From Nitrosopumilus sp. (GTDB taxonomy: Archaea; Thermoproteota; Nitrososphaeria; Nitrososphaerales; Nitrosopumilaceae): DNA of 64,000 nt. The translations under genes and the position numbers were made by a program. A model generated the notes under the pieces. The model was not told the DNA's origin and did no database searches. It saw only the letters and a list, made by a program, of their open reading frames with translations. The DNA is taken from NCBI GenBank assembly GCA_965197525.1, contig OZ240211.1:320001-384000 (forward strand), given 5' to 3'. Numbering within the stretch: the stretch's first letter is position 1; each line of letters begins with the position of its first letter. This document shows positions 1-64,000 of the stretch, one piece after another.

Positions 1-695
1 ATGGGGCCAACATTGAGATAATTCCAAATAAAATTAACCTGTTAATTGGCGCTAATGGATCAGGCAAAACAACCTTGGTCAATCTAGTATCAGGCCTTCT
101 ACAGTCACAATCAGGTCAGGTATTTTATATGGATAAAAATATAACAAATATGCCACCTCATAAAATATTTGAAGAGGGAATAATCAGAACATTCCAAACG
201 CCAAAATTATTCATGAATTTAACACTGTTTGACAACCTGCTTATGGCACATAATCACGTAGGCGAATCGTTTAATCTTTGCATGTTTCCAAATAAATGGA
301 AGAAAGAAGAGAAAGAATTAACTGAAAAAGCACTGTCAATATTAGATTCATTAGGTATACTAGCATTAAAAGATCATCTTGCATATGACCTGAGTGGAGG
401 ACAAATAAAATTACTAGAGCTAGGAAAAACATTGATGGCTGATTTCTCATTGGTGTTATTAGATGAGCCTATTGCAGGTATTGCCCCAAAACTTGCCCAC
501 ACCATATTCGAAAAAATTCAAGAGATCTGCAAGAATAACAACACAACATTTCTAATAATTGAACATAGATTAGATATTGCACTAAGATATGTAGATCATG
601 TATTTGTTATGCACGAGGGACAAATTATTGCAGACGGAGATCCGGACACAATATTAAAGAATCAAAAAGTTGTAGCGTCATACATTGGAGGATAA
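1..695 (+). CDS. livG: Branched-chain amino acid ABC transporter ATP-binding protein; 5' end runs off the window
   Basis: The frame is open from base 3 and includes Walker A GANGSGKT upstream of the called ORF. Also LSGGQ signature, LLDEP Walker B and IIEH. Confidence 0.85.
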   Translation, partial: GANIEIIPNKINLLIGANGSGKTTLVNLVSGLLQSQSGQVFYMDKNITNMPPHKIFEEGIIRTFQTPKLFMNLTLFDNLLMAHNHVGESFNLCMFPNKWKKEEKELTEKALSILDSLGILALKDHLAYDLSGGQIKLLELGKTLMADFSLVLLDEPIAGIAPKLAHTIFEKIQEICKNNNTTFLIIEHRLDIALRYVDHVFVMHEGQIIADGDPDTILKNQKVVASYIGG

Positions 696-698
696 TTC

Positions 699-1388
699 AT
701 GATTACAACTAGTCTCTTATCTAGCGGATATGGAAAAAATGTAGTTTTGCACGACGTAGATTTTGCAGCAGACAAGGGATTAACTGCAATCATTGGCGCT
801 AATGGTTCTGGCAAATCCACACTATTGAAATCAATTTGTGGTATAGCTGATAAATTTTCTGGAAAAATCATGCTAAATGATAAAGACATTACAAATGTTC
901 CAACACACAAGATCTCAAAATTAGGAATATCATACATGGCTCAAATTAGCAACGTTTTTCCAGAACTGACTATTCGTGAAAATTTGATTATTGGCATGGA
1001 TCAGATACGACCAGATTTAAAACACATCTACGAACTATTCCCGACACTAAAAGACCATGAAAAGCAAAAATCGAAAAATTTGAGCGGAGGACAAAGACAA
1101 CTATTAGCATTAGCAATGGTTGTGACTAAAAATCCTGCGGTAATGCTATTTGACGAACCGACTGCCAATCTATCACCGAAAAATGCAAAATTGATTTTAA
1201 AGAAAATAATCGAAGTGCAAAAAACACTAGACAACTGTGTAATAGTTGTGGAGCAAAATGTAAAAAGTATTCTTGACGTATGTGAGAACTGTTATATGTT
1301 TACTACAGGAACTGTGAGATATTCGGGTAACTCTCAAAAACTACTAGCAGATCCTGAATTATCAGACAAATACTTGGGTGTGAAATAA
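699..1388 (+). CDS. livF: Branched-chain amino acid ABC transporter ATP-binding protein
   Basis: GANGSGKS, LSGGQRQ, LFDEP, VVEQN; directly follows livG. Confidence 0.85.
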   Translation: MITTSLLSSGYGKNVVLHDVDFAADKGLTAIIGANGSGKSTLLKSICGIADKFSGKIMLNDKDITNVPTHKISKLGISYMAQISNVFPELTIRENLIIGMDQIRPDLKHIYELFPTLKDHEKQKSKNLSGGQRQLLALAMVVTKNPAVMLFDEPTANLSPKNAKLILKKIIEVQKTLDNCVIVVEQNVKSILDVCENCYMFTTGTVRYSGNSQKLLADPELSDKYLGVK

Positions 1389-2300
1389 TTGATCATCCTA
1401 ATGGATGCTGTAATATATGCTAGTGTATTAGCGGTACTTTGTGTAGGACTCACACTAACATACAAGATAACAAATGTTCCTAATTTTGCTCATACCACAT
1501 TTGCGATTTTAGGTATGTATATGGGACTAATTATGGTTCGCGTATTTGATGCTAATCCCTTTTTTGCATTACCACTTGCATTTCTAGTATCTGGAGGGGT
1601 GGCGTTATTTTTGTATTATGGAATATTACGTATATTGATTAAAAATGGCTCTTCGTATCTTTCACTAATTATTGCAACTTTGGCTTTTGACATATTCATG
1701 GTAGGAATTATGAACATATTGGCAGACTATCTGTTTAAAACATTCAAATTTATTTCAAGAGATTTCACACTGAGAAGTTTTGATATTGTAATAGATGGTG
1801 TTCCAATGGTACTAATAGTATCAATAGTGACGTTGGCTATACTAGTAGTTGGGCTGTATTATTTGCTATATCGTACTAAATTTGGCATGGCAATGAGAGC
1901 AGCGATTGACAATACAAGTTTAGCAGGTACGTTTGGAATTGATACAAATAAAATATTTTCATTTTCGTGGTTTTTGAGCGGAGGGTTAGGCGGGATTGCA
2001 GGAGTTTTGATGAGTGTGTGGTTTCAGGGAGATCCGAGCTTGTCAGTAATTATGCTCCCTAGCGTATTTGCAGGCAGTATTGTAGGCGGATTCTCTAGCG
2101 TATATGGGGCAATTATCGGAGGAATAATAATCGGATTCAGTGAGATAATTGGAACTAGTGCACTAGCAAGCTGGTTTGGATACTGGATAATACCATACAG
2201 ACCCATCATACCATTCTTATTTATCATATTTACGTTACTGTTATTTCCAAAAGGACTATCAGTTGTATTCGATAAACTATGGGCGAAGATTAAGAAATGA
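1389..2300 (+). CDS. livH: Branched-chain amino acid ABC transporter permease
   Basis: GLTL...PNFAH motif, TKFGMAMRA motif and multiple TM helices. Confidence 0.85.
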   Translation: MIILMDAVIYASVLAVLCVGLTLTYKITNVPNFAHTTFAILGMYMGLIMVRVFDANPFFALPLAFLVSGGVALFLYYGILRILIKNGSSYLSLIIATLAFDIFMVGIMNILADYLFKTFKFISRDFTLRSFDIVIDGVPMVLIVSIVTLAILVVGLYYLLYRTKFGMAMRAAIDNTSLAGTFGIDTNKIFSFSWFLSGGLGGIAGVLMSVWFQGDPSLSVIMLPSVFAGSIVGGFSSVYGAIIGGIIIGFSEIIGTSALASWFGYWIIPYRPIIPFLFIIFTLLLFPKGLSVVFDKLWAKIKK

Positions 2301-3295
2301 TCGGTTCTGAGTGGATCTTCATATCTGATCTGATAGCAATATTTGCCATATACTTGATAATTAATACAAGCTTAAACTTAGAATTCGGGTTTACTGGAAT
2401 TCCAAACTTTGGTAAAGTTTTGGCAGTAGCAGGAGGTGCATTCGTGATGGGCATACTGCCACTTCATATGTATAACGCTCTTTTAGGAGCGCAGTTAAGC
2501 CCGGTAGACGACAATCTTGAATTAATTTCTCAAATAAATGCACATATTGCAGCTAATCCAGAGATAGGATTCATAGTATTCGGACTGACATTGGTTGTTG
2601 CAATGATAGTTGGCGCTGCATTGGGATTAATATCAGCTTATCCAGCAATTAGATTGCGTGGAGATTACCTAGCAATAACATTATTGGCATTTGGTGAATT
2701 AATACGCATAATTGGAATTAACACTAAAGATCTAGTTGGAGGAACGTTGGGTGTAACTACTCCCGACTTTCTCTCTTTTGTACCAAACGAGCTCAGGTTT
2801 ATAATTGCCAGCTTCGTATTGTTAGTTTTGGCAGGAGTAGTATTTTTCCTTGTTGTAAAGTTTACAAAATCACCTGTAGGGCGCCTGATGCGCGCTACAA
2901 GAGATGATGAGGTTGCATTACAATCGCTGGGAAGAGATACGACAAGAATAAAAATAAAAGTGTTGATGATATCAGGATTGATTGCAGCCATAGGAGGAGT
3001 GTTGTATGCGTCATATGTAGAAGGAGTTGTAGCATTTGGATATAATCGACTAAACTGGACATTCTTGCCATTTGTTATGGTTATAGTAGGAGGAATGGCA
3101 AATAACAAAGGCGTGTTGCTTGGAACGGTCATATTTGTAGTAAGCCGCAAATTGGTCATATTTTATAATGATAGTTTAGATGGGTTAGTGCCATTTGATA
3201 TTATTTGGCTTGACTATTTATTGCTAGGTGGAATAATGCTTATCATATTACTGTTTAGGCCTAGAGGCATACTGCCAGAAAACCCGAAGTCGTGA
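2297..3295 (+). CDS. livM: Branched-chain amino acid ABC transporter permease
   Basis: SLNLEFGFTGIPNFG, RLRGDYLAITLLAFGE and SPVGRLMRATRDDE motifs; 4-bp overlap with livH. Confidence 0.85.
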   Translation: MIGSEWIFISDLIAIFAIYLIINTSLNLEFGFTGIPNFGKVLAVAGGAFVMGILPLHMYNALLGAQLSPVDDNLELISQINAHIAANPEIGFIVFGLTLVVAMIVGAALGLISAYPAIRLRGDYLAITLLAFGELIRIIGINTKDLVGGTLGVTTPDFLSFVPNELRFIIASFVLLVLAGVVFFLVVKFTKSPVGRLMRATRDDEVALQSLGRDTTRIKIKVLMISGLIAAIGGVLYASYVEGVVAFGYNRLNWTFLPFVMVIVGGMANNKGVLLGTVIFVVSRKLVIFYNDSLDGLVPFDIIWLDYLLLGGIMLIILLFRPRGILPENPKS

Positions 3296-3384
3296 CTGTG
3301 ATTAATTCAGCTTGATACCACATTTGATCTTTGCACTGCGTCATACAATATCTATTTTTATAGCAGCATATGTAAAAAAAAGTA

Positions 3385-4710
3385 TTGGATTCGAGGATAA
3401 TTTATGCAATAGTTGGAATTATAGTGGCAGGAGCAATCATTGCAGCTGTTGCCGGATCTACTGTAACACCAACGTCAAAAGATTCACGTCAAGTTCCAAT
3501 AGAATCTGAAACAGTAGAACCTGGAACAGTAGAACCTGTAGACGGTGCTGAATCCACATCTACCTCCTCTTCATCTCTTCCGCTGACAACTGTTGATATT
3601 GGTGTAATGTTACCATCTATTGGTGATGTATTTAGTTATGGACAAGACAATAGTATTGCTGTTCAATTAGGCGTAACGGATTTCAATAGATATTTAAAAG
3701 ATAATAACGTGCCATGGAGGTTTAATGCAGTCTTACTAGATACACAATTAGATCCACACGCAGCACTAGAGAAGATCCAATTACTAAATGCAAGAAATAT
3801 AAAATTTGTACTAGGTCCTGAATCCAGTGCTGAAATTCGTAATATCAAATCTTATGCTGATACAAACGACATGGTGTTAATTAGCCCATCATCTACAACT
3901 CCTGCGCTAGCAATTGAAGATAACATATTTCGACTAGTACCTGATGATACTCAACAGAGTAGTGTATTATCTCTACTATTTGAACAAAAAGGAATCAAAG
4001 CTGTAATACCAATTTACCGTGCAGACGTTCGCGGAGACAGTTTATACGAATCAACAAGAACAAATTTTGAGGCCCTAGGAGGTATTATGGATGAAGGTAT
4101 ACACTATCCTCCTGAAGCATCTATTTACTCAACTGAAGCATCTATTTTATCGAATTTGGTAGATAAATACTCTAAAGAGTATACCACTAACGAGATTGGA
4201 GTACTAATGATTGGTTTTTCAGAAACTGTGCATTTACTTAATTTTGCCGATGAATATGAAAATTTACATAACGTAAGATGGTTTGGTACTGAAGGAATAT
4301 CAAATGACAGTTCTATAATAAATGATCCAGTAGCATCAGCATTTATGCAAGATGTTGATTTTACAAGTACCCAATTTGCCACGTCTAAAAATAATGTGTA
4401 TGATCGTGTCAATGAATACTTTTTAGAATTTCAAGGGAGAACACCTAACACATATGCATTTTCAGCATATGATAGTGTGTGGATTTTAGGTAAATCGATA
4501 CTTGAAACTAGATCTACTGAACCTAGTTTTATCAGAGATGAGCTGAGTAACGTTGTAGCATCACATACTGGTGCACTTGGCGCTATAACTCTAAACAAAG
4601 CAGGCGATGTGGCAATAGCAGATTATGAACTATGGGGCGTCAAAGATGGTCTATGGCATATTGTGGGCCACTTTAATTCTGCAGATAATATTTTTGATTT
4701 TAAATCATGA
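3385..4710 (+). CDS. Liv-type periplasmic-binding-protein-family substrate-binding protein with N-terminal membrane anchor
   Basis: N-terminal TM helix, VLGPESS, ISPSST, IFRLVPDD and AYDSVW motifs; last gene of the liv cluster. LivJ versus LivK cannot be distinguished. Confidence 0.8.
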   Translation: MDSRIIYAIVGIIVAGAIIAAVAGSTVTPTSKDSRQVPIESETVEPGTVEPVDGAESTSTSSSSLPLTTVDIGVMLPSIGDVFSYGQDNSIAVQLGVTDFNRYLKDNNVPWRFNAVLLDTQLDPHAALEKIQLLNARNIKFVLGPESSAEIRNIKSYADTNDMVLISPSSTTPALAIEDNIFRLVPDDTQQSSVLSLLFEQKGIKAVIPIYRADVRGDSLYESTRTNFEALGGIMDEGIHYPPEASIYSTEASILSNLVDKYSKEYTTNEIGVLMIGFSETVHLLNFADEYENLHNVRWFGTEGISNDSSIINDPVASAFMQDVDFTSTQFATSKNNVYDRVNEYFLEFQGRTPNTYAFSAYDSVWILGKSILETRSTEPSFIRDELSNVVASHTGALGAITLNKAGDVAIADYELWGVKDGLWHIVGHFNSADNIFDFKS

Positions 4711-4837
4711 CCAATCATTACAAGTAGAAATGGGTATTGATAAAATAGTAATTAATAGTATGTTGATTATTAGCAATTGGTTTACTCTATTAGACAATAC
4801 AAATCTAATAGATAATCACATGTATTAGTACAGATAC

Positions 4838-5083
4838 GTGTTGGCTAGAACTAAAAGGACAAATCGATATTGTGTAGACTGTGGTGCAAGATTGGTATAT
4901 TATCCGCGATTATCCAATCCCAAGGCTCCGAATGAGCACAGAGTATTAGTATATGCATGCCCGGACTGTACTGAAGATTTTGAAAAGCCAAAGATGTTTT
5001 CGGTTAGACGAAACCAAGTTGATGATCCACTAGAGACAGTCGAGATTGAGATTACACAGCTACAGAAAAAGAGTAATAACTAG
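4838..5083 (+). CDS. Small Zn-ribbon-like protein
   Basis: CVDC ... CPDC pair in 81 aa. Confidence 0.6.
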   Translation: MLARTKRTNRYCVDCGARLVYYPRLSNPKAPNEHRVLVYACPDCTEDFEKPKMFSVRRNQVDDPLETVEIEITQLQKKSNN

Positions 5084-5106
5084 AAAATAAATAACAATAA
5101 CCAATC

Positions 5107-5334
5107 ATGTCACATCAAGGAAGACCAAGAAGTAATGCGTGGTTTATACTACCAATCCTACTAGGTATAATTGGAGGAATCGTGGCGTTTATTATTATAC
5201 GTCGTGATGACCCAAAGAAAGCAATGAACTGTCTAATCGTAGGCATAATATTTATGGGAATAGGCATCATCTTTAATCTGATAATTGGAGAACCTATTTT
5301 AACCTTGGATCCAGGCATTAACGTGAATGTGTAA
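5107..5334 (+). CDS. Small two-TM membrane protein
   Basis: Two hydrophobic helices separated by RRDDPKKA. Confidence 0.6.
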   Translation: MSHQGRPRSNAWFILPILLGIIGGIVAFIIIRRDDPKKAMNCLIVGIIFMGIGIIFNLIIGEPILTLDPGINVNV

Positions 5335-5441
5335 CGCTCTTGGGCTTGTACTTGAAATGACATATACCATGCCAAGATCAACTACCAGCTATCATTTATT
5401 CCAAGATTTAGAATCATATAGAGCAAGGTTAAGAAATAGAC

Positions 5442-5891
5442 ATGAGCATATCAAAGATGCAAGATAATGTAGAGAGGTGGCTGACTCATGAAGGTCTTTC
5501 TTTCAAGTATGTAAAGAGCGATGAAAATATTTTTCAGATTGTAATAAAGCATGCAGGAATACAAGGAATTCCAATCGAGGTGTTTGAACCAAAAAGACAG
5601 CCAGGAATATTGGTAGTAGGGGCCAAAGTAATTATGAAAAATAACCATATCGCCAGATATCTTAGATTCAATACGGAGGAGAGGACAAAATTTGAACAAA
5701 AGATGGCTGATTTTTGTTATTCAATACAAGCAATCAACAAAGTCATTGCAGAAGATGGGAAACAGAAAATTTCAGTGTATGTTGTGTTAGACGACAAAGA
5801 AAGCATTAACCAACAGACGCTATTTGAAGCAATAGACAGTGTATCAGATAAACATGAAAAAACATCCAGATTTTTGTTAAAGACGTTTTAG
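5442..5891 (+). CDS. Conserved hypothetical protein, DUF2299-like
   Basis: 149-aa ORF with core codon bias; resembles a thaumarchaeal DUF2299-type protein from memory only. Confidence 0.45.
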   Translation: MSISKMQDNVERWLTHEGLSFKYVKSDENIFQIVIKHAGIQGIPIEVFEPKRQPGILVVGAKVIMKNNHIARYLRFNTEERTKFEQKMADFCYSIQAINKVIAEDGKQKISVYVVLDDKESINQQTLFEAIDSVSDKHEKTSRFLLKTF

Positions 5892-5957
5892 GATTAACAA
5901 ATATAATTAATCATATTTATGAAATCACGTTCTTCATATGATCATTAAAAATATTAC

Positions 5958-7556
5958 CAGTAGATGGAATTGTACCTAAAATTTAGCCGAGTATGTTCCC
6001 AAATTAGACCAACTTGATGACGATAATGTAAAGTAGTGACTGCACCAACATCATGATGTTGCAAATGCATTAGTCTTGGCTGTGCAGACATGCGTGAGAA
6101 TCATGGAAAGGATGCGTATGTCTTGTGGCATGAGCGCAGTATTTTAGGCAATATTTCAAAATGGCAGCGGCAAGTCATGTACATGTGGCATGCAGTTCAC
6201 ATCAGTGTCTGTCACTGTGATGGTATGGTGACTGCAAAAGTTATGACATCAGCAGAGACGGGCTTGTATGTTCCAAGACAAACAGTATGAAGAATTCCAT
6301 TATCATCTTGTATGTTATCTTTGTATGTAGATTGTCAGGACAGACTCGCTGCAACAGATACGATGCCAGTATCCACGCGTTGAACAAAAGGATGGGCATG
6401 AACAGTAGCAACACGCGTACGGATTCTTGTTTGCTAGTTGTTCTAGGCCTCATGGATTCTATACACCTGTACCCTGTCTCTATTGACCACCTGGCCCGAT
6501 ACTGCTGCTCTACAAACGCTTCAGCCCCGTCCATATCGCTGCGTTTGAATTCGCATACTGTATCAATCGGAACGTTGGTGGCAAACGTGTGGATTACCTT
6601 TTCCCCTTTCCTGTCCTTTTCTTCTAAAATGATCAGTGTGATCTTCTCCTGTCTCTTGTCTCCATTACCTGAGATCAGGATATGCTGTGAGACTGCATCC
6701 CTTTTACCTGCCTGAAATTCGTTTATGGCCTTCTTGACACCCTTTGTATGCGTTGCAGGCATCAGAAACTGTATGTTTTTGGACTTGAGCGTACCTATAA
6801 CACCGGTGGAAAAAAACTCCCTGTCCACAGTCAGCGTTTTAATCCGGATGCCTTTGTCTGTGCATCCGTCAACGAGTTTTGAGACTATGTCCTCAAGATC
6901 GTCTTCTCTTCTGACTAAGCGTTGCCCCCAGAAAGGCTCTAGAATCGTCTACTGTACAGTTGGTGGTAGCCAAACAGTTGAAGTGATATGTTCCATTCTT
7001 GAACTTTGAGGCGATGATGTTTAGCATGTTGTACGTCTTGTCATATCTTGGAATGGTGTGTTTGTCAATTGCCACATCCACAGGAGTCCTGAACATGCCG
7101 TGTCTTCTCATCCTCATCACTGTACGGTCTACCATCTTGAGGCAGCGAGTCAGCATATAGTCATACCTGACTTGTTTTATCACGCCAAGCACCCATCTGC
7201 CGCACGGGATGCGCCTGACTTTTTTCTTTGTGCCATCTATAAACCGGGAGTTGTATGCAGTCTCTGCATACTGGCAGTGCCTGCACATGTCAAAGAATCG
7301 GGCCAAAAAGTCGTCATAACCGTACAAGGCGTTGTGCTTCTCAGAGAATTGAAGCTTTAGGTTTGACAAAAATAATGCACTCATAATTTTAAATACCTTT
7401 TCTGTGCAGACTTGTTGGAGTTTGTGGTTTTGTTTCATGTGAACTATGAACAACTCACATTCTCCTCTTTTAACCTCCAATATCTACAAAAATGTTGTTT
7501 TTGATGCGTTTTTATTCATAATGATGATTTGGGAAAAAGTACAATTCCATCTACTG
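5958..7556 (-). mobile_element. ISH3-family insertion sequence with frameshifted DDE transposase (6241-7480)
   Basis: Perfect 18-bp TIR CAGTAGATGGAATTGTAC (5958-5975 / 7539-7556) and 5-bp TSD ATTAC (5953-5957 / 7557-7561). Motifs VAIDKH, VDREFF and YRARWSIETGYR. One extra base near 6917 splits the ORF. Confidence 0.9.
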
Positions 7557-7612
7557 ATTACTTAGATCACTTTATTAAACTTGTATTCACATACCGTTTA
7601 GATAGTATAAAA

Positions 7613-8269
7613 ATGACCTCAAAAAACATTAGGCTTTTTATCACAGGTCTTATTACATTTGGTACAATGTCTGTATTGGGTCAGATGTCGATTCAATATG
7701 CATTTGCAGAACCGTGTGATAATGTTTGGGAGATAGGATTTGATTGTGATATCTCCGGATGGATAACATTTGTAATTGGAGATATAGTATTAGGTATAGC
7801 ATTATCTATGTTGTTTCTTGTTATTGCACACACATTAACTAAACAGACAGAAACGATGCAATTAATAAAATTAGTACTTAGTAAAACTCAATCAATAGTT
7901 GTAGAACAAGAAGAAAGAAGAAATAGATTAAAGCGATATGCCAGACAAGCTTTTAAAAATGATTGTGGAGCGTTGCTCTTATGTTTTGGAATACTCAACA
8001 AACTCTCACAATCAGGCAATGACGACTGGATTAAGAATCCTGAGGTTGACAGAATGCTTGTAAAATCTAAAAAAATCTTGGTAAAAATTCACAATACCAT
8101 AAACTTGTCTGTAGGAACTATTGATCCTGTTTTACTTGAAGAGATTGAGACGTTTATAACATATACAGATGATGTTCTTTATGACATCAGTAAAATATCT
8201 GCCCAATACGATGAGATCAAGAAAAAGATAATGTATTTGACTGAACGATTAAACAATGAGCAGGATTAA
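7613..8269 (+). CDS. Membrane protein with signal-like segment, TM helix and helical cytoplasmic domain; paralog of 11526-12194
   Basis: The ORF-track start at 7529 lies inside the IS TIR, so ATG 7613 is the likely start. Shares YARQAFKNDCGALLLCFG and IDPVLL(E/D)EIE with 11526-12194. Confidence 0.7.
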   Translation: MTSKNIRLFITGLITFGTMSVLGQMSIQYAFAEPCDNVWEIGFDCDISGWITFVIGDIVLGIALSMLFLVIAHTLTKQTETMQLIKLVLSKTQSIVVEQEERRNRLKRYARQAFKNDCGALLLCFGILNKLSQSGNDDWIKNPEVDRMLVKSKKILVKIHNTINLSVGTIDPVLLEEIETFITYTDDVLYDISKISAQYDEIKKKIMYLTERLNNEQD

Positions 8270-8323
8270 AGGACGTATTTGATTTAAATTAAAGATTTAG
8301 TTTAAAAGCAAGTTGGAAATATA

Positions 8324-9561
8324 GGCGTTGTCCAAATCTTATTTTTTCAAGCCTATTAGATGTCATTTTATCTGCACCTTATTGCTTTTGATTCCCTGTA
8401 TGTGGCGGAATTTTCTAGCAGCAGGATATGATGAGGTGTATCTTGCACCAAAACGTTGCATGGTTGTACAGCATACGCTAGACACACAACACGTGTTTTT
8501 TACGTCGTTCCACTATGACAGCAGGTTGTAACAGATGCACCGGAGTAGCAGCTGCAGTCTCTGCGTTGCCATCTTCTTCTTTGCACGAACAACCGCAGTA
8601 AACCTGTGCTTGAATGATGAGAACACCGATTCCACTATACTACGCTGGTGGTACGTATCTTCAAACTCCTTGGGATTCCTCTCCTGCCGTCTGAGCATCT
8701 CTGCCCTTGGACCGAATCCTTTTACCACATGGTTCTTGCGGGTACAGATCACAGGCTTCCTGCCAGTATTACGAATCATCTTGTAGTTCTTGTGTGCGTC
8801 ATATCCTGCATCAAGCATCACGCATCCTGTGCCGTCAGGAACCTTTTTGATCATATCCCGGAACACTGGCGAGTCATGCGCCCGTCCGGGGGTAACTACG
8901 CAGGATACGATCTTTCTTCCCTTTACATCGGTAACTATGTGCAGTTTGACGAATTCACGCCTAGAGATGACCCTTTTTGGCATCCTCCCATTCTGCATAC
9001 CTGATGATGGCAACCCCGTGGCGTCTCCCAGCAGTGATCCACGCGCATGGGATCTTGTCTGTCTTTCTATTATCTCGTGTAGCCACTCATAATCTGTCAT
9101 TATGGTGGCCGCATGATGCAGGCAGGATTTTGATGGAATGGTTTTTAATCCGTATATGTGTAATGTTCCCTGATGTGTCTGCAAGTATGAGACATGTTGA
9201 CGGTATGAATGGCAGCGAAACTCGCGGTCTGCAAGACATGCCATGTATGAGGCCATTCGCATTTCACTTGGAGTGATAGGCGAGTAAATCTCATGTAGTA
9301 GGAGGATGAGGGCCTTGATTCGTAATTTGGTGGTATGGCCTTCATCCTTTCTTCTTACCTCGTATTTCTTGTAGTATCCGTCAGGCCGTTCCCATTTCTG
9401 ATCATCAGTCTTCTTGCTTTTGCAGCCTTTCTTGTGTTTGCTGTCTTTCTTGTTCTTGCTGTCTTTCTTGTTTTTATCACGTTTTTTACTCATTAAACCA
9501 GCACGAGATCCGTGATCTTTAAGCTTTTCGCTGATTTCGCATCAAAAATTTGGACAACGCC
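8324..9561 (-). mobile_element. IS5-family (IS903-like) insertion sequence; transposase 8513-9493
   Basis: Perfect 14-bp TIR GGCGTTGTCCAAAT (8324-8337 / 9548-9561) and 9-bp TSD GGAAATATA (8315-8323 / 9562-9570). Motifs GDATG, KLHIVTD, LDAGYD and YHQRSIVESVFS. Confidence 0.9.
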
Positions 9562-9643
9562 GGAAATATACCAAAAATTTGCAGCTGTTAAAGGAAATAT
9601 TATACATACATTATCTACGCTATCAAACTGTATATGGCATATA

Positions 9644-10045
9644 CTATAAAGTATCATCGGTCAATTTAGATTCCATCTCATTGATCTTGGCCATTAACAC
9701 ATCCATATCTACCGGTTTTGCAAGAACTGAATCAATGTGCTTCTTTATAGTATCTAACTGATCAGGAGCACCTGACAATGATGCCGTAAACAAGACAATC
9801 TTTTGTTTGTTAATCAGGTCCCACTTGACTAATTCGTTAATCACATCAGCGCCCGAAAATTCAGGCATGGAAAGATCTAACAAGACAAGATCATACTTGT
9901 TCTCTTTGATCTTAGTTACTCCATCACGGCCGTTGGTTACAGATTCAAATTCATGACCCATGCTGGTTATAATCATCTCTACAAAAGAAATAATGTCAGT
10001 ATTATCATCAATTTCTAAAATCCTCATTTCTAATTTTTTGTACAA
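9644..10045 (-). CDS. Single-domain response regulator (CheY-like receiver)
   Basis: ILEIDDN, LVLLDLSMPEFSG, LFTAS and LAKPV motifs; overlaps the kinase 3' end. Confidence 0.9.
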   Translation of the reverse strand: MYKKLEMRILEIDDNTDIISFVEMIITSMGHEFESVTNGRDGVTKIKENKYDLVLLDLSMPEFSGADVINELVKWDLINKQKIVLFTASLSGAPDQLDTIKKHIDSVLAKPVDMDVLMAKINEMESKLTDDTL

Positions 10046-11529
10046 GGGAGTACAAAATAAAACTTGCTACCCACGTCAACTTGACTCTCTACGCCTATAG
10101 TGCCACCTAAACTCTCAACAATACCCTTACATATAGAAAGTCCCAAACCCGTTCCCCCATGTTTTCTCGTAGCTGATGTATCTGCCTGATAAAATTTAGA
10201 AAATAGTTGCTTTTGCTTCTCAGGCATAATACCAACCCCGTTATCTTTGACTGCAAAGTGAACGTTAGAGTCTATCTGCGATATAGTAATATCGATTCTT
10301 CCAGTATCTTTAGGAATAAAGTCGACTGCATTATATGTTAGATTAGTAATTACCTGCTCAATTCTCTGTCGATCACTAGTCATTGTAATCTCTTGATCTA
10401 TTGCTGTATTAATGGTGATCATCTTCTCCTTGGCAACATAGTTAAATGATAAGCCTATATTTTTCAAAAGATCATTGAGTGAAAATTCTTTCATTTCAAA
10501 ATGCATTTTTCCTAACTCTAATTTGTGCACATCAAGAAGATCTCCTATCAAAGTTCGTAATCGCTTTGCATTTGCAAGAATTGTATTCATAGCATTGGTT
10601 TGTTTTTCATTCAAATCTCCAATCATTCCTGGTTTGAGTAATGCTTGAGAAAATCCTACAATAGGTGTAAGTGGGGATTTTAATTCATGGGTCACAACTG
10701 AAAGAAATTCTTCTTTTTGTCTCTCGATAGCAGTGAGATCGTCTAAATCTTTTTTTGTCTTATGCAAGTCAGATGTATCTTTTATCACCACATTTCTACC
10801 AATCAATACGTTGTTATCATCATATAGGTTGGTAGGGGTAAGATGAGATGGGAACTCTGTGCCATCTTTTTTAAGCATCCATATTACTGAGCTTTGTATT
10901 AATCCATCCTTTGCCCATTTTTTCATATTAGAGGTTATAGCATCCTTGCTTCTGGGTGCAGTGTGTTCAACAAGATCAATTCCAATTACTTCGTCTTTTG
11001 TGTATCCTAGCTTTTCAAGATATGATCTGTTACAGTCAAGTATAATGCCGTCAATGTTTACGGTTCGATACATATCCGGAGAGTTGTCGTACAGACTTTC
11101 GTATTTTTTGAGCTTGACTAAATTTTGTAGAGTCTTTATTTCTGACATATCGCGCAAACGAGTACCAAATCCGATTATGTTTCCATCAGAGTCGCGTTTG
11201 CTCTCAACTGTCATCAATACATTGACAAACTCTCCAGTCTTTGTAATCAGATGAATCTTTACATGACGAGTCTCATCAGTATCCTTCCATTTTGAAATGG
11301 CCTGAGTTATCTTGAGGTGATCACTGTTAGGTGAGTGTGCAGTAGAAGGGGTCTCAATAACATCACTACGTATGTAGCCTAAACGTTCTAGGTAATAGTC
11401 GTTACAGTTGACGATTATTCCGTTGTTATCTACCTCTCTATACAATATCTCAAGCGTTTTTCTAATTTTTAGTCCAGTTTCTTGAGTTATCACTTTGGAG
11501 GTTAGTTCTTTGTACATACCATTTATCAC
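10030..11529 (-). CDS. Soluble PAS-PAS histidine kinase
   Basis: Two PAS/PAC-like repeats, H-box THELKSPL, N-box NLTYNAVDF, DNGVG and GGTGLGL; no TM segment. Confidence 0.92.
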   Translation of the reverse strand: MINGMYKELTSKVITQETGLKIRKTLEILYREVDNNGIIVNCNDYYLERLGYIRSDVIETPSTAHSPNSDHLKITQAISKWKDTDETRHVKIHLITKTGEFVNVLMTVESKRDSDGNIIGFGTRLRDMSEIKTLQNLVKLKKYESLYDNSPDMYRTVNIDGIILDCNRSYLEKLGYTKDEVIGIDLVEHTAPRSKDAITSNMKKWAKDGLIQSSVIWMLKKDGTEFPSHLTPTNLYDDNNVLIGRNVVIKDTSDLHKTKKDLDDLTAIERQKEEFLSVVTHELKSPLTPIVGFSQALLKPGMIGDLNEKQTNAMNTILANAKRLRTLIGDLLDVHKLELGKMHFEMKEFSLNDLLKNIGLSFNYVAKEKMITINTAIDQEITMTSDRQRIEQVITNLTYNAVDFIPKDTGRIDITISQIDSNVHFAVKDNGVGIMPEKQKQLFSKFYQADTSATRKHGGTGLGLSICKGIVESLGGTIGVESQVDVGSKFYFVLPCTKN

Positions 11530-12194
11530 ACCGTTTCATCAATATCAGTACTTAACCGATCAGCCAAATACATTATCTTTTTCTTGATCCCATCGTATTT
11601 GACAGAGATTTTATGCACATCATCAATCAGATCTTCGGAATCTATTAAAAATTTTTCAATCTCATCTAGTAACACAGGATCAATTGTGCTTATGGAGAGG
11701 TTTATGGTATTACGCATTCTGCCAAAAATCTTACGTGATTTTACAAGCATCTTATCCACATCGGGATTGTGAATCCAGTCATCGTTGTCAGATGTGGAAA
11801 ATTTATGCAGCATTCCAAAACATAAGAGCAGTGCTCCGCAATCATTTTTGAAGGCCTGTCTAGCATATTGTTTTAGCCTATCCCTCATTTTTTTCTCTTC
11901 TAGGAGAATATCCTTAGTGTCGCCCAAAGAAGTACGTATCAAACTCATGAGATCTATGTGTTTCTTATTCATTATACGTACCAAGTATAGGAAAATAGTA
12001 ACAAATATTATCGCAAGTAAAACATCGCCGATAATTGATATCCATAAAGAGTTGAAACGATGTGAGGATTCTTCAGTCACTGACTGCTGTTCTGCAAAGG
12101 CATACAGTGCTGTCATTTCACTGCCAAATACAAACATGGAACCAAATATAATTAAAAATACAGCATACATGCTAAAAGTTTTGTTCATTATCAT
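11526..12194 (-). CDS. Membrane protein translationally coupled to the histidine kinase; paralog of 7613-8269
   Basis: Two hydrophobic segments, YAFAE cleavage-like motif and a 4-bp overlap with the kinase start. Confidence 0.75.
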   Translation of the reverse strand: MIMNKTFSMYAVFLIIFGSMFVFGSEMTALYAFAEQQSVTEESSHRFNSLWISIIGDVLLAIIFVTIFLYLVRIMNKKHIDLMSLIRTSLGDTKDILLEEKKMRDRLKQYARQAFKNDCGALLLCFGMLHKFSTSDNDDWIHNPDVDKMLVKSRKIFGRMRNTINLSISTIDPVLLDEIEKFLIDSEDLIDDVHKISVKYDGIKKKIMYLADRLSTDIDETV

Positions 12195-12879
12195 CGTAAG
12201 TCACAGGATATGTTAATTGTACATCAAGATATAGTTTGCTCATATAACAGTATTTACAAAGTTATTTGAATCGTGTGATACACCAATCAAGTTATTTCCT
12301 ATGACTTCTACTACTTTTTTTGCATCATCTTGATTAATCAGGAATATTTGATGTACTCATACAATAAAAATTGTATAACAGAACCAAGACGACATCCTCA
12401 AGACTGTATACGGCGTTATGCTTTGTTGACAAGGATCTTTGCACACTTCAATGTGTCATGCAAGACATTGAATTCTTTTTTTTTTTTGTAACGTTGTCTT
12501 GGAAATTCCATTCATTTTTCTGGTTTGACATGTTAACTGGTCAAATTTTGATCTTTTAGCCCCTCCCATATATCAAAAAATTATGTGCGTCAGCTTGTAA
12601 AATTATGCGTAAAAAACGTGTGTAGAGAGTACATTTTCAACTTTTGACAAACACATGATAATATTATATTACATCTATATAAAATCAAAGTCTAATGTTG
12701 TTAGTCTTACACTCTTTTCTTTTATTCAATTTTGGTGTGTTTTTGCAGTTTGCATTTCTAAAAAACTCCAAATTTCTTACGGATAAACATATTTGCGAAT
12801 ATTGTTTACACATATCAACTCATTTAGTCAATAATATTTTAGTTGGGATTGTAATTACAAATTTTTATTCAAAAACTTA

Positions 12880-15800
12880 GTGAAAAAAAAATTGGTTAAG
12901 AATATTTTTGCTTTTTGCACAAGTGGTGGATTCAACAGTCATACTGGTTATCAAAAATTGCAGTTACATTGGCTTTTGTCCCTCTCTGTAGTACTGGTAT
13001 CTGGGATGCTTGTATTGCACCCTGGTGTGTATGATACATTTCAGATATCCGGTTGGGAGGAGAAAGGGGAGGGGAATATATTTGGTGTATTGCCCATAAA
13101 AGATAATGCGTTATCTTTAGGATCATTCCAAGATGTCATTGTATCTGCAACATCTGCAAACAAAGCAGAAGATGATATCACACTGCCTATAGATTCCGTA
13201 TTCCTTGCAGCTTGGACTGATCTGATGGATTCAGTAACGCATTCAATATTACCCATACCCGCATACGCTCAAACACCTAACTCTGATGCCTTTATAACTA
13301 CGTGGGATACTACCGGGGAAGAGGCTCACCCCACACTAGCTGTCGCTTCTGTTAAATTTCATATAGATGTTAAACCTGGCAGTCAAGTAACAGTTGATTG
13401 GGGGAACGGTCAATCAAATACGTACAATGCATCACAAGGCGTGTCTCATGATTATCAAAACAGTCAACCTGGTGTATCCAAAACCAATACTATTTCAATC
13501 ACAGGTGATTTGGAGCACTTTTATTTTTATTATGTTGAACCTTTCAAAACTCACGATTCCCCGCAGTTACTCATGTCACTAGACCAATGGGGTGATGCCA
13601 AATGGACTGATATGACCAATATGTTCAGAGGTGCTACAAACATGCAGTATAATGTAACTGATGTGCCTGATCTCTCTTCTAATCCTGATGTAAAGTACAT
13701 GTTCAGATCCGTCCATTCGTTTAACGGTGATCTGTCCAACTGGGATGTATCTAAAATGACTGATTTGGGATACATGTTCGCCGATACGCCATCTTTTAAC
13801 TCTGATATCTCAGGTTGGGATGTATCTAAGGTAACTCATATGCCTTACATGTTTCACAATTCCCCCTCCTTTAACGCAGACATCTCAGATTGGGATGTCT
13901 CATCTGTGGAATACATGTTTTACATGTTCGCCGCCGCAACCTCTTTTAACGCAGACATCTCAGATTGGGATGTCTCATCTGTGGTATTCATGTATAATAT
14001 GTTCGGTGCAGCAACCTCTTTTAACGCAGACATCTCAGGCTGGGATGTCTCATCTATGTATAGTATGGGTCTGATGTCTTCTATATTCTACGATGCATCT
14101 TCATTTGACCGTAATTTGGGACCTTGGTTTATCGTACTAGAAGATACGGTTGTAGGCCATGACAAGACAGTGGTCACCCCCATATCCTCACAGATTGAGT
14201 TTGATGCAAATACTAACAACTATGACATTACAGGCGCTGATGCCAATTATTTTACAATCACAGACGGGGGGCATCTTGTCCTCAACTCCCCATCTGACTA
14301 TAACTCTAAATCCCAATATGACATAACAATAACTGCCAACAACGCAGGTGTGGACAAACTGTATCTTGATGTGGCACCTTCCATTTCTGTTACTATTACA
14401 GTCAAACAACCCTCTGATACAGCTGTCACATCCATTGCAAGATACAACCCCTTGACACAGACTACTGATAGTAGTACACTTTCATTCAATGTACTGTTCA
14501 GTGATGATGTAACCAACGTAAACTCGGAGGACTTTGAGCTGTCTTCGAGCAGTCCTACAAATACCATGGAACATACGTACACCAGTACCCCATCACTATT
14601 CATACCATATGATACTGTCAAGACAGATACAATTACCGTATCTGACTCTGACACTGTCTCTGCAGTATCAGTTGCCGTAGACATTACCCACGCATGGATA
14701 GGCGATCTTCTAGTCGAACTCATCTCGCCTGACAATCAAGTAGTAACACTGCACAACTATGCCGGTGGCTCTACAGACGACATCGTGAAAACATACACAC
14801 TTGAATACGACGATGACGTCTCAATTAACGGTGACTGGCAGTTGCGCCTGTATGATAACTATAATGCTGATAGTGGGACCTTGAACAACTGGTCAATTGC
14901 ATTCGGTGATGACTCTGCATCCAATTCTATCACGTCAGTGACAGGTTCTGGCAGCCTGTACTATGTTACAGTCGCATCACCCCAGGCAGGTACATACAAC
15001 TTGGATATCGCAGAAGACAACGACATTGTAGACGCTTCAAATAATTCATTGTCCAGCCGTACACCCACAGGCGATGATCAGTCATACACCGTTACTACAC
15101 CAACTGATACTGCAACAGCTGATAACACACCTCCGGTACTCACACTTACAGGTTTGTCTACCGTAACTATGGGTACGGGCACCACATATACTGAGGACGG
15201 TGCCACCTGTATCGACAACAATGACGGCGATATCTCGTCCCAGATTGGCATGACAGGTTCAGTGAATACAGGAACAGCTGGAACATACGTTATAACCTAT
15301 ACATGTACAGATGCTGCCAATAATCCTGCTACACCGATAACTAGAACAGTCAGCGTTGCAGACTCGCCACCAACTGTTACATCCATCACAAGGCACAGTC
15401 CTACAGAACAAAACACGAGTAACAGCACGCTTCAGTTCAGTGTACTGTTCAGTGAGACTGTAACTGGTGTAAGTCAGGACGATTTTGAGCTGTCCTCAGA
15501 CAGTCCAACAGATGTTACCTCTCAGCCATTTACGTACTCTAGTACGCCATCCCTCTTTGTACCATATAATGTAATCAAGACAGATACAATCACCGTAACT
15601 GACTCTGGCACTGTTACATCAGTGTCAGTATCAGTGGATATCACACATACCTACATTGGCGATCTAAAGGTGGAACTCGTTGCACCTGACAATACAGTCC
15701 GTATACTTCATAATCATATCGGCGGGTCAGATGATGATATTGTCAAAACTTACACACTTGAATACGACGATGACGTCTCAATTAACGGCAACTGGCAGTT

Positions 15801-17946
15801 GCGCATGTATGATAACTATGACGCAGATGAGGGAACATTGAACAGCTGGTCAATTACGCTTGGTGATGGCTCTGTAGCTAATCCTATCACAGCAGTGACA
15901 GGTTCTAACAACCAGTACTACGTTACAGTGGACTCGTCCCAAGCAGGTACATACAACCTGGATATCGCAGAAGATAACGACATTGTAGACGCTTCAAATA
16001 ATTCATTGTCCAGCCGTACACCCACAGGCGATGATCAGTCATACACTGTTACTGCAACAGCTGATAACACACCTCCGGTACTCACACTTACAGGTTTGTC
16101 TACCGTAACTGTGGTTATGGGCACCACATATACTGAGGACGGCGCCACCTGTATCGACAACAATGACGGCGATATCTCGTCGCAGATTGGCATGACAGGT
16201 TCAGTGAATACCGGAACAGCTGGAACATACGTTATAACCTATACATGTACAGATGCTGCCAATAATCCTGCTACACCGATAACTAGAACAATCAGTGTTG
16301 TGGATCCATCTCCAACCGTTACATCCATCACAAGGCACAGTCCTGCAGAACAAAACACGGGTAACAGCACGCTTCAGTTCAGTGTACTGTTCAGTGAGAC
16401 TGTAACCGGTGTAGGCCAGGACGATTTTGAGCTGTCCTCAGACAGTCCAACAGATGCTACTCCTCAGACATTTACATATTCTAGTGAGCCATCCCTCTTT
16501 GTACCATATGATGTAACCAAGACAGATACAATCACCGTAACTGACTCTGCAACTGTTACATCAGTGTCAGTATCAGTGGATATCACACATACCTACATTG
16601 GCGATCTAAAGGTGGAACTCGTTGCACCTGACAATACAGCCCATACACTTCATAATCATATCGGCGGGTCATCTGATGATATTGTCAAAACATACACACC
16701 TGACTTTGGAAGTGTCTCAATTAACGGTGATTGGCAGTTGCGCCTGTATGATAACTATGACGCAGATGAGGGAACATTGAACAGCTGGTCAATTACGTTT
16801 GGTGATGGCTCTACGCCTAATCCCATCACAGCAGTGACAGGTTCTGACAACCAGTACTATGTTACAGTCGCATCATCCCAGGCAGGCACATACAACCTGG
16901 ATATTGCAGAAGATAACAACATTGTAGATTCTTCAAATAATTCACTGTCCAGCCGTACACCCACAGGCGATGATCAGTCATACACTGTTACTGCAACAGC
17001 TGATAACACACCTCCGGTACTCACACTTACAGGTTTGTCTACCGTAACTATGGGTGTGGGCACCACATATACTGAGGACGGCGCCACCTGTATCGACAAC
17101 AATGACGGCGATATCTCGTCGCAGATTGGCATGACAGGTTCAGTGAATACCGGAACAGCTGGAACATACACTATAACCTATACATGCACAGATGCTGCCG
17201 ATAATCCTGCTACACCGATAACTAGAACAGTCAGCGTTGTGGACTCGCCACCAACCGTTACATCCATCACAAGGCACAGTCCTGCAGAACAAAACACGAG
17301 TAACAGCACGCTTCAGTTCAGTGTACTGTTCAGTGAGGCTGTAACTGGTGTAAGTCAGGACGATTTTGAGCTGTCCTCAGACAGTCCAACAGATGCTACT
17401 CCTCAGACATTTACATATTCTAGTGAGCCATCCCTCTTTGTACCATATGATGTAACCAAGACAGATACAATCACCGTATCTGACTCTGCCACTGTTACAT
17501 CAGTGTCAGTATCACTGAACATCACACATACCTACATCGGCGATCTAAAGGTGGAACTCGTTGCACCTGACAATACAGTCCGTATACTTCATAATCATAT
17601 CGGCGGGTCAGATGATGATATTGTCAAAACTTACACACTTGAATACGACGATGACGTCTCAATTAACGGCAACTGGCAGTTGCGCATGTATGATAACTAT
17701 GACGCAGATGAGGGAACCTTGAACAGCTGGTCAATTACGCTTGGTGATGGCTCTGTAGCTAATCCTATCACAGCAGTGACAGGTTCTGACAACCAGTACT
17801 ACGTTACAGTGGACTCGTCCCAAGCAGGTACATACAACCTGGATATCGCAGAAGATAACGACATTGTAGACGCTTCAAATAATTCATTGTCCAGCCGTAC
17901 ACCCACAGGCGATGATCAGTCATACACTGTTACTGCAACTAGTTAG
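12880..17946 (+). CDS. Giant surface protein: DUF285/BspA-like repeats, a cadherin-like domain, 4 Ig/P-domain modules and 3 DUF5011-like Ig domains
   Basis: FN(A/S)DISxWDVS repeats; P-domain motif HT(Y/W)IGDL..L..PD...HN..GGS.D...W.L...D....GTLNSW; DNTPPVLTL...Y.E.GATC.D..DGD domains. Confidence 0.85.
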   Translation: MKKKLVKNIFAFCTSGGFNSHTGYQKLQLHWLLSLSVVLVSGMLVLHPGVYDTFQISGWEEKGEGNIFGVLPIKDNALSLGSFQDVIVSATSANKAEDDITLPIDSVFLAAWTDLMDSVTHSILPIPAYAQTPNSDAFITTWDTTGEEAHPTLAVASVKFHIDVKPGSQVTVDWGNGQSNTYNASQGVSHDYQNSQPGVSKTNTISITGDLEHFYFYYVEPFKTHDSPQLLMSLDQWGDAKWTDMTNMFRGATNMQYNVTDVPDLSSNPDVKYMFRSVHSFNGDLSNWDVSKMTDLGYMFADTPSFNSDISGWDVSKVTHMPYMFHNSPSFNADISDWDVSSVEYMFYMFAAATSFNADISDWDVSSVVFMYNMFGAATSFNADISGWDVSSMYSMGLMSSIFYDASSFDRNLGPWFIVLEDTVVGHDKTVVTPISSQIEFDANTNNYDITGADANYFTITDGGHLVLNSPSDYNSKSQYDITITANNAGVDKLYLDVAPSISVTITVKQPSDTAVTSIARYNPLTQTTDSSTLSFNVLFSDDVTNVNSEDFELSSSSPTNTMEHTYTSTPSLFIPYDTVKTDTITVSDSDTVSAVSVAVDITHAWIGDLLVELISPDNQVVTLHNYAGGSTDDIVKTYTLEYDDDVSINGDWQLRLYDNYNADSGTLNNWSIAFGDDSASNSITSVTGSGSLYYVTVASPQAGTYNLDIAEDNDIVDASNNSLSSRTPTGDDQSYTVTTPTDTATADNTPPVLTLTGLSTVTMGTGTTYTEDGATCIDNNDGDISSQIGMTGSVNTGTAGTYVITYTCTDAANNPATPITRTVSVADSPPTVTSITRHSPTEQNTSNSTLQFSVLFSETVTGVSQDDFELSSDSPTDVTSQPFTYSSTPSLFVPYNVIKTDTITVTDSGTVTSVSVSVDITHTYIGDLKVELVAPDNTVRILHNHIGGSDDDIVKTYTLEYDDDVSINGNWQLRMYDNYDADEGTLNSWSITLGDGSVANPITAVTGSNNQYYVTVDSSQAGTYNLDIAEDNDIVDASNNSLSSRTPTGDDQSYTVTATADNTPPVLTLTGLSTVTVVMGTTYTEDGATCIDNNDGDISSQIGMTGSVNTGTAGTYVITYTCTDAANNPATPITRTISVVDPSPTVTSITRHSPAEQNTGNSTLQFSVLFSETVTGVGQDDFELSSDSPTDATPQTFTYSSEPSLFVPYDVTKTDTITVTDSATVTSVSVSVDITHTYIGDLKVELVAPDNTAHTLHNHIGGSSDDIVKTYTPDFGSVSINGDWQLRLYDNYDADEGTLNSWSITFGDGSTPNPITAVTGSDNQYYVTVASSQAGTYNLDIAEDNNIVDSSNNSLSSRTPTGDDQSYTVTATADNTPPVLTLTGLSTVTMGVGTTYTEDGATCIDNNDGDISSQIGMTGSVNTGTAGTYTITYTCTDAADNPATPITRTVSVVDSPPTVTSITRHSPAEQNTSNSTLQFSVLFSEAVTGVSQDDFELSSDSPTDATPQTFTYSSEPSLFVPYDVTKTDTITVSDSATVTSVSVSLNITHTYIGDLKVELVAPDNTVRILHNHIGGSDDDIVKTYTLEYDDDVSINGNWQLRMYDNYDADEGTLNSWSITLGDGSVANPITAVTGSDNQYYVTVDSSQAGTYNLDIAEDNDIVDASNNSLSSRTPTGDDQSYTVTATS
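14400..17940 (+). repeat. Long tandem repeats of about 1 kb (Ig/P-domain plus DUF5011-like unit)
   Basis: Near-identical DNA blocks recur, for example TTGTCCAGCCGTACACCCACAGGCGATGATCAGTCATACAC near 15050, 16010 and 17890, with a one-mismatch copy near 16945. Confidence 0.9.
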
Positions 17947-18239
17947 TTACATAACTCACAATAGTTATCATTCAGATTGCCAAATTCTTCTAGCTACTGA
18001 CTATGCTTACAAAATATGAATATAGTTAAAAGAACAAGTTCATTCGGATAATTATTTTGCATCGAAATACATATAGCTTAAACCTAACCCCAAACCTGCA
18101 TGACAGACACAGAATACAGCATGCTTTCAAGATGACATATAAAAAAGAAAGGGATCCTAGAATTTGTTGAAGAATTCTTGCAGTGCATGGTATGTGTGTT
18201 GAAAAAAAGTGTCAACTAGACTGCCGAAATTACTATGCG

Positions 18240-18412
18240 GGGTTCTGTTGGGTTATTGAGGGATCAATTCGTGATCTGAAGTCGTCGAGAGCTGGTAAAG
18301 ATCTCTGAAATTTATGCATACGGGAAAAACAAGTGGATCACACTGATTCAGAACGCCTCACTTCACATGGAAAATTCAGTGTGATTGATCCCTCGATAAC
18401 TCCGCAGAACCC
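18240..18412. repeat. 173-bp element bounded by a 29-bp imperfect inverted repeat (MITE-like or structured RNA)
   Basis: 18240-18268 pairs with 18384-18412 at 25/29. There is also an internal 10-bp stem ATCACACTGA/TCAGTGTGAT. Confidence 0.65.
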
Positions 18413-18463
18413 AGAATCAGATTCTGTTTAATAATGTGGATATAGCGTAAAAATTATTGGTGA

Positions 18464-19345
18464 TTATAAAGGAATTACCCCTAAAAGATAATCCACTAAT
18501 AATGAGAATTTGTCATTGTCTCTGTTGTTGTATCGCCACTCCATCTCTTTGATATACAACAGAAATTTTTCAGATCCTATGCCGTGATGTTTGGCAAGCT
18601 GTTCCTTTGCAAAGCTCCAGAATCCCTCTATGCCATTTATGTAAACTCTGCCTCTTGCAAATATCTTGCTGTGATCCACTGACATATGCTTGTACCCGTG
18701 AAACATCAACGAATCATATCCATGCCACATGTCCGTGTATACGATGCTTCCTCTCTTTACTTTCTTGATGGTTCCATGCAAAAGTGTCTTGGTCTTTACA
18801 TTCTTTACAATCTCCACATGAACCTTGCCGCCTCTCTCCAGTATTCCAAACACTATGGTCTTGTTTTTGGCACCACGCCCCCGATTTCCTTTTCTTTTAC
18901 CTCCAAAATACGCCTCATCAGCCTCAATTTCTCCTCTTACCTTCCTGTCGGATTTGGCCAGATTATACAGTATGCTGCGCCTGATGCAGTCAAATGCAAG
19001 TAATGCGGTAGGATAGCTAGTGCCGGTCTCAATTCCTGCACGTCTTGCACTTGTACCAAGCTCAAATAGTTTGATCAATGTAAGCCATTTTGTAAAATCA
19101 ATATTGATGTTGCCAAGCCACGTATTTTCAAATGGTTTGTAATCGAATCTGCAGTTCTGACACCGGAGCCTTGCTCTTGACATGACATAATATTTTTTGG
19201 AATTGCATGACGTACAGTTGATGGTATGTTTTCTTTTGAATCTGTTGCAAAGGAATTCTAATAACGACGCTTTGTCAGAAATGATTCCCGACAACTCAAT
19301 CAGACTGGTTTCCACCATGAATAATTAGAGATTATGGGTAATCTA
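18464..19345 (-). mobile_element. IS1595-family element; intact transposase 18464-19318
   Basis: N-terminal CxxC/CxxC Zn finger, HTH, EADEAYFGG, VYTD and INGIEGFWS. The ends are imperfect (ATTACCC.TAA....TAAT, about 18473 and 19343), and no clean TSD was found. Confidence 0.85.
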
Positions 19346-19448
19346 GATTATGCATAATTTATTCAAGTCTAACAACTGATTAATTTTAGTACTAGGACAA
19401 ATATTGATGATCATCTAATTCTATATCATACTAAACCAACGTTAGTGA

Positions 19449-20684
19449 ATGTCAAATCCATCTAAGATCAAGATGTTGCAAGATGCTCTTGCACAGTCCA
19501 AAAACGAAAACAAAAGACTAGAAATGGTTGTAGGGCAAAAGGACAAAGAGATAGAGCGGGTTGTAGGGCAAAAGGACAAAGAGTTGAGCTTTGAGCACAG
19601 CTTGTGGAAAACCAGACATAATACCAACATACAAGCAAGCCCGGAAAATGCCGCGCTGTTGCACAGACTTGAGACACTAGATGGCATAATAAATAACAAG
19701 AAACTGCTTCGTGGAGTAACATCGCTTAGCAAAGAAGTGTTTGAATATTTACTAGATAATTTTGAGAAGGAAATCAAAAAGTACAAAGATGCACCGTTAT
19801 TTCGTAACAACGAGTCAAGAGCAGAAGATCCCGGCAACCGTTGTAAACTCTATCCAAGACATGCACTTCTCATGTGTCTGATACGCTTCAAGGGCAATCG
19901 GACACAGGAAGACCTAGCGGCATTCTTTGGGATAGACCAGTCTAGCGTATGCGATTATCTCAAGTTCTGCAACAAGATACTTGGCATTATACTTCCAACA
20001 CCACACAAGATCTCAAAGGCGATATCAAATTGCAAGACTGCAGGTGAACTAAAAGAGTTTATTTCTGGAAATGGTGCAGGGGTGCTACTAGTCGATGGCA
20101 CTCACATACCAGTACTTCGTTCAGGTGACAAGGATAGAAGAAAAGAGACGTACTCAGGCAAGAAGAAGAGGCACACGTTAAACACCACCATAACAACTGC
20201 TACAAACAACATCATACTAGGACTAGGTAATACCGTAGTAGGCAAGACACACGACCTGACACTGCTCAAAGAGGATTCGCTTCCGTTTGGCAGATGGGCT
20301 AAAAAAATGCATGACGGGGACGCCCCCGCAAAAGAGAAATTCACAGTGTACATGGATCTAGGATATCTTGGGATACAAAATGCTATTCCCGGTGCAAACG
20401 TAATCATGCCTCACAAGAGACCACGTAAGAAAAAAGGAGAAAAGAAGAGAGGCAAGCTGACAGCTGTACAAAAAAAGCACAACAAAAAGGTCAGCAGTAT
20501 CAGGGTGACAGTAGAGAATAGTATCGGCAGGCTCAAACAGTATGCCAGGATGAGTGATCCGTATGATGGCACAGAAGATGAGCTCAACTACGAAATGAAT
20601 ATCGTTGCAGGCTTGGTAAACTTGCACCTGATGATGACACTTCGCAGAGGAAGTACCAAGATGCGCAAAAGATTCTGTGGTTAA
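19449..20684 (+). mobile_element. IS5-family ISL2-like (DDE_Tnp_4, Harbinger-related) transposase
   Basis: VDGTHIP, YSGKKKRHT, DLGYLG and HNKKVSSIRVTVENSIGRLK motifs; N-terminal coiled coil with duplicated VVGQKDKE. Element ends not resolved. Confidence 0.8.
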
Positions 20685-20794
20685 TACAAGGGCGGCAGTG
20701 ATGTCGCCATACCAATGACACAGCAATTACCGCGCACCTGACGTGCCGTATGCCTGCACAGGTTGTTTTGGTTTTTTTCGTTTCTATATCCATA

Positions 20795-22464
20795 CTATTC
20801 TGATTAAAGATCCGGACAAAATCGCTTTCACCATTGAAATCTAAATTAGATGTTCAAAAACAAGACAACCAACTAAGATATGGAAGTGTCTTGAATAATA
20901 CACGCAGTGCTAGAAGAGATCCGGATGTACATAGCCGTCACACGGTAATAATAACACAGAATGATCTGTTCAGTGTGCAGATATTTTGTGTATGCTGATC
21001 ACTGTTGTATGATTGTAGGGCCTACAGGTATGATCCGCGGAGGGTGCCACGGCCCGTTTTGATTTTTGAGGGCCTCCTGCATATATCTGAACAGTTTGAC
21101 TATGGCCACTTCTCTGCTGTGCAACAGCTGCCTGATCCTCTTTTGCAGCTCGTCTAGCCCTCCAAAAAACATGTCTGCAACTGCACGCCTTATCTCGCGC
21201 CACTGTATCTCGATTGGATTGTGCTGCGGGGTACGGGGAGGTAGAAACCACAAGATGACATCGCCCTTGGTGCTTTTAATATAGTTGCCCATCTGTCTGC
21301 CGGTGTGGGCTGCCGCGTTGTCAAGTATTACAAACACCTTGCCGTACCTGTATCTGAGATACTCCAAAAGTGCAATCGTACTATTGGCATCCGTCTTTTG
21401 ATGGAACTGTATGTCAAGCGTGCCCAGTCCCAGTGCCCCTATGATCTTTATGCTCTTTTTTGAAAAATTAATCTGGACCGTGTCCTTTCCGCCTTTTGCC
21501 CGTATGCCCCGCGTCGATGAGGGCGCATCTACAAAGGCTGCGGCGTCCACACATACTGCTTTGTAATGCTTGTTGTCATATTTTTTGAGCATCTTTATGG
21601 TTTCGCAGATGTATTCATCCTGCTTTTCAGGCGTGGCACAGTTGTACGGCACGGGTCTTGCATATCTGACAGAGAAACCAATCTTTTTTGTCAGCTGTAA
21701 CGCGCCGCTTGCACCGTACGCCACTTTGAACCTGTTTTTGATATGACAGGCGACAATCTTTGCGGTCCACGAACCACGCAGAAAACCGCATTCTGCAGGA
21801 CTTTTGCCAAGATCCATTCTCAGTCTGTTTTTTTGCTTGACAGAGAGGCGACACGGCCTTCCCGGACTCTTCCTGTCGTGTATGCGTTTGATTCCTCCGA
21901 CGGCCAGACGCAGCAGCCACCCATAGACGGTACTTTTTGCAACTCCAAGAGCTTGGGATATCTGCCTGAATGAACTGCATTGCTTTCTGAGTCTGACTGC
22001 CTGTAGCACGCACTTGACCTTGTAATCCGTGCTGCCTGCGTGCAGTGATTCAATGTCTGCCATATCGACATCTGGAAGAAACGATTTCCCTCGTTCCACT
22101 ATACATGCAGCAGGGACATCCGTACTATGCAAGATATTTCTGCGTCTCATACCGGTCCGACCCTTCTGCCATACCGCGCGTAGTTAGTTGGGATTAACTT
22201 GCAGTGAAGAAAAAATTTACATACGTTCTTAAGCGTTGTTCCTGTGAGTGTTTGTTGTGTGCGTCCCTTCATTTGTGGATATCTGAAGGGATTTCACACT
22301 GTATGTTATTAAGAGACGGTATCAATTACGTTTGAATTACAGCTAAACTGATTTAAAACGTAAGGCACGCACATGCAGGATTGATCAGATCGTGTTGATT
22401 ACCCATTCACGCATCTGTTGTAGGAACTTTTTCTAGAAAGTGTCCGGATCTTTAATCAGAATAG
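20795..22464 (-). mobile_element. IS630-family insertion sequence; apparently intact transposase 20999-22150
   Basis: Perfect 24-bp TIR CTATTCTGATTAAAGATCCGGACA (20795-20818 / 22441-22464) flanked by TA on both sides. HTH, KSPGRP, CVDAA, ILDNAAAH and LPPRTPQHNPIEIQW. Confidence 0.92.
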
Positions 22465-22577
22465 TATCCATATATGTGGACTTTTTATCACAAATTGTTT
22501 TATTGTTTACACATATGTTACTAAAAAATGTAATACACATATATTATAATCGATTACCCATAATCTCTAATGATGAA

Positions 22578-23137
22578 ATGACAGCAAATGAGATTGCCGA
22601 AAAGACTAAGATGTCGTTGCCACTAGTAATACACCACTTAAGCACGATGTCACAAGCAGGTGTTGTCAATATTACCAAGACACGTTTAAACAGCAAAAAC
22701 CAGCCAATGAAATGTTACACGGTCAAAACTGGAATTCTAATTTTACCTGAACAGGCATCTATAAACGCAAAAAAAAAAGTAAATCCCTCTCCAACTCACT
22801 GCGGAGAATTATGCGGTTTTCTGCCATTGGAATGGCAGGATTGGCATCATGGTTATTAATACCAAAATCAAATACAGAGATTGCAATAACTGTACCGCCT
22901 TCTGAATCGGACAACGTGGTAAACAATCAAAGCAGAGATCCTGTTTTAGACATTCTTCCAACAGAAGAATCCGGAATAGAACAATTGTTTCTTGAATTTT
23001 GGACTGATTCCACCACAATCGAACCATTATTGATTTGGATAACTATTCCGATCATGATTGTTGTAGCAGGTATTGGTTTGGGCACTGTGCTTGTCAGATT
23101 ATTTAGAAAAAAACATGACGAACTTGTACATAAATAA
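22578..23137 (+). pseudogene. ArsR-like winged-HTH regulator with C-terminal TM segments, 5'-truncated and split at an A10 tract
   Basis: MTANEIAEKTKMSLPLVIHHL HTH. One extra A at 22769-22778 fuses it to SKSLSNSLRRIMRFSAIG and two TM helices. Confidence 0.7.
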
Positions 23138-23227
23138 CTACATAAACATGACTTTGATCTGGATCCCTCTTTCTGGCAGTTCTATTTGGAGGGTCTGCCC
23201 CAAAATGTCGCACGCACAAATAATAAT

Positions 23228-23255
23228 ATATTTCTAAATTCGAATTTAGAAATAT
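23228..23255. promoter_or_regulatory. Perfect 28-bp palindrome, copy 1
   Basis: ATATTTCTAAATTCGAATTTAGAAATAT equals its own reverse complement. Confidence 0.6.
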
Positions 23256-23525
23256 TTAATATTTACAGACTGAAACAGCAAAAAGACAAGTCAAAGTGCA
23301 AGAACAAGACAGGGATTAAAAATTATTGCAAAGACAACAGACATTGAACTCGAATGTCATAATATCTGAAGAAAAAAGAAAACAGTGCATCATAATCCAT
23401 ACTTTAAATCACAGTCTCTGATTTGCAAGTATGAACGCAGTAATTAGTACAGTGACATAACAGGTATTTACTAGAAATTCATCAAATACTAACAGTGAAC
23501 AAATCCAGGCACAAATTATAATATG

Positions 23526-23547
23526 TTTCTAAATTCGAATTTAGAAA
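23526..23547. promoter_or_regulatory. Palindrome copy 2 (22-bp perfect core)
   Basis: TTTCTAAATTCGAATTTAGAAA followed by TAT. Confidence 0.6.
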
Positions 23548-24230
23548 TATTGTATATCCATGTCATAAAACAACCAAGCAAGAAATTATGTATTATTATA
23601 TGGAACAAAAGATGCAACACACGAAAATGATGCAGGTTGTAAAAATAGAATTAGATAAAAGAAGAAGAAGCATAGAACTAGTAATTTAGTGAATACAATG
23701 TTATAGCAAAATCACATCAAAATAAAAAAAGCAAAAGATATTGACAATATGTCATTTGTCAATTTTACGCCTAAGAGCTAAACCCCCATATACAAAATTG
23801 TATTTTAGGCATGTGGTGATATTTTCAAGATCAGGCAATTTTATGGGGGGTTTAACATTTGAGCCTAGATAAAAAAGGCAAGTGCAATTTCACCATGGTA
23901 GCACAGGTAAACATGTCCAAAGTATTGTAGTTGTGCGTAAAAGCTAAACCCCCCATTTTACGATACATTATACATTTTAGAACGGCAGATAATCAGAGTT
24001 TGATTTTCAAAACCAGATTGAGGTGGTTAACCGTCATTGTGGTGGCGATAATGAAGAGAATGGCCAGAGATGCATTACAACGTTAATAGAATAGCACAAA
24101 AATGGTTCAAAGTATGCATGATAAGGCAAGAATGATGTCAAAGGGTAGGGGGTTTTTGGCTCAAGATGCCCAATGAATTAGACAAATGCAGAGGCGTTTC
24201 AACTATATACCAAGATATCAAAGATAGGGC

Positions 24231-24740
24231 ATGGTACGTATTGGGTTCATAGCAGTAATTGCTGCAGTAATTGTAACCATGGTAATAGCAAATTATGCGT
24301 ACATACAGTACCAGACAAATTATATCGAAGCACAGGAAGGCGACACGATCACAGTTGGTCCGGTAGAGTATGTTATTACCTTTGAAGGCACAAGTGAGGG
24401 AACTAAACAAACCGCACCTGAGAACACGTTTGTAAAAATTGGAATAGTTGCAAAAAACATCAGTAACGAGAAAACAGTACTTTCAGGAGGACAGTTCTAC
24501 ATTGTTGATGAAAGAGAACAGAAACATGAAGCAGTTTTTGGCGAATTTTCAGCAAAAGATCTACTCATAGAAGCTATAGAACCAGGCGAGACAGTAGAGA
24601 GAACAACGCAATTTGACATTCCGTTTGATGATGAGAAACAATACAAAATTATTGTAAGACCGCAAAAAGAACAATCAACAGTTGACACAGCTGTTGTTTG
24701 TATAACAAATTGCCAGTTATCATTTAATGATAATGAATAG
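24231..24740 (+). CDS. Membrane-anchored DUF4352-like Ig-fold protein
   Basis: N-terminal TM, FVKIGIVAKN, IEPGETVERTTQFDIP. Confidence 0.7.
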   Translation: MVRIGFIAVIAAVIVTMVIANYAYIQYQTNYIEAQEGDTITVGPVEYVITFEGTSEGTKQTAPENTFVKIGIVAKNISNEKTVLSGGQFYIVDEREQKHEAVFGEFSAKDLLIEAIEPGETVERTTQFDIPFDDEKQYKIIVRPQKEQSTVDTAVVCITNCQLSFNDNE

Positions 24741-24907
24741 GCCAAGATACGTAATGATGTAATTGCTACCGCTATGATTCTGTTGTTTGCATAACAAATG
24801 ATCAAAAATAAATTACAAAAAACTAAAAAATTTGTCAAATTTTTTTATTGTTAGTGTAATTATGTATGACTTTTAACATATAACACACATGATCATTCCA
24901 AAAAATC

Positions 24908-25249
24908 ATGGCAAGAGCTAAAACAGGTAAAAGAACTGCATCTAAAAAAGGGACAGCTAAAAAGGCAGCGCCTAAAAAAGCAGCAGCTAAAAAGAGAACT
25001 GTAGCTAAAAAGGCAGCGCCTAAAAAAGCAGCAGCTAAAAAGAGAACTGTAGCTAAAAAGGCAGCGCCTAAAAAAGCAGCAGCTAAAAAGAGAACTGTAG
25101 CTAAAAAGGCAGCGCCTAAAAAAGCAGCAGCTAAAAAGAGAACTGTAGCTAAAAAGGCAGCGCCTAAAAAAGCAGCAGCTAAAAAGAGAACTGTAGCTAA
25201 AGGCAAAGCTGCCTCTAAACGTAAAACAGCATCAAAGAAAGGCAATTAA
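24908..25249 (+). CDS. Histone H1-like Lys/Ala-rich basic protein
   Basis: 113 aa with five copies of AKKAAPKKAAAKKRTV and no acidic residues. Confidence 0.75.
   Translation: MARAKTGKRTASKKGTAKKAAPKKAAAKKRTVAKKAAPKKAAAKKRTVAKKAAPKKAAAKKRTVAKKAAPKKAAAKKRTVAKKAAPKKAAAKKRTVAKGKAASKRKTASKKGN
24956..25195 (+). repeat. Five perfect 48-bp tandem repeats
   Basis: Unit GCTAAAAAGGCAGCGCCTAAAAAAGCAGCAGCTAAAAAGAGAACTGTA. Confidence 0.95.
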
Positions 25250-25465
25250 ACAAAAATTGCCATTACTAATTTTTTTCCAAGACATTACAATGTAAAACAA
25301 TCATGTTTAACTGGGTTATCAACATGAATAATATTAACTGGGGTATAATACACATCTAAACAGTTACAGACTAACTAATCTAGTAGCAATACACATTTTT
25401 GAATAATGCACGGCTTATTACTGCACAGTATACGGCCATCAATTAACCAAACACCTTCATTTATC

Positions 25466-25493
25466 ATATTTCAAAATTCGAATTTAGAAATAT
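25466..25493. promoter_or_regulatory. Palindrome copy 3 (27/28 match to copy 1)
   Basis: ATATTTCAAAATTCGAATTTAGAAATAT, just beyond the stop codon of the PPOX gene. Confidence 0.6.
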
Positions 25494-25502
25494 TCAAAAT
25501 TG

Positions 25503-25913
25503 CTATGAAGAATCATCTGATGTAAGCATTACAAAAATTTTATCAGGTTTGATTCTTAAAATTATTCGTCTTTCACCATCGCGCTTAAATGGGTAGGTCA
25601 TTACCCCCAGATATTGCTGTGCAAGTTTATCAATATGCTTGTAATCAGAATCAGGAATTATTTCTTCAAGAGTTCCCCGAATTGTAACCATATCAAGTGG
25701 ATTGTGCGCAGAGACTAGAGATATTGCAACACGTGGATCACGTAAAACATTCTTGTGTTTTACTCTTTGTGCTGCCGTATTGATTAGAATAAATCCATCT
25801 GCATCACAATTTGCCCACACAGGAGTTAGCTGGGGCGACCCATCAGGCATAAGGGTAGCGATAAACACTATGTTTTTTTCAGAGAGCATCTTTACGAGTT
25901 TATCATCCAACAT
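25503..25913 (-). CDS. PPOX-class (split-barrel) F420-dependent oxidoreductase
   Basis: ATLMPDGSPQLTPVW, KHKNVLRDPRVAIS and HIDKLAQQYLG motifs; start moved to ATG 25913. Confidence 0.85.
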   Translation of the reverse strand: MLDDKLVKMLSEKNIVFIATLMPDGSPQLTPVWANCDADGFILINTAAQRVKHKNVLRDPRVAISLVSAHNPLDMVTIRGTLEEIIPDSDYKHIDKLAQQYLGVMTYPFKRDGERRIILRIKPDKIFVMLTSDDSS

Positions 25914-26022
25914 CAATGTAACACCATAGTTACAATAATAATAACATGCTGTCATAGTATGGATTGATAGATCTACAAATACAGCAACAAATTGATGTAA
26001 GAAGCAATCAACAAAACTTTGA

Positions 26023-26526
26023 TTATTGCTCACGAGATTTTTCAAGAACGTTAGTCATTGCTCGATTCATTATCTCCACCATCAAATACTGAGAGTACTC
26101 TTCTGATTTTTTACCTTTTGATATAGTTATTTTTGGCGTCAATCCTTTGAGAATCTTTTCGATCTTGGTAGACGTGTTATCAATTACTTTAGAGTACACT
26201 GAATCAAAATCTACAGGAGTTTCAAAATCCAGCAGTTTGGTAGAGGTGCTGTAAAATTTTGAGATAGCACCACGTGATTCTTCAATCCTTGCAATTTCTA
26301 TTAACCCAGACTCTTTTAGTATCTCTAAATGATGACGTATCGTTGTTAGTGCTTTTTTATAGCCTAGCTTTTGTAGTGTGGAAGAAATTTGATCAGCTGA
26401 CAATGCCTGGTGATAAAGAATTTCTACAATTTTAGCTCGTACAGGGTCTTCAATTGCACGTGCGTGTATAATACTTGTCGTAACTATACGATTAACTTTG
26501 ATCTGTTTTTCTAGCAGAGTTGACAT
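26023..26526 (-). CDS. ArsR-like winged-HTH transcriptional regulator
   Basis: AIEDPVRAKIVEIL and TTIRHHLEILKESGLI. Confidence 0.85.
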   Translation of the reverse strand: MSTLLEKQIKVNRIVTTSIIHARAIEDPVRAKIVEILYHQALSADQISSTLQKLGYKKALTTIRHHLEILKESGLIEIARIEESRGAISKFYSTSTKLLDFETPVDFDSVYSKVIDNTSTKIEKILKGLTPKITISKGKKSEEYSQYLMVEIMNRAMTNVLEKSREQ

Positions 26527-27095
26527 ACAAAAATATCTAGAAACCCAAGCTAAAAGAGCCTAACATCATATTTTTCATCCAAATGAATCAAATTTTATTC
26601 ACTCAAAAGGATCAGACAGGTACCAATTACATAAGATCGTTATCATATGTATTAAAATATACTATTAATCACATACCAGTATTATAATTATGGTAGCATA
26701 ACTAGTAATTATAGAATACTATAATTAAAATTAAAATGTATGATATCATTACATACTGCTACTATTAAAATAATAGTAAAACTAGTAAACTGATAACAGT
26801 AGTAGAAATATTATAACAAATTGATAAATATTGTATCGGTTTTGAAAAATAACAAAATGGCTAAAAAAACACGTATTTGGTAAAATATGGTAGTAAACAA
26901 GGGAATGGGATCAAGGATTCAAGATACGAATTCGAGTTTTAAACGATGCTCGTGCACGAAAAAATAGAATCTGAGTTGATAACGCCATAACATCTCTGGA
27001 TAATCTTAGCGTTTTACAGAAATTTCATACAAGTAGAACCTAGAAGCATGTTTGAGAGTACCATCATACAATCTTTTTACTAAAAATAGTAAAAT

Positions 27096-27929
27096 CTAGC
27101 TCAACGACTGACCTGAAAATCTTTCATATGCTAGAACGTATCGTGCAGTCAATTGTGAGATCACATCTTGCGGGATTGCAGGAGGTATCGGTTCTTGTTT
27201 TGCTTTGCGCTGTTCTTCAAACTGTCTTTGATATCCATTGGCAGTAAGCCAATCACGCAACAGTTGTTTGTCATATGCATCCTGTATACTACCTACCTTG
27301 TACGAATCCTTTAACCACAACCTATACTCGTCAGGACCAATAGAGTCCCCCAAGACAATCTTGTCATCTATAACACCAAATTCTAGCTTTAAATCAGCCA
27401 AGATAAATCCAGCATCATCTGCAACGCGGGACATCTTTTTATAAATATCAATAGATGTTTTTTCAAGCCAATCATACTGACTGCCTGTAACAAGATTCAT
27501 CTCTATTGCAAGAGTCCTACCTATCGGGATATCATGCTCTGATTTAGTGGTTGGATCAAATATTGGTTCTGATAATTTTGATGCAAGTCTTGTGTCAGTT
27601 ATTTCAGGCAAGGGTTTTGGCAGGGTGTTATCGTTATACCGAGTAGCAAGACTGCCATAAAAATAACCTCGTACTATACATTCTATTGGCAACATCCTCA
27701 TCTTTTTTACAACAAGCTCAGTACTAGACTTGCGTTGAACAAAGTGATTAGGAACATCCAGATGGCTAAACCAGAATTCTGCAAATCGACACAACACTTC
27801 GCCCTTATGTGGAATGTCTTGCTTGAACTTTACATCATATGCTGACACACGATCTGAGAATCGAAATAGTATGGTATCATTATCAATCTCGTATAGATCC
27901 TTTACCTTTCCACTAGCCAAGAATTTCAA
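27096..27929 (-). CDS. purC: SAICAR synthetase
   Basis: GKVKDLY, DRVSAYD, ECIVRGY, EPIFDPTTK, DLKLEFG, DSIGPDEYRLW and YDKQLLRDWL. Confidence 0.97.
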   Translation of the reverse strand: MKFLASGKVKDLYEIDNDTILFRFSDRVSAYDVKFKQDIPHKGEVLCRFAEFWFSHLDVPNHFVQRKSSTELVVKKMRMLPIECIVRGYFYGSLATRYNDNTLPKPLPEITDTRLASKLSEPIFDPTTKSEHDIPIGRTLAIEMNLVTGSQYDWLEKTSIDIYKKMSRVADDAGFILADLKLEFGVIDDKIVLGDSIGPDEYRLWLKDSYKVGSIQDAYDKQLLRDWLTANGYQRQFEEQRKAKQEPIPPAIPQDVISQLTARYVLAYERFSGQSLS

Positions 27930-28016
27930 GTAATAATCATTAATTTTGATAGAATTTAACTGCTAGGATTAATAAAGAGAGATATTCAAATAACTTTCTG
28001 ACCAGCTAGTTACATA

Positions 28017-28166
28017 ATGAAAAAACTAGACGGATCAATAACTAATATGCTACGACATCTTCGAGCAGATGATCCTTACACGTACAAGATACCATTAGAC
28101 AAGTTTAAAGAATTAGACATCATCACGATTGATGCCGACAAGGACGAAGAAATACCACCAACGTAG
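28017..28166 (+). CDS. Small hypothetical protein (49 aa, below the ORF-track cut-off)
   Basis: MKKLDGSITNMLRHLRADDPYTYKIPLDKFKELDIITIDADKDEEIPPT; fills the purC-DUF427 gap. Confidence 0.35.
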   Translation: MKKLDGSITNMLRHLRADDPYTYKIPLDKFKELDIITIDADKDEEIPPT

Positions 28167-28192
28167 AATAGCAATGTATCAGTAACAACAGA

Positions 28193-28474
28193 TTACTCTA
28201 CTATTTTGACCCCATTCCAAAATGCAATCATTCCTTTTATCTTCATGGCAGCGTCATTGGGTTGTGCATAATACCAAGCACAGTCAACATTAGTCTTGCC
28301 ATTTACAACAACAGAATAATAGCTTGCCATTCCTTTCCAGCCGCACACACTAGTAAATTCTGTTTTTTTAAAGTATTCTTCTTTGATAGAATCAAATGGA
28401 AAGTAATGATTCCCTTCAACGACTATTGTATCATCGCTTTGCGCAATAACAGCATCATTCCAGATTGCTTTCAT
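28193..28474 (-). CDS. DUF427 family protein
   Basis: VEGNHYFP, CGWKGMASYY and DCAWYY motifs. Confidence 0.9.
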   Translation of the reverse strand: MKAIWNDAVIAQSDDTIVVEGNHYFPFDSIKEEYFKKTEFTSVCGWKGMASYYSVVVNGKTNVDCAWYYAQPNDAAMKIKGMIAFWNGVKIVE

Positions 28475-28594
28475 ACTTTTGTATCTGTAAACAACTCTTT
28501 TTAAACGTAATTTTCAAATCGAGTTTTTACCAAATCGCTTAAAGAAAATATCAAATCATCCCCTCCAAAACACAATTAGCGATTTAAAAATATG

Positions 28595-30052
28595 TCACTC
28601 GTCACCCTTCATCTCTTGACGGCTCTTAAATTCAGGTGTGAGTCCCAGAGAATCGTAATTGCCAGTAGAGCATGTAAAACACATTGAATCCTTTGGAATA
28701 CCTACTGCTGCTGCAAGGTTTTCAGCATCATTATACCCTAAAAAGTCAGCACCGATACTCTTCCTTACCATCTCTGTGATTTTGGTGTTGTCGTCGTTAT
28801 CATGACTGTCATCTAACTGGCTATTATCAGAGAATGTTGCCAACTCTTCTTGAGAGGGAAAGTCAATTCCCGCATAGCATGGGAATTTTATAGGAGGATA
28901 CGTTATCACCATGCTAATCTTTCTTGCACCAGCCCGTCTGAGCGCTTTGATGATAGCCTTTGAGCTAGTGCCCCTAACCAAACTATCATCAATTACAACG
29001 ACGTGCTTCTCTTGAATTATCTCTTTAATTGGAATTATCCATCTATTAATCTCCACTCTGTCTGATTGGTGTGGTTCTATAAAACTACGCAACGGGCCTT
29101 TCTTACTATACCTGTCTTTTAGAAGACCCTCATCAAACGGGACTCCAAGCTCTTGTGCATATCCTAGTGCAGCAGGCCGTGCAGAGTCAGGAACGGGAAT
29201 AACTAGGTCAGCGTCTCGAATAGGGAATTTTTTTGCCAAAAACCTTCCGATATTTTTTCTTGCAACGTAAATGTTGGTACCCTCCATATTACTTGAAGGA
29301 TGCGCAAAATATGTAAACTCAAATGAACAATGCGCACGTGCAGGATCAGTTGAGAATGATTCACTCTCCAATCCATCCTTACTCATCTTGATCAACTCTC
29401 CGGGATTTACATTTCGTTTGAATGTCGCCCCGACTGCAGACACTGCAGAAGATTCAGATGCCACGATGTATGTATTATCAGATTCTTTGTGACCTAACAC
29501 CATGGGACGAAACCCCTTTGGATCACGTGCTGCATAAACTGATTGATCATCAGAGATAAATGTAAAACAGTACGAGCCGATCATCTCGTTTTTTAGAATC
29601 GACAGTGCTTGCCCCATCTGATTGTTCTCAGATATCAACGAAACCAGTCTTTGGGCTGCAACTAGAGTGTCACTAGCATTTTGTGGAGTAAACGAGCATC
29701 CTCCAACTAGGTTGGATAGCTCTTGGGCATTAGCTATGGTTCCGTTATGGGCAATACACAAATCTTTTACCCGAAGTGGTTGGGCATTCTCAAGTGTGCT
29801 CTTGCCCATCGTAGAATAACGAACATGTCCAATAACTGCACTAGAGGCATACTCTTTTGTAATTGCACGAAACTCAGGTGATGATGCTGATACCAAACCC
29901 AGTCGTTTAAGTGGCGGTTTATTGGGAACTGCAAGCCCCCACGCTTCCTGACCCCGATGCTGTAAGGCTCGCAGGGCGTCAATTGCCATCGGAATAACAT
30001 TGGTTCCAGTCAAACTGTAAATCCCTACGACACCGCAATTTTCTTTAACCAA
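28595..30052 (-). CDS. purF: Amidophosphoribosyltransferase
   Basis: ENCGVVG N-terminal nucleophile Cys, LQHRGQE, GHVRYST, HNGTI, CSFEFTYFAHP and IDDSLVRGT. Confidence 0.97.
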   Translation of the reverse strand: MVKENCGVVGIYSLTGTNVIPMAIDALRALQHRGQEAWGLAVPNKPPLKRLGLVSASSPEFRAITKEYASSAVIGHVRYSTMGKSTLENAQPLRVKDLCIAHNGTIANAQELSNLVGGCSFTPQNASDTLVAAQRLVSLISENNQMGQALSILKNEMIGSYCFTFISDDQSVYAARDPKGFRPMVLGHKESDNTYIVASESSAVSAVGATFKRNVNPGELIKMSKDGLESESFSTDPARAHCSFEFTYFAHPSSNMEGTNIYVARKNIGRFLAKKFPIRDADLVIPVPDSARPAALGYAQELGVPFDEGLLKDRYSKKGPLRSFIEPHQSDRVEINRWIIPIKEIIQEKHVVVIDDSLVRGTSSKAIIKALRRAGARKISMVITYPPIKFPCYAGIDFPSQEELATFSDNSQLDDSHDNDDNTKITEMVRKSIGADFLGYNDAENLAAAVGIPKDSMCFTCSTGNYDSLGLTPEFKSRQEMKGDE

Positions 30053-30151
30053 GATAGACTACCGCCTGTTTAGTAGTATGACAGATAGTATATTGATTTA
30101 AACCTCGCAAAATGACAAAATCTGTTAGAAATTCTAGTGCCAGAATCATCC

Positions 30152-30403
30152 TCAAATATCATTGGATATTGAACAATAAAAATGATAGAGTTGATTACTA
30201 GTAAAAGATTGAATGCGTTGTATCAATATTGTCGGTTCTGTCGGGTTATAGACATCTGAAATATGGATCTTAATTCTATCGTCCCAATCTTTCATGTTTT
30301 GCTCAAAAAAAAGACACTGTTCAGAATCACAGTCTACAATTTTTTCAGGACATATGATCAGCGCTGCATCAAGATTGATAAAACCTGTCAGATCTGCCAG
30401 CAT
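30152..30403 (-). CDS. Hypothetical protein
   Basis: 83-aa ORF with no recognisable motif. Confidence 0.25.
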   Translation of the reverse strand: MLADLTGFINLDAALIICPEKIVDCDSEQCLFFEQNMKDWDDRIKIHISDVYNPTEPTILIQRIQSFTSNQLYHFYCSISNDI

Positions 30404-30475
30404 AAAATATGTTTATTATTTATAGTTCTAAAGATTTATGTAAATCTTTATTAATATATCACAACTATTTGAATT

Positions 30476-31165
30476 ATGAAAACAGAGTATACGCAGGCCA
30501 TATCGCCAAATGAGCTTGACAGAGCCATGGTATTTGCCCAAGCCTTTACAAGTAAGTTAACGTACAGTGTAAAAAAAGATGCCAAAATGCATGCGGGGTC
30601 TATTTCTACTGCATATGGCAGATTAAGGATTTTAGAGCAGTTTGGGTTAGCCAAAGTCAATCGCGACATATTTACAATAAAATCAGATGTGGTAACCCAG
30701 CCGTTTTCCATCAGGAAAAGGCTATTTGAATCACTGACTGCATTGCAAAATGCAAGACGGTTTGGAAAATACTATAACGAATCTGATGTGAATTTTGCAA
30801 AAAAACATCTGCCAGCAGAGTCTCTGATCACTTTAGATTATGCCGCATGGGAATCAACCCGGTATCAAACACCATCAAAGTTTTTCGTGTACATCAAAGA
30901 TGTAGAAGAGTTTGCAAATTTTTTAATTGGTAATAATTTTCATGAGGGAAGAAATGGAGATGTGATCTTGCTGCCAAAGTTAGGGAATTTCGATAACGTA
31001 CTTGATCGAATATATCTGGACTGTATTGCCAGAGGTGGAAGAAACACATTTGATGGAATTGCATTGGAGCTGCTTTATGGTGATGCCATACAAAACAGGG
31101 GACATTTTCCCGTAGAAGTTATAAAAAAAGTTCAGGAAGACTTGCAAGGGTTGGAGATTGTCTGA
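30476..31165 (+). CDS. Putative type IV toxin-antitoxin antitoxin (AbiEi-like; wHTH plus C-terminal domain)
   Basis: HTH-like N-terminus and ITLDYAAWESTRYQTP..FVY segment; overlaps a nucleotidyltransferase-like fragment. Confidence 0.4.
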   Translation: MKTEYTQAISPNELDRAMVFAQAFTSKLTYSVKKDAKMHAGSISTAYGRLRILEQFGLAKVNRDIFTIKSDVVTQPFSIRKRLFESLTALQNARRFGKYYNESDVNFAKKHLPAESLITLDYAAWESTRYQTPSKFFVYIKDVEEFANFLIGNNFHEGRNGDVILLPKLGNFDNVLDRIYLDCIARGGRNTFDGIALELLYGDAIQNRGHFPVEVIKKVQEDLQGLEIV

Positions 31166-31301
31166 TATAATTGGCGAGGCATGCTCTATTGCCAAAGAGT
31201 TAAAAGATGCTGTAATAATCGGGGCCGTAGCAGTGATGCTGCACACGAAAAGATCACGAACCTCTAATGATGTTGGCGTAGTACTAGAGTGGCGTCATTA
31301 A
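31158..31301 (+). pseudogene. Truncated AbiEii-like nucleotidyltransferase
   Basis: IIGAVAVMLH...RTSNDV motif; the frame runs into the IS630 TIR at 31287. Confidence 0.5.
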
Positions 31302-32369
31302 GTCTTTGTAATTGCTTTTCTGAACATATACTGTTCAATATTCTGATTGAATGTAGCGGTTCTTAGATAATCATTGCGGCTCGTGCACAGTCACTAACAT
31401 GTTCATGGTGTTCATACATGAAAGGTTGAATCTTTAACTGGTGCCAACATTCTTCAATTGCATTAAATTCAGGACATCTTGTAGGCAAATACATTATTCG
31501 CAGTCTAGAACTGTTTGCTTTACAAATTTTTTAAACTTTTTTGTTTTATGTTGGGGTGCTGCATCCATTACAATGGCTACCTTGTCAGATAGTTCCAATA
31601 GTTTTTTGACAAATTTGAGAAACGTTGGACCGTTGAATTTTTTTTCTATAAAAAATATTGATGTGAGTCTGATATTGCACCATAAATTACACGTCTCTGA
31701 TGATCTCCAAAATAAACTCGGAGTATTTGTTGACCCACCGGCGACCATGGACCGCGCTTTGTGACATAGTCATGCATCAATATTGATTCATCCTGCACAT
31801 ACAGCTCAAAACCGTCCCGTTTTACGCATGAAATCCACCATTTCAGGGATTTTTGCCACTCTTCTATCTGTTCACTAGATGCCTTGTTTTTGTGTGCGGA
31901 ATCCGGGTACCTTTGGAGTAAAGTTATGACGACGCAATATGTCACGTATTCCAGATTCGGTGTATTTTACTCCTGTATCTTTTTTTATTTTATGTACAAG
32001 CTGCTTTGGAAAAATACCGTTTTTAACATTTGTAAAAAATTCTGTAATCTTATGATTTGCTATTTTTGGTGGACGTCCGGATCTTGGTTTCTCATACAAT
32101 CCTACAACTCCAAATTCTTTAAATCGCCTAACCCAATTTTTAATTGTGTTGTAGGATTTGTAAAACAGCTGTGCGATTGTTGAAATCGTTTCACCTTCCT
32201 CTACGACATTTAACACTGCAAGCATTCGTTCTTTTGCCTTTGAGTTTAATTCCCTCTTATATACACATATTAATTCCACATTCTGGTTTTCCACGATGGG
32301 CGATAAATGTTTCAAGCTATAAGTGTTTCTAGTGTTTTTGAAAATTGCAAAGACTTTTTGACGTCACTC
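31287..32369 (-). mobile_element. IS630-family insertion sequence with multiply frameshifted transposase
   Basis: 22-bp TIR GAGTGGCGTCATTAAGTCTTTG (31287-31308 / 32348-32369, 19/22) with TA on both flanks. KPRSGRPPK, YVQDES, VMDAAPQH and out-of-frame YLPTRCPEFNAIEECW. Confidence 0.9.
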
Positions 32370-32557
32370 TATCATTGTCATCCCTTTCTTTTCACCTTCT
32401 TTGAGATTCATTTGACAGACCGGAAGCTGCAATCACCTATCAGAGCGTGAAGCCCATGTTCACGCAGGGGTCAGCCTATCACATAGATACTAGGAGAAGA
32501 ATATTACATGTGTTCAGTTACAAATGTATGAATTCGTGCTACTATTATGGTACGTCC

Positions 32558-40369
<7,812 letters not shown>

Positions 40370-40374
40370 ACTCC

Positions 40375-43300
40375 CTACGAGGTGTCCGGGACGCCTCCTG
40401 ACGCCCTTACCATGCTGTCCAGGATGACCGAGTTGTCAGGTGCCCTGTGTTTGTTATCCACACTCATATCATAAGAGCACGCGTACTGCTCGTCTGGATC
40501 TGCGTCGTAGCGGATCATCTGTGCCACAAGGAACTCCCCGTGCTCTTGGCCCTGCGGCGAGCCGGCACTGCCATGGTATATGGAGTTTCTGCCAGCAAGG
40601 ATGTCCCCCTCCCCATCCACATTCCTAGAGTGCCATTTGTCAAAGGATAATGGAGCTGGCGACCCCACACCGGACAGAATCTGGACGGTCTGTTCGTCTC
40701 CATCTGTGAGGATTATGTCCATGAACCACGCCACGGGGGGCGTTATTCCTTCGGCCCTTGCAGCAGAGGGCCCTATGCCGTCCACCCTTGCCAAGCACGA
40801 GATCTCATAGCTGATGCCAGTATCGCCTGTGACTATGGGAGGTAACCCTACAGTCGTCTCCTTAAATGACGAGATCCCATAGCTGATGCCAGTATCGCCT
40901 GCAATAGTCTCAAACGTGGGCGAGGCATAGCTGACATCATATGTTATTGCCGGGACATGTGACGTAAACGAAAAGATGATCGCCGAGATCAGCGAGATGT
41001 CGCAGGTGTGGCTTTTGGTCCGGTCTATATTTGTGGCGCTCAAATGTGCAGTGACGCTGTCGTCTGATTCCAGGCCACTGATCATCAGTACGCCGTCAGT
41101 AAGAGTGATTTGTTCTGTGGCACTGCCTGCCTGGAGAGTGCCACTGCCATCTAGGATCGTTGCACCTTCCGAGTCAGTCATGGTGATACGTGCGGCCCAC
41201 TCGGCAGACAGGTCCGCGCCGATGACTGTCACCCCGCACTCACCGTTGTACGCGCTGCCGGTTCTGGATACCTTGCCCTGGACTTCTGCCTTTGGTATTG
41301 CCTGTCCGAGGCTGATTATTTGGACGCCGTGGCCTAAGTGTGATACGACTGCAGCGTATGTGGTGTCGCCTAACTCAAAGATGTCGATGCCGATGACACC
41401 TTGAAGTAGAAGGGAGTCACTGTTCTCGATTTTACCCAGGAATTCCGGGTTTTCAGGGTCTGAGAGGCGGAGTATCTGGACGCCGTCGTCCCAGAATCCG
41501 GTGACGGCAGCGTATGCGGTGCCGGCTGACTCGAAGGTGGCGATATTCCATGCGCCGTCAAGCTCAAGGTTACTAGTGTTCTCGAGTATGCCTGTGGCTT
41601 GCGGGTCTGTCGGATCTGACAAATCGATTATCTGGATGCCGTCGTCATCAAATGCTGCGACTGCGGCATAGGTGGTACCATCTGAGATGAAGGTTGCTAT
41701 GCCGCGGGCGCCCTCAAGCTCGCTATAGTCGGTAGGGTTTGAGACGGTACTGTCAATCGCGTTGGCAACTGCCTGTGGGTCTGTCGGGTCTGACAGGTCG
41801 ATTATCTGGACGCCGTGACCGGTAAGCGAGGTGGCTGCCGCGTAGAGGGTTGTAATGCCACCACTAGTTGACTCAAAGGTAACGATGCCTTGGACGTCAG
41901 AAAGTATAACGTTGTTGCTTGCTCTGAGGCTGCCTGCGGCTGATGGCATGGTAGGGTCTGACAAATTAATTATCTGGATGCCGCGGGATGATGTGACAGC
42001 AGCGTAGGTGGTACCGCCTGATTCGAAGATGGTAATGGCTTGGGCGCCGTTAAGCGTGTCATAGTCCGTAGGGTTTGAGGTGGTACTTTCAGTCACGCTG
42101 GCAACTGCCTGTGGGTCTGTCGGGTCTGACAGGTCGATTATCTGGACGCCGTGTTCGCCGGCTGATACGACGGCAGCGTAGGTGGTGGCGATACCACCGC
42201 TAGTTGACTCGAAGGTGGCGATGTTGCGGGGGGCGTGAAGCACGCGGTCAGTGTCGTCTGCGATACTGCCTACGGCTGACGGGATGGCAAGGATCGCGCC
42301 GTCCGTATCTGTGAGTCGGAGTATCTGGACGCCGTGGTTATTAGTTGACGTGACAGCCGCGTAGGTGTTGGTGGTGGTGCCGTCAGTTAACTCAAAGGTA
42401 GCAACATCCCATGGGCCATCAAGTAAAACATCGTCGTCATTGGCGATTTGACCTTCGGGTTCCGGACTGGCCAGGCTGACTGTGGAGTAGATGGTGACAA
42501 CAGTGTCATCAGATACAGAATCGGTGCCGTCAGAGACGGTAAGCGTAAAGGTGACAGAGGTGTGGGACACGACTTCGGGGGCAGTAAAGGTGGTGGAGAG
42601 TGCGTCGCTTTCGGCAAGTCGAATTATCTGGACGCCGTTGTCTAGATTTCCGGTGACGGCAGCATATGTGGTGCCGCCTGACTCGAAGGTGGTAATGCCG
42701 TGGGCGCCGTTGAGCCTGTCATAGTCCGTAGGGTTTGAGACAGTGCTGTCAGTCGCGTTGGCAACGGCCTGCGGGTCTGTAGGGTCTGACAGGTCGATTA
42801 TCTGGACGCCGTCGTCGTTGAAAGAGGCGACGGCGGCATAGGCGGTGTGGTTTGAGAAGAAGACGGTGATGTCACCGGCGCCACCAAGTAGAAGGGAGCC
42901 ACCGTCGGCGATTTGGCCTGCGGGTGCGGGGTTTGCCAGGATTGCGCCGTCTGGGTCTGTGAGTTGGAGTATCTGGACGCCATTCGAGGTTACTGCGGCA
43001 TATGTGATGTGGTTTGAGACAAAGGTGGTGATGTAGCTGCTTGCATTAAGCAGGAGCTGATTGGTGTTGACGAGTTTGCCTGCATCAGACGGGGCTGCCG
43101 GGTCTGACAAATCGATTATCTGGACGCCGGCATCGACAGAAGAGGTTACGGCAGCATAGGTGGCATGGTTTGAGACAAAGGTGGCGATGTCCCAGGCGCC
43201 GTCAAGCAAAAGCCCATTGGTGCCTGTGGTGTCGGCGAGTTTGCCTGCATCAGACGGGGCTGCCGGGTCTGACAAATCGATTATCTGGACGCCGTCTTCA

Positions 43301-46300
43301 ACGGTTGAGGTGACGGCAGCATAGGTGGTGCTGCCTGACTCAAAGGTGGCGATGCTGCGTGGATCACTAAGCAGATTGGTGGTGGTGTCGCTTCGGATTC
43401 CTACACTAGACGGGGCTGCCGGGTCTGACAAATCGATTATATTGACGTTGCTGTCACCTGTCGCGGTGGCTGCAACATAGGTCGTTCCGCCTGACTCAAA
43501 GGTGGCTACGTCCCAGACAAAGGAAAGGTCAGTGCTGCTGCTGCCTGCAGCTTCCGGGTTTTCCGGATCTGACAGATCGATTATCTGGACGCCTCCGTCA
43601 GCGGATGATGCAACAGCTGCATAGGTGGTACCACCTGACTCAAAGGTGGCTATGCCGCGGGCGCCATGAAGGAAAATCTCACCAGAGCCTTCGGTGTCCA
43701 CGATGCTGCCTACGGCTTCCGGGTTTTCCGGGCTTGCAGAGTAGATTGGCAGATCCGAGTCGTGCGTCCAGCTGTAGGTCAGCTGTGTGCTGTCAGGGTC
43801 AGAGGCAGTACCGGACAGGGTGACTGTGTCGCCTGCGTCGACTGTATAGGAGGGGCCGGCCTCTGCAGTAGGCGGCTTGTTCACGTGGGTTATGATAACA
43901 GTGATGTCGTCAGAGGCTGACTCGGTGCCATCAGAGGCCTCAAGGGTAAAGGTAACGGTGGTATCAAAGGCAACTTCGGGGGCGGTAAACGTGGTCGTGG
44001 GGATCCTAGAGTCGGCAAGGCCGATTGGCAGGTCCGAGTCGTGCGTCCACCTGTAAACAAGGGTGTTTCCCTCGGGGTCAGAGGCAGTACCGGACAGGGT
44101 GACTGTGTCCCCCTCGTCGACTGTCTGGTCGGGGCCGGCCTCTACTGTCGGCGTGTTGTTGGGAGGGGAGATGGTGTCGCGTATACGGACAGCAACAGAT
44201 TCAGAAGTGGAATCGGCATCAGAGACGGTGAGGGTGAAAGTGATGGTGCGGTCACCGGGAACCTGGGGGGCAGTAAAGGTGGTGGAGAGTGCACTGTTGT
44301 CGGCAATGCTGACTTGCGGACCCGAGTTGCGCTGCCACGCGTAGGTCAGCGTGTGGCCATCAGGGTCAAAGGCACCCCCCGAGAGTATCACCGTGTCGCC
44401 CTCATGGAATGGCGACGGGTGAGGGACGAGTATCTGGACGCCATGCTCGTTGTTCGAGGTTACTGCGACATGGATGGTACCTCCACGCTCGAATGTGGCG
44501 ATCCCCGTGGCACTTTGAAGCAGAGTGGAGTCGTCATCGGTGATTTGGCCCACGGCTTTAGGGCTTGCCGGGTTTGACAAATCAATTATCTGGACGCCTT
44601 TGTCAACGTCTGATGCGACTGCAGCATAGGTGCGGCCGCCTGAGACGAAGATGGTAATGCCGGTAGCACCTTCAAGTTCTTCATAGTCTGTGAGGTTTGT
44701 GTCGGTGCTGTCAGTCACGCTGGCAACAGCAACAGGGCTGGCAGGGTTTGCCAGGCTGATTATCTGGACGCCGTCCTCGACAGATGATGTAACGGCAGCA
44801 TAAGTCGTTCCGCCTGACTCGAAGATGGCGATGTGTTGCGGGACAGTAAGCACACGGGAGTCGTTGTCGGTGATCTTGCCTATGGATGACGGGTTGGCCT
44901 GGATCATGCCGTTTGAGTCTGTTAGTCGGAGCATCTGGATGCCGTTTTCAATTTGCGAGGCTACTGCAGCATAGGTGGTGCCACCCGACTCGAAGGTGGC
45001 GATGGCACTGGGGCCACTAAGTGCACGGTTGCCGGCATCGGCGATCTTGCCTGCAGGTGTGGGGTTTGACGGGTTTGATAAATTAATTATTTGGACGCCT
45101 GCGTCATCGTACGCTGCCACTGCGGCATAGGCGGTGGTGGTATTGCCACTAGTCGCCTCGAAGATGGCGATGTCGTGGGCGCCGTTAAGCTCAAGGGAAC
45201 CGGTATTGGCTAGTTTGCCTGCCGGTATGGGGTTTGCAGGGTCTGCAAGGCTGATTATCTGGACGCCGTCGTTCCCGTATGATGCAACAGCTGCATAGGT
45301 GGTGGTGGTGGTGGTGGTGGTGGTGGTGCCACTAGTTGACTCGAAGGTGGCGATGCCGCGGGCGTCGTCAAGCAGGAGCTCGTCGTCGTCGTTGATCTTG
45401 CCTGCGGCATACGGGCCTGCCAGGTCTGCAAAGCTGACTATCTGGATGCCGTTGTCTCTGTCTGCGGCAACAGCTGCATAGTTGACGCCGTCTGACTTGA
45501 AGGTGGCGATGCCGCTGGCGCCTTTAAGCACGCGGGAGCCGTTGTCGGCTATGCTGCCTGCGGTCTCTATTGTGCCCAGTGCGGCGGCATTGACAGACGG
45601 TGGGGTATTCAGACGGAGTATCTGGACGCCGTTGTCATTGTCTGAGGCGACGGCAGCATATGCAAAGGTGTTGCCACCGCTGGTTGCCTCGAAGATGGCG
45701 ATGCCACGGGCACCGTGAAGCTCACGGGAGCCGTTGTTGGAGATCTTGCCTGCGGGTGCGGGGTTGTCTAGGATCATGCCGTTTGAGCCTGTGAGTTGGA
45801 GTAGCTGGACACCGTTGTCATCACGTGAGGCGACGGCAGCATATGTTGTTCCGCCGGCCTCGAAGATGGCGATGGATTGTGCGCCGTTAAGCTCGCGGTT
45901 GCCGCCGTCAGTGATCTTGCCTGCGGGTGCTGGGTTTGCCAGGATCATGCCGTTTGAGCCTGTGAGTTGGAGTATCTGGACACCGTTGTCATTGTGTGAG
46001 GCGACGGCAGCATATGTTAGGGTATTGACACCGCTGGTTGCCTCGAAGATGGCGATATCCCAGGCGCCGTGAAGCTCAAGGGAACCTGTGTTGGTGATCC
46101 TGCCCGCATCTGACGGGCTTGTCGGGTCTGACAAATCGAGTATCTGGACGCCGGAGAGGGAGGAAGATCTGGATGATGTGACGGCGGCATATGTTATTCC
46201 GCCGGCCTCGAAGGTGTCGATGCCGCGGGGGTTTCGGATCAGGGCATCGTATCTGCCGATCCCGCCTACGTTTTGCAGACTTGACAAGTCTGAGAAGTCG

Positions 46301-47184
46301 ATTATCTGGACGTTATTGCTTCCTTTTCCTGTGAGGGCCGCGTATGTGTTGGCCGTCCCGAAGACGGCAACGTCCCAGGCTTCGTTAAAACTTTGTCCGC
46401 CGGGATCTCTGAGGTGGCCTGCGGCATTCGGGTTTTCCGGGTCTGAGAGGTCGATTATCTGGAGGCCGTCGTCTCTGTACGAGGCGACTGCAGCATAGGT
46501 GGTGCCGCCGGACTCGAATGTGATGATTCCGGTGGCGCCGTTAAGATCACGTCCATCGGCATCGCGTATCTGGCTTACAGCTTGCGGGTTGTTCCGGATC
46601 ACGCCGTTTGAGTCTGTGAGTTTGAGTATCTGGACACCGCCGCCTATGCGGCTATTGTCTCCGAAGTAATCCGTATTGGGGCGGGCTCCGGCCTTGTATG
46701 ATGTGACGGCAGCATAGGTGGTGCCGCCTGACTCAAAGATGGCTACGTCACGGGCCTCCTCAAGACTGACTCCGCCCCTATCACCGATTCTGCCTGCCTC
46801 AAACGGGCTCATGACGCCGGTCACCTGTGCCCATGCATATTCAAGAAAATCAGGAGGGAACACTGCTGTCCAGGCATGGTCTTCTAAAGAGATGGAGCCC
46901 CAGATTCCCCCCAGGAGTATGATTCCAGCAATCAGGAGTATGAGCCTGTTCCCAGAACCCATCCTACGGCCAAGAGTTATTACGGAGCCACCCCCCCCCC
47001 AGTTTATTGATGAATGCTGTGATAATATTGGCAGAGCAGGCGGCATCATTCTGACCTGCTGTTTTTTACTCTCTACAATAGATGGAATTGTACTTTTTTT
47101 GTACGTGTTCACGTCGTACGTAGAAAAATAATTAATGTTCTCAGGATATGTCAAACTTGTGCCTAAATCAGATGATTTTCTCAA
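40375..47184 (-). CDS. Giant surface protein: 28 LVIVD-like blades (4 x 7), 3 PKD/REJ-like domains and a Cys-containing C-terminal region
   Basis: Repeats I..FESGGTTYAAV....GVQI(I/L).L and AGPDQTV..GDTVTLSG. The real start is probably ATG 47049/47046 or 46962. Stops 5 bp before the GTG of the next giant gene. Confidence 0.85.
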   Translation of the reverse strand: MRKSSDLGTSLTYPENINYFSTYDVNTYKKSTIPSIVESKKQQVRMMPPALPILSQHSSINWGGGGSVITLGRRMGSGNRLILLIAGIILLGGIWGSISLEDHAWTAVFPPDFLEYAWAQVTGVMSPFEAGRIGDRGGVSLEEARDVAIFESGGTTYAAVTSYKAGARPNTDYFGDNSRIGGGVQILKLTDSNGVIRNNPQAVSQIRDADGRDLNGATGIITFESGGTTYAAVASYRDDGLQIIDLSDPENPNAAGHLRDPGGQSFNEAWDVAVFGTANTYAALTGKGSNNVQIIDFSDLSSLQNVGGIGRYDALIRNPRGIDTFEAGGITYAAVTSSRSSSLSGVQILDLSDPTSPSDAGRITNTGSLELHGAWDIAIFEATSGVNTLTYAAVASHNDNGVQILQLTGSNGMILANPAPAGKITDGGNRELNGAQSIAIFEAGGTTYAAVASRDDNGVQLLQLTGSNGMILDNPAPAGKISNNGSRELHGARGIAIFEATSGGNTFAYAAVASDNDNGVQILRLNTPPSVNAAALGTIETAGSIADNGSRVLKGASGIATFKSDGVNYAAVAADRDNGIQIVSFADLAGPYAAGKINDDDELLLDDARGIATFESTSGTTTTTTTTTTYAAVASYGNDGVQIISLADPANPIPAGKLANTGSLELNGAHDIAIFEATSGNTTTAYAAVAAYDDAGVQIINLSNPSNPTPAGKIADAGNRALSGPSAIATFESGGTTYAAVASQIENGIQMLRLTDSNGMIQANPSSIGKITDNDSRVLTVPQHIAIFESGGTTYAAVTSSVEDGVQIISLANPASPVAVASVTDSTDTNLTDYEELEGATGITIFVSGGRTYAAVASDVDKGVQIIDLSNPASPKAVGQITDDDSTLLQSATGIATFERGGTIHVAVTSNNEHGVQILVPHPSPFHEGDTVILSGGAFDPDGHTLTYAWQRNSGPQVSIADNSALSTTFTAPQVPGDRTITFTLTVSDADSTSESVAVRIRDTISPPNNTPTVEAGPDQTVDEGDTVTLSGTASDPEGNTLVYRWTHDSDLPIGLADSRIPTTTFTAPEVAFDTTVTFTLEASDGTESASDDITVIITHVNKPPTAEAGPSYTVDAGDTVTLSGTASDPDSTQLTYSWTHDSDLPIYSASPENPEAVGSIVDTEGSGEIFLHGARGIATFESGGTTYAAVASSADGGVQIIDLSDPENPEAAGSSSTDLSFVWDVATFESGGTTYVAATATGDSNVNIIDLSDPAAPSSVGIRSDTTTNLLSDPRSIATFESGSTTYAAVTSTVEDGVQIIDLSDPAAPSDAGKLADTTGTNGLLLDGAWDIATFVSNHATYAAVTSSVDAGVQIIDLSDPAAPSDAGKLVNTNQLLLNASSYITTFVSNHITYAAVTSNGVQILQLTDPDGAILANPAPAGQIADGGSLLLGGAGDITVFFSNHTAYAAVASFNDDGVQIIDLSDPTDPQAVANATDSTVSNPTDYDRLNGAHGITTFESGGTTYAAVTGNLDNGVQIIRLAESDALSTTFTAPEVVSHTSVTFTLTVSDGTDSVSDDTVVTIYSTVSLASPEPEGQIANDDDVLLDGPWDVATFELTDGTTTNTYAAVTSTNNHGVQILRLTDTDGAILAIPSAVGSIADDTDRVLHAPRNIATFESTSGGIATTYAAVVSAGEHGVQIIDLSDPTDPQAVASVTESTTSNPTDYDTLNGAQAITIFESGGTTYAAVTSSRGIQIINLSDPTMPSAAGSLRASNNVILSDVQGIVTFESTSGGITTLYAAATSLTGHGVQIIDLSDPTDPQAVANAIDSTVSNPTDYSELEGARGIATFISDGTTYAAVAAFDDDGIQIIDLSDPTDPQATGILENTSNLELDGAWNIATFESAGTAYAAVTGFWDDGVQILRLSDPENPEFLGKIENSDSLLLQGVIGIDIFELGDTTYAAVVSHLGHGVQIISLGQAIPKAEVQGKVSRTGSAYNGECGVTVIGADLSAEWAARITMTDSEGATILDGSGTLQAGSATEQITLTDGVLMISGLESDDSVTAHLSATNIDRTKSHTCDISLISAIIFSFTSHVPAITYDVSYASPTFETIAGDTGISYGISSFKETTVGLPPIVTGDTGISYEISCLARVDGIGPSAARAEGITPPVAWFMDIILTDGDEQTVQILSGVGSPAPLSFDKWHSRNVDGEGDILAGRNSIYHGSAGSPQGQEHGEFLVAQMIRYDADPDEQYACSYDMSVDNKHRAPDNSVILDSMVRASGGVPDTS

Positions 47185-47809
47185 ACTACGTGAACACGTC
47201 CCCTTTTTTTAATCCACATAACAAAAACACATCAAAAGACATCTGTCCATTCCCCATGATATACAACCAGTAATCCGGCAGTCACTGCACGTGCCATAGC
47301 TGCCAGCGCCACTACTGTCAGGACCTGACAGCCTCCCTTCTTCCCAGACAATCTGAGAGAACCTGTAGCCTGCCAAAGGATGCAGACCATGGCATCAAGC
47401 TTACTTTATTACATTTAATTGAACTGCACATGTTGGTTTTGTTCATAAAACATGCTATAAATTTATATCTAAAAATGGTTCTGTAAAGTTATAGAGACCT
47501 AGATTGAATTTGATTCTGTAACATCTCTGAGACCAAAGTTGTGATTCAGATCTGTTTTGAGTTAGCTGTATGACAGATGATAATCAATCCAACGAAAAAA
47601 CAAAACAATCCAAACTTGATAATCTAGCAGTGGTTGTAGGAGATCAACACTCAGAATCTAAAAAAACCCTCAAGAGATAAACATTCTAAACACAGATAAT
47701 TTGTATCAGACCAGTGTACGGAACCATCTATATTGATCATAAAAGGTTATCTATGTGCGCTCTTTTTAAAGATTTTCTGGATTTTAGTGCGTTGGAATAC
47801 AGCATCAGC

Positions 47810-47985
47810 TAGGAATAGTGTTTCGCCAAGAAGGTGATTGGACACATATCTATACGAGCTCTATCACTCAGTACCATTCTTCATCCATTCATTAGGGTTA
47901 ATAGCAGTTAGGTTCCGAGCATGAAAACTCGCTCCTTTTATCGCGCAAGTCCCTAACCATGATTTCCTGACATTCAGTCATATGC
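47810..47985 (-). ncRNA. Candidate IS110/IS1111-type guide (bridge/seek) RNA downstream of the recombinase
   Basis: Two predicted stem/internal-loop/hairpin domains (47907-47957 and 47814-47878), folded by eye only. Confidence 0.3.
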
Positions 47986-47988
47986 ACT

Positions 47989-49289
47989 TCATTTTTTTGC
48001 GAGTTTTCTTCCATCCTTTACACTTTTCCCATCCTTTACATTCTTCAAGTGCTTTGCCTCTGCATTTCTACGTGATTCTGTGCGTTGTCTTTGACATTCT
48101 GCAAAGGTAATTCGTTTTTTTAACATCCAAAATATAATACGCAACATCTTGGCAGCCGTTGCAACTATGGTCTTGGATGTTCCTCGCTTTCTTGCAACAC
48201 GTTTGTAAAACTCTGTCAGGACAGTTGTCTCTTTTGCATGTATCCCATGTGTAAGTGCGGCTTCTGGGAGAACCCATCGCACCGTCTTGTTGCCTGCATT
48301 GGTTATCTTTCCAAGGTGTATTATTCCTGCAGAGTTTCTCACTGACGGGGCCAGTCCGATGTATGCAACTAGTTTGTCAGGGTTTGAGAATCTGCTTATG
48401 TCATCTATCTCTGATGCGATGGCAAGTGCTGTAAACTTTCCTACTCCAGATATTGACATGAGAATTTGTGCATATTCGCTGTCTTTGACCATGTCGTTTA
48501 TCTTGAGATTGGCCATGCTTATGCGCTCATCAAGGGAGTCTATGCATTTCAAATACTCCTCTATCTTCCAATTCTTCAGTCTGCAACTCCCTGTTAAATG
48601 CAGGTGTAAACGTGGTTCCCGGAATCTTGATTGACTCTTGGAGCAGTATGCCATGATCATGTTCTTTATCTGGGTTCTGTTCTCACCATTCTTGTACGAA
48701 AGTGTATGGACCGTTTTTCCTCGACGGTTTTTGGTGGCGAGACATATGATGCATGGATGTAATCTCCCCTGAGCAGGTCTGCCAGTGCATGCGCATCAAA
48801 CCGTTCTGTCTTCTTTTTGGATTTTGCTATGAGGCGTGTAAGATAGGGGTTTGACATGACCACGTCAAGATCCAGGCCCCTCACGAGTTTTTGGTATACG
48901 CCATACCACACGGATGACGATTCCAACACATATTTGGCATTTTTGAGAAACACTGAAAATTCGTGTTCAATTATCCCAAAGTCGTTTTCAACTCTCTTGT
49001 TCATCAAAAGATTTCCTTCTTGATCTACTGCCGCAGCCTGAAGGAATTTTTTGTGCAGATCCAACCCAAAGAACACTTTTTGTTCTTCCTTGGTTTTTTT
49101 GATCCTTGCAGTGGAGGATTTTGTTGTAGCCATCACCTGCACACCAGATCTCTGTTTCACAACGGTACTCTTTTTGACGGTAATCTGTTTCTTTGCTTTT
49201 CCCGCCTTTTTTACCTTCTTTGCACGAGGTATCTTGGAATCTGCGGGTTTATGCTTTGTACCATCTAAATTACTTTGTCTGCTTTGCAC
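47989..49289 (-). mobile_element. IS110-family recombinase (DEDD) gene, frameshifted
   Basis: FGLDLHK, LESS, KKTERFDAHALA, SISGVGKFTA, YIGLAP and ATAAKMLRIIFWMLK. Frameshift near 48685, with a further compensated pair near 48650 and 48590. Confidence 0.9.
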
Positions 49290-49311
49290 ATATGGTTACA
49301 AAAACAGAACC

Positions 49312-49842
49312 TCATTGTACCAATTCGGGATAGAGAGATAGTGCACCTTTTGCCATAGTTGTCCCCATCTCTGACAAATAGTATTTTTTCCCTTTTTTGA
49401 CTATATGTTCTGCTGCGACCAATTCATCGAGAATCATACTAGAATCCATCTGAATTGCAGATGTCTTTTTTGTCGCACTCTTTTGTAACAAGTACACAAG
49501 CATCTCATCATCTCTGTCAGGTTCAGGATAGTATGATGTACGAATCAACATCTTTTGCATGTTCGCAGGCATTGATGTCATCCCAGTTTTTGCTTTTGCT
49601 TGAACATGTATCAGATGATTTGAGCGAGTTATGTTGATCTTTGTTGATTCTAATTGTTCCTGAAATATCTCTATCAAGTTGAGTATCTTCTGCACAGTTC
49701 TGAAATTTAATTTTGTCTCTTTGCATAGGTGATTCAAGGTGTAGGATTCTCCATCTTCAATGGTATTCATTATTTGTATGGTTGCACTAGTAAGATCCGT
49801 TCTAGACATTATGTTATTTATGCCAATATTGTCATATAACAC
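49312..49842 (-). CDS. Winged-HTH domain protein
   Basis: TLNHLCKETKLNFRTVQKIL and a C-terminal wing KKYYLSEMG; the real start is probably MSRTDL. Confidence 0.6.
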   Translation of the reverse strand: MLYDNIGINNIMSRTDLTSATIQIMNTIEDGESYTLNHLCKETKLNFRTVQKILNLIEIFQEQLESTKINITRSNHLIHVQAKAKTGMTSMPANMQKMLIRTSYYPEPDRDDEMLVYLLQKSATKKTSAIQMDSSMILDELVAAEHIVKKGKKYYLSEMGTTMAKGALSLYPELVQ

Positions 49843-50012
49843 TTATTTCCTTTTTTCAAATAACGATCTACTACTTGTGGTCTCGTAAAACCAGACGTAT
49901 GAACTGCATCATCAATGATTTGTGCTAATCCTTTTACCATAACAACACGGAATATCATACAGGTAGTAGTATTTACCATCTTAAAAACAATACAGTTTGT
50001 GTAATCAACCAA
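49818..50012 (-). CDS. Small hypothetical protein, possibly ribbon-helix-helix-like
   Basis: LAQIIDDAVHTSGFTRPQVVDRYL resembles a helix-helix pattern; weak. Confidence 0.2.
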   Translation of the reverse strand: MVDYTNCIVFKMVNTTTCMIFRVVMVKGLAQIIDDAVHTSGFTRPQVVDRYLKKGNKCYMTILA

Positions 50013-50064
50013 AAAAATATGACTTTATGATGATTTTTGCTTTTGAATCTTAGTATTATAGAAG

Positions 50065-50148
50065 CGCAAAGAATGGGATTTGAACCCACGTGACGGTGAA
50101 ATCAATTGATCTTAAGGCAATCGCCATACCAGACTAGGCGACCTTTGC
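50065..50148 (-). tRNA. tRNA-Leu (UAA), class II with atypical features
   Basis: Acceptor GCAAAGG/TCTTTGC, D arm GCC-TAGTCTGGTAT-GGC, anticodon loop CTTAAGA, long variable arm and T arm GTGGG-TTCAAAT-CCCAT. Confidence 0.88.
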
Positions 50149-50564
50149 ACTGTTAATATTTTCATATTAAGTAAAAATGTTCTGGGCTGATTTCACCATT
50201 TTTGCCTAGACCCAGAACGTGTAACGTTCAACGTACACCATATCATATACTAACCCACCTATTAACTTTTTTTAACTAAGGATTCATCGAACCCTACATC
50301 AATTTTGAGGTTTTTCATGTCTCGAACGTTAGTCAAGTCTTATTACATCATAACTGGCTGAATAGTTGTCTCAGTAGCTCCATAAATGTGTTGGAAGTAA
50401 ACAGATGCACCTGAGGGGCAGCTGTATCATATCTTGATAAAAAGGGTGTGAAATACGTTATTGGAATGATTGAGAATGAGTCTGATCGCATATCAAAAAT
50501 TTCAACTGATACTAGTTGACTACAAAATAATCCCAAGTGATCACCGAACTATAGTCCATAATGC

Positions 50565-52766
50565 TCAATCAGAATCAGAAGACGCAAGCAAGGAAGACAG
50601 AGCATCAAGCCAGCTCTGTCGGGTTGTCATTACATCCAGGTTAACCAACGACACATTATCATCATCATCTTTAACAAATTGTATGGCATTACCGCCAAAA
50701 TTGCCGATGACATCATATGGAACGTCATTCTTTTCAAGAATGCTCCGGACTTGTGCCACATCACCTTTGTTTAATACCACAAGATACCTAGAATGGCTCT
50801 CAGAGAATAACACCCTATCAACATCTAGCACATCACCAGGAATCGAGTCAAGTGACACACAGCACCCTATCTGACCGTTCATACATATCTCAGATACTGC
50901 AACTGCCAGTCCACCCTTGGAGCAGTCATGAACCAGTGATACTGGAACCCTGTTAATTATATCAAGTATACAGTCCATATTTCTCTTTGAATCTGCAAAA
51001 TTAACTATAGGACATCTGCCGCCTACAAACTTGTGAACGTACTCGAAGAACTCTGATCCTCCAAGTTCATCTCTAGTATCACCAACAATTACAAGACAGT
51101 CGCCTGCAGCAGGATTTTTAGGAACAAACAACTTGTTTTTTTTCTCAGTTAGTCCCAGTACCCCGATCACGGGCGTTGGTTTTATTGGACCTGACGCAGT
51201 CTCATTATACAAACTGACCTTCCCTCCAATACATGGAACCTTGAGATAGTTGGCAAAGTCAGCAAGTCCCTGAACCGTCTCCAAAAACGTCCAAAATATC
51301 TCAGGATCATTTGGATCGCCGAACTGCAGATGATCAAGCATCCCTATCGGAGTAGCACCAGTACACACAACGTTTCTGCATGCCTCCTCAAAACATCCGA
51401 TTGCACCCATCCGAGGATCAATGTAACAGTGTTTTGGAGAGCCATCAATCTTGGCAGACAAGAATCGTCCGTTATCTAATCTTAAAACAGATGCATCACT
51501 GCCAGGTTTTAGAACGGTCCTGATTCCAACCTCGTGATCGTACTGGCTGTAAACCCATATCTTACTTGCAATGTTAGGTGATCGTAGCAGTGTCAGCAAT
51601 GTTTCTGAATAATCGTCATTATTGGCAGGCGGGGCAATGTCCCCATCCTCGCGCTGTATCGTATCAATATATGCAGGTTTTCTAGAGGGCAAGTCAAGCA
51701 AGGTTGCGTTAGCCACTACACCTACAGGAAGGTTGGCAAACGTCTCTTTACCCTTTTTGATGTTCATCATACCATCAGTAGTCACCGTACCAATCACAGA
51801 ACACTCTACACGAAATTTCTTGCATATCTCTTGCAGTGCCCCCAGTTTTAATTCATCAGTAACAATGAGCATTCTCTCTTGGGACTCAGAGGTCATGATC
51901 TCAGAAGGCGTCATATCAGATTCTCTGGTGTGAACATCATCCAAGTCGATTTGCATTCCAACTCCCAATGCATCAGAAGTCTCAGAGATTGCACATGATA
52001 GTCCGCCACCACCTAAATCTTTCATGGCATGAATCAGCTTTTTATTTCGCGCCTCCAAAATAACCTCTATTATCAGCTTCTCTATGAATGGATCAGGTAT
52101 CTGAACTGCAGATCTGTCTTGAGACTCCAAAGAGTCAGATGCGAACTGGGAACCACCTATCCCGTCACGCCCCGTAGGACCTCCAAGCAGCACCACTAGA
52201 TCACTTGGATTTGCATGATTTTTGATTAGTTTTGACCTCTCTCCAAACCCGATTGCTGCAACATCAACTAGGGCATAATTCTGATAACAAGAGTCAAACT
52301 CTACCTCTCCTCCAATAGTCGGAATACCCAAACAATTTCCATAATCTGCAATTCCAGTTACGGCATTTTTAAAGAGCCATCGAGCCTGTAAATCGTGCGT
52401 AATATCCCCAAATCGCAAGCCGTCAAATATTGCAATAGGCCTTGTGCCAGCAGACAGGATGTCTCGGATAACACCGCCTACGCCTGTTGCAGCACCACCG
52501 TATGGCTCCACAGCCGATGGGTGGTTGTGACTCTCTATGTGTGCTGTGATGACGTAGCCGTCACCTGCGTCCAAGACACCAGAGTCATATCCCTTTTCAT
52601 TAATTACGAGGGGGCCGCTCATAGGTAAAATTTTGAGATGCTTCTTTGATGATTTGTATGAACAGTGTTCTGACCATTCAGCAGATACAATATCAAGTTC
52701 AGTGTCAGTAGGCACCCTATCAATCTTTGAGTGTAGTTGAGATATCTCGTGTTCTGTAAGGTTCAA
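50565..52766 (-). CDS. purL: FGAM synthase subunit PurL
   Basis: WSEHCSYKSS, IESHNHPS, GAATGVGGVIRD, TGRDGIGG, DLGGGGL and SESQER. Confidence 0.97.
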   Translation of the reverse strand: MNLTEHEISQLHSKIDRVPTDTELDIVSAEWSEHCSYKSSKKHLKILPMSGPLVINEKGYDSGVLDAGDGYVITAHIESHNHPSAVEPYGGAATGVGGVIRDILSAGTRPIAIFDGLRFGDITHDLQARWLFKNAVTGIADYGNCLGIPTIGGEVEFDSCYQNYALVDVAAIGFGERSKLIKNHANPSDLVVLLGGPTGRDGIGGSQFASDSLESQDRSAVQIPDPFIEKLIIEVILEARNKKLIHAMKDLGGGGLSCAISETSDALGVGMQIDLDDVHTRESDMTPSEIMTSESQERMLIVTDELKLGALQEICKKFRVECSVIGTVTTDGMMNIKKGKETFANLPVGVVANATLLDLPSRKPAYIDTIQREDGDIAPPANNDDYSETLLTLLRSPNIASKIWVYSQYDHEVGIRTVLKPGSDASVLRLDNGRFLSAKIDGSPKHCYIDPRMGAIGCFEEACRNVVCTGATPIGMLDHLQFGDPNDPEIFWTFLETVQGLADFANYLKVPCIGGKVSLYNETASGPIKPTPVIGVLGLTEKKNKLFVPKNPAAGDCLVIVGDTRDELGGSEFFEYVHKFVGGRCPIVNFADSKRNMDCILDIINRVPVSLVHDCSKGGLAVAVSEICMNGQIGCCVSLDSIPGDVLDVDRVLFSESHSRYLVVLNKGDVAQVRSILEKNDVPYDVIGNFGGNAIQFVKDDDDNVSLVNLDVMTTRQSWLDALSSLLASSDSD

Positions 52767-53443
52767 TGCGTCACACCCATTTTTTGTATTAGTGACTCAA
52801 AGATGAGTGATGATGGTCCAGAGTCAACAGGGTTGATAACAGATTCTGTCGCCCTCTCAGGATGCGGCATCAGTCCCACTACATTTTGATCCCTGTTGCA
52901 GATACCTGCAATCCTGCCAATAGAACCATTAGTCGCAGTTTCATATCGAAATACTATCTGATTGTTCTTTTCTAGTTCTTGCAGCGTCTGCTCATCCACA
53001 TAGTACCTTCCTTCTCCGTTTGCGATAGGGATCGGGATTTTTGTGTGTAGTTTGAATTGGTTGGTAAATGACGTCTTGTTGTTTTCAACTATTAGGTTAG
53101 TCCATTTACACATAAAATTTAACGACTCGTTCTTGAGCAAGACGCCTGGCAACAGACCAGATTCCACCAATATTTGGAAACCGTTGCATACACCCAGTAC
53201 AGGAACTCCTCTGTCTGCCATCTTTTGTATATCAGGTATCACAGGACTGTGGGCAGCAATAATACCGGCCCTGAGTCTATCACCATAAGAAAAGCCGCCA
53301 GGAAGGATTACAGCATCAATGTTGTCAGGGAGTTTTTTTTCATGCCAGCAGTACTTGGTATCAAGGTGAAACACATCAGTTAGAACGTGATACATGTCGC
53401 GATCACAGTTACTGCCTGGAAAGACCACTAATCCGACTGTCAC
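52763..53443 (-). CDS. purQ: FGAM synthase glutaminase subunit PurQ
   Basis: FPGSNCD, PGGFSYGD, GVCNGFQIL, ANGEGRY and MPHPER. Confidence 0.97.
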   Translation of the reverse strand: MTVGLVVFPGSNCDRDMYHVLTDVFHLDTKYCWHEKKLPDNIDAVILPGGFSYGDRLRAGIIAAHSPVIPDIQKMADRGVPVLGVCNGFQILVESGLLPGVLLKNESLNFMCKWTNLIVENNKTSFTNQFKLHTKIPIPIANGEGRYYVDEQTLQELEKNNQIVFRYETATNGSIGRIAGICNRDQNVVGLMPHPERATESVINPVDSGPSSLIFESLIQKMGVTH

Positions 53444-53564
53444 AATGTCTATACAGATATAGAGTTATTTAATTGAAGCCTAGACGACAGGGATGGGAAA
53501 ATGGCAGACTAGAGGGAATATATGATAACACAAGAGCTGTATTTGACTGGGCTTTGAATGTCTC

Positions 53565-53843
53565 TTAAGACCCATCAAAGACGTCTACTGTGATCTTACT
53601 TACCATGGGATTGTACAGTCTCAGGTCATCGCATATTGAGCGTACTTTGGATGCTGCAGTCGTCTGATTTTCCTCATTCATCGTAAATTTCAGCATCTTT
53701 GCAGTCTTTATCTCAGATATTGTATTATTGTTTGCAGTATGCTGTTTCTTTAAGACAAGGTCGTTGAGAATTGTATCGCCTTCCGGGTCACTGATGCCAG
53801 GTTTGTTCTCAATGGTAACATGAACATTAAAGATTCCCATCAC
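53565..53843 (-). CDS. purS: FGAM synthase subunit PurS
   Basis: KPGISDPEG and LYNPMV; immediately upstream of purQ. Confidence 0.92.
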   Translation of the reverse strand: MMGIFNVHVTIENKPGISDPEGDTILNDLVLKKQHTANNNTISEIKTAKMLKFTMNEENQTTAASKVRSICDDLRLYNPMVSKITVDVFDGS

Positions 53844-54043
53844 ATCAAAGGTGATTCAAGGTTAATTTATCTTTTCAGTAGATCAGTAGGATTGTATTGT
53901 CCTGAAATGTATTGTCCTGAAAGTAATTTGCATCCAAAATAAGGTGAAAAACAAGAGTATGATCTGACGAAAAGAGATGATCTACATGACATGGAACAAT
54001 ACAAAAAATCTCTAGACCGAGGTTATTGCATGTCAGGATGGAA

Positions 54044-57000
54044 TTATGGCGTAGTGGCAGTAACAGTATAGGATTGATCATCTCCTGTAGTAGAAACAAG
54101 GCCAGATAGCGGGTTGGAGGCAGAGTCCACAATGTTGTTGTCTGAGGAGACATCCAAGTTGTATGTGCCCGCATCTGGTGCTGAAACGGTAACTAGGTAT
54201 TGGCTGCCAGACCCGGTTACTGATGTGATGGGGCCAGAGCTAGCACCGTCACCGAGTGTAAGAGTCCAAGAGTTGAGGACTCCAGAGTCCAGATAATAGT
54301 TGTCATTCATGCGCAACTGCCAGTCGCCGTTAATTGAGACGTCATCACCGTATTCAAGCGTGTATGTTTCTGTGATGTCGTCTGCAGAGCCACCGACACG
54401 GTTGTGCAGTGTTACTATCTGGTTGTCAGGCGAGACGAGTTGTACCAAGAGATCGCCCCTCCATGTATGGGTGATGTCTACTACAACTGATACATCAGAG
54501 ACAGTGCCTGATGCAGAGACTGTGATGGTGTCTGTCTTGTCTGTGTCGTGGGGTACGATATCAAGGGATGGCGTACTGGTATACGTAAATGGCTGAGTGG
54601 CATTATACGCAGGACTGTCAGGGGATAACTCAAAGTCATCGGTGCTGACGCCTGTTACTGCCTCACTGAATAGTACTGCAAATTCAAGTGTGTGGTCGTT
54701 AGTAGAGGCGTCTGCTGGGTTGGATCTAGTAATAGAGGTAACAGTTGGTGGTATATCTATGACGTTGACTGTTCTAGTTACCGGTACGGCGGGGTTTCCG
54801 GCACTGTCGTCACATGTAAAGGTTATAGTATATGTTCCAGCTATGTCGGTGTTGACAGGATTATCAACTTGAATGTGAGATTGAGAGATATCGCCATCGG
54901 TGTTATCGATACATGTTGCGCCTGCATCAACGTATGGAGTGCCAAGAGTCGTATCCACAGTAGAATCTGTTAATGTGATTACTGGTTTAACATTATCAAC
55001 TGTGATGGTGACATTATAGGAATGATCCTGATTAGCAGGAACAAGACTAGTCAAAGGAATGTTTGCAGAATTGACAATGTCGGTATCTTGTGCTATGTCC
55101 AAATTGTATACTCCCGATGTAATTGCCATGATTGTTACATAGTATTGGCTGCCAGACCCAGTTACAGATGAAATGGGATTGATGGTAGTAGTGCCGTCAC
55201 CAAGTGTAAGAGTCCAAGAGTTGAGGATGCCAGAGTCCAGATAATAGTTGTCATTCATGCGCAATTGCCAGTCGCCGTTAATTGAGATGTCATCGTCGTA
55301 TTCAAGTGTGTATGTTTCTGTGATGTCGTCTACAGAGCCACCGACACGGTTGTGCAGTGTTACTATCTGGTTGTCAGGCGAGACGAGTTGTACCAAGAGA
55401 TCGCCCCGCCATGTATGGGTGATGTCTACTACAACTGATACATCAGAGACAGTGCCTGATGCAGAGACTGTAATGGTGTCTGTCTTGTCTGTGTCATGGG
55501 GTACGATATCAAGGGATGGCGTACTGGTATACATAAATGTCTGTGAATAACCATCAGTTGGACTATCCGAAGACATGGCAAAGTCAGTCGTGTCCACTCC
55601 GGTGACGTCCTCGCTAAAGGTCACCTTGTAGGTCAGCGTCTGGCTGTCGGTGTTTTCTGTAGCTGGATTGTACCGCTCAATTGATGATAGTGTTGGTGCA
55701 GTGGTGTCATCAGGTACGGTATTGACGGTATACGTCTCGTCAGTACCTGTAGTTGGAGTCACGTCTGTTAGTGGATTGTTTGATTCGTCTTCGATGCCGT
55801 GTCCTGACGATATCAGATCAAGGTTGTATGTGCCGTCCTGTGTGGCCAAAACCGTCACTTGGTACGTGTCGCCAGAACCTGAGATCGATGTTACAGGGGT
55901 TGATGTATCACTGCTGCTGCTACCAGGATTGATCGTAAGCGTCCAGCTGTTCAGGGTACCGTCGTCTGCGGTGGCATAGTTGTCGTTTATCTGTAGCGTC
56001 CAGGTGCCTGCAATGGAGACGCCTGCAAAGTCTGGTGTGTATGTCTGGTCTATGTCATCGGCGCTGCCTCCAGAGCGGTTGTGGAGGATCTTGGTTGTAC
56101 CATCAGGTGCAATAAGATCTATCTTGAGGTCGCCTATGTACGTGTGAGATACATCTATTGCGACAGAGACTGACGTAACAGTACCAGAGCCGGTAACTGT
56201 AATGGTATCTGTTATGGTGTTGGCTGCAGTTATGGCAATGGCAGGAGAACGTGTCTGTGTGAACTGGGCAGAGCTTGATCCGCCCGTGCTATCAGAAGAC
56301 AGGGTAAAGTCAGTCGTGTCCACTCCGGTTACATCCTCGCTGAATGTCACCTCGTAGATTAACGTCTGGCTGTTGGTGTTTTCTGTAACGGGACTGAACC
56401 ACTCAATTGATGATAGTGTTGGCGCAGTGGTGTCAGCAGGTACGGTATTGACGGTATACGTCTCGTCAGTACCTGTAGTTGGAGTCACGTCTGTTAGTGG
56501 ATTGTTTGATTCGTCTTCGATGCCGTGTCCTGACGATATCAGATCAAGGTTGTATGTGCCGTCCTGTGTGGCCAAAACCGTCACTTGGTACGTGTCGCCA
56601 GAACCTGAGATCGATGTTACAGGGGTTGATGTATCACTACTGCTGCTACCAGGATTGATCGTAAGCGTCCAGCTGTTCAGGGTACCGTCGTCTGCGGTGG
56701 CATAGTTGTCGTTTATCTGTAGCGTCCAGGTGCCTGCAATGGAGACGCCTGCAAAGTCTGGTGTGTATGTCTGGTCTATGTCATCGGCGCTGCCTCCAGA
56801 GCGGTTGTGGAGGATCTTGGTTGTACCATCAGGTGCAATAAGATCTATCTTGAGGTCGCCTATGTACGTGTGAGATACATCTATTGCGACAGAGACTGAC
56901 GTAACAGTACCAGAGCCGGTAACTGTAATGGTATCTGTTATGGTGTTGGCTGCAGTTATGGCAATGGCAGGAGAACGTGTCTGTGTGAACTGGGCAGAGC

Positions 57001-60000
57001 TTGATCCGCCCGTGCTATCAGAAGACAGGGTAAAGTCAGTCGTGTCCACTCCGGTTACATCCTCGCTGAATGTCACCTCGTAGATTAACGTCTGGCTGTC
57101 GGTGTTTTCTGTAGCTGGATTGTACCGCTCAATTGATGATAGTGTTGGTGCAGTGGTGTCAGCAGGTACAGTATTGACGGTATACGTCTCGTCAGTACCT
57201 GTAGTTGGAGTCACGTCTGTTAGTGGATTGTTTGATTCGTCTTCGATGTCGTGTCCTGACGATATCAGATCAAGGTTGTATGTGCCGTCCTGTGTGGCCG
57301 AAACCGTTACTTGGTACGTGTCGCCAGAACCTGAGATCGATGTTACAGGGTTTGATGTACCACTACTACTACTACTGCTACTATCAGGATTGATCGTAAG
57401 CGTCCAGCTGTTCAGGGTACCGTCGTCTGCGGTGGCATAGTTGTCGTTTATCTGTAGCGTCCAGGTGCCTGCAATGGAGACGCCTGCAAAGTCTGGTGTG
57501 TATGTCTGGTCTATGTCATCGGCGCTGCCTCCAGAGCGGTTGTGGAGGATCTTGGTTGTACCATCAGGTGCAATAAGATCTATCTTGAGGTCGCCTATGT
57601 ACGTGTGAGATACATCTATTGCGACAGAGACTGACGTAACAGTACCAGAGCCGGTAACTGTAATGGTATCTGTTATGGTGTTGGCTGCAGTTATGGCAAT
57701 GGCAGGAGAACGTGTCTGTGTGAACTGGGCAGAGCTTGATCCGCCCGTGCTATCAGAAGACAGGGTAAAGTCAGTCGTGTCCACTCCGGTTACATCCTCG
57801 CTGAATGTCACCTCGTAGATTAACGTCTGGCTGTCGGTGTTTTCTGTAGCTGGATTGTACCGCTCAATTGATGATAGTGTTGGTGCAGTGGTGTCAGCAG
57901 GTACGGTATTGACGGTATACTGTGATGGTACGTCTCGTCAGTACCTGTAGTTGGAGTCACGTCTGTTAGTGGATTGTTTGATTCGTCTTCGATGTCGTGC
58001 CCTGACGATATCAGATCAAGGTTGTATGTGCCGTCCTGTGTGGCCAAAACCGTCACTTGGTACGTGTCGCCAGAACCTGAGATCGATGTTACAGGGGTTG
58101 ATGTACCACTACTACTACTACTGCTACTATCAGGATTGATCGTAAGCGTCCAGCTGTTCAGGGTACCGTCGTCTGCGGTGGCATAGTTGTCGTTTATCTG
58201 TAGCGTCCAGGTGCCTGCAATGGAGACGCCTGCAAAGTCTGGTGTGTATGTCTGGTCTATGTCATCGGCGCTGCCTCCAGAGCGGTTGTGGACGGTCTTG
58301 ATTGTTCCATCAGGTGCAATAAGATCTATCTTGAGGTCGCCTTTGTATGTGTGGGAGACGTCCACGGCGACAGAGACTGACGTAACAGTACCAGAGCCGG
58401 TAACTGTGATGGTATCTGTTATGGTGTTAGCTGCAGTTATGGCAATGGCAGGAGAACGTGTCTGTGTGAACTGGGCAGAGCTTGATCCGCCCGTGCTATC
58501 AGAAGACAGGGTAAAGTCAGTCGTGTCCACTCCGGTTACATCCTCGCTGAATGTCACCTCGTAGATTAACGTCTGGCTGTTGGTGTTTTCTGTAACGGGA
58601 CTGAACCACTCAATTGATGATAGTGTTGGCGCAGTGGTGTCAGCAGGTACGGTATTGACGGTATACGTCTCGTCAGTACCTGTAGTTGGAGTCACGTCTG
58701 TTAGTGGATTGTTTGATTCGTCTTCGATGTCGTGTCCTGACGATATCAGATCAAGGTTGTATGTGCCGTCCTGTGTGGCCAAAACCGTCACTTGGTACGT
58801 ATCGCCAGAACCTGAGATCGATGTTACAGGGGTTGATGTACCACTACTACTACTACTGCTACTATCAGGATTGATCGTAAGCGTCCAGCTGTTCAGGGTA
58901 CCGTCGTCTGCGGTGGCATAGTTGTCGTTTATCTGTAGCGTCCAGGTGCCTGCAATGGAGACGCCTGCAAAGTCTGGTGTGTATGTCTGGTCTATGTCAT
59001 CGGCGCTGCCTCCAGAGCGGTTGTGGACGGTCTTGATTGTTCCATCAGGTGCAATAAGATCTATCTTGAGGTCGCCTTTGTATGTGTGGGAGACGTCCAC
59101 GGCGACAGAGACTGACGTAACAGTACCAGAGCCGGTAACTGTAATGGTATCTGTTATGGTGTTGGCTGCAGTTATGGCAATGGCAGGAGAACGTGTCTGT
59201 GTGAACTGGGCAGAGCTTGATCCGCCCGTGCTATCAGAAGACAGGGTAAAGTCAGTCGTGTCCACTCCGGTGACGTCCTCGCTAAAGGTCACCTTGTAGG
59301 TCAGCGTCTGGCTGTCGGTGTTTTCTGTAGCTGGATTGTACCGCTCAATTGATGATAGTGTTGGTGCAGTGGTGTCAGCAGGTACAGTATTGACGGTATA
59401 CGTCTCGTCAGTACCTGTAGTTGGAGTCACGTCTGTTAGTGGATTGTTTGATTCGTCTTCGATGTCATGCCCTGACGATATCAGATCAAGGTTGTATGTG
59501 CCGTCCTGTACAGCAGAGACTGTCACGTAATACGTGTCGCCAGAACCTGAGATCGATGTTACAGGGTTTGATGTACCACTACTACTACTACTGCTACTAT
59601 CAGGATTGATCGTAAGCGTCCAGCTGTTCAGGGTACCGTCGTCTGCGGTGGCATAGTTGTCGTTTATCTGTAGCGTCCAGATACCTGCAATTGGAACGCC
59701 TGCAAAGTCTGGTGTGTATGTCTGGTCTATGTCATCGGCGCTGCCTCCAGAGCGGTTGTGGACGGTCTTGATTGTTCCATCAGGTGCAATAAGATCTATC
59801 TTGAGGTCGCCTATGTACGTGTGGGAGACGTCGACTGCAAGCGAGACTGACGTAACAGTACCAGAGTCTGGGACTGTAATGGTATCTGTTATGGTGTTAG
59901 CTGCAGTTATGGCAATGGCAGGAGAACGTGTCTGTGTGAACTGGGCAGAGCTTGATCCGCCCGTGCTATCAGAAGACAGGGTAAAGTCAGTCGTGTCCAC

Positions 60001-63000
60001 TCCGGTGACGTCCTCGCTAAAGGTCACCTTGTAGGTCAGCGTCTGGCTGTCGGTGTTTTCTGTAACGGGACTGGACCGCTCAATTGATGATAGTGTTGGT
60101 GCAGTGGTGTCATCAGGTACGAGGTTGACCGTAGACGGTGTAACTGTAATTGTAACAGTGTCAGTGGCAGTTTGTGATGCTGCATCAGTTACAGTAAGTG
60201 TAAACTTGAGAGTAGTTGCACTGCTAGGGGCAGTAAATGTAGGCGAGTCGGTGTTATCACCAGTAATTGTTACTGTGGGGCTTCCTGCCGTCTGTGTCCA
60301 CGAGTACTCGATATCCGTACCAGTCGAGCCAGAACCATCAAGGGTCACAGAGGCACCAAGGGCTACTGTCTGATCAGGGCCTGCGTTGGCTGAGGGTGTC
60401 GCTGGAATTGTAATTGTAACAGTGTCAGTGGCAGTTTGTGATGCTGCATCAGTTACAGTAAGTGTAAACTTGAGAGTAGCTGCACTGCTAGGGGCAGTAA
60501 ATGTAGGCGAGTCGGTGTTATCACCAGTAAGTGTCACTGTGGGGTCTCCTGCCGTCTGTGTCCACGAGTACTCGATATCCGTACCAGTCGAGCCAGAACC
60601 ATCAAGGGTCACAGAGGCACCAAGGGCTACTGTCTGATCAGGGCCTGCGTTGGCTGAGGGTGTCGCTGGAATTGTAATTGTAACAGTGTCAGTGGCAGTT
60701 TGTGATGCTGCATCAGTTACAGTAAGTGTAAACTTGAGAGTAGCTGCACTGCTAGGGGCAGTAAATGTAGGCGAGTCGGTGTTATCACCAGTAATTGTTA
60801 CTGTGGGGCTTCCTGCCGTCTGTGTCCACGAGTACTCGATATCCGTACCAGTCGAGCCAGAACCATCAAGGGTCACAGAGGCACCAAGGGCTACTGTCTG
60901 AGGGCCTGCGTTCAGGCCTGCGTTGTCGCTGGAATTGTAATTGTAACAGTGTCAGTGGCAGTTTGTGATGCTGCATCAGTTACAGTAAGTGTAAACTTGA
61001 GAGTAGTTGCACTGCTAGGGGCAGTAAATGTAGGCGAGTCGGTGTTATCACCAGTAATTGTTACTGTGGGGCTTCCTGCCGTCTGTGTCCACGAGTACTC
61101 GATATCCGTACCAGTCGAGCCAGAACCATCAAGGGTCACAGAGGCACCAAGGGCTACTGTCTGATCAGGGCCTGCGTTGGCTGAGGGTGTCGCTGGAATT
61201 GTAATTGTAACAGTGTCAGTGGCAGTTTGTGATGCTGCATCAGTTACAGTAAGTGTAAACTTGAGAGTAGTTGCACTGCTAGGGGCAGTAAATGTAGGCG
61301 AGTCGGTGTTATCACCACCACTGTGGGGCTTCCTGCCGTCTGTGTCCACGAGTACTCGTCCGTACTGTGGTCACAGAGGCACCAAGGGCTACTGTCTGAT
61401 CAGGGCCTGCGTTGGCTGAGGGTTCGCTGGAATTGTAATTGTAACAGTGTCAGTGGCAGTTTGTGATGCTGCATCAGTTACAGTAAGTGTAAACTTGAGA
61501 GTAGTTGCACTGCTAGGGGCAGTAAATGTAGGCGAGTCGGTGTTATCACCAGTAAGTGTCACTGTGGGGCTTCCTGCCGTCTGTGTCCACGAGTACTCGA
61601 TATCCGTACCAGTCGAGCCAGAACCATCAAGGGTCACAGAGGCACCAAGGGCTACTGTCTGATCAGGGCCTGCGTTGGCTGAGGGTGTCAGATTGTCAAC
61701 ATTGTTTACAGTGATGATTACAGTATCAGATGCCTTATCACCGTCATCGTCAGTTACAGTGAGGGTAAACGTCACTTGGGTATCAGCAGTCACTTGTAAT
61801 GCAGTGTACTGCAATGTTGTCGTGTTACCAGATGTAATAGTAACAACAGAAGTATTGTTAACTGTCCATTGATATGACGCTATACTGCCGTCAGTATCAC
61901 TAGCCACTCCAGTGAATGTACCTGACTGCCCTTCGTTTATCGTTGTATCACCAGTTATAGAGTCAATTGTAGGTGGGACGGAGTTGTTCCTTGTAAGCTG
62001 GTGTGTACTTGCAAGCACATACGGCACTGTATTACTACTACTCAAATCGGTTCCGTGTACAAGAACATTGCACAGTCCTGCATGTAATGGCTCAAACACG
62101 GCAAACTCGCTGGGCTGGATCGCCGAGCTGGCGTTGAGCGTCTCTTGGCCGGTGCAACGCACCTCCAAGTCAAGATTGTGGTAAAACAGAGAGGTGCTAG
62201 TGATGTGTGTAGTGTTTCTAATTTGATAGATAAGAGGGTAAGAGTCGACGTTCCATGTCAGAATAGCCTTTGCGATCTCTTCTGTGCCGTCTATACTGAA
62301 TGTGTACCAGTGGGACTCGTTTTCTGTCATATTACCGCTGATGATGTGATCTCCTCCACGGGTATATTCCAGAGATTTACCCACATCAAGTATACCAAAG
62401 CCCACGTTGTTAAGTATGTCAAGGGAGGTATTGGCCTCTGTCGCGTTGTTTGGCTGCCTTGCGTATGAACATCCGTCCGAGGTGTTATTCTGTTCGTATT
62501 GGAAGGACGTGCAAGGGACAGGACCGGTCCAATTGGCTCCGAGCAGTAGACCTGCCTTTACCATGACAGGTGTCGCAGAGGGATCCTCGCCTATCAGTAT
62601 AGCAGCCGCACCTGAGACAATCGGCGTCGACAAGCTCGTACCACTAACCGTAAGGTTCAGTAGTGGTGGGAGGGCGATATTGACTGCAGGCGCCACGATC
62701 TCTGGCTTTAACACTGGTCCCCTATCATATGCTTGGTACGGACCCTTGCCAGAGTGAGGAAGCATGCTAACTACCGCCTGTCGGTCGTTTATTCCCCCTA
62801 CGGATACAACGTTAGTCGCGCATGAAGGAGCTCTTATGCTCTGATACCTCTTTGTATCCATATTCCCGTCGTTTCCCACCGAAGATGACACGAAAAGTCC
62901 GCGGGTAACTACATCGTTCATGATCAGGTTGTACGTATTAACGTGGTCAGTGCAGTATAATTCAAAAATGATGCTCAAATTGGCCACCCGGGCTCCCTCT

Positions 63001-63806
63001 TCTAACGCCTTATCAAGCGCATGGTACATTCCAATAGAGCTGTCAAATGTCATGCTGAGGAATTGAACTCCCTTTGCGATCCCAGGACTCGATGTGTGGT
63101 TCAACCCGATGGTAGCTGCTACAATGGATGCGTGGTCACTGAACGGAGGGATGTCAACATTAACGCATCTGGAAACTGTACATACAAATGATTTTAGTAT
63201 CTGGTTCTGTAACATGGGATTATCTATCCCTCCTAATTCTAGGACTGCTACCTTTACACCTGAACCGTCAGGTACAGTTTTGGATATATTGTTCATGATA
63301 TCGTCAGGCGTGGCGTTTATCGTCTGGCGCGCAGTTTCGATGGTAGAGAAGACTTCTTGTCTGCCGTCACCGATGGCGTATACCTCGTCGTGAAGTGAAA
63401 AGTCAAGTATCTGCTTGATCGGGACAGATGCGGTGACGTATATGAGTGATTCTGCGGCGCGTATGTTAACTGCCCCTACTTTTTTCAGTTTTTTCACTAC
63501 CGAGTTCTTTTGCTCTTCTGCAATGTCGTTTCCCAGGGCATCATATCGTGCCACAACTATCACGATGTCATAGTATCCAGCAATCGTGCTGCTGCGTGGG
63601 CCGTGTCCAAAGTATGGCAATTCAAGATCCTGTACCTTCTCATAAAACTGGTCATCAAACTTTTCTGGTATGCCAGACGTAACGTCTTTGTCCATGACTG
63701 TAGTATCCAATGGGCCTGTGGCCCCAAACGAGTTTGGAAGTACGATAGCTGTCAGAATCATGGCGGTAAAAACCACAATATAGGCCGCATGTTTGGTGCT
63801 AATCAT
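54044..63806 (-). CDS. Giant S8 (subtilisin-like) protease: signal peptide, prodomain, catalytic domain, 7 PKD-like domains, 8 Ig/P-domain modules and 1 DUF5011-like domain; broken into four ORFs
   Basis: VAVLELG, DHAS, SVGNDG and SGTSLSTPIVSGAAA. ORFs 61389-63806, 60912-61349, 57820-60876 and 54044-57811 continue one repeat architecture across indels at about 61410-61320, 60910 and 57920-57930. Confidence 0.8.
55570..60120 (-). repeat. Six and a half tandem Ig/P-domain modules nearly identical to those at 32.6-37.9 kb
   Basis: For example 57205-57800 versus 35704-36290 differ by only a few bases. Confidence 0.92.
60130..61683 (-). repeat. Six tandem repeats of about 264 bp encoding PKD/REJ-like domains
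   Basis: Unit ANAGPDQTVALGASVTLDGSGSTGTDIEYSWTQ...TATDTVTITIPATPS; two copies are damaged. Confidence 0.9.
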
Positions 63807-63965
63807 TCTGGCACTATATCCTCCTCAATGTATTTGCTTGACGAATGTGGTGCGCGGTGTTTTTCGTAATTCGATCATCCTCGTAAGTAGCGCAGACATC
63901 ATTCAAGTCAAGTTTTAGGTGCTGCTGGTGCGTGTTTGTTGTGCTTGCAGGATCAGTCAAATCCA

Positions 63966-64000
63966 TCATGATGCAGTGGTGTCAACAGGTACAGTACTGA
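63966..64000 (-). CDS. 3' end of another gene ending in the stalk linker (partial)
   Basis: Reads STVPVDTTAS-stop; the DNA matches linker GCAGTGGTGTCAGCAGGTACAGTATTGA with 2 mismatches. Confidence 0.4.
   Translation of the reverse strand, partial: STVPVDTTAS

Follow-up and report, generated by a model that had tools for sequence, protein, structure and literature searches.

The giant secreted-protein genes of the 64,000-nt stretch of DNA analysed here (the window) belong to a genome-wide, adhesin-like family that, with a probability of about 0.7, evolves in concert by homologous recombination, was probably acquired horizontally and is now partly decaying. A genome-wide search found 19 such genes with at least 102 modules in ~178 kb, and ~8 % of the genome of the host, an ammonia-oxidising archaeon of the Nitrosopumilus type, is devoted to this one giant secreted-protein family. 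The window holds five of its members, one of them truncated at the window edge, and one stalk-less LVIVD relative (Table 1); the system that the first-pass annotation described there is not local, but extends across the genome. Pfam was run on all window genes and on 12 other heads. In each protein an N-terminal signal sequence is followed by a variable head and then by a tandem array of modules, and across the family the heads are DUF285/PARCEL solenoids, LVIVD propellers, S8 subtilases, and FG-GAP or PKD domains. Because no C-terminal anchor is recognisable in the window genes, the orientation implied by the words "stalk" and "head" is an assumption.

Table 1. Features of the window (positions count from its first letter).
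Feature	Position	Strand	Evidence or remark
BspA-type gene, intact, 1688 aa, N-terminal hydrophobic signal or anchor	12880..17946	+	Pfam, ORF
DUF285/PARCEL ("BspA-like") repeat head	12880-14406	+	PF03382, TIGR02167
Four B-type Ig+P-domain modules, PF16403 Ig-like domains between them	14407-15108, 15358-16065, 16300-17004, 17239-17946	+	
Transposase genes next to the BspA-type gene, one each IS1595-like, IS5/DDE_Tnp_4-like and IS630/DDE_3-like	18464..22150		
Propeller gene, head and modules	32558-40369	-	
Three more A-type modules, m5-m7, past the TGA	32558..34807	-	
In-frame TGA inside a TTEPSD linker repeat	34808..34810	-	
Translated stalk: A-type modules m1-m4 joined by TTEPSD-repeat linkers	34811..37918	-	
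Gene-conversion patch in propeller gene	35650..36626	-	~99.4 % identical to 57151-58129
Module m3, foreign, protease-type	35660-36391	-	module comparison
Propeller head: signal peptide and 14 LVIVD-type repeats of ~52 aa	37919..40369	-	156-nt period
2269-aa secreted protein: ~26 LVIVD repeats and K319L-like PKD domains, without P-domain stalk	40375..47184	-	
IS110-family transposase, two ORFs, within the 20.5-kb purF-purL insertion	47989..49289	-	
Protease gene: S8 and PKD head, then modules	54044-63806	-	split by at least 3 indel lesions
m8, B-type module	54047-54760	-	
PF16403 (former DUF5011) domain	54761-54967	-	
m7, A/B chimeric module	54995-55708	-	
Third open frame: A-type m4-m6, chimera m7, PF16403 domain, B-type m8	54044..57937	-	
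Patch counterpart, probable donor type, in protease gene	57151..58129	-	carries 11-nt insertion
Second open frame: three PKD units and A-type modules m1-m3	57820..60951	-	
Decayed, rearranged PKD repeat units with scrambled linker, frame-breaking	60915..61430	-	
First ORF, 805 aa: signal peptide, S8 domain, two PKD domains, premature stop	61389..63806	-	
Next family gene, 3' end in window (DUF285 head, A-type modules, one frameshift)	63966..64000	-	genome 383966-389931

The module, ~245 aa long and occurring as a main A-type and a B-type, combines a bacterial Ig-like domain, a beta-sandwich of the Big_5/Big_12 type, with a proprotein-convertase P-domain that interrupts one of its loops. PF01483 matched 3-5 stretches per ORF above the Pfam gathering score (E 1e-66 to 1e-108). 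In an AlphaFold model of the module (mean pLDDT 79), the predicted core matches the P-domains of Kex2, furin and Aeromonas ASP, with Foldseek aligning the jelly-roll fold over 130-165 columns at an rmsd of 1.9-4 Å (probability 1.0, E about 2e-6). A natural P-less unit of 115 aa spans the whole of Big_5 (PF13205, positions 1-100 of 105, E 2e-4, 22.4 bits, just under the cut-off of 23.6) and of Big_12 (PF19078, positions 1-96 of 102), which indicates that the P-domain is an insertion. The fold of the core is shared with kexin/furin-type subtilases and other secreted peptidases bearing a C-terminal P-domain (PDB 1OT5, 1P8J, 3HJR); the kexin/furin type is, like one of the window heads, an S8 subtilase. 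Unlike in that type, however, the P-domains here are repeated 4-13 times, nested in Ig domains and carried mostly by proteins without a protease. As PKD repeats lie between the S8 domain and the modules, and modules also occur in protease-free genes, no P-domain directly follows an S8 catalytic domain, which rules out a kexin/furin-like proprotein convertase. The module recurs, with a matching range of heads, in hundreds of uncharacterised metagenome proteins. Literature searches on ammonia-oxidising archaea turned up adhesion proteins and DUF285 and LVIVD domains in general terms, but not the module; an ESM Atlas search by features returned no usable match for it, and a fold search of the same atlas matched only its P-domain part.

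Three kinds of head on such modules had been proposed from the window, and all three are present. The BspA-type gene joins a DUF285/PARCEL head (PF03382, E 8e-53; TIGR02167, 63.6 bits, cut-off 30) to four modules; the true BspA-type LRR_5 model was not among the Pfam matches listed for this head. A paralogue at genome 201033-206117 is 92 % identical over 5.4 kb. The propeller gene likewise carries its head on a module stalk, and the 14 repeats make two 7-bladed propellers plausible, judged by repeat number and not by a fold model. In the head of its 1853-aa product, the repeats follow the same GVQILD/YAAVA pattern as LVIVD repeats, PF08309 is not among the Pfam matches listed and the TIGR04312 match falls below the cut-off. 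Past the TGA that ends this product the frame stays open for 749 further codons, and the modules encoded there include a position-specific terminal module with the end ...DADHTYTVSTTN. The gene of the 2269-aa protein, which matches PF08309 at 70 bits (cut-off 20.2), stops 5 nt upstream of the propeller gene start. The third head is an S8 domain (PF00082, E 2e-22, 80 bits, cut-off 21.8) followed by PKD domains and modules as proposed, but its gene is not one open frame. Furthermore, the position of the catalytic Asp holds Glu (VAVLELGG vs IIDTG) and, with His, Asn and Ser retained, the Asp-His-Ser triad is incomplete; since 4 of 17 aligned homologues also have Glu there, the protein may be a functional variant. 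Pattern scans of genome contigs and metagenome contigs gave no close relative of this head, and its closest database relative is 54 % identical, so that no orthologue serves for a comparison of head-stalk junctions between strains.

Other proposed links between these genes held only in part. A common stalk on all three heads is present as an architecture, but the BspA stalk is of the other subtype, only ~50 % identical in amino acids and ~77-80 % in nucleotides. The PKD domains of the protease and of the 2269-aa protein belong to the same Pfam family, but at 38-41 % amino-acid identity their nucleotide similarity is undetectable. The protease tail does switch, through the chimeric m7 and a PF16403 domain, to a B-type module, but two distant genes resemble it more closely (93-98 % nt) than the BspA gene does.

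The clearest trace of exchange between genes is the tract common to the propeller and protease genes. Near-identity had been described for ~600 bp (35704-36290 versus 57205-57800), and inside this stretch we found one 3-nt Ser-codon indel and 2 substitutions, with 2 further differences at the aligned edge of ~700 aligned bases. The tract is real, but larger than claimed, at ~980 bp: 6 substitutions and three indels (3, 11 and 12 nt) separate its two copies, outside it divergence jumps, and its identity to the propeller gene's own neighbouring modules is at most 93 %. An 11-nt frameshifting insertion at 57918-57928 of the protease gene is missing from the propeller copy. The tract is a gene-conversion patch, protease-type array sequence inside the propeller gene. 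Beyond this pair, chimeric modules have sharp breakpoints at about column 120-150, where 100 % identity to one type gives way to 97-100 % identity to another. In a Sawyer-type test for mosaic tracts, 295 of 741 module pairs exceeded all 300 permutations; a PHI-type test gave 0.379 vs 0.440 ± 0.008 (p <= 0.0005). Patch, chimeras and both permutation-type tests bear out the recombination or gene conversion between genes that had been suspected. Furthermore, 44 % of informative site pairs failed the four-gamete test, and synonymous divergence varied from 0.05 to 0.42 along the module. The genes at 482-498 kb and 2018-2035 kb have ~7 kb of stalk in common at 95.5-98.4 % behind different heads, which agrees with the proposed placing of different heads on a common stalk.

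Purifying selection acts on the stalk modules, with a pS of 0.25 and a pN of 0.07 between genes (pN/pS 0.28, and 0.17-0.46 in every 20-codon window). For most modules the nearest sequences are neighbours within their own array, these neighbours being 97-100 % identical, and all A-type modules, drawn from 8 genes whose heads are unrelated, fall into a single clade, separate from the modules of two other, related species; such clustering by genome could partly reflect lineage-specific expansion instead of homogenisation. We propose that tandem duplication and unequal crossover keep array neighbours this similar, whereas now and then a non-reciprocal patch (gene conversion) or a larger exchange would carry stalk segments from gene to gene, giving rise to chimeric modules and to near-identical stalks behind different heads. 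The arrays would thus evolve in concert via general homologous recombination, after a presumed horizontal acquisition from GC-rich relatives and an insertion into conserved backbone, here the pur operon, and the family would by now be partly decaying into pseudogenes.

The same similarities might instead stem from one recent duplication burst, or several transfers, of ready-made genes that then diverged independently and no longer exchange sequence. Whole-gene paralogues such as the BspA-type pair, the compositionally foreign character of the insertion and the grouping of most modules by gene fit such a history, which we nevertheless regard as quite unlikely: duplication alone cannot produce a 980-bp patch with native sequence on both sides, and chimeric modules, four-gamete failures and clustered differences beyond permutation expectation, as well as near-identical stalks behind unrelated heads, speak against it. 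Conversely, exchange could be programmed, broken or untranslated arrays serving as silent cassettes that are copied into expressed genes and vary heads, stalk length and tails in the manner of pilE/pilS or vlsE. The open untranslated arrays (the frame past the propeller TGA and two protease-gene frames of >1000 codons), the protease-type patch in a translated propeller stalk lacking the donor's 11-nt lesion, and the pervasive mosaicism would all suit this idea. It is very improbable, however, as no headless cassette archives exist except recently broken genes, the transferred tracts are stalk under the constraint given above with no hypervariable segment, similarity lies mostly within arrays, the heterogeneous indel lesions are typical of decay, and beside the genes only IS transposases and no dedicated recombinase were seen. 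A pilE/pilS-type system was rejected on the same grounds, the arrays being full genes with their own heads or recently broken ones, with only short isolated fragments elsewhere. A diversity-generating retroelement was ruled out as well, since reverse transcriptase (PF00078) was not found in the 99%-complete closed genome, whereas control genomes gave matches. Two claims of the first-pass annotation, a maintained cassette library and a diversifying arsenal, are therefore not supported, given purifying selection on the stalk, the prevalence of similarity within arrays, the missing layout of expression site and silent donors, the missing reverse transcriptase and the number of broken genes. Somewhat less remote, but still unlikely, is that broken arrays act as a reservoir for repair or re-tooling by gene conversion, so that the population would carry many combinations of head, stalk and tail; this would be a recombination-based archaeal surface variation, built on an undescribed Ig-with-nested-P-domain fibre unit and horizontally exchanged among ammonia oxidisers.

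Breakage affects 10 or 11 of the 19 family genes, through varied non-homopolymer indels; for instance, a PKD unit of the protease gene near 61300-61430 bears deletions of 1, 19, 3 and 7 nt, and a rearranged unit lies near 60930. Of 62 ordinary genes sampled for comparison, 60 have their full length, and neither of the other two shows a split alignment. With about half of its genes broken, the family looks, from sequence, like a decaying adhesin family with putative pseudogenes. Slipped-strand phase variation at the (AGT)n Ser tracts was rejected, as the lesions there are irregular changes of 1-3 nt and not changes in repeat number. Tract, chimeras and frameshifts alike could in principle be errors made in assembling or polishing a closed genome rich in repeats, such as collapse, chimeric joins or mis-polishing, the disruptions being confined to repeat-rich genes and falling in repeats, where such errors concentrate, with ordinary genes clean and the 11-nt insertion sitting at a module boundary within the shared tract. 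The read evidence consists of Logan short-read contigs, which collapse repeats and leave 60246-61247 uncovered. In them a G follows 61423 where the assembly has none, but the contig in question stands at about 5x single-copy depth, a collapsed PKD repeat, and is therefore uninformative for this PKD copy. An apparent backward joint of 5967 (63847 to 57881) arises because the reference stops at 63900: the contig runs on into the terminal module of the next gene, and this part aligns to a similar module end. We consider artefacts highly unlikely overall: the two tract copies differ from each other and have different flanks, and so are not collapsed; five genes of the family, coding for 3461-3971 aa (~10-12 kb), are open throughout despite near-identical internal repeats; lesions of 7, 8, 11 and 19 nt are untypical of consensus errors; and similar broken copies occur in the relative G110, which was assembled independently.

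Regarding origin, purF, purL and purQ are contiguous in two relatives and are split here by 20.5 kb containing LVIVD genes and IS110. A search for a tRNA target or integration-site repeats gave a tRNA-Leu(TAA) at 50064-50148; for the purF-side loci of the two relatives, with the purF-purL gap itself at the locus edges, ARAGORN gave no tRNA-Leu, and no flanking direct repeat was seen at the insertion ends. Most family genes have a GC3 of 0.48-0.68 vs a genome median of 0.35, and the only relatives with close modules have ~56 % GC. To these the modules are 76-81 % identical and PurL 66-68 %, whereas closer relatives (PurL 72-73 %) lack the module. A horizontal acquisition of the family from GC-rich relatives is thus probable, with insertion into the conserved pur operon; the family has apparently spread between lineages that differ widely in GC content. 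The high GC could have causes other than transfer; GC-biased gene conversion was rejected as the main one, as the non-repeated heads are GC-richer than the stalks.

Few microbes on Earth are as abundant as ammonia-oxidising archaea, and little is known of their attachment to particles, hosts or each other. The family is not a new kind of system. Bacterial adhesins such as Bap/Aap/SasG, alpha-C/Rib and the RTX adhesins SiiE, LapA and MpIBP combine an N-terminal signal and a ligand-binding region with a long array of near-identical Ig-like repeats; unequal crossover homogenises the DNA of these repeats, whose number varies. In contrast to these, the repeat here is an Ig domain into which a P-domain is inserted, neither a known anchor nor a type-1 secretion signal is present, and one repeat is common to many genes with unrelated heads. 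In Neisseria pilE/pilS, Borrelia vlsE and Anaplasma msp2, segments are transferred non-reciprocally between surface-protein paralogues, some of them untranslated. The present family resembles them in exactly this kind of transfer, but lacks a single expression site served by promoterless donor archives; nor does it show a hypervariable exposed segment or signs of diversifying selection. As an archaeal case of concerted evolution and inter-gene conversion in a predicted surface-protein family, the locus is a clean one. Genes of this family invite errors of assembly and of annotation (such as the label "proprotein convertase"), and the domain map should therefore be useful for annotation.

By analogy, adhesion would be the best-supported role. 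Ammonia-oxidising archaea have large adhesion proteins of 1000-3000 aa, encoded for example in the Nmar_0455-0459 and NVIE_000940-001020 regions; these are predicted at the surface, irregularly distributed among genomes and induced in biofilms, and have been proposed to sit in the S-layer (PMC12448741). They come from the same archaeal group and size class, the likeness being one of description and not of sequence homology, and that study describes no P-domain-in-Ig modules, 19-gene family, inter-gene exchange or pseudogenisation. In more distant archaea, Methanobrevibacter smithii and Methanosphaera stadtmanae have large families of modular adhesin-like proteins with complex, shuffled domain architectures (PMC11532034); these belong to a different phylum with different domains, and the abstract reports no nested P-domain stalk. 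The DUF285 LRR and LVIVD head domains have both been reported, among eukaryote-like and surface domains, in sponge-associated Thaumarchaeota, together with many transposases and a liv-type ABC transporter, in a study that gives domains and not gene architecture or recombination (PMC7848895). In the present genome, too, transposases are many, and a liv-type branched-chain amino-acid ABC transporter lies at window 3-4710.

The closed source genome (2.21 Mb, 39.6 % GC), of which the window represents bases 320001-384000, encodes archaeal AmoA and hence derives from an ammonia-oxidising archaeon. By tblastn, the ~245-aa repeat module that follows each head was found in at least 102 full copies in 19 genes, which together take up 178 kb (8.1 % of the genome). 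The heads are mostly DUF285, the others being S8+DUF285+PKD, DUF285+LVIVD, FG-GAP, Big_12, and one without Pfam match. Modules fall into subtype A (propeller and protease genes), subtype B (BspA-type gene, with PF16403 spacers), subtype C, and more distant ones.

Family genes and associated features of the window
Feature	Window position	Strand	Description
BspA-type gene	12880-17946	+	Intact, 1688 aa; DUF285/PARCEL ('BspA-like') head, then four modules
Propeller gene	34808-40369	-	1853 aa; signal peptide, 14 LVIVD-type repeats of ~52 aa, then four modules
In-frame TGA of propeller gene	34808-34810	-	After the four modules
LVIVD+PKD protein	40375-47184	-	2269 aa; without Ig/P-domain modules
S8 subtilase (protease) gene	63806 down to 54044	-	Only as three long frames and one short
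Protease-gene lesion			Decayed PKD unit; deletions of 1, 19, 3 and 7 nt
Protease-gene lesion	near 60930		Scrambled unit
Protease-gene lesion	57918-57928		11-nt insertion
Next family member	last 35 bases of window		Cut by window edge

Past its TGA, the frame of the propeller gene stays open across three more modules, down to 32558, and the stop of the 2269-aa protein lies 5 nt ahead of the propeller-gene start. The BspA-type gene has a whole-gene paralogue (window 12835-17946 versus genome 201033-206117; 92.3 % over 5.4 kb); ~1.5 kb adjoining one copy is found again in reverse orientation (90-91 %) at the opposite side of the other copy, and is probably a mobile element. The region immediately upstream (10030-12194) encodes, on the strand opposite to the BspA-type gene, a PAS-domain histidine kinase of 499 aa and a 222-aa ORF without Pfam match, which overlap by 4 nt.

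Every module copy of the window genes matched the proprotein-convertase P-domain of Pfam, and 21 natural copies went into an AlphaFold model that was all-beta (mean pLDDT 79), with a core matching the Kex2, furin, and Aeromonas ASP P-domains. Natural units lacking residues ~55-173 occur elsewhere in the genome, and since one such P-less unit of 115 aa spans the entire Big_5 and Big_12 Ig-like models (scoring just under the cut-offs), the module appears to be a bacterial Ig-like domain that carries an inserted P-domain in one of its loops and continues into a Ser-rich linker. As no C-terminal transmembrane or sorting signal was found in the window genes, and terminal modules of different genes are alike by position, "head" and "stalk" are convenient names rather than demonstrated geometry.

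Tandem duplication and unequal crossover have left their signature within arrays, where identity between neighbouring modules is mostly 97-100 % and some units of two modules recur as exact duplicates. Modules of different genes are less alike (about 86-97 %), apart from exceptions and mosaics, among them three chimeric modules whose breakpoints coincide where the conserved TFSE.VTGV stretch ends. Recombination is also evident from a Sawyer-type test, in which 295 of 741 module pairs had an identical run longer than in any of 300 column permutations, from a PHI-type statistic of 0.379 versus 0.440 ± 0.008 (p ≤ 0.0005), and from the four-gamete test, failed by 44 % of site pairs. Along the module, which is under purifying selection over its whole length (pN/pS 0.17-0.46), synonymous divergence shows an eight-fold range. 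A tree of modules unites every A-type copy from eight genes in a single clade, to the exclusion of modules from two other species. The genome's clearest case of one stalk with different heads is a pair of frameshifted megagenes (genome 482851-498053 and 2017920-2034767), whose stalks are collinear over ~7 kb with 95.5-98.4 % identity, one bearing S8+DUF285+PKD and the other DUF285(x14)+LVIVD+PKD.

The near-identity between propeller and protease genes reported by the first-pass annotation is real: an alignment of ~700 bases has one Ser-codon indel and two substitutions within the stretch that it named, with two more differences at the aligned edge. A longer alignment places the tract at 35650-36626 versus 57151-58129; three indels (3, 11, and 12 nt) and six substitutions lie inside it, and differences are dense on either side. 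Propeller module 3 is 99.2 % identical to protease module 4 versus at most 93 % to its own neighbours, and nests within the protease module 4-6 group in the tree; the tract is a non-reciprocal patch of protease-array type in the propeller gene. Since the propeller copy lacks the frameshifting 11-nt insertion of the protease copy, this lesion postdates the transfer. A switch of module type in the protease tail, as had been proposed, is confirmed: the first ~120 nt of module 7 are 100 % identical to A-type modules, and the remainder is 97-100 % identical to B-type module 8; module 7 also shares 93-98 % identity with modules in two genes that lie 0.4 and 1.7 Mb away, and only ~77-85 % with the window's own BspA-type gene. 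The relationship between PKD domains of the 2269-aa protein and those of the protease does not go beyond a common Pfam family (38-41 % aa identity, no nucleotide match).

Genome-wide, 10-11 of the 19 family genes carry lesions, all different and none a homopolymer slip. Among ordinary genes comparable with relatives, 60 of 62 are full length and none of the 62 gives a split alignment; the reading frame is uninterrupted in five family genes as long as 3461-3971 aa (~10-12 kb), and broken copies also occur in an independently assembled relative. Short-read contigs collapse the repeats. We consider the lesions probably real. In such contigs from the probable source sample, an extra G follows 61423 relative to the assembly, the contig being a collapsed PKD repeat. 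Untranslated arrays could still serve as gene-conversion donors, and one might envisage a programmed system of surface variation built on them. We regard this as unlikely, as there is no donor archive except recently broken genes, the module has no hypervariable segment, reverse transcriptase is absent from the genome, nearby recombinases are only IS transposases, and the lesions are heterogeneous. Bacteria offer well-known examples of homogenised repeat stalks and of exchange between paralogous genes for surface proteins; the present family is an archaeal member of that kind, with an unusual nested repeat unit. At least 405 proteins in public assemblies combine the module with the same range of heads, and are named, where at all, "subtilisin-like proprotein convertase family protein".

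Judging from signal peptides, domain types, and a report on biofilms of ammonia-oxidising archaea, whose large adhesion proteins are biofilm-induced and patchily distributed (PMC12448741), the family proteins are probably secreted, S-layer-associated adhesins or exo-enzymes, which would display binding heads on a fibre of Ig/P-domain units. Activity of the S8 head is uncertain, as Glu plus one extra residue occupies the catalytic Asp position (VAVLELGG; 63200-63290, residues ~185-195). Glu also replaces Asp in 4 of 17 aligned homologues, and the comparison suggests a conserved Glu-His-Ser subclade rather than decay. A second sample, from the study to which the probable source sample belongs, contains a strain whose S8 head differs by several SNPs and by the loss of 3 nt at 62659 (short-read contigs). 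The head domains DUF285 and LVIVD have also been noted in sponge-associated Thaumarchaeota (PMC7848895). The window also encodes a complete liv-type branched-chain amino-acid ABC transporter (3-4710; two ATPases, two BPD_transp_2 permeases, one ANF_receptor/Peripla_BP_6 binding protein), a trait reported as characteristic of Thaumarchaeota associated with sponges and as missing in those free-living ones that were analysed in that study (PMC7848895).

The genes purF, purL, and purQ, adjacent in two relatives, are split here by a 20.5-kb insertion (30053-50564) with the two LVIVD genes, an IS110 transposase in two pieces, small ORFs of unknown kind, and, at 50064-50148, a tRNA-Leu(TAA). No flanking direct repeat was found, nor any tRNA-Leu in the purF-side loci of the relatives scanned, in which the gap between purF and purL lies at the locus edges. 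Next after purQ comes the protease gene, and transposase genes flank the BspA-type gene. Five transposase genes of different families (DDE_Tnp_1, IS1595, DDE_Tnp_4, IS630/DDE_3, and IS110) lie within 41 kb (8513-9493, 18464-22150, and 47989-49289). GC3 is 0.48-0.68 in most family genes, against a genome median of 0.35, and only 12 of 150 other genomes searched in the family have the module. The two of these with close copies have ~56 % GC, their modules being 76-81 % and their PurL 66-68 % identical to those here; closer relatives (PurL 72-73 %) lack the module. From composition and distribution, horizontal acquisition from a GC-rich lineage would be the simplest reading. A genome placed in the same genus has ~56 % GC across all loci sampled, and 39.6 to ~56 % is an unusually wide span for one genus.
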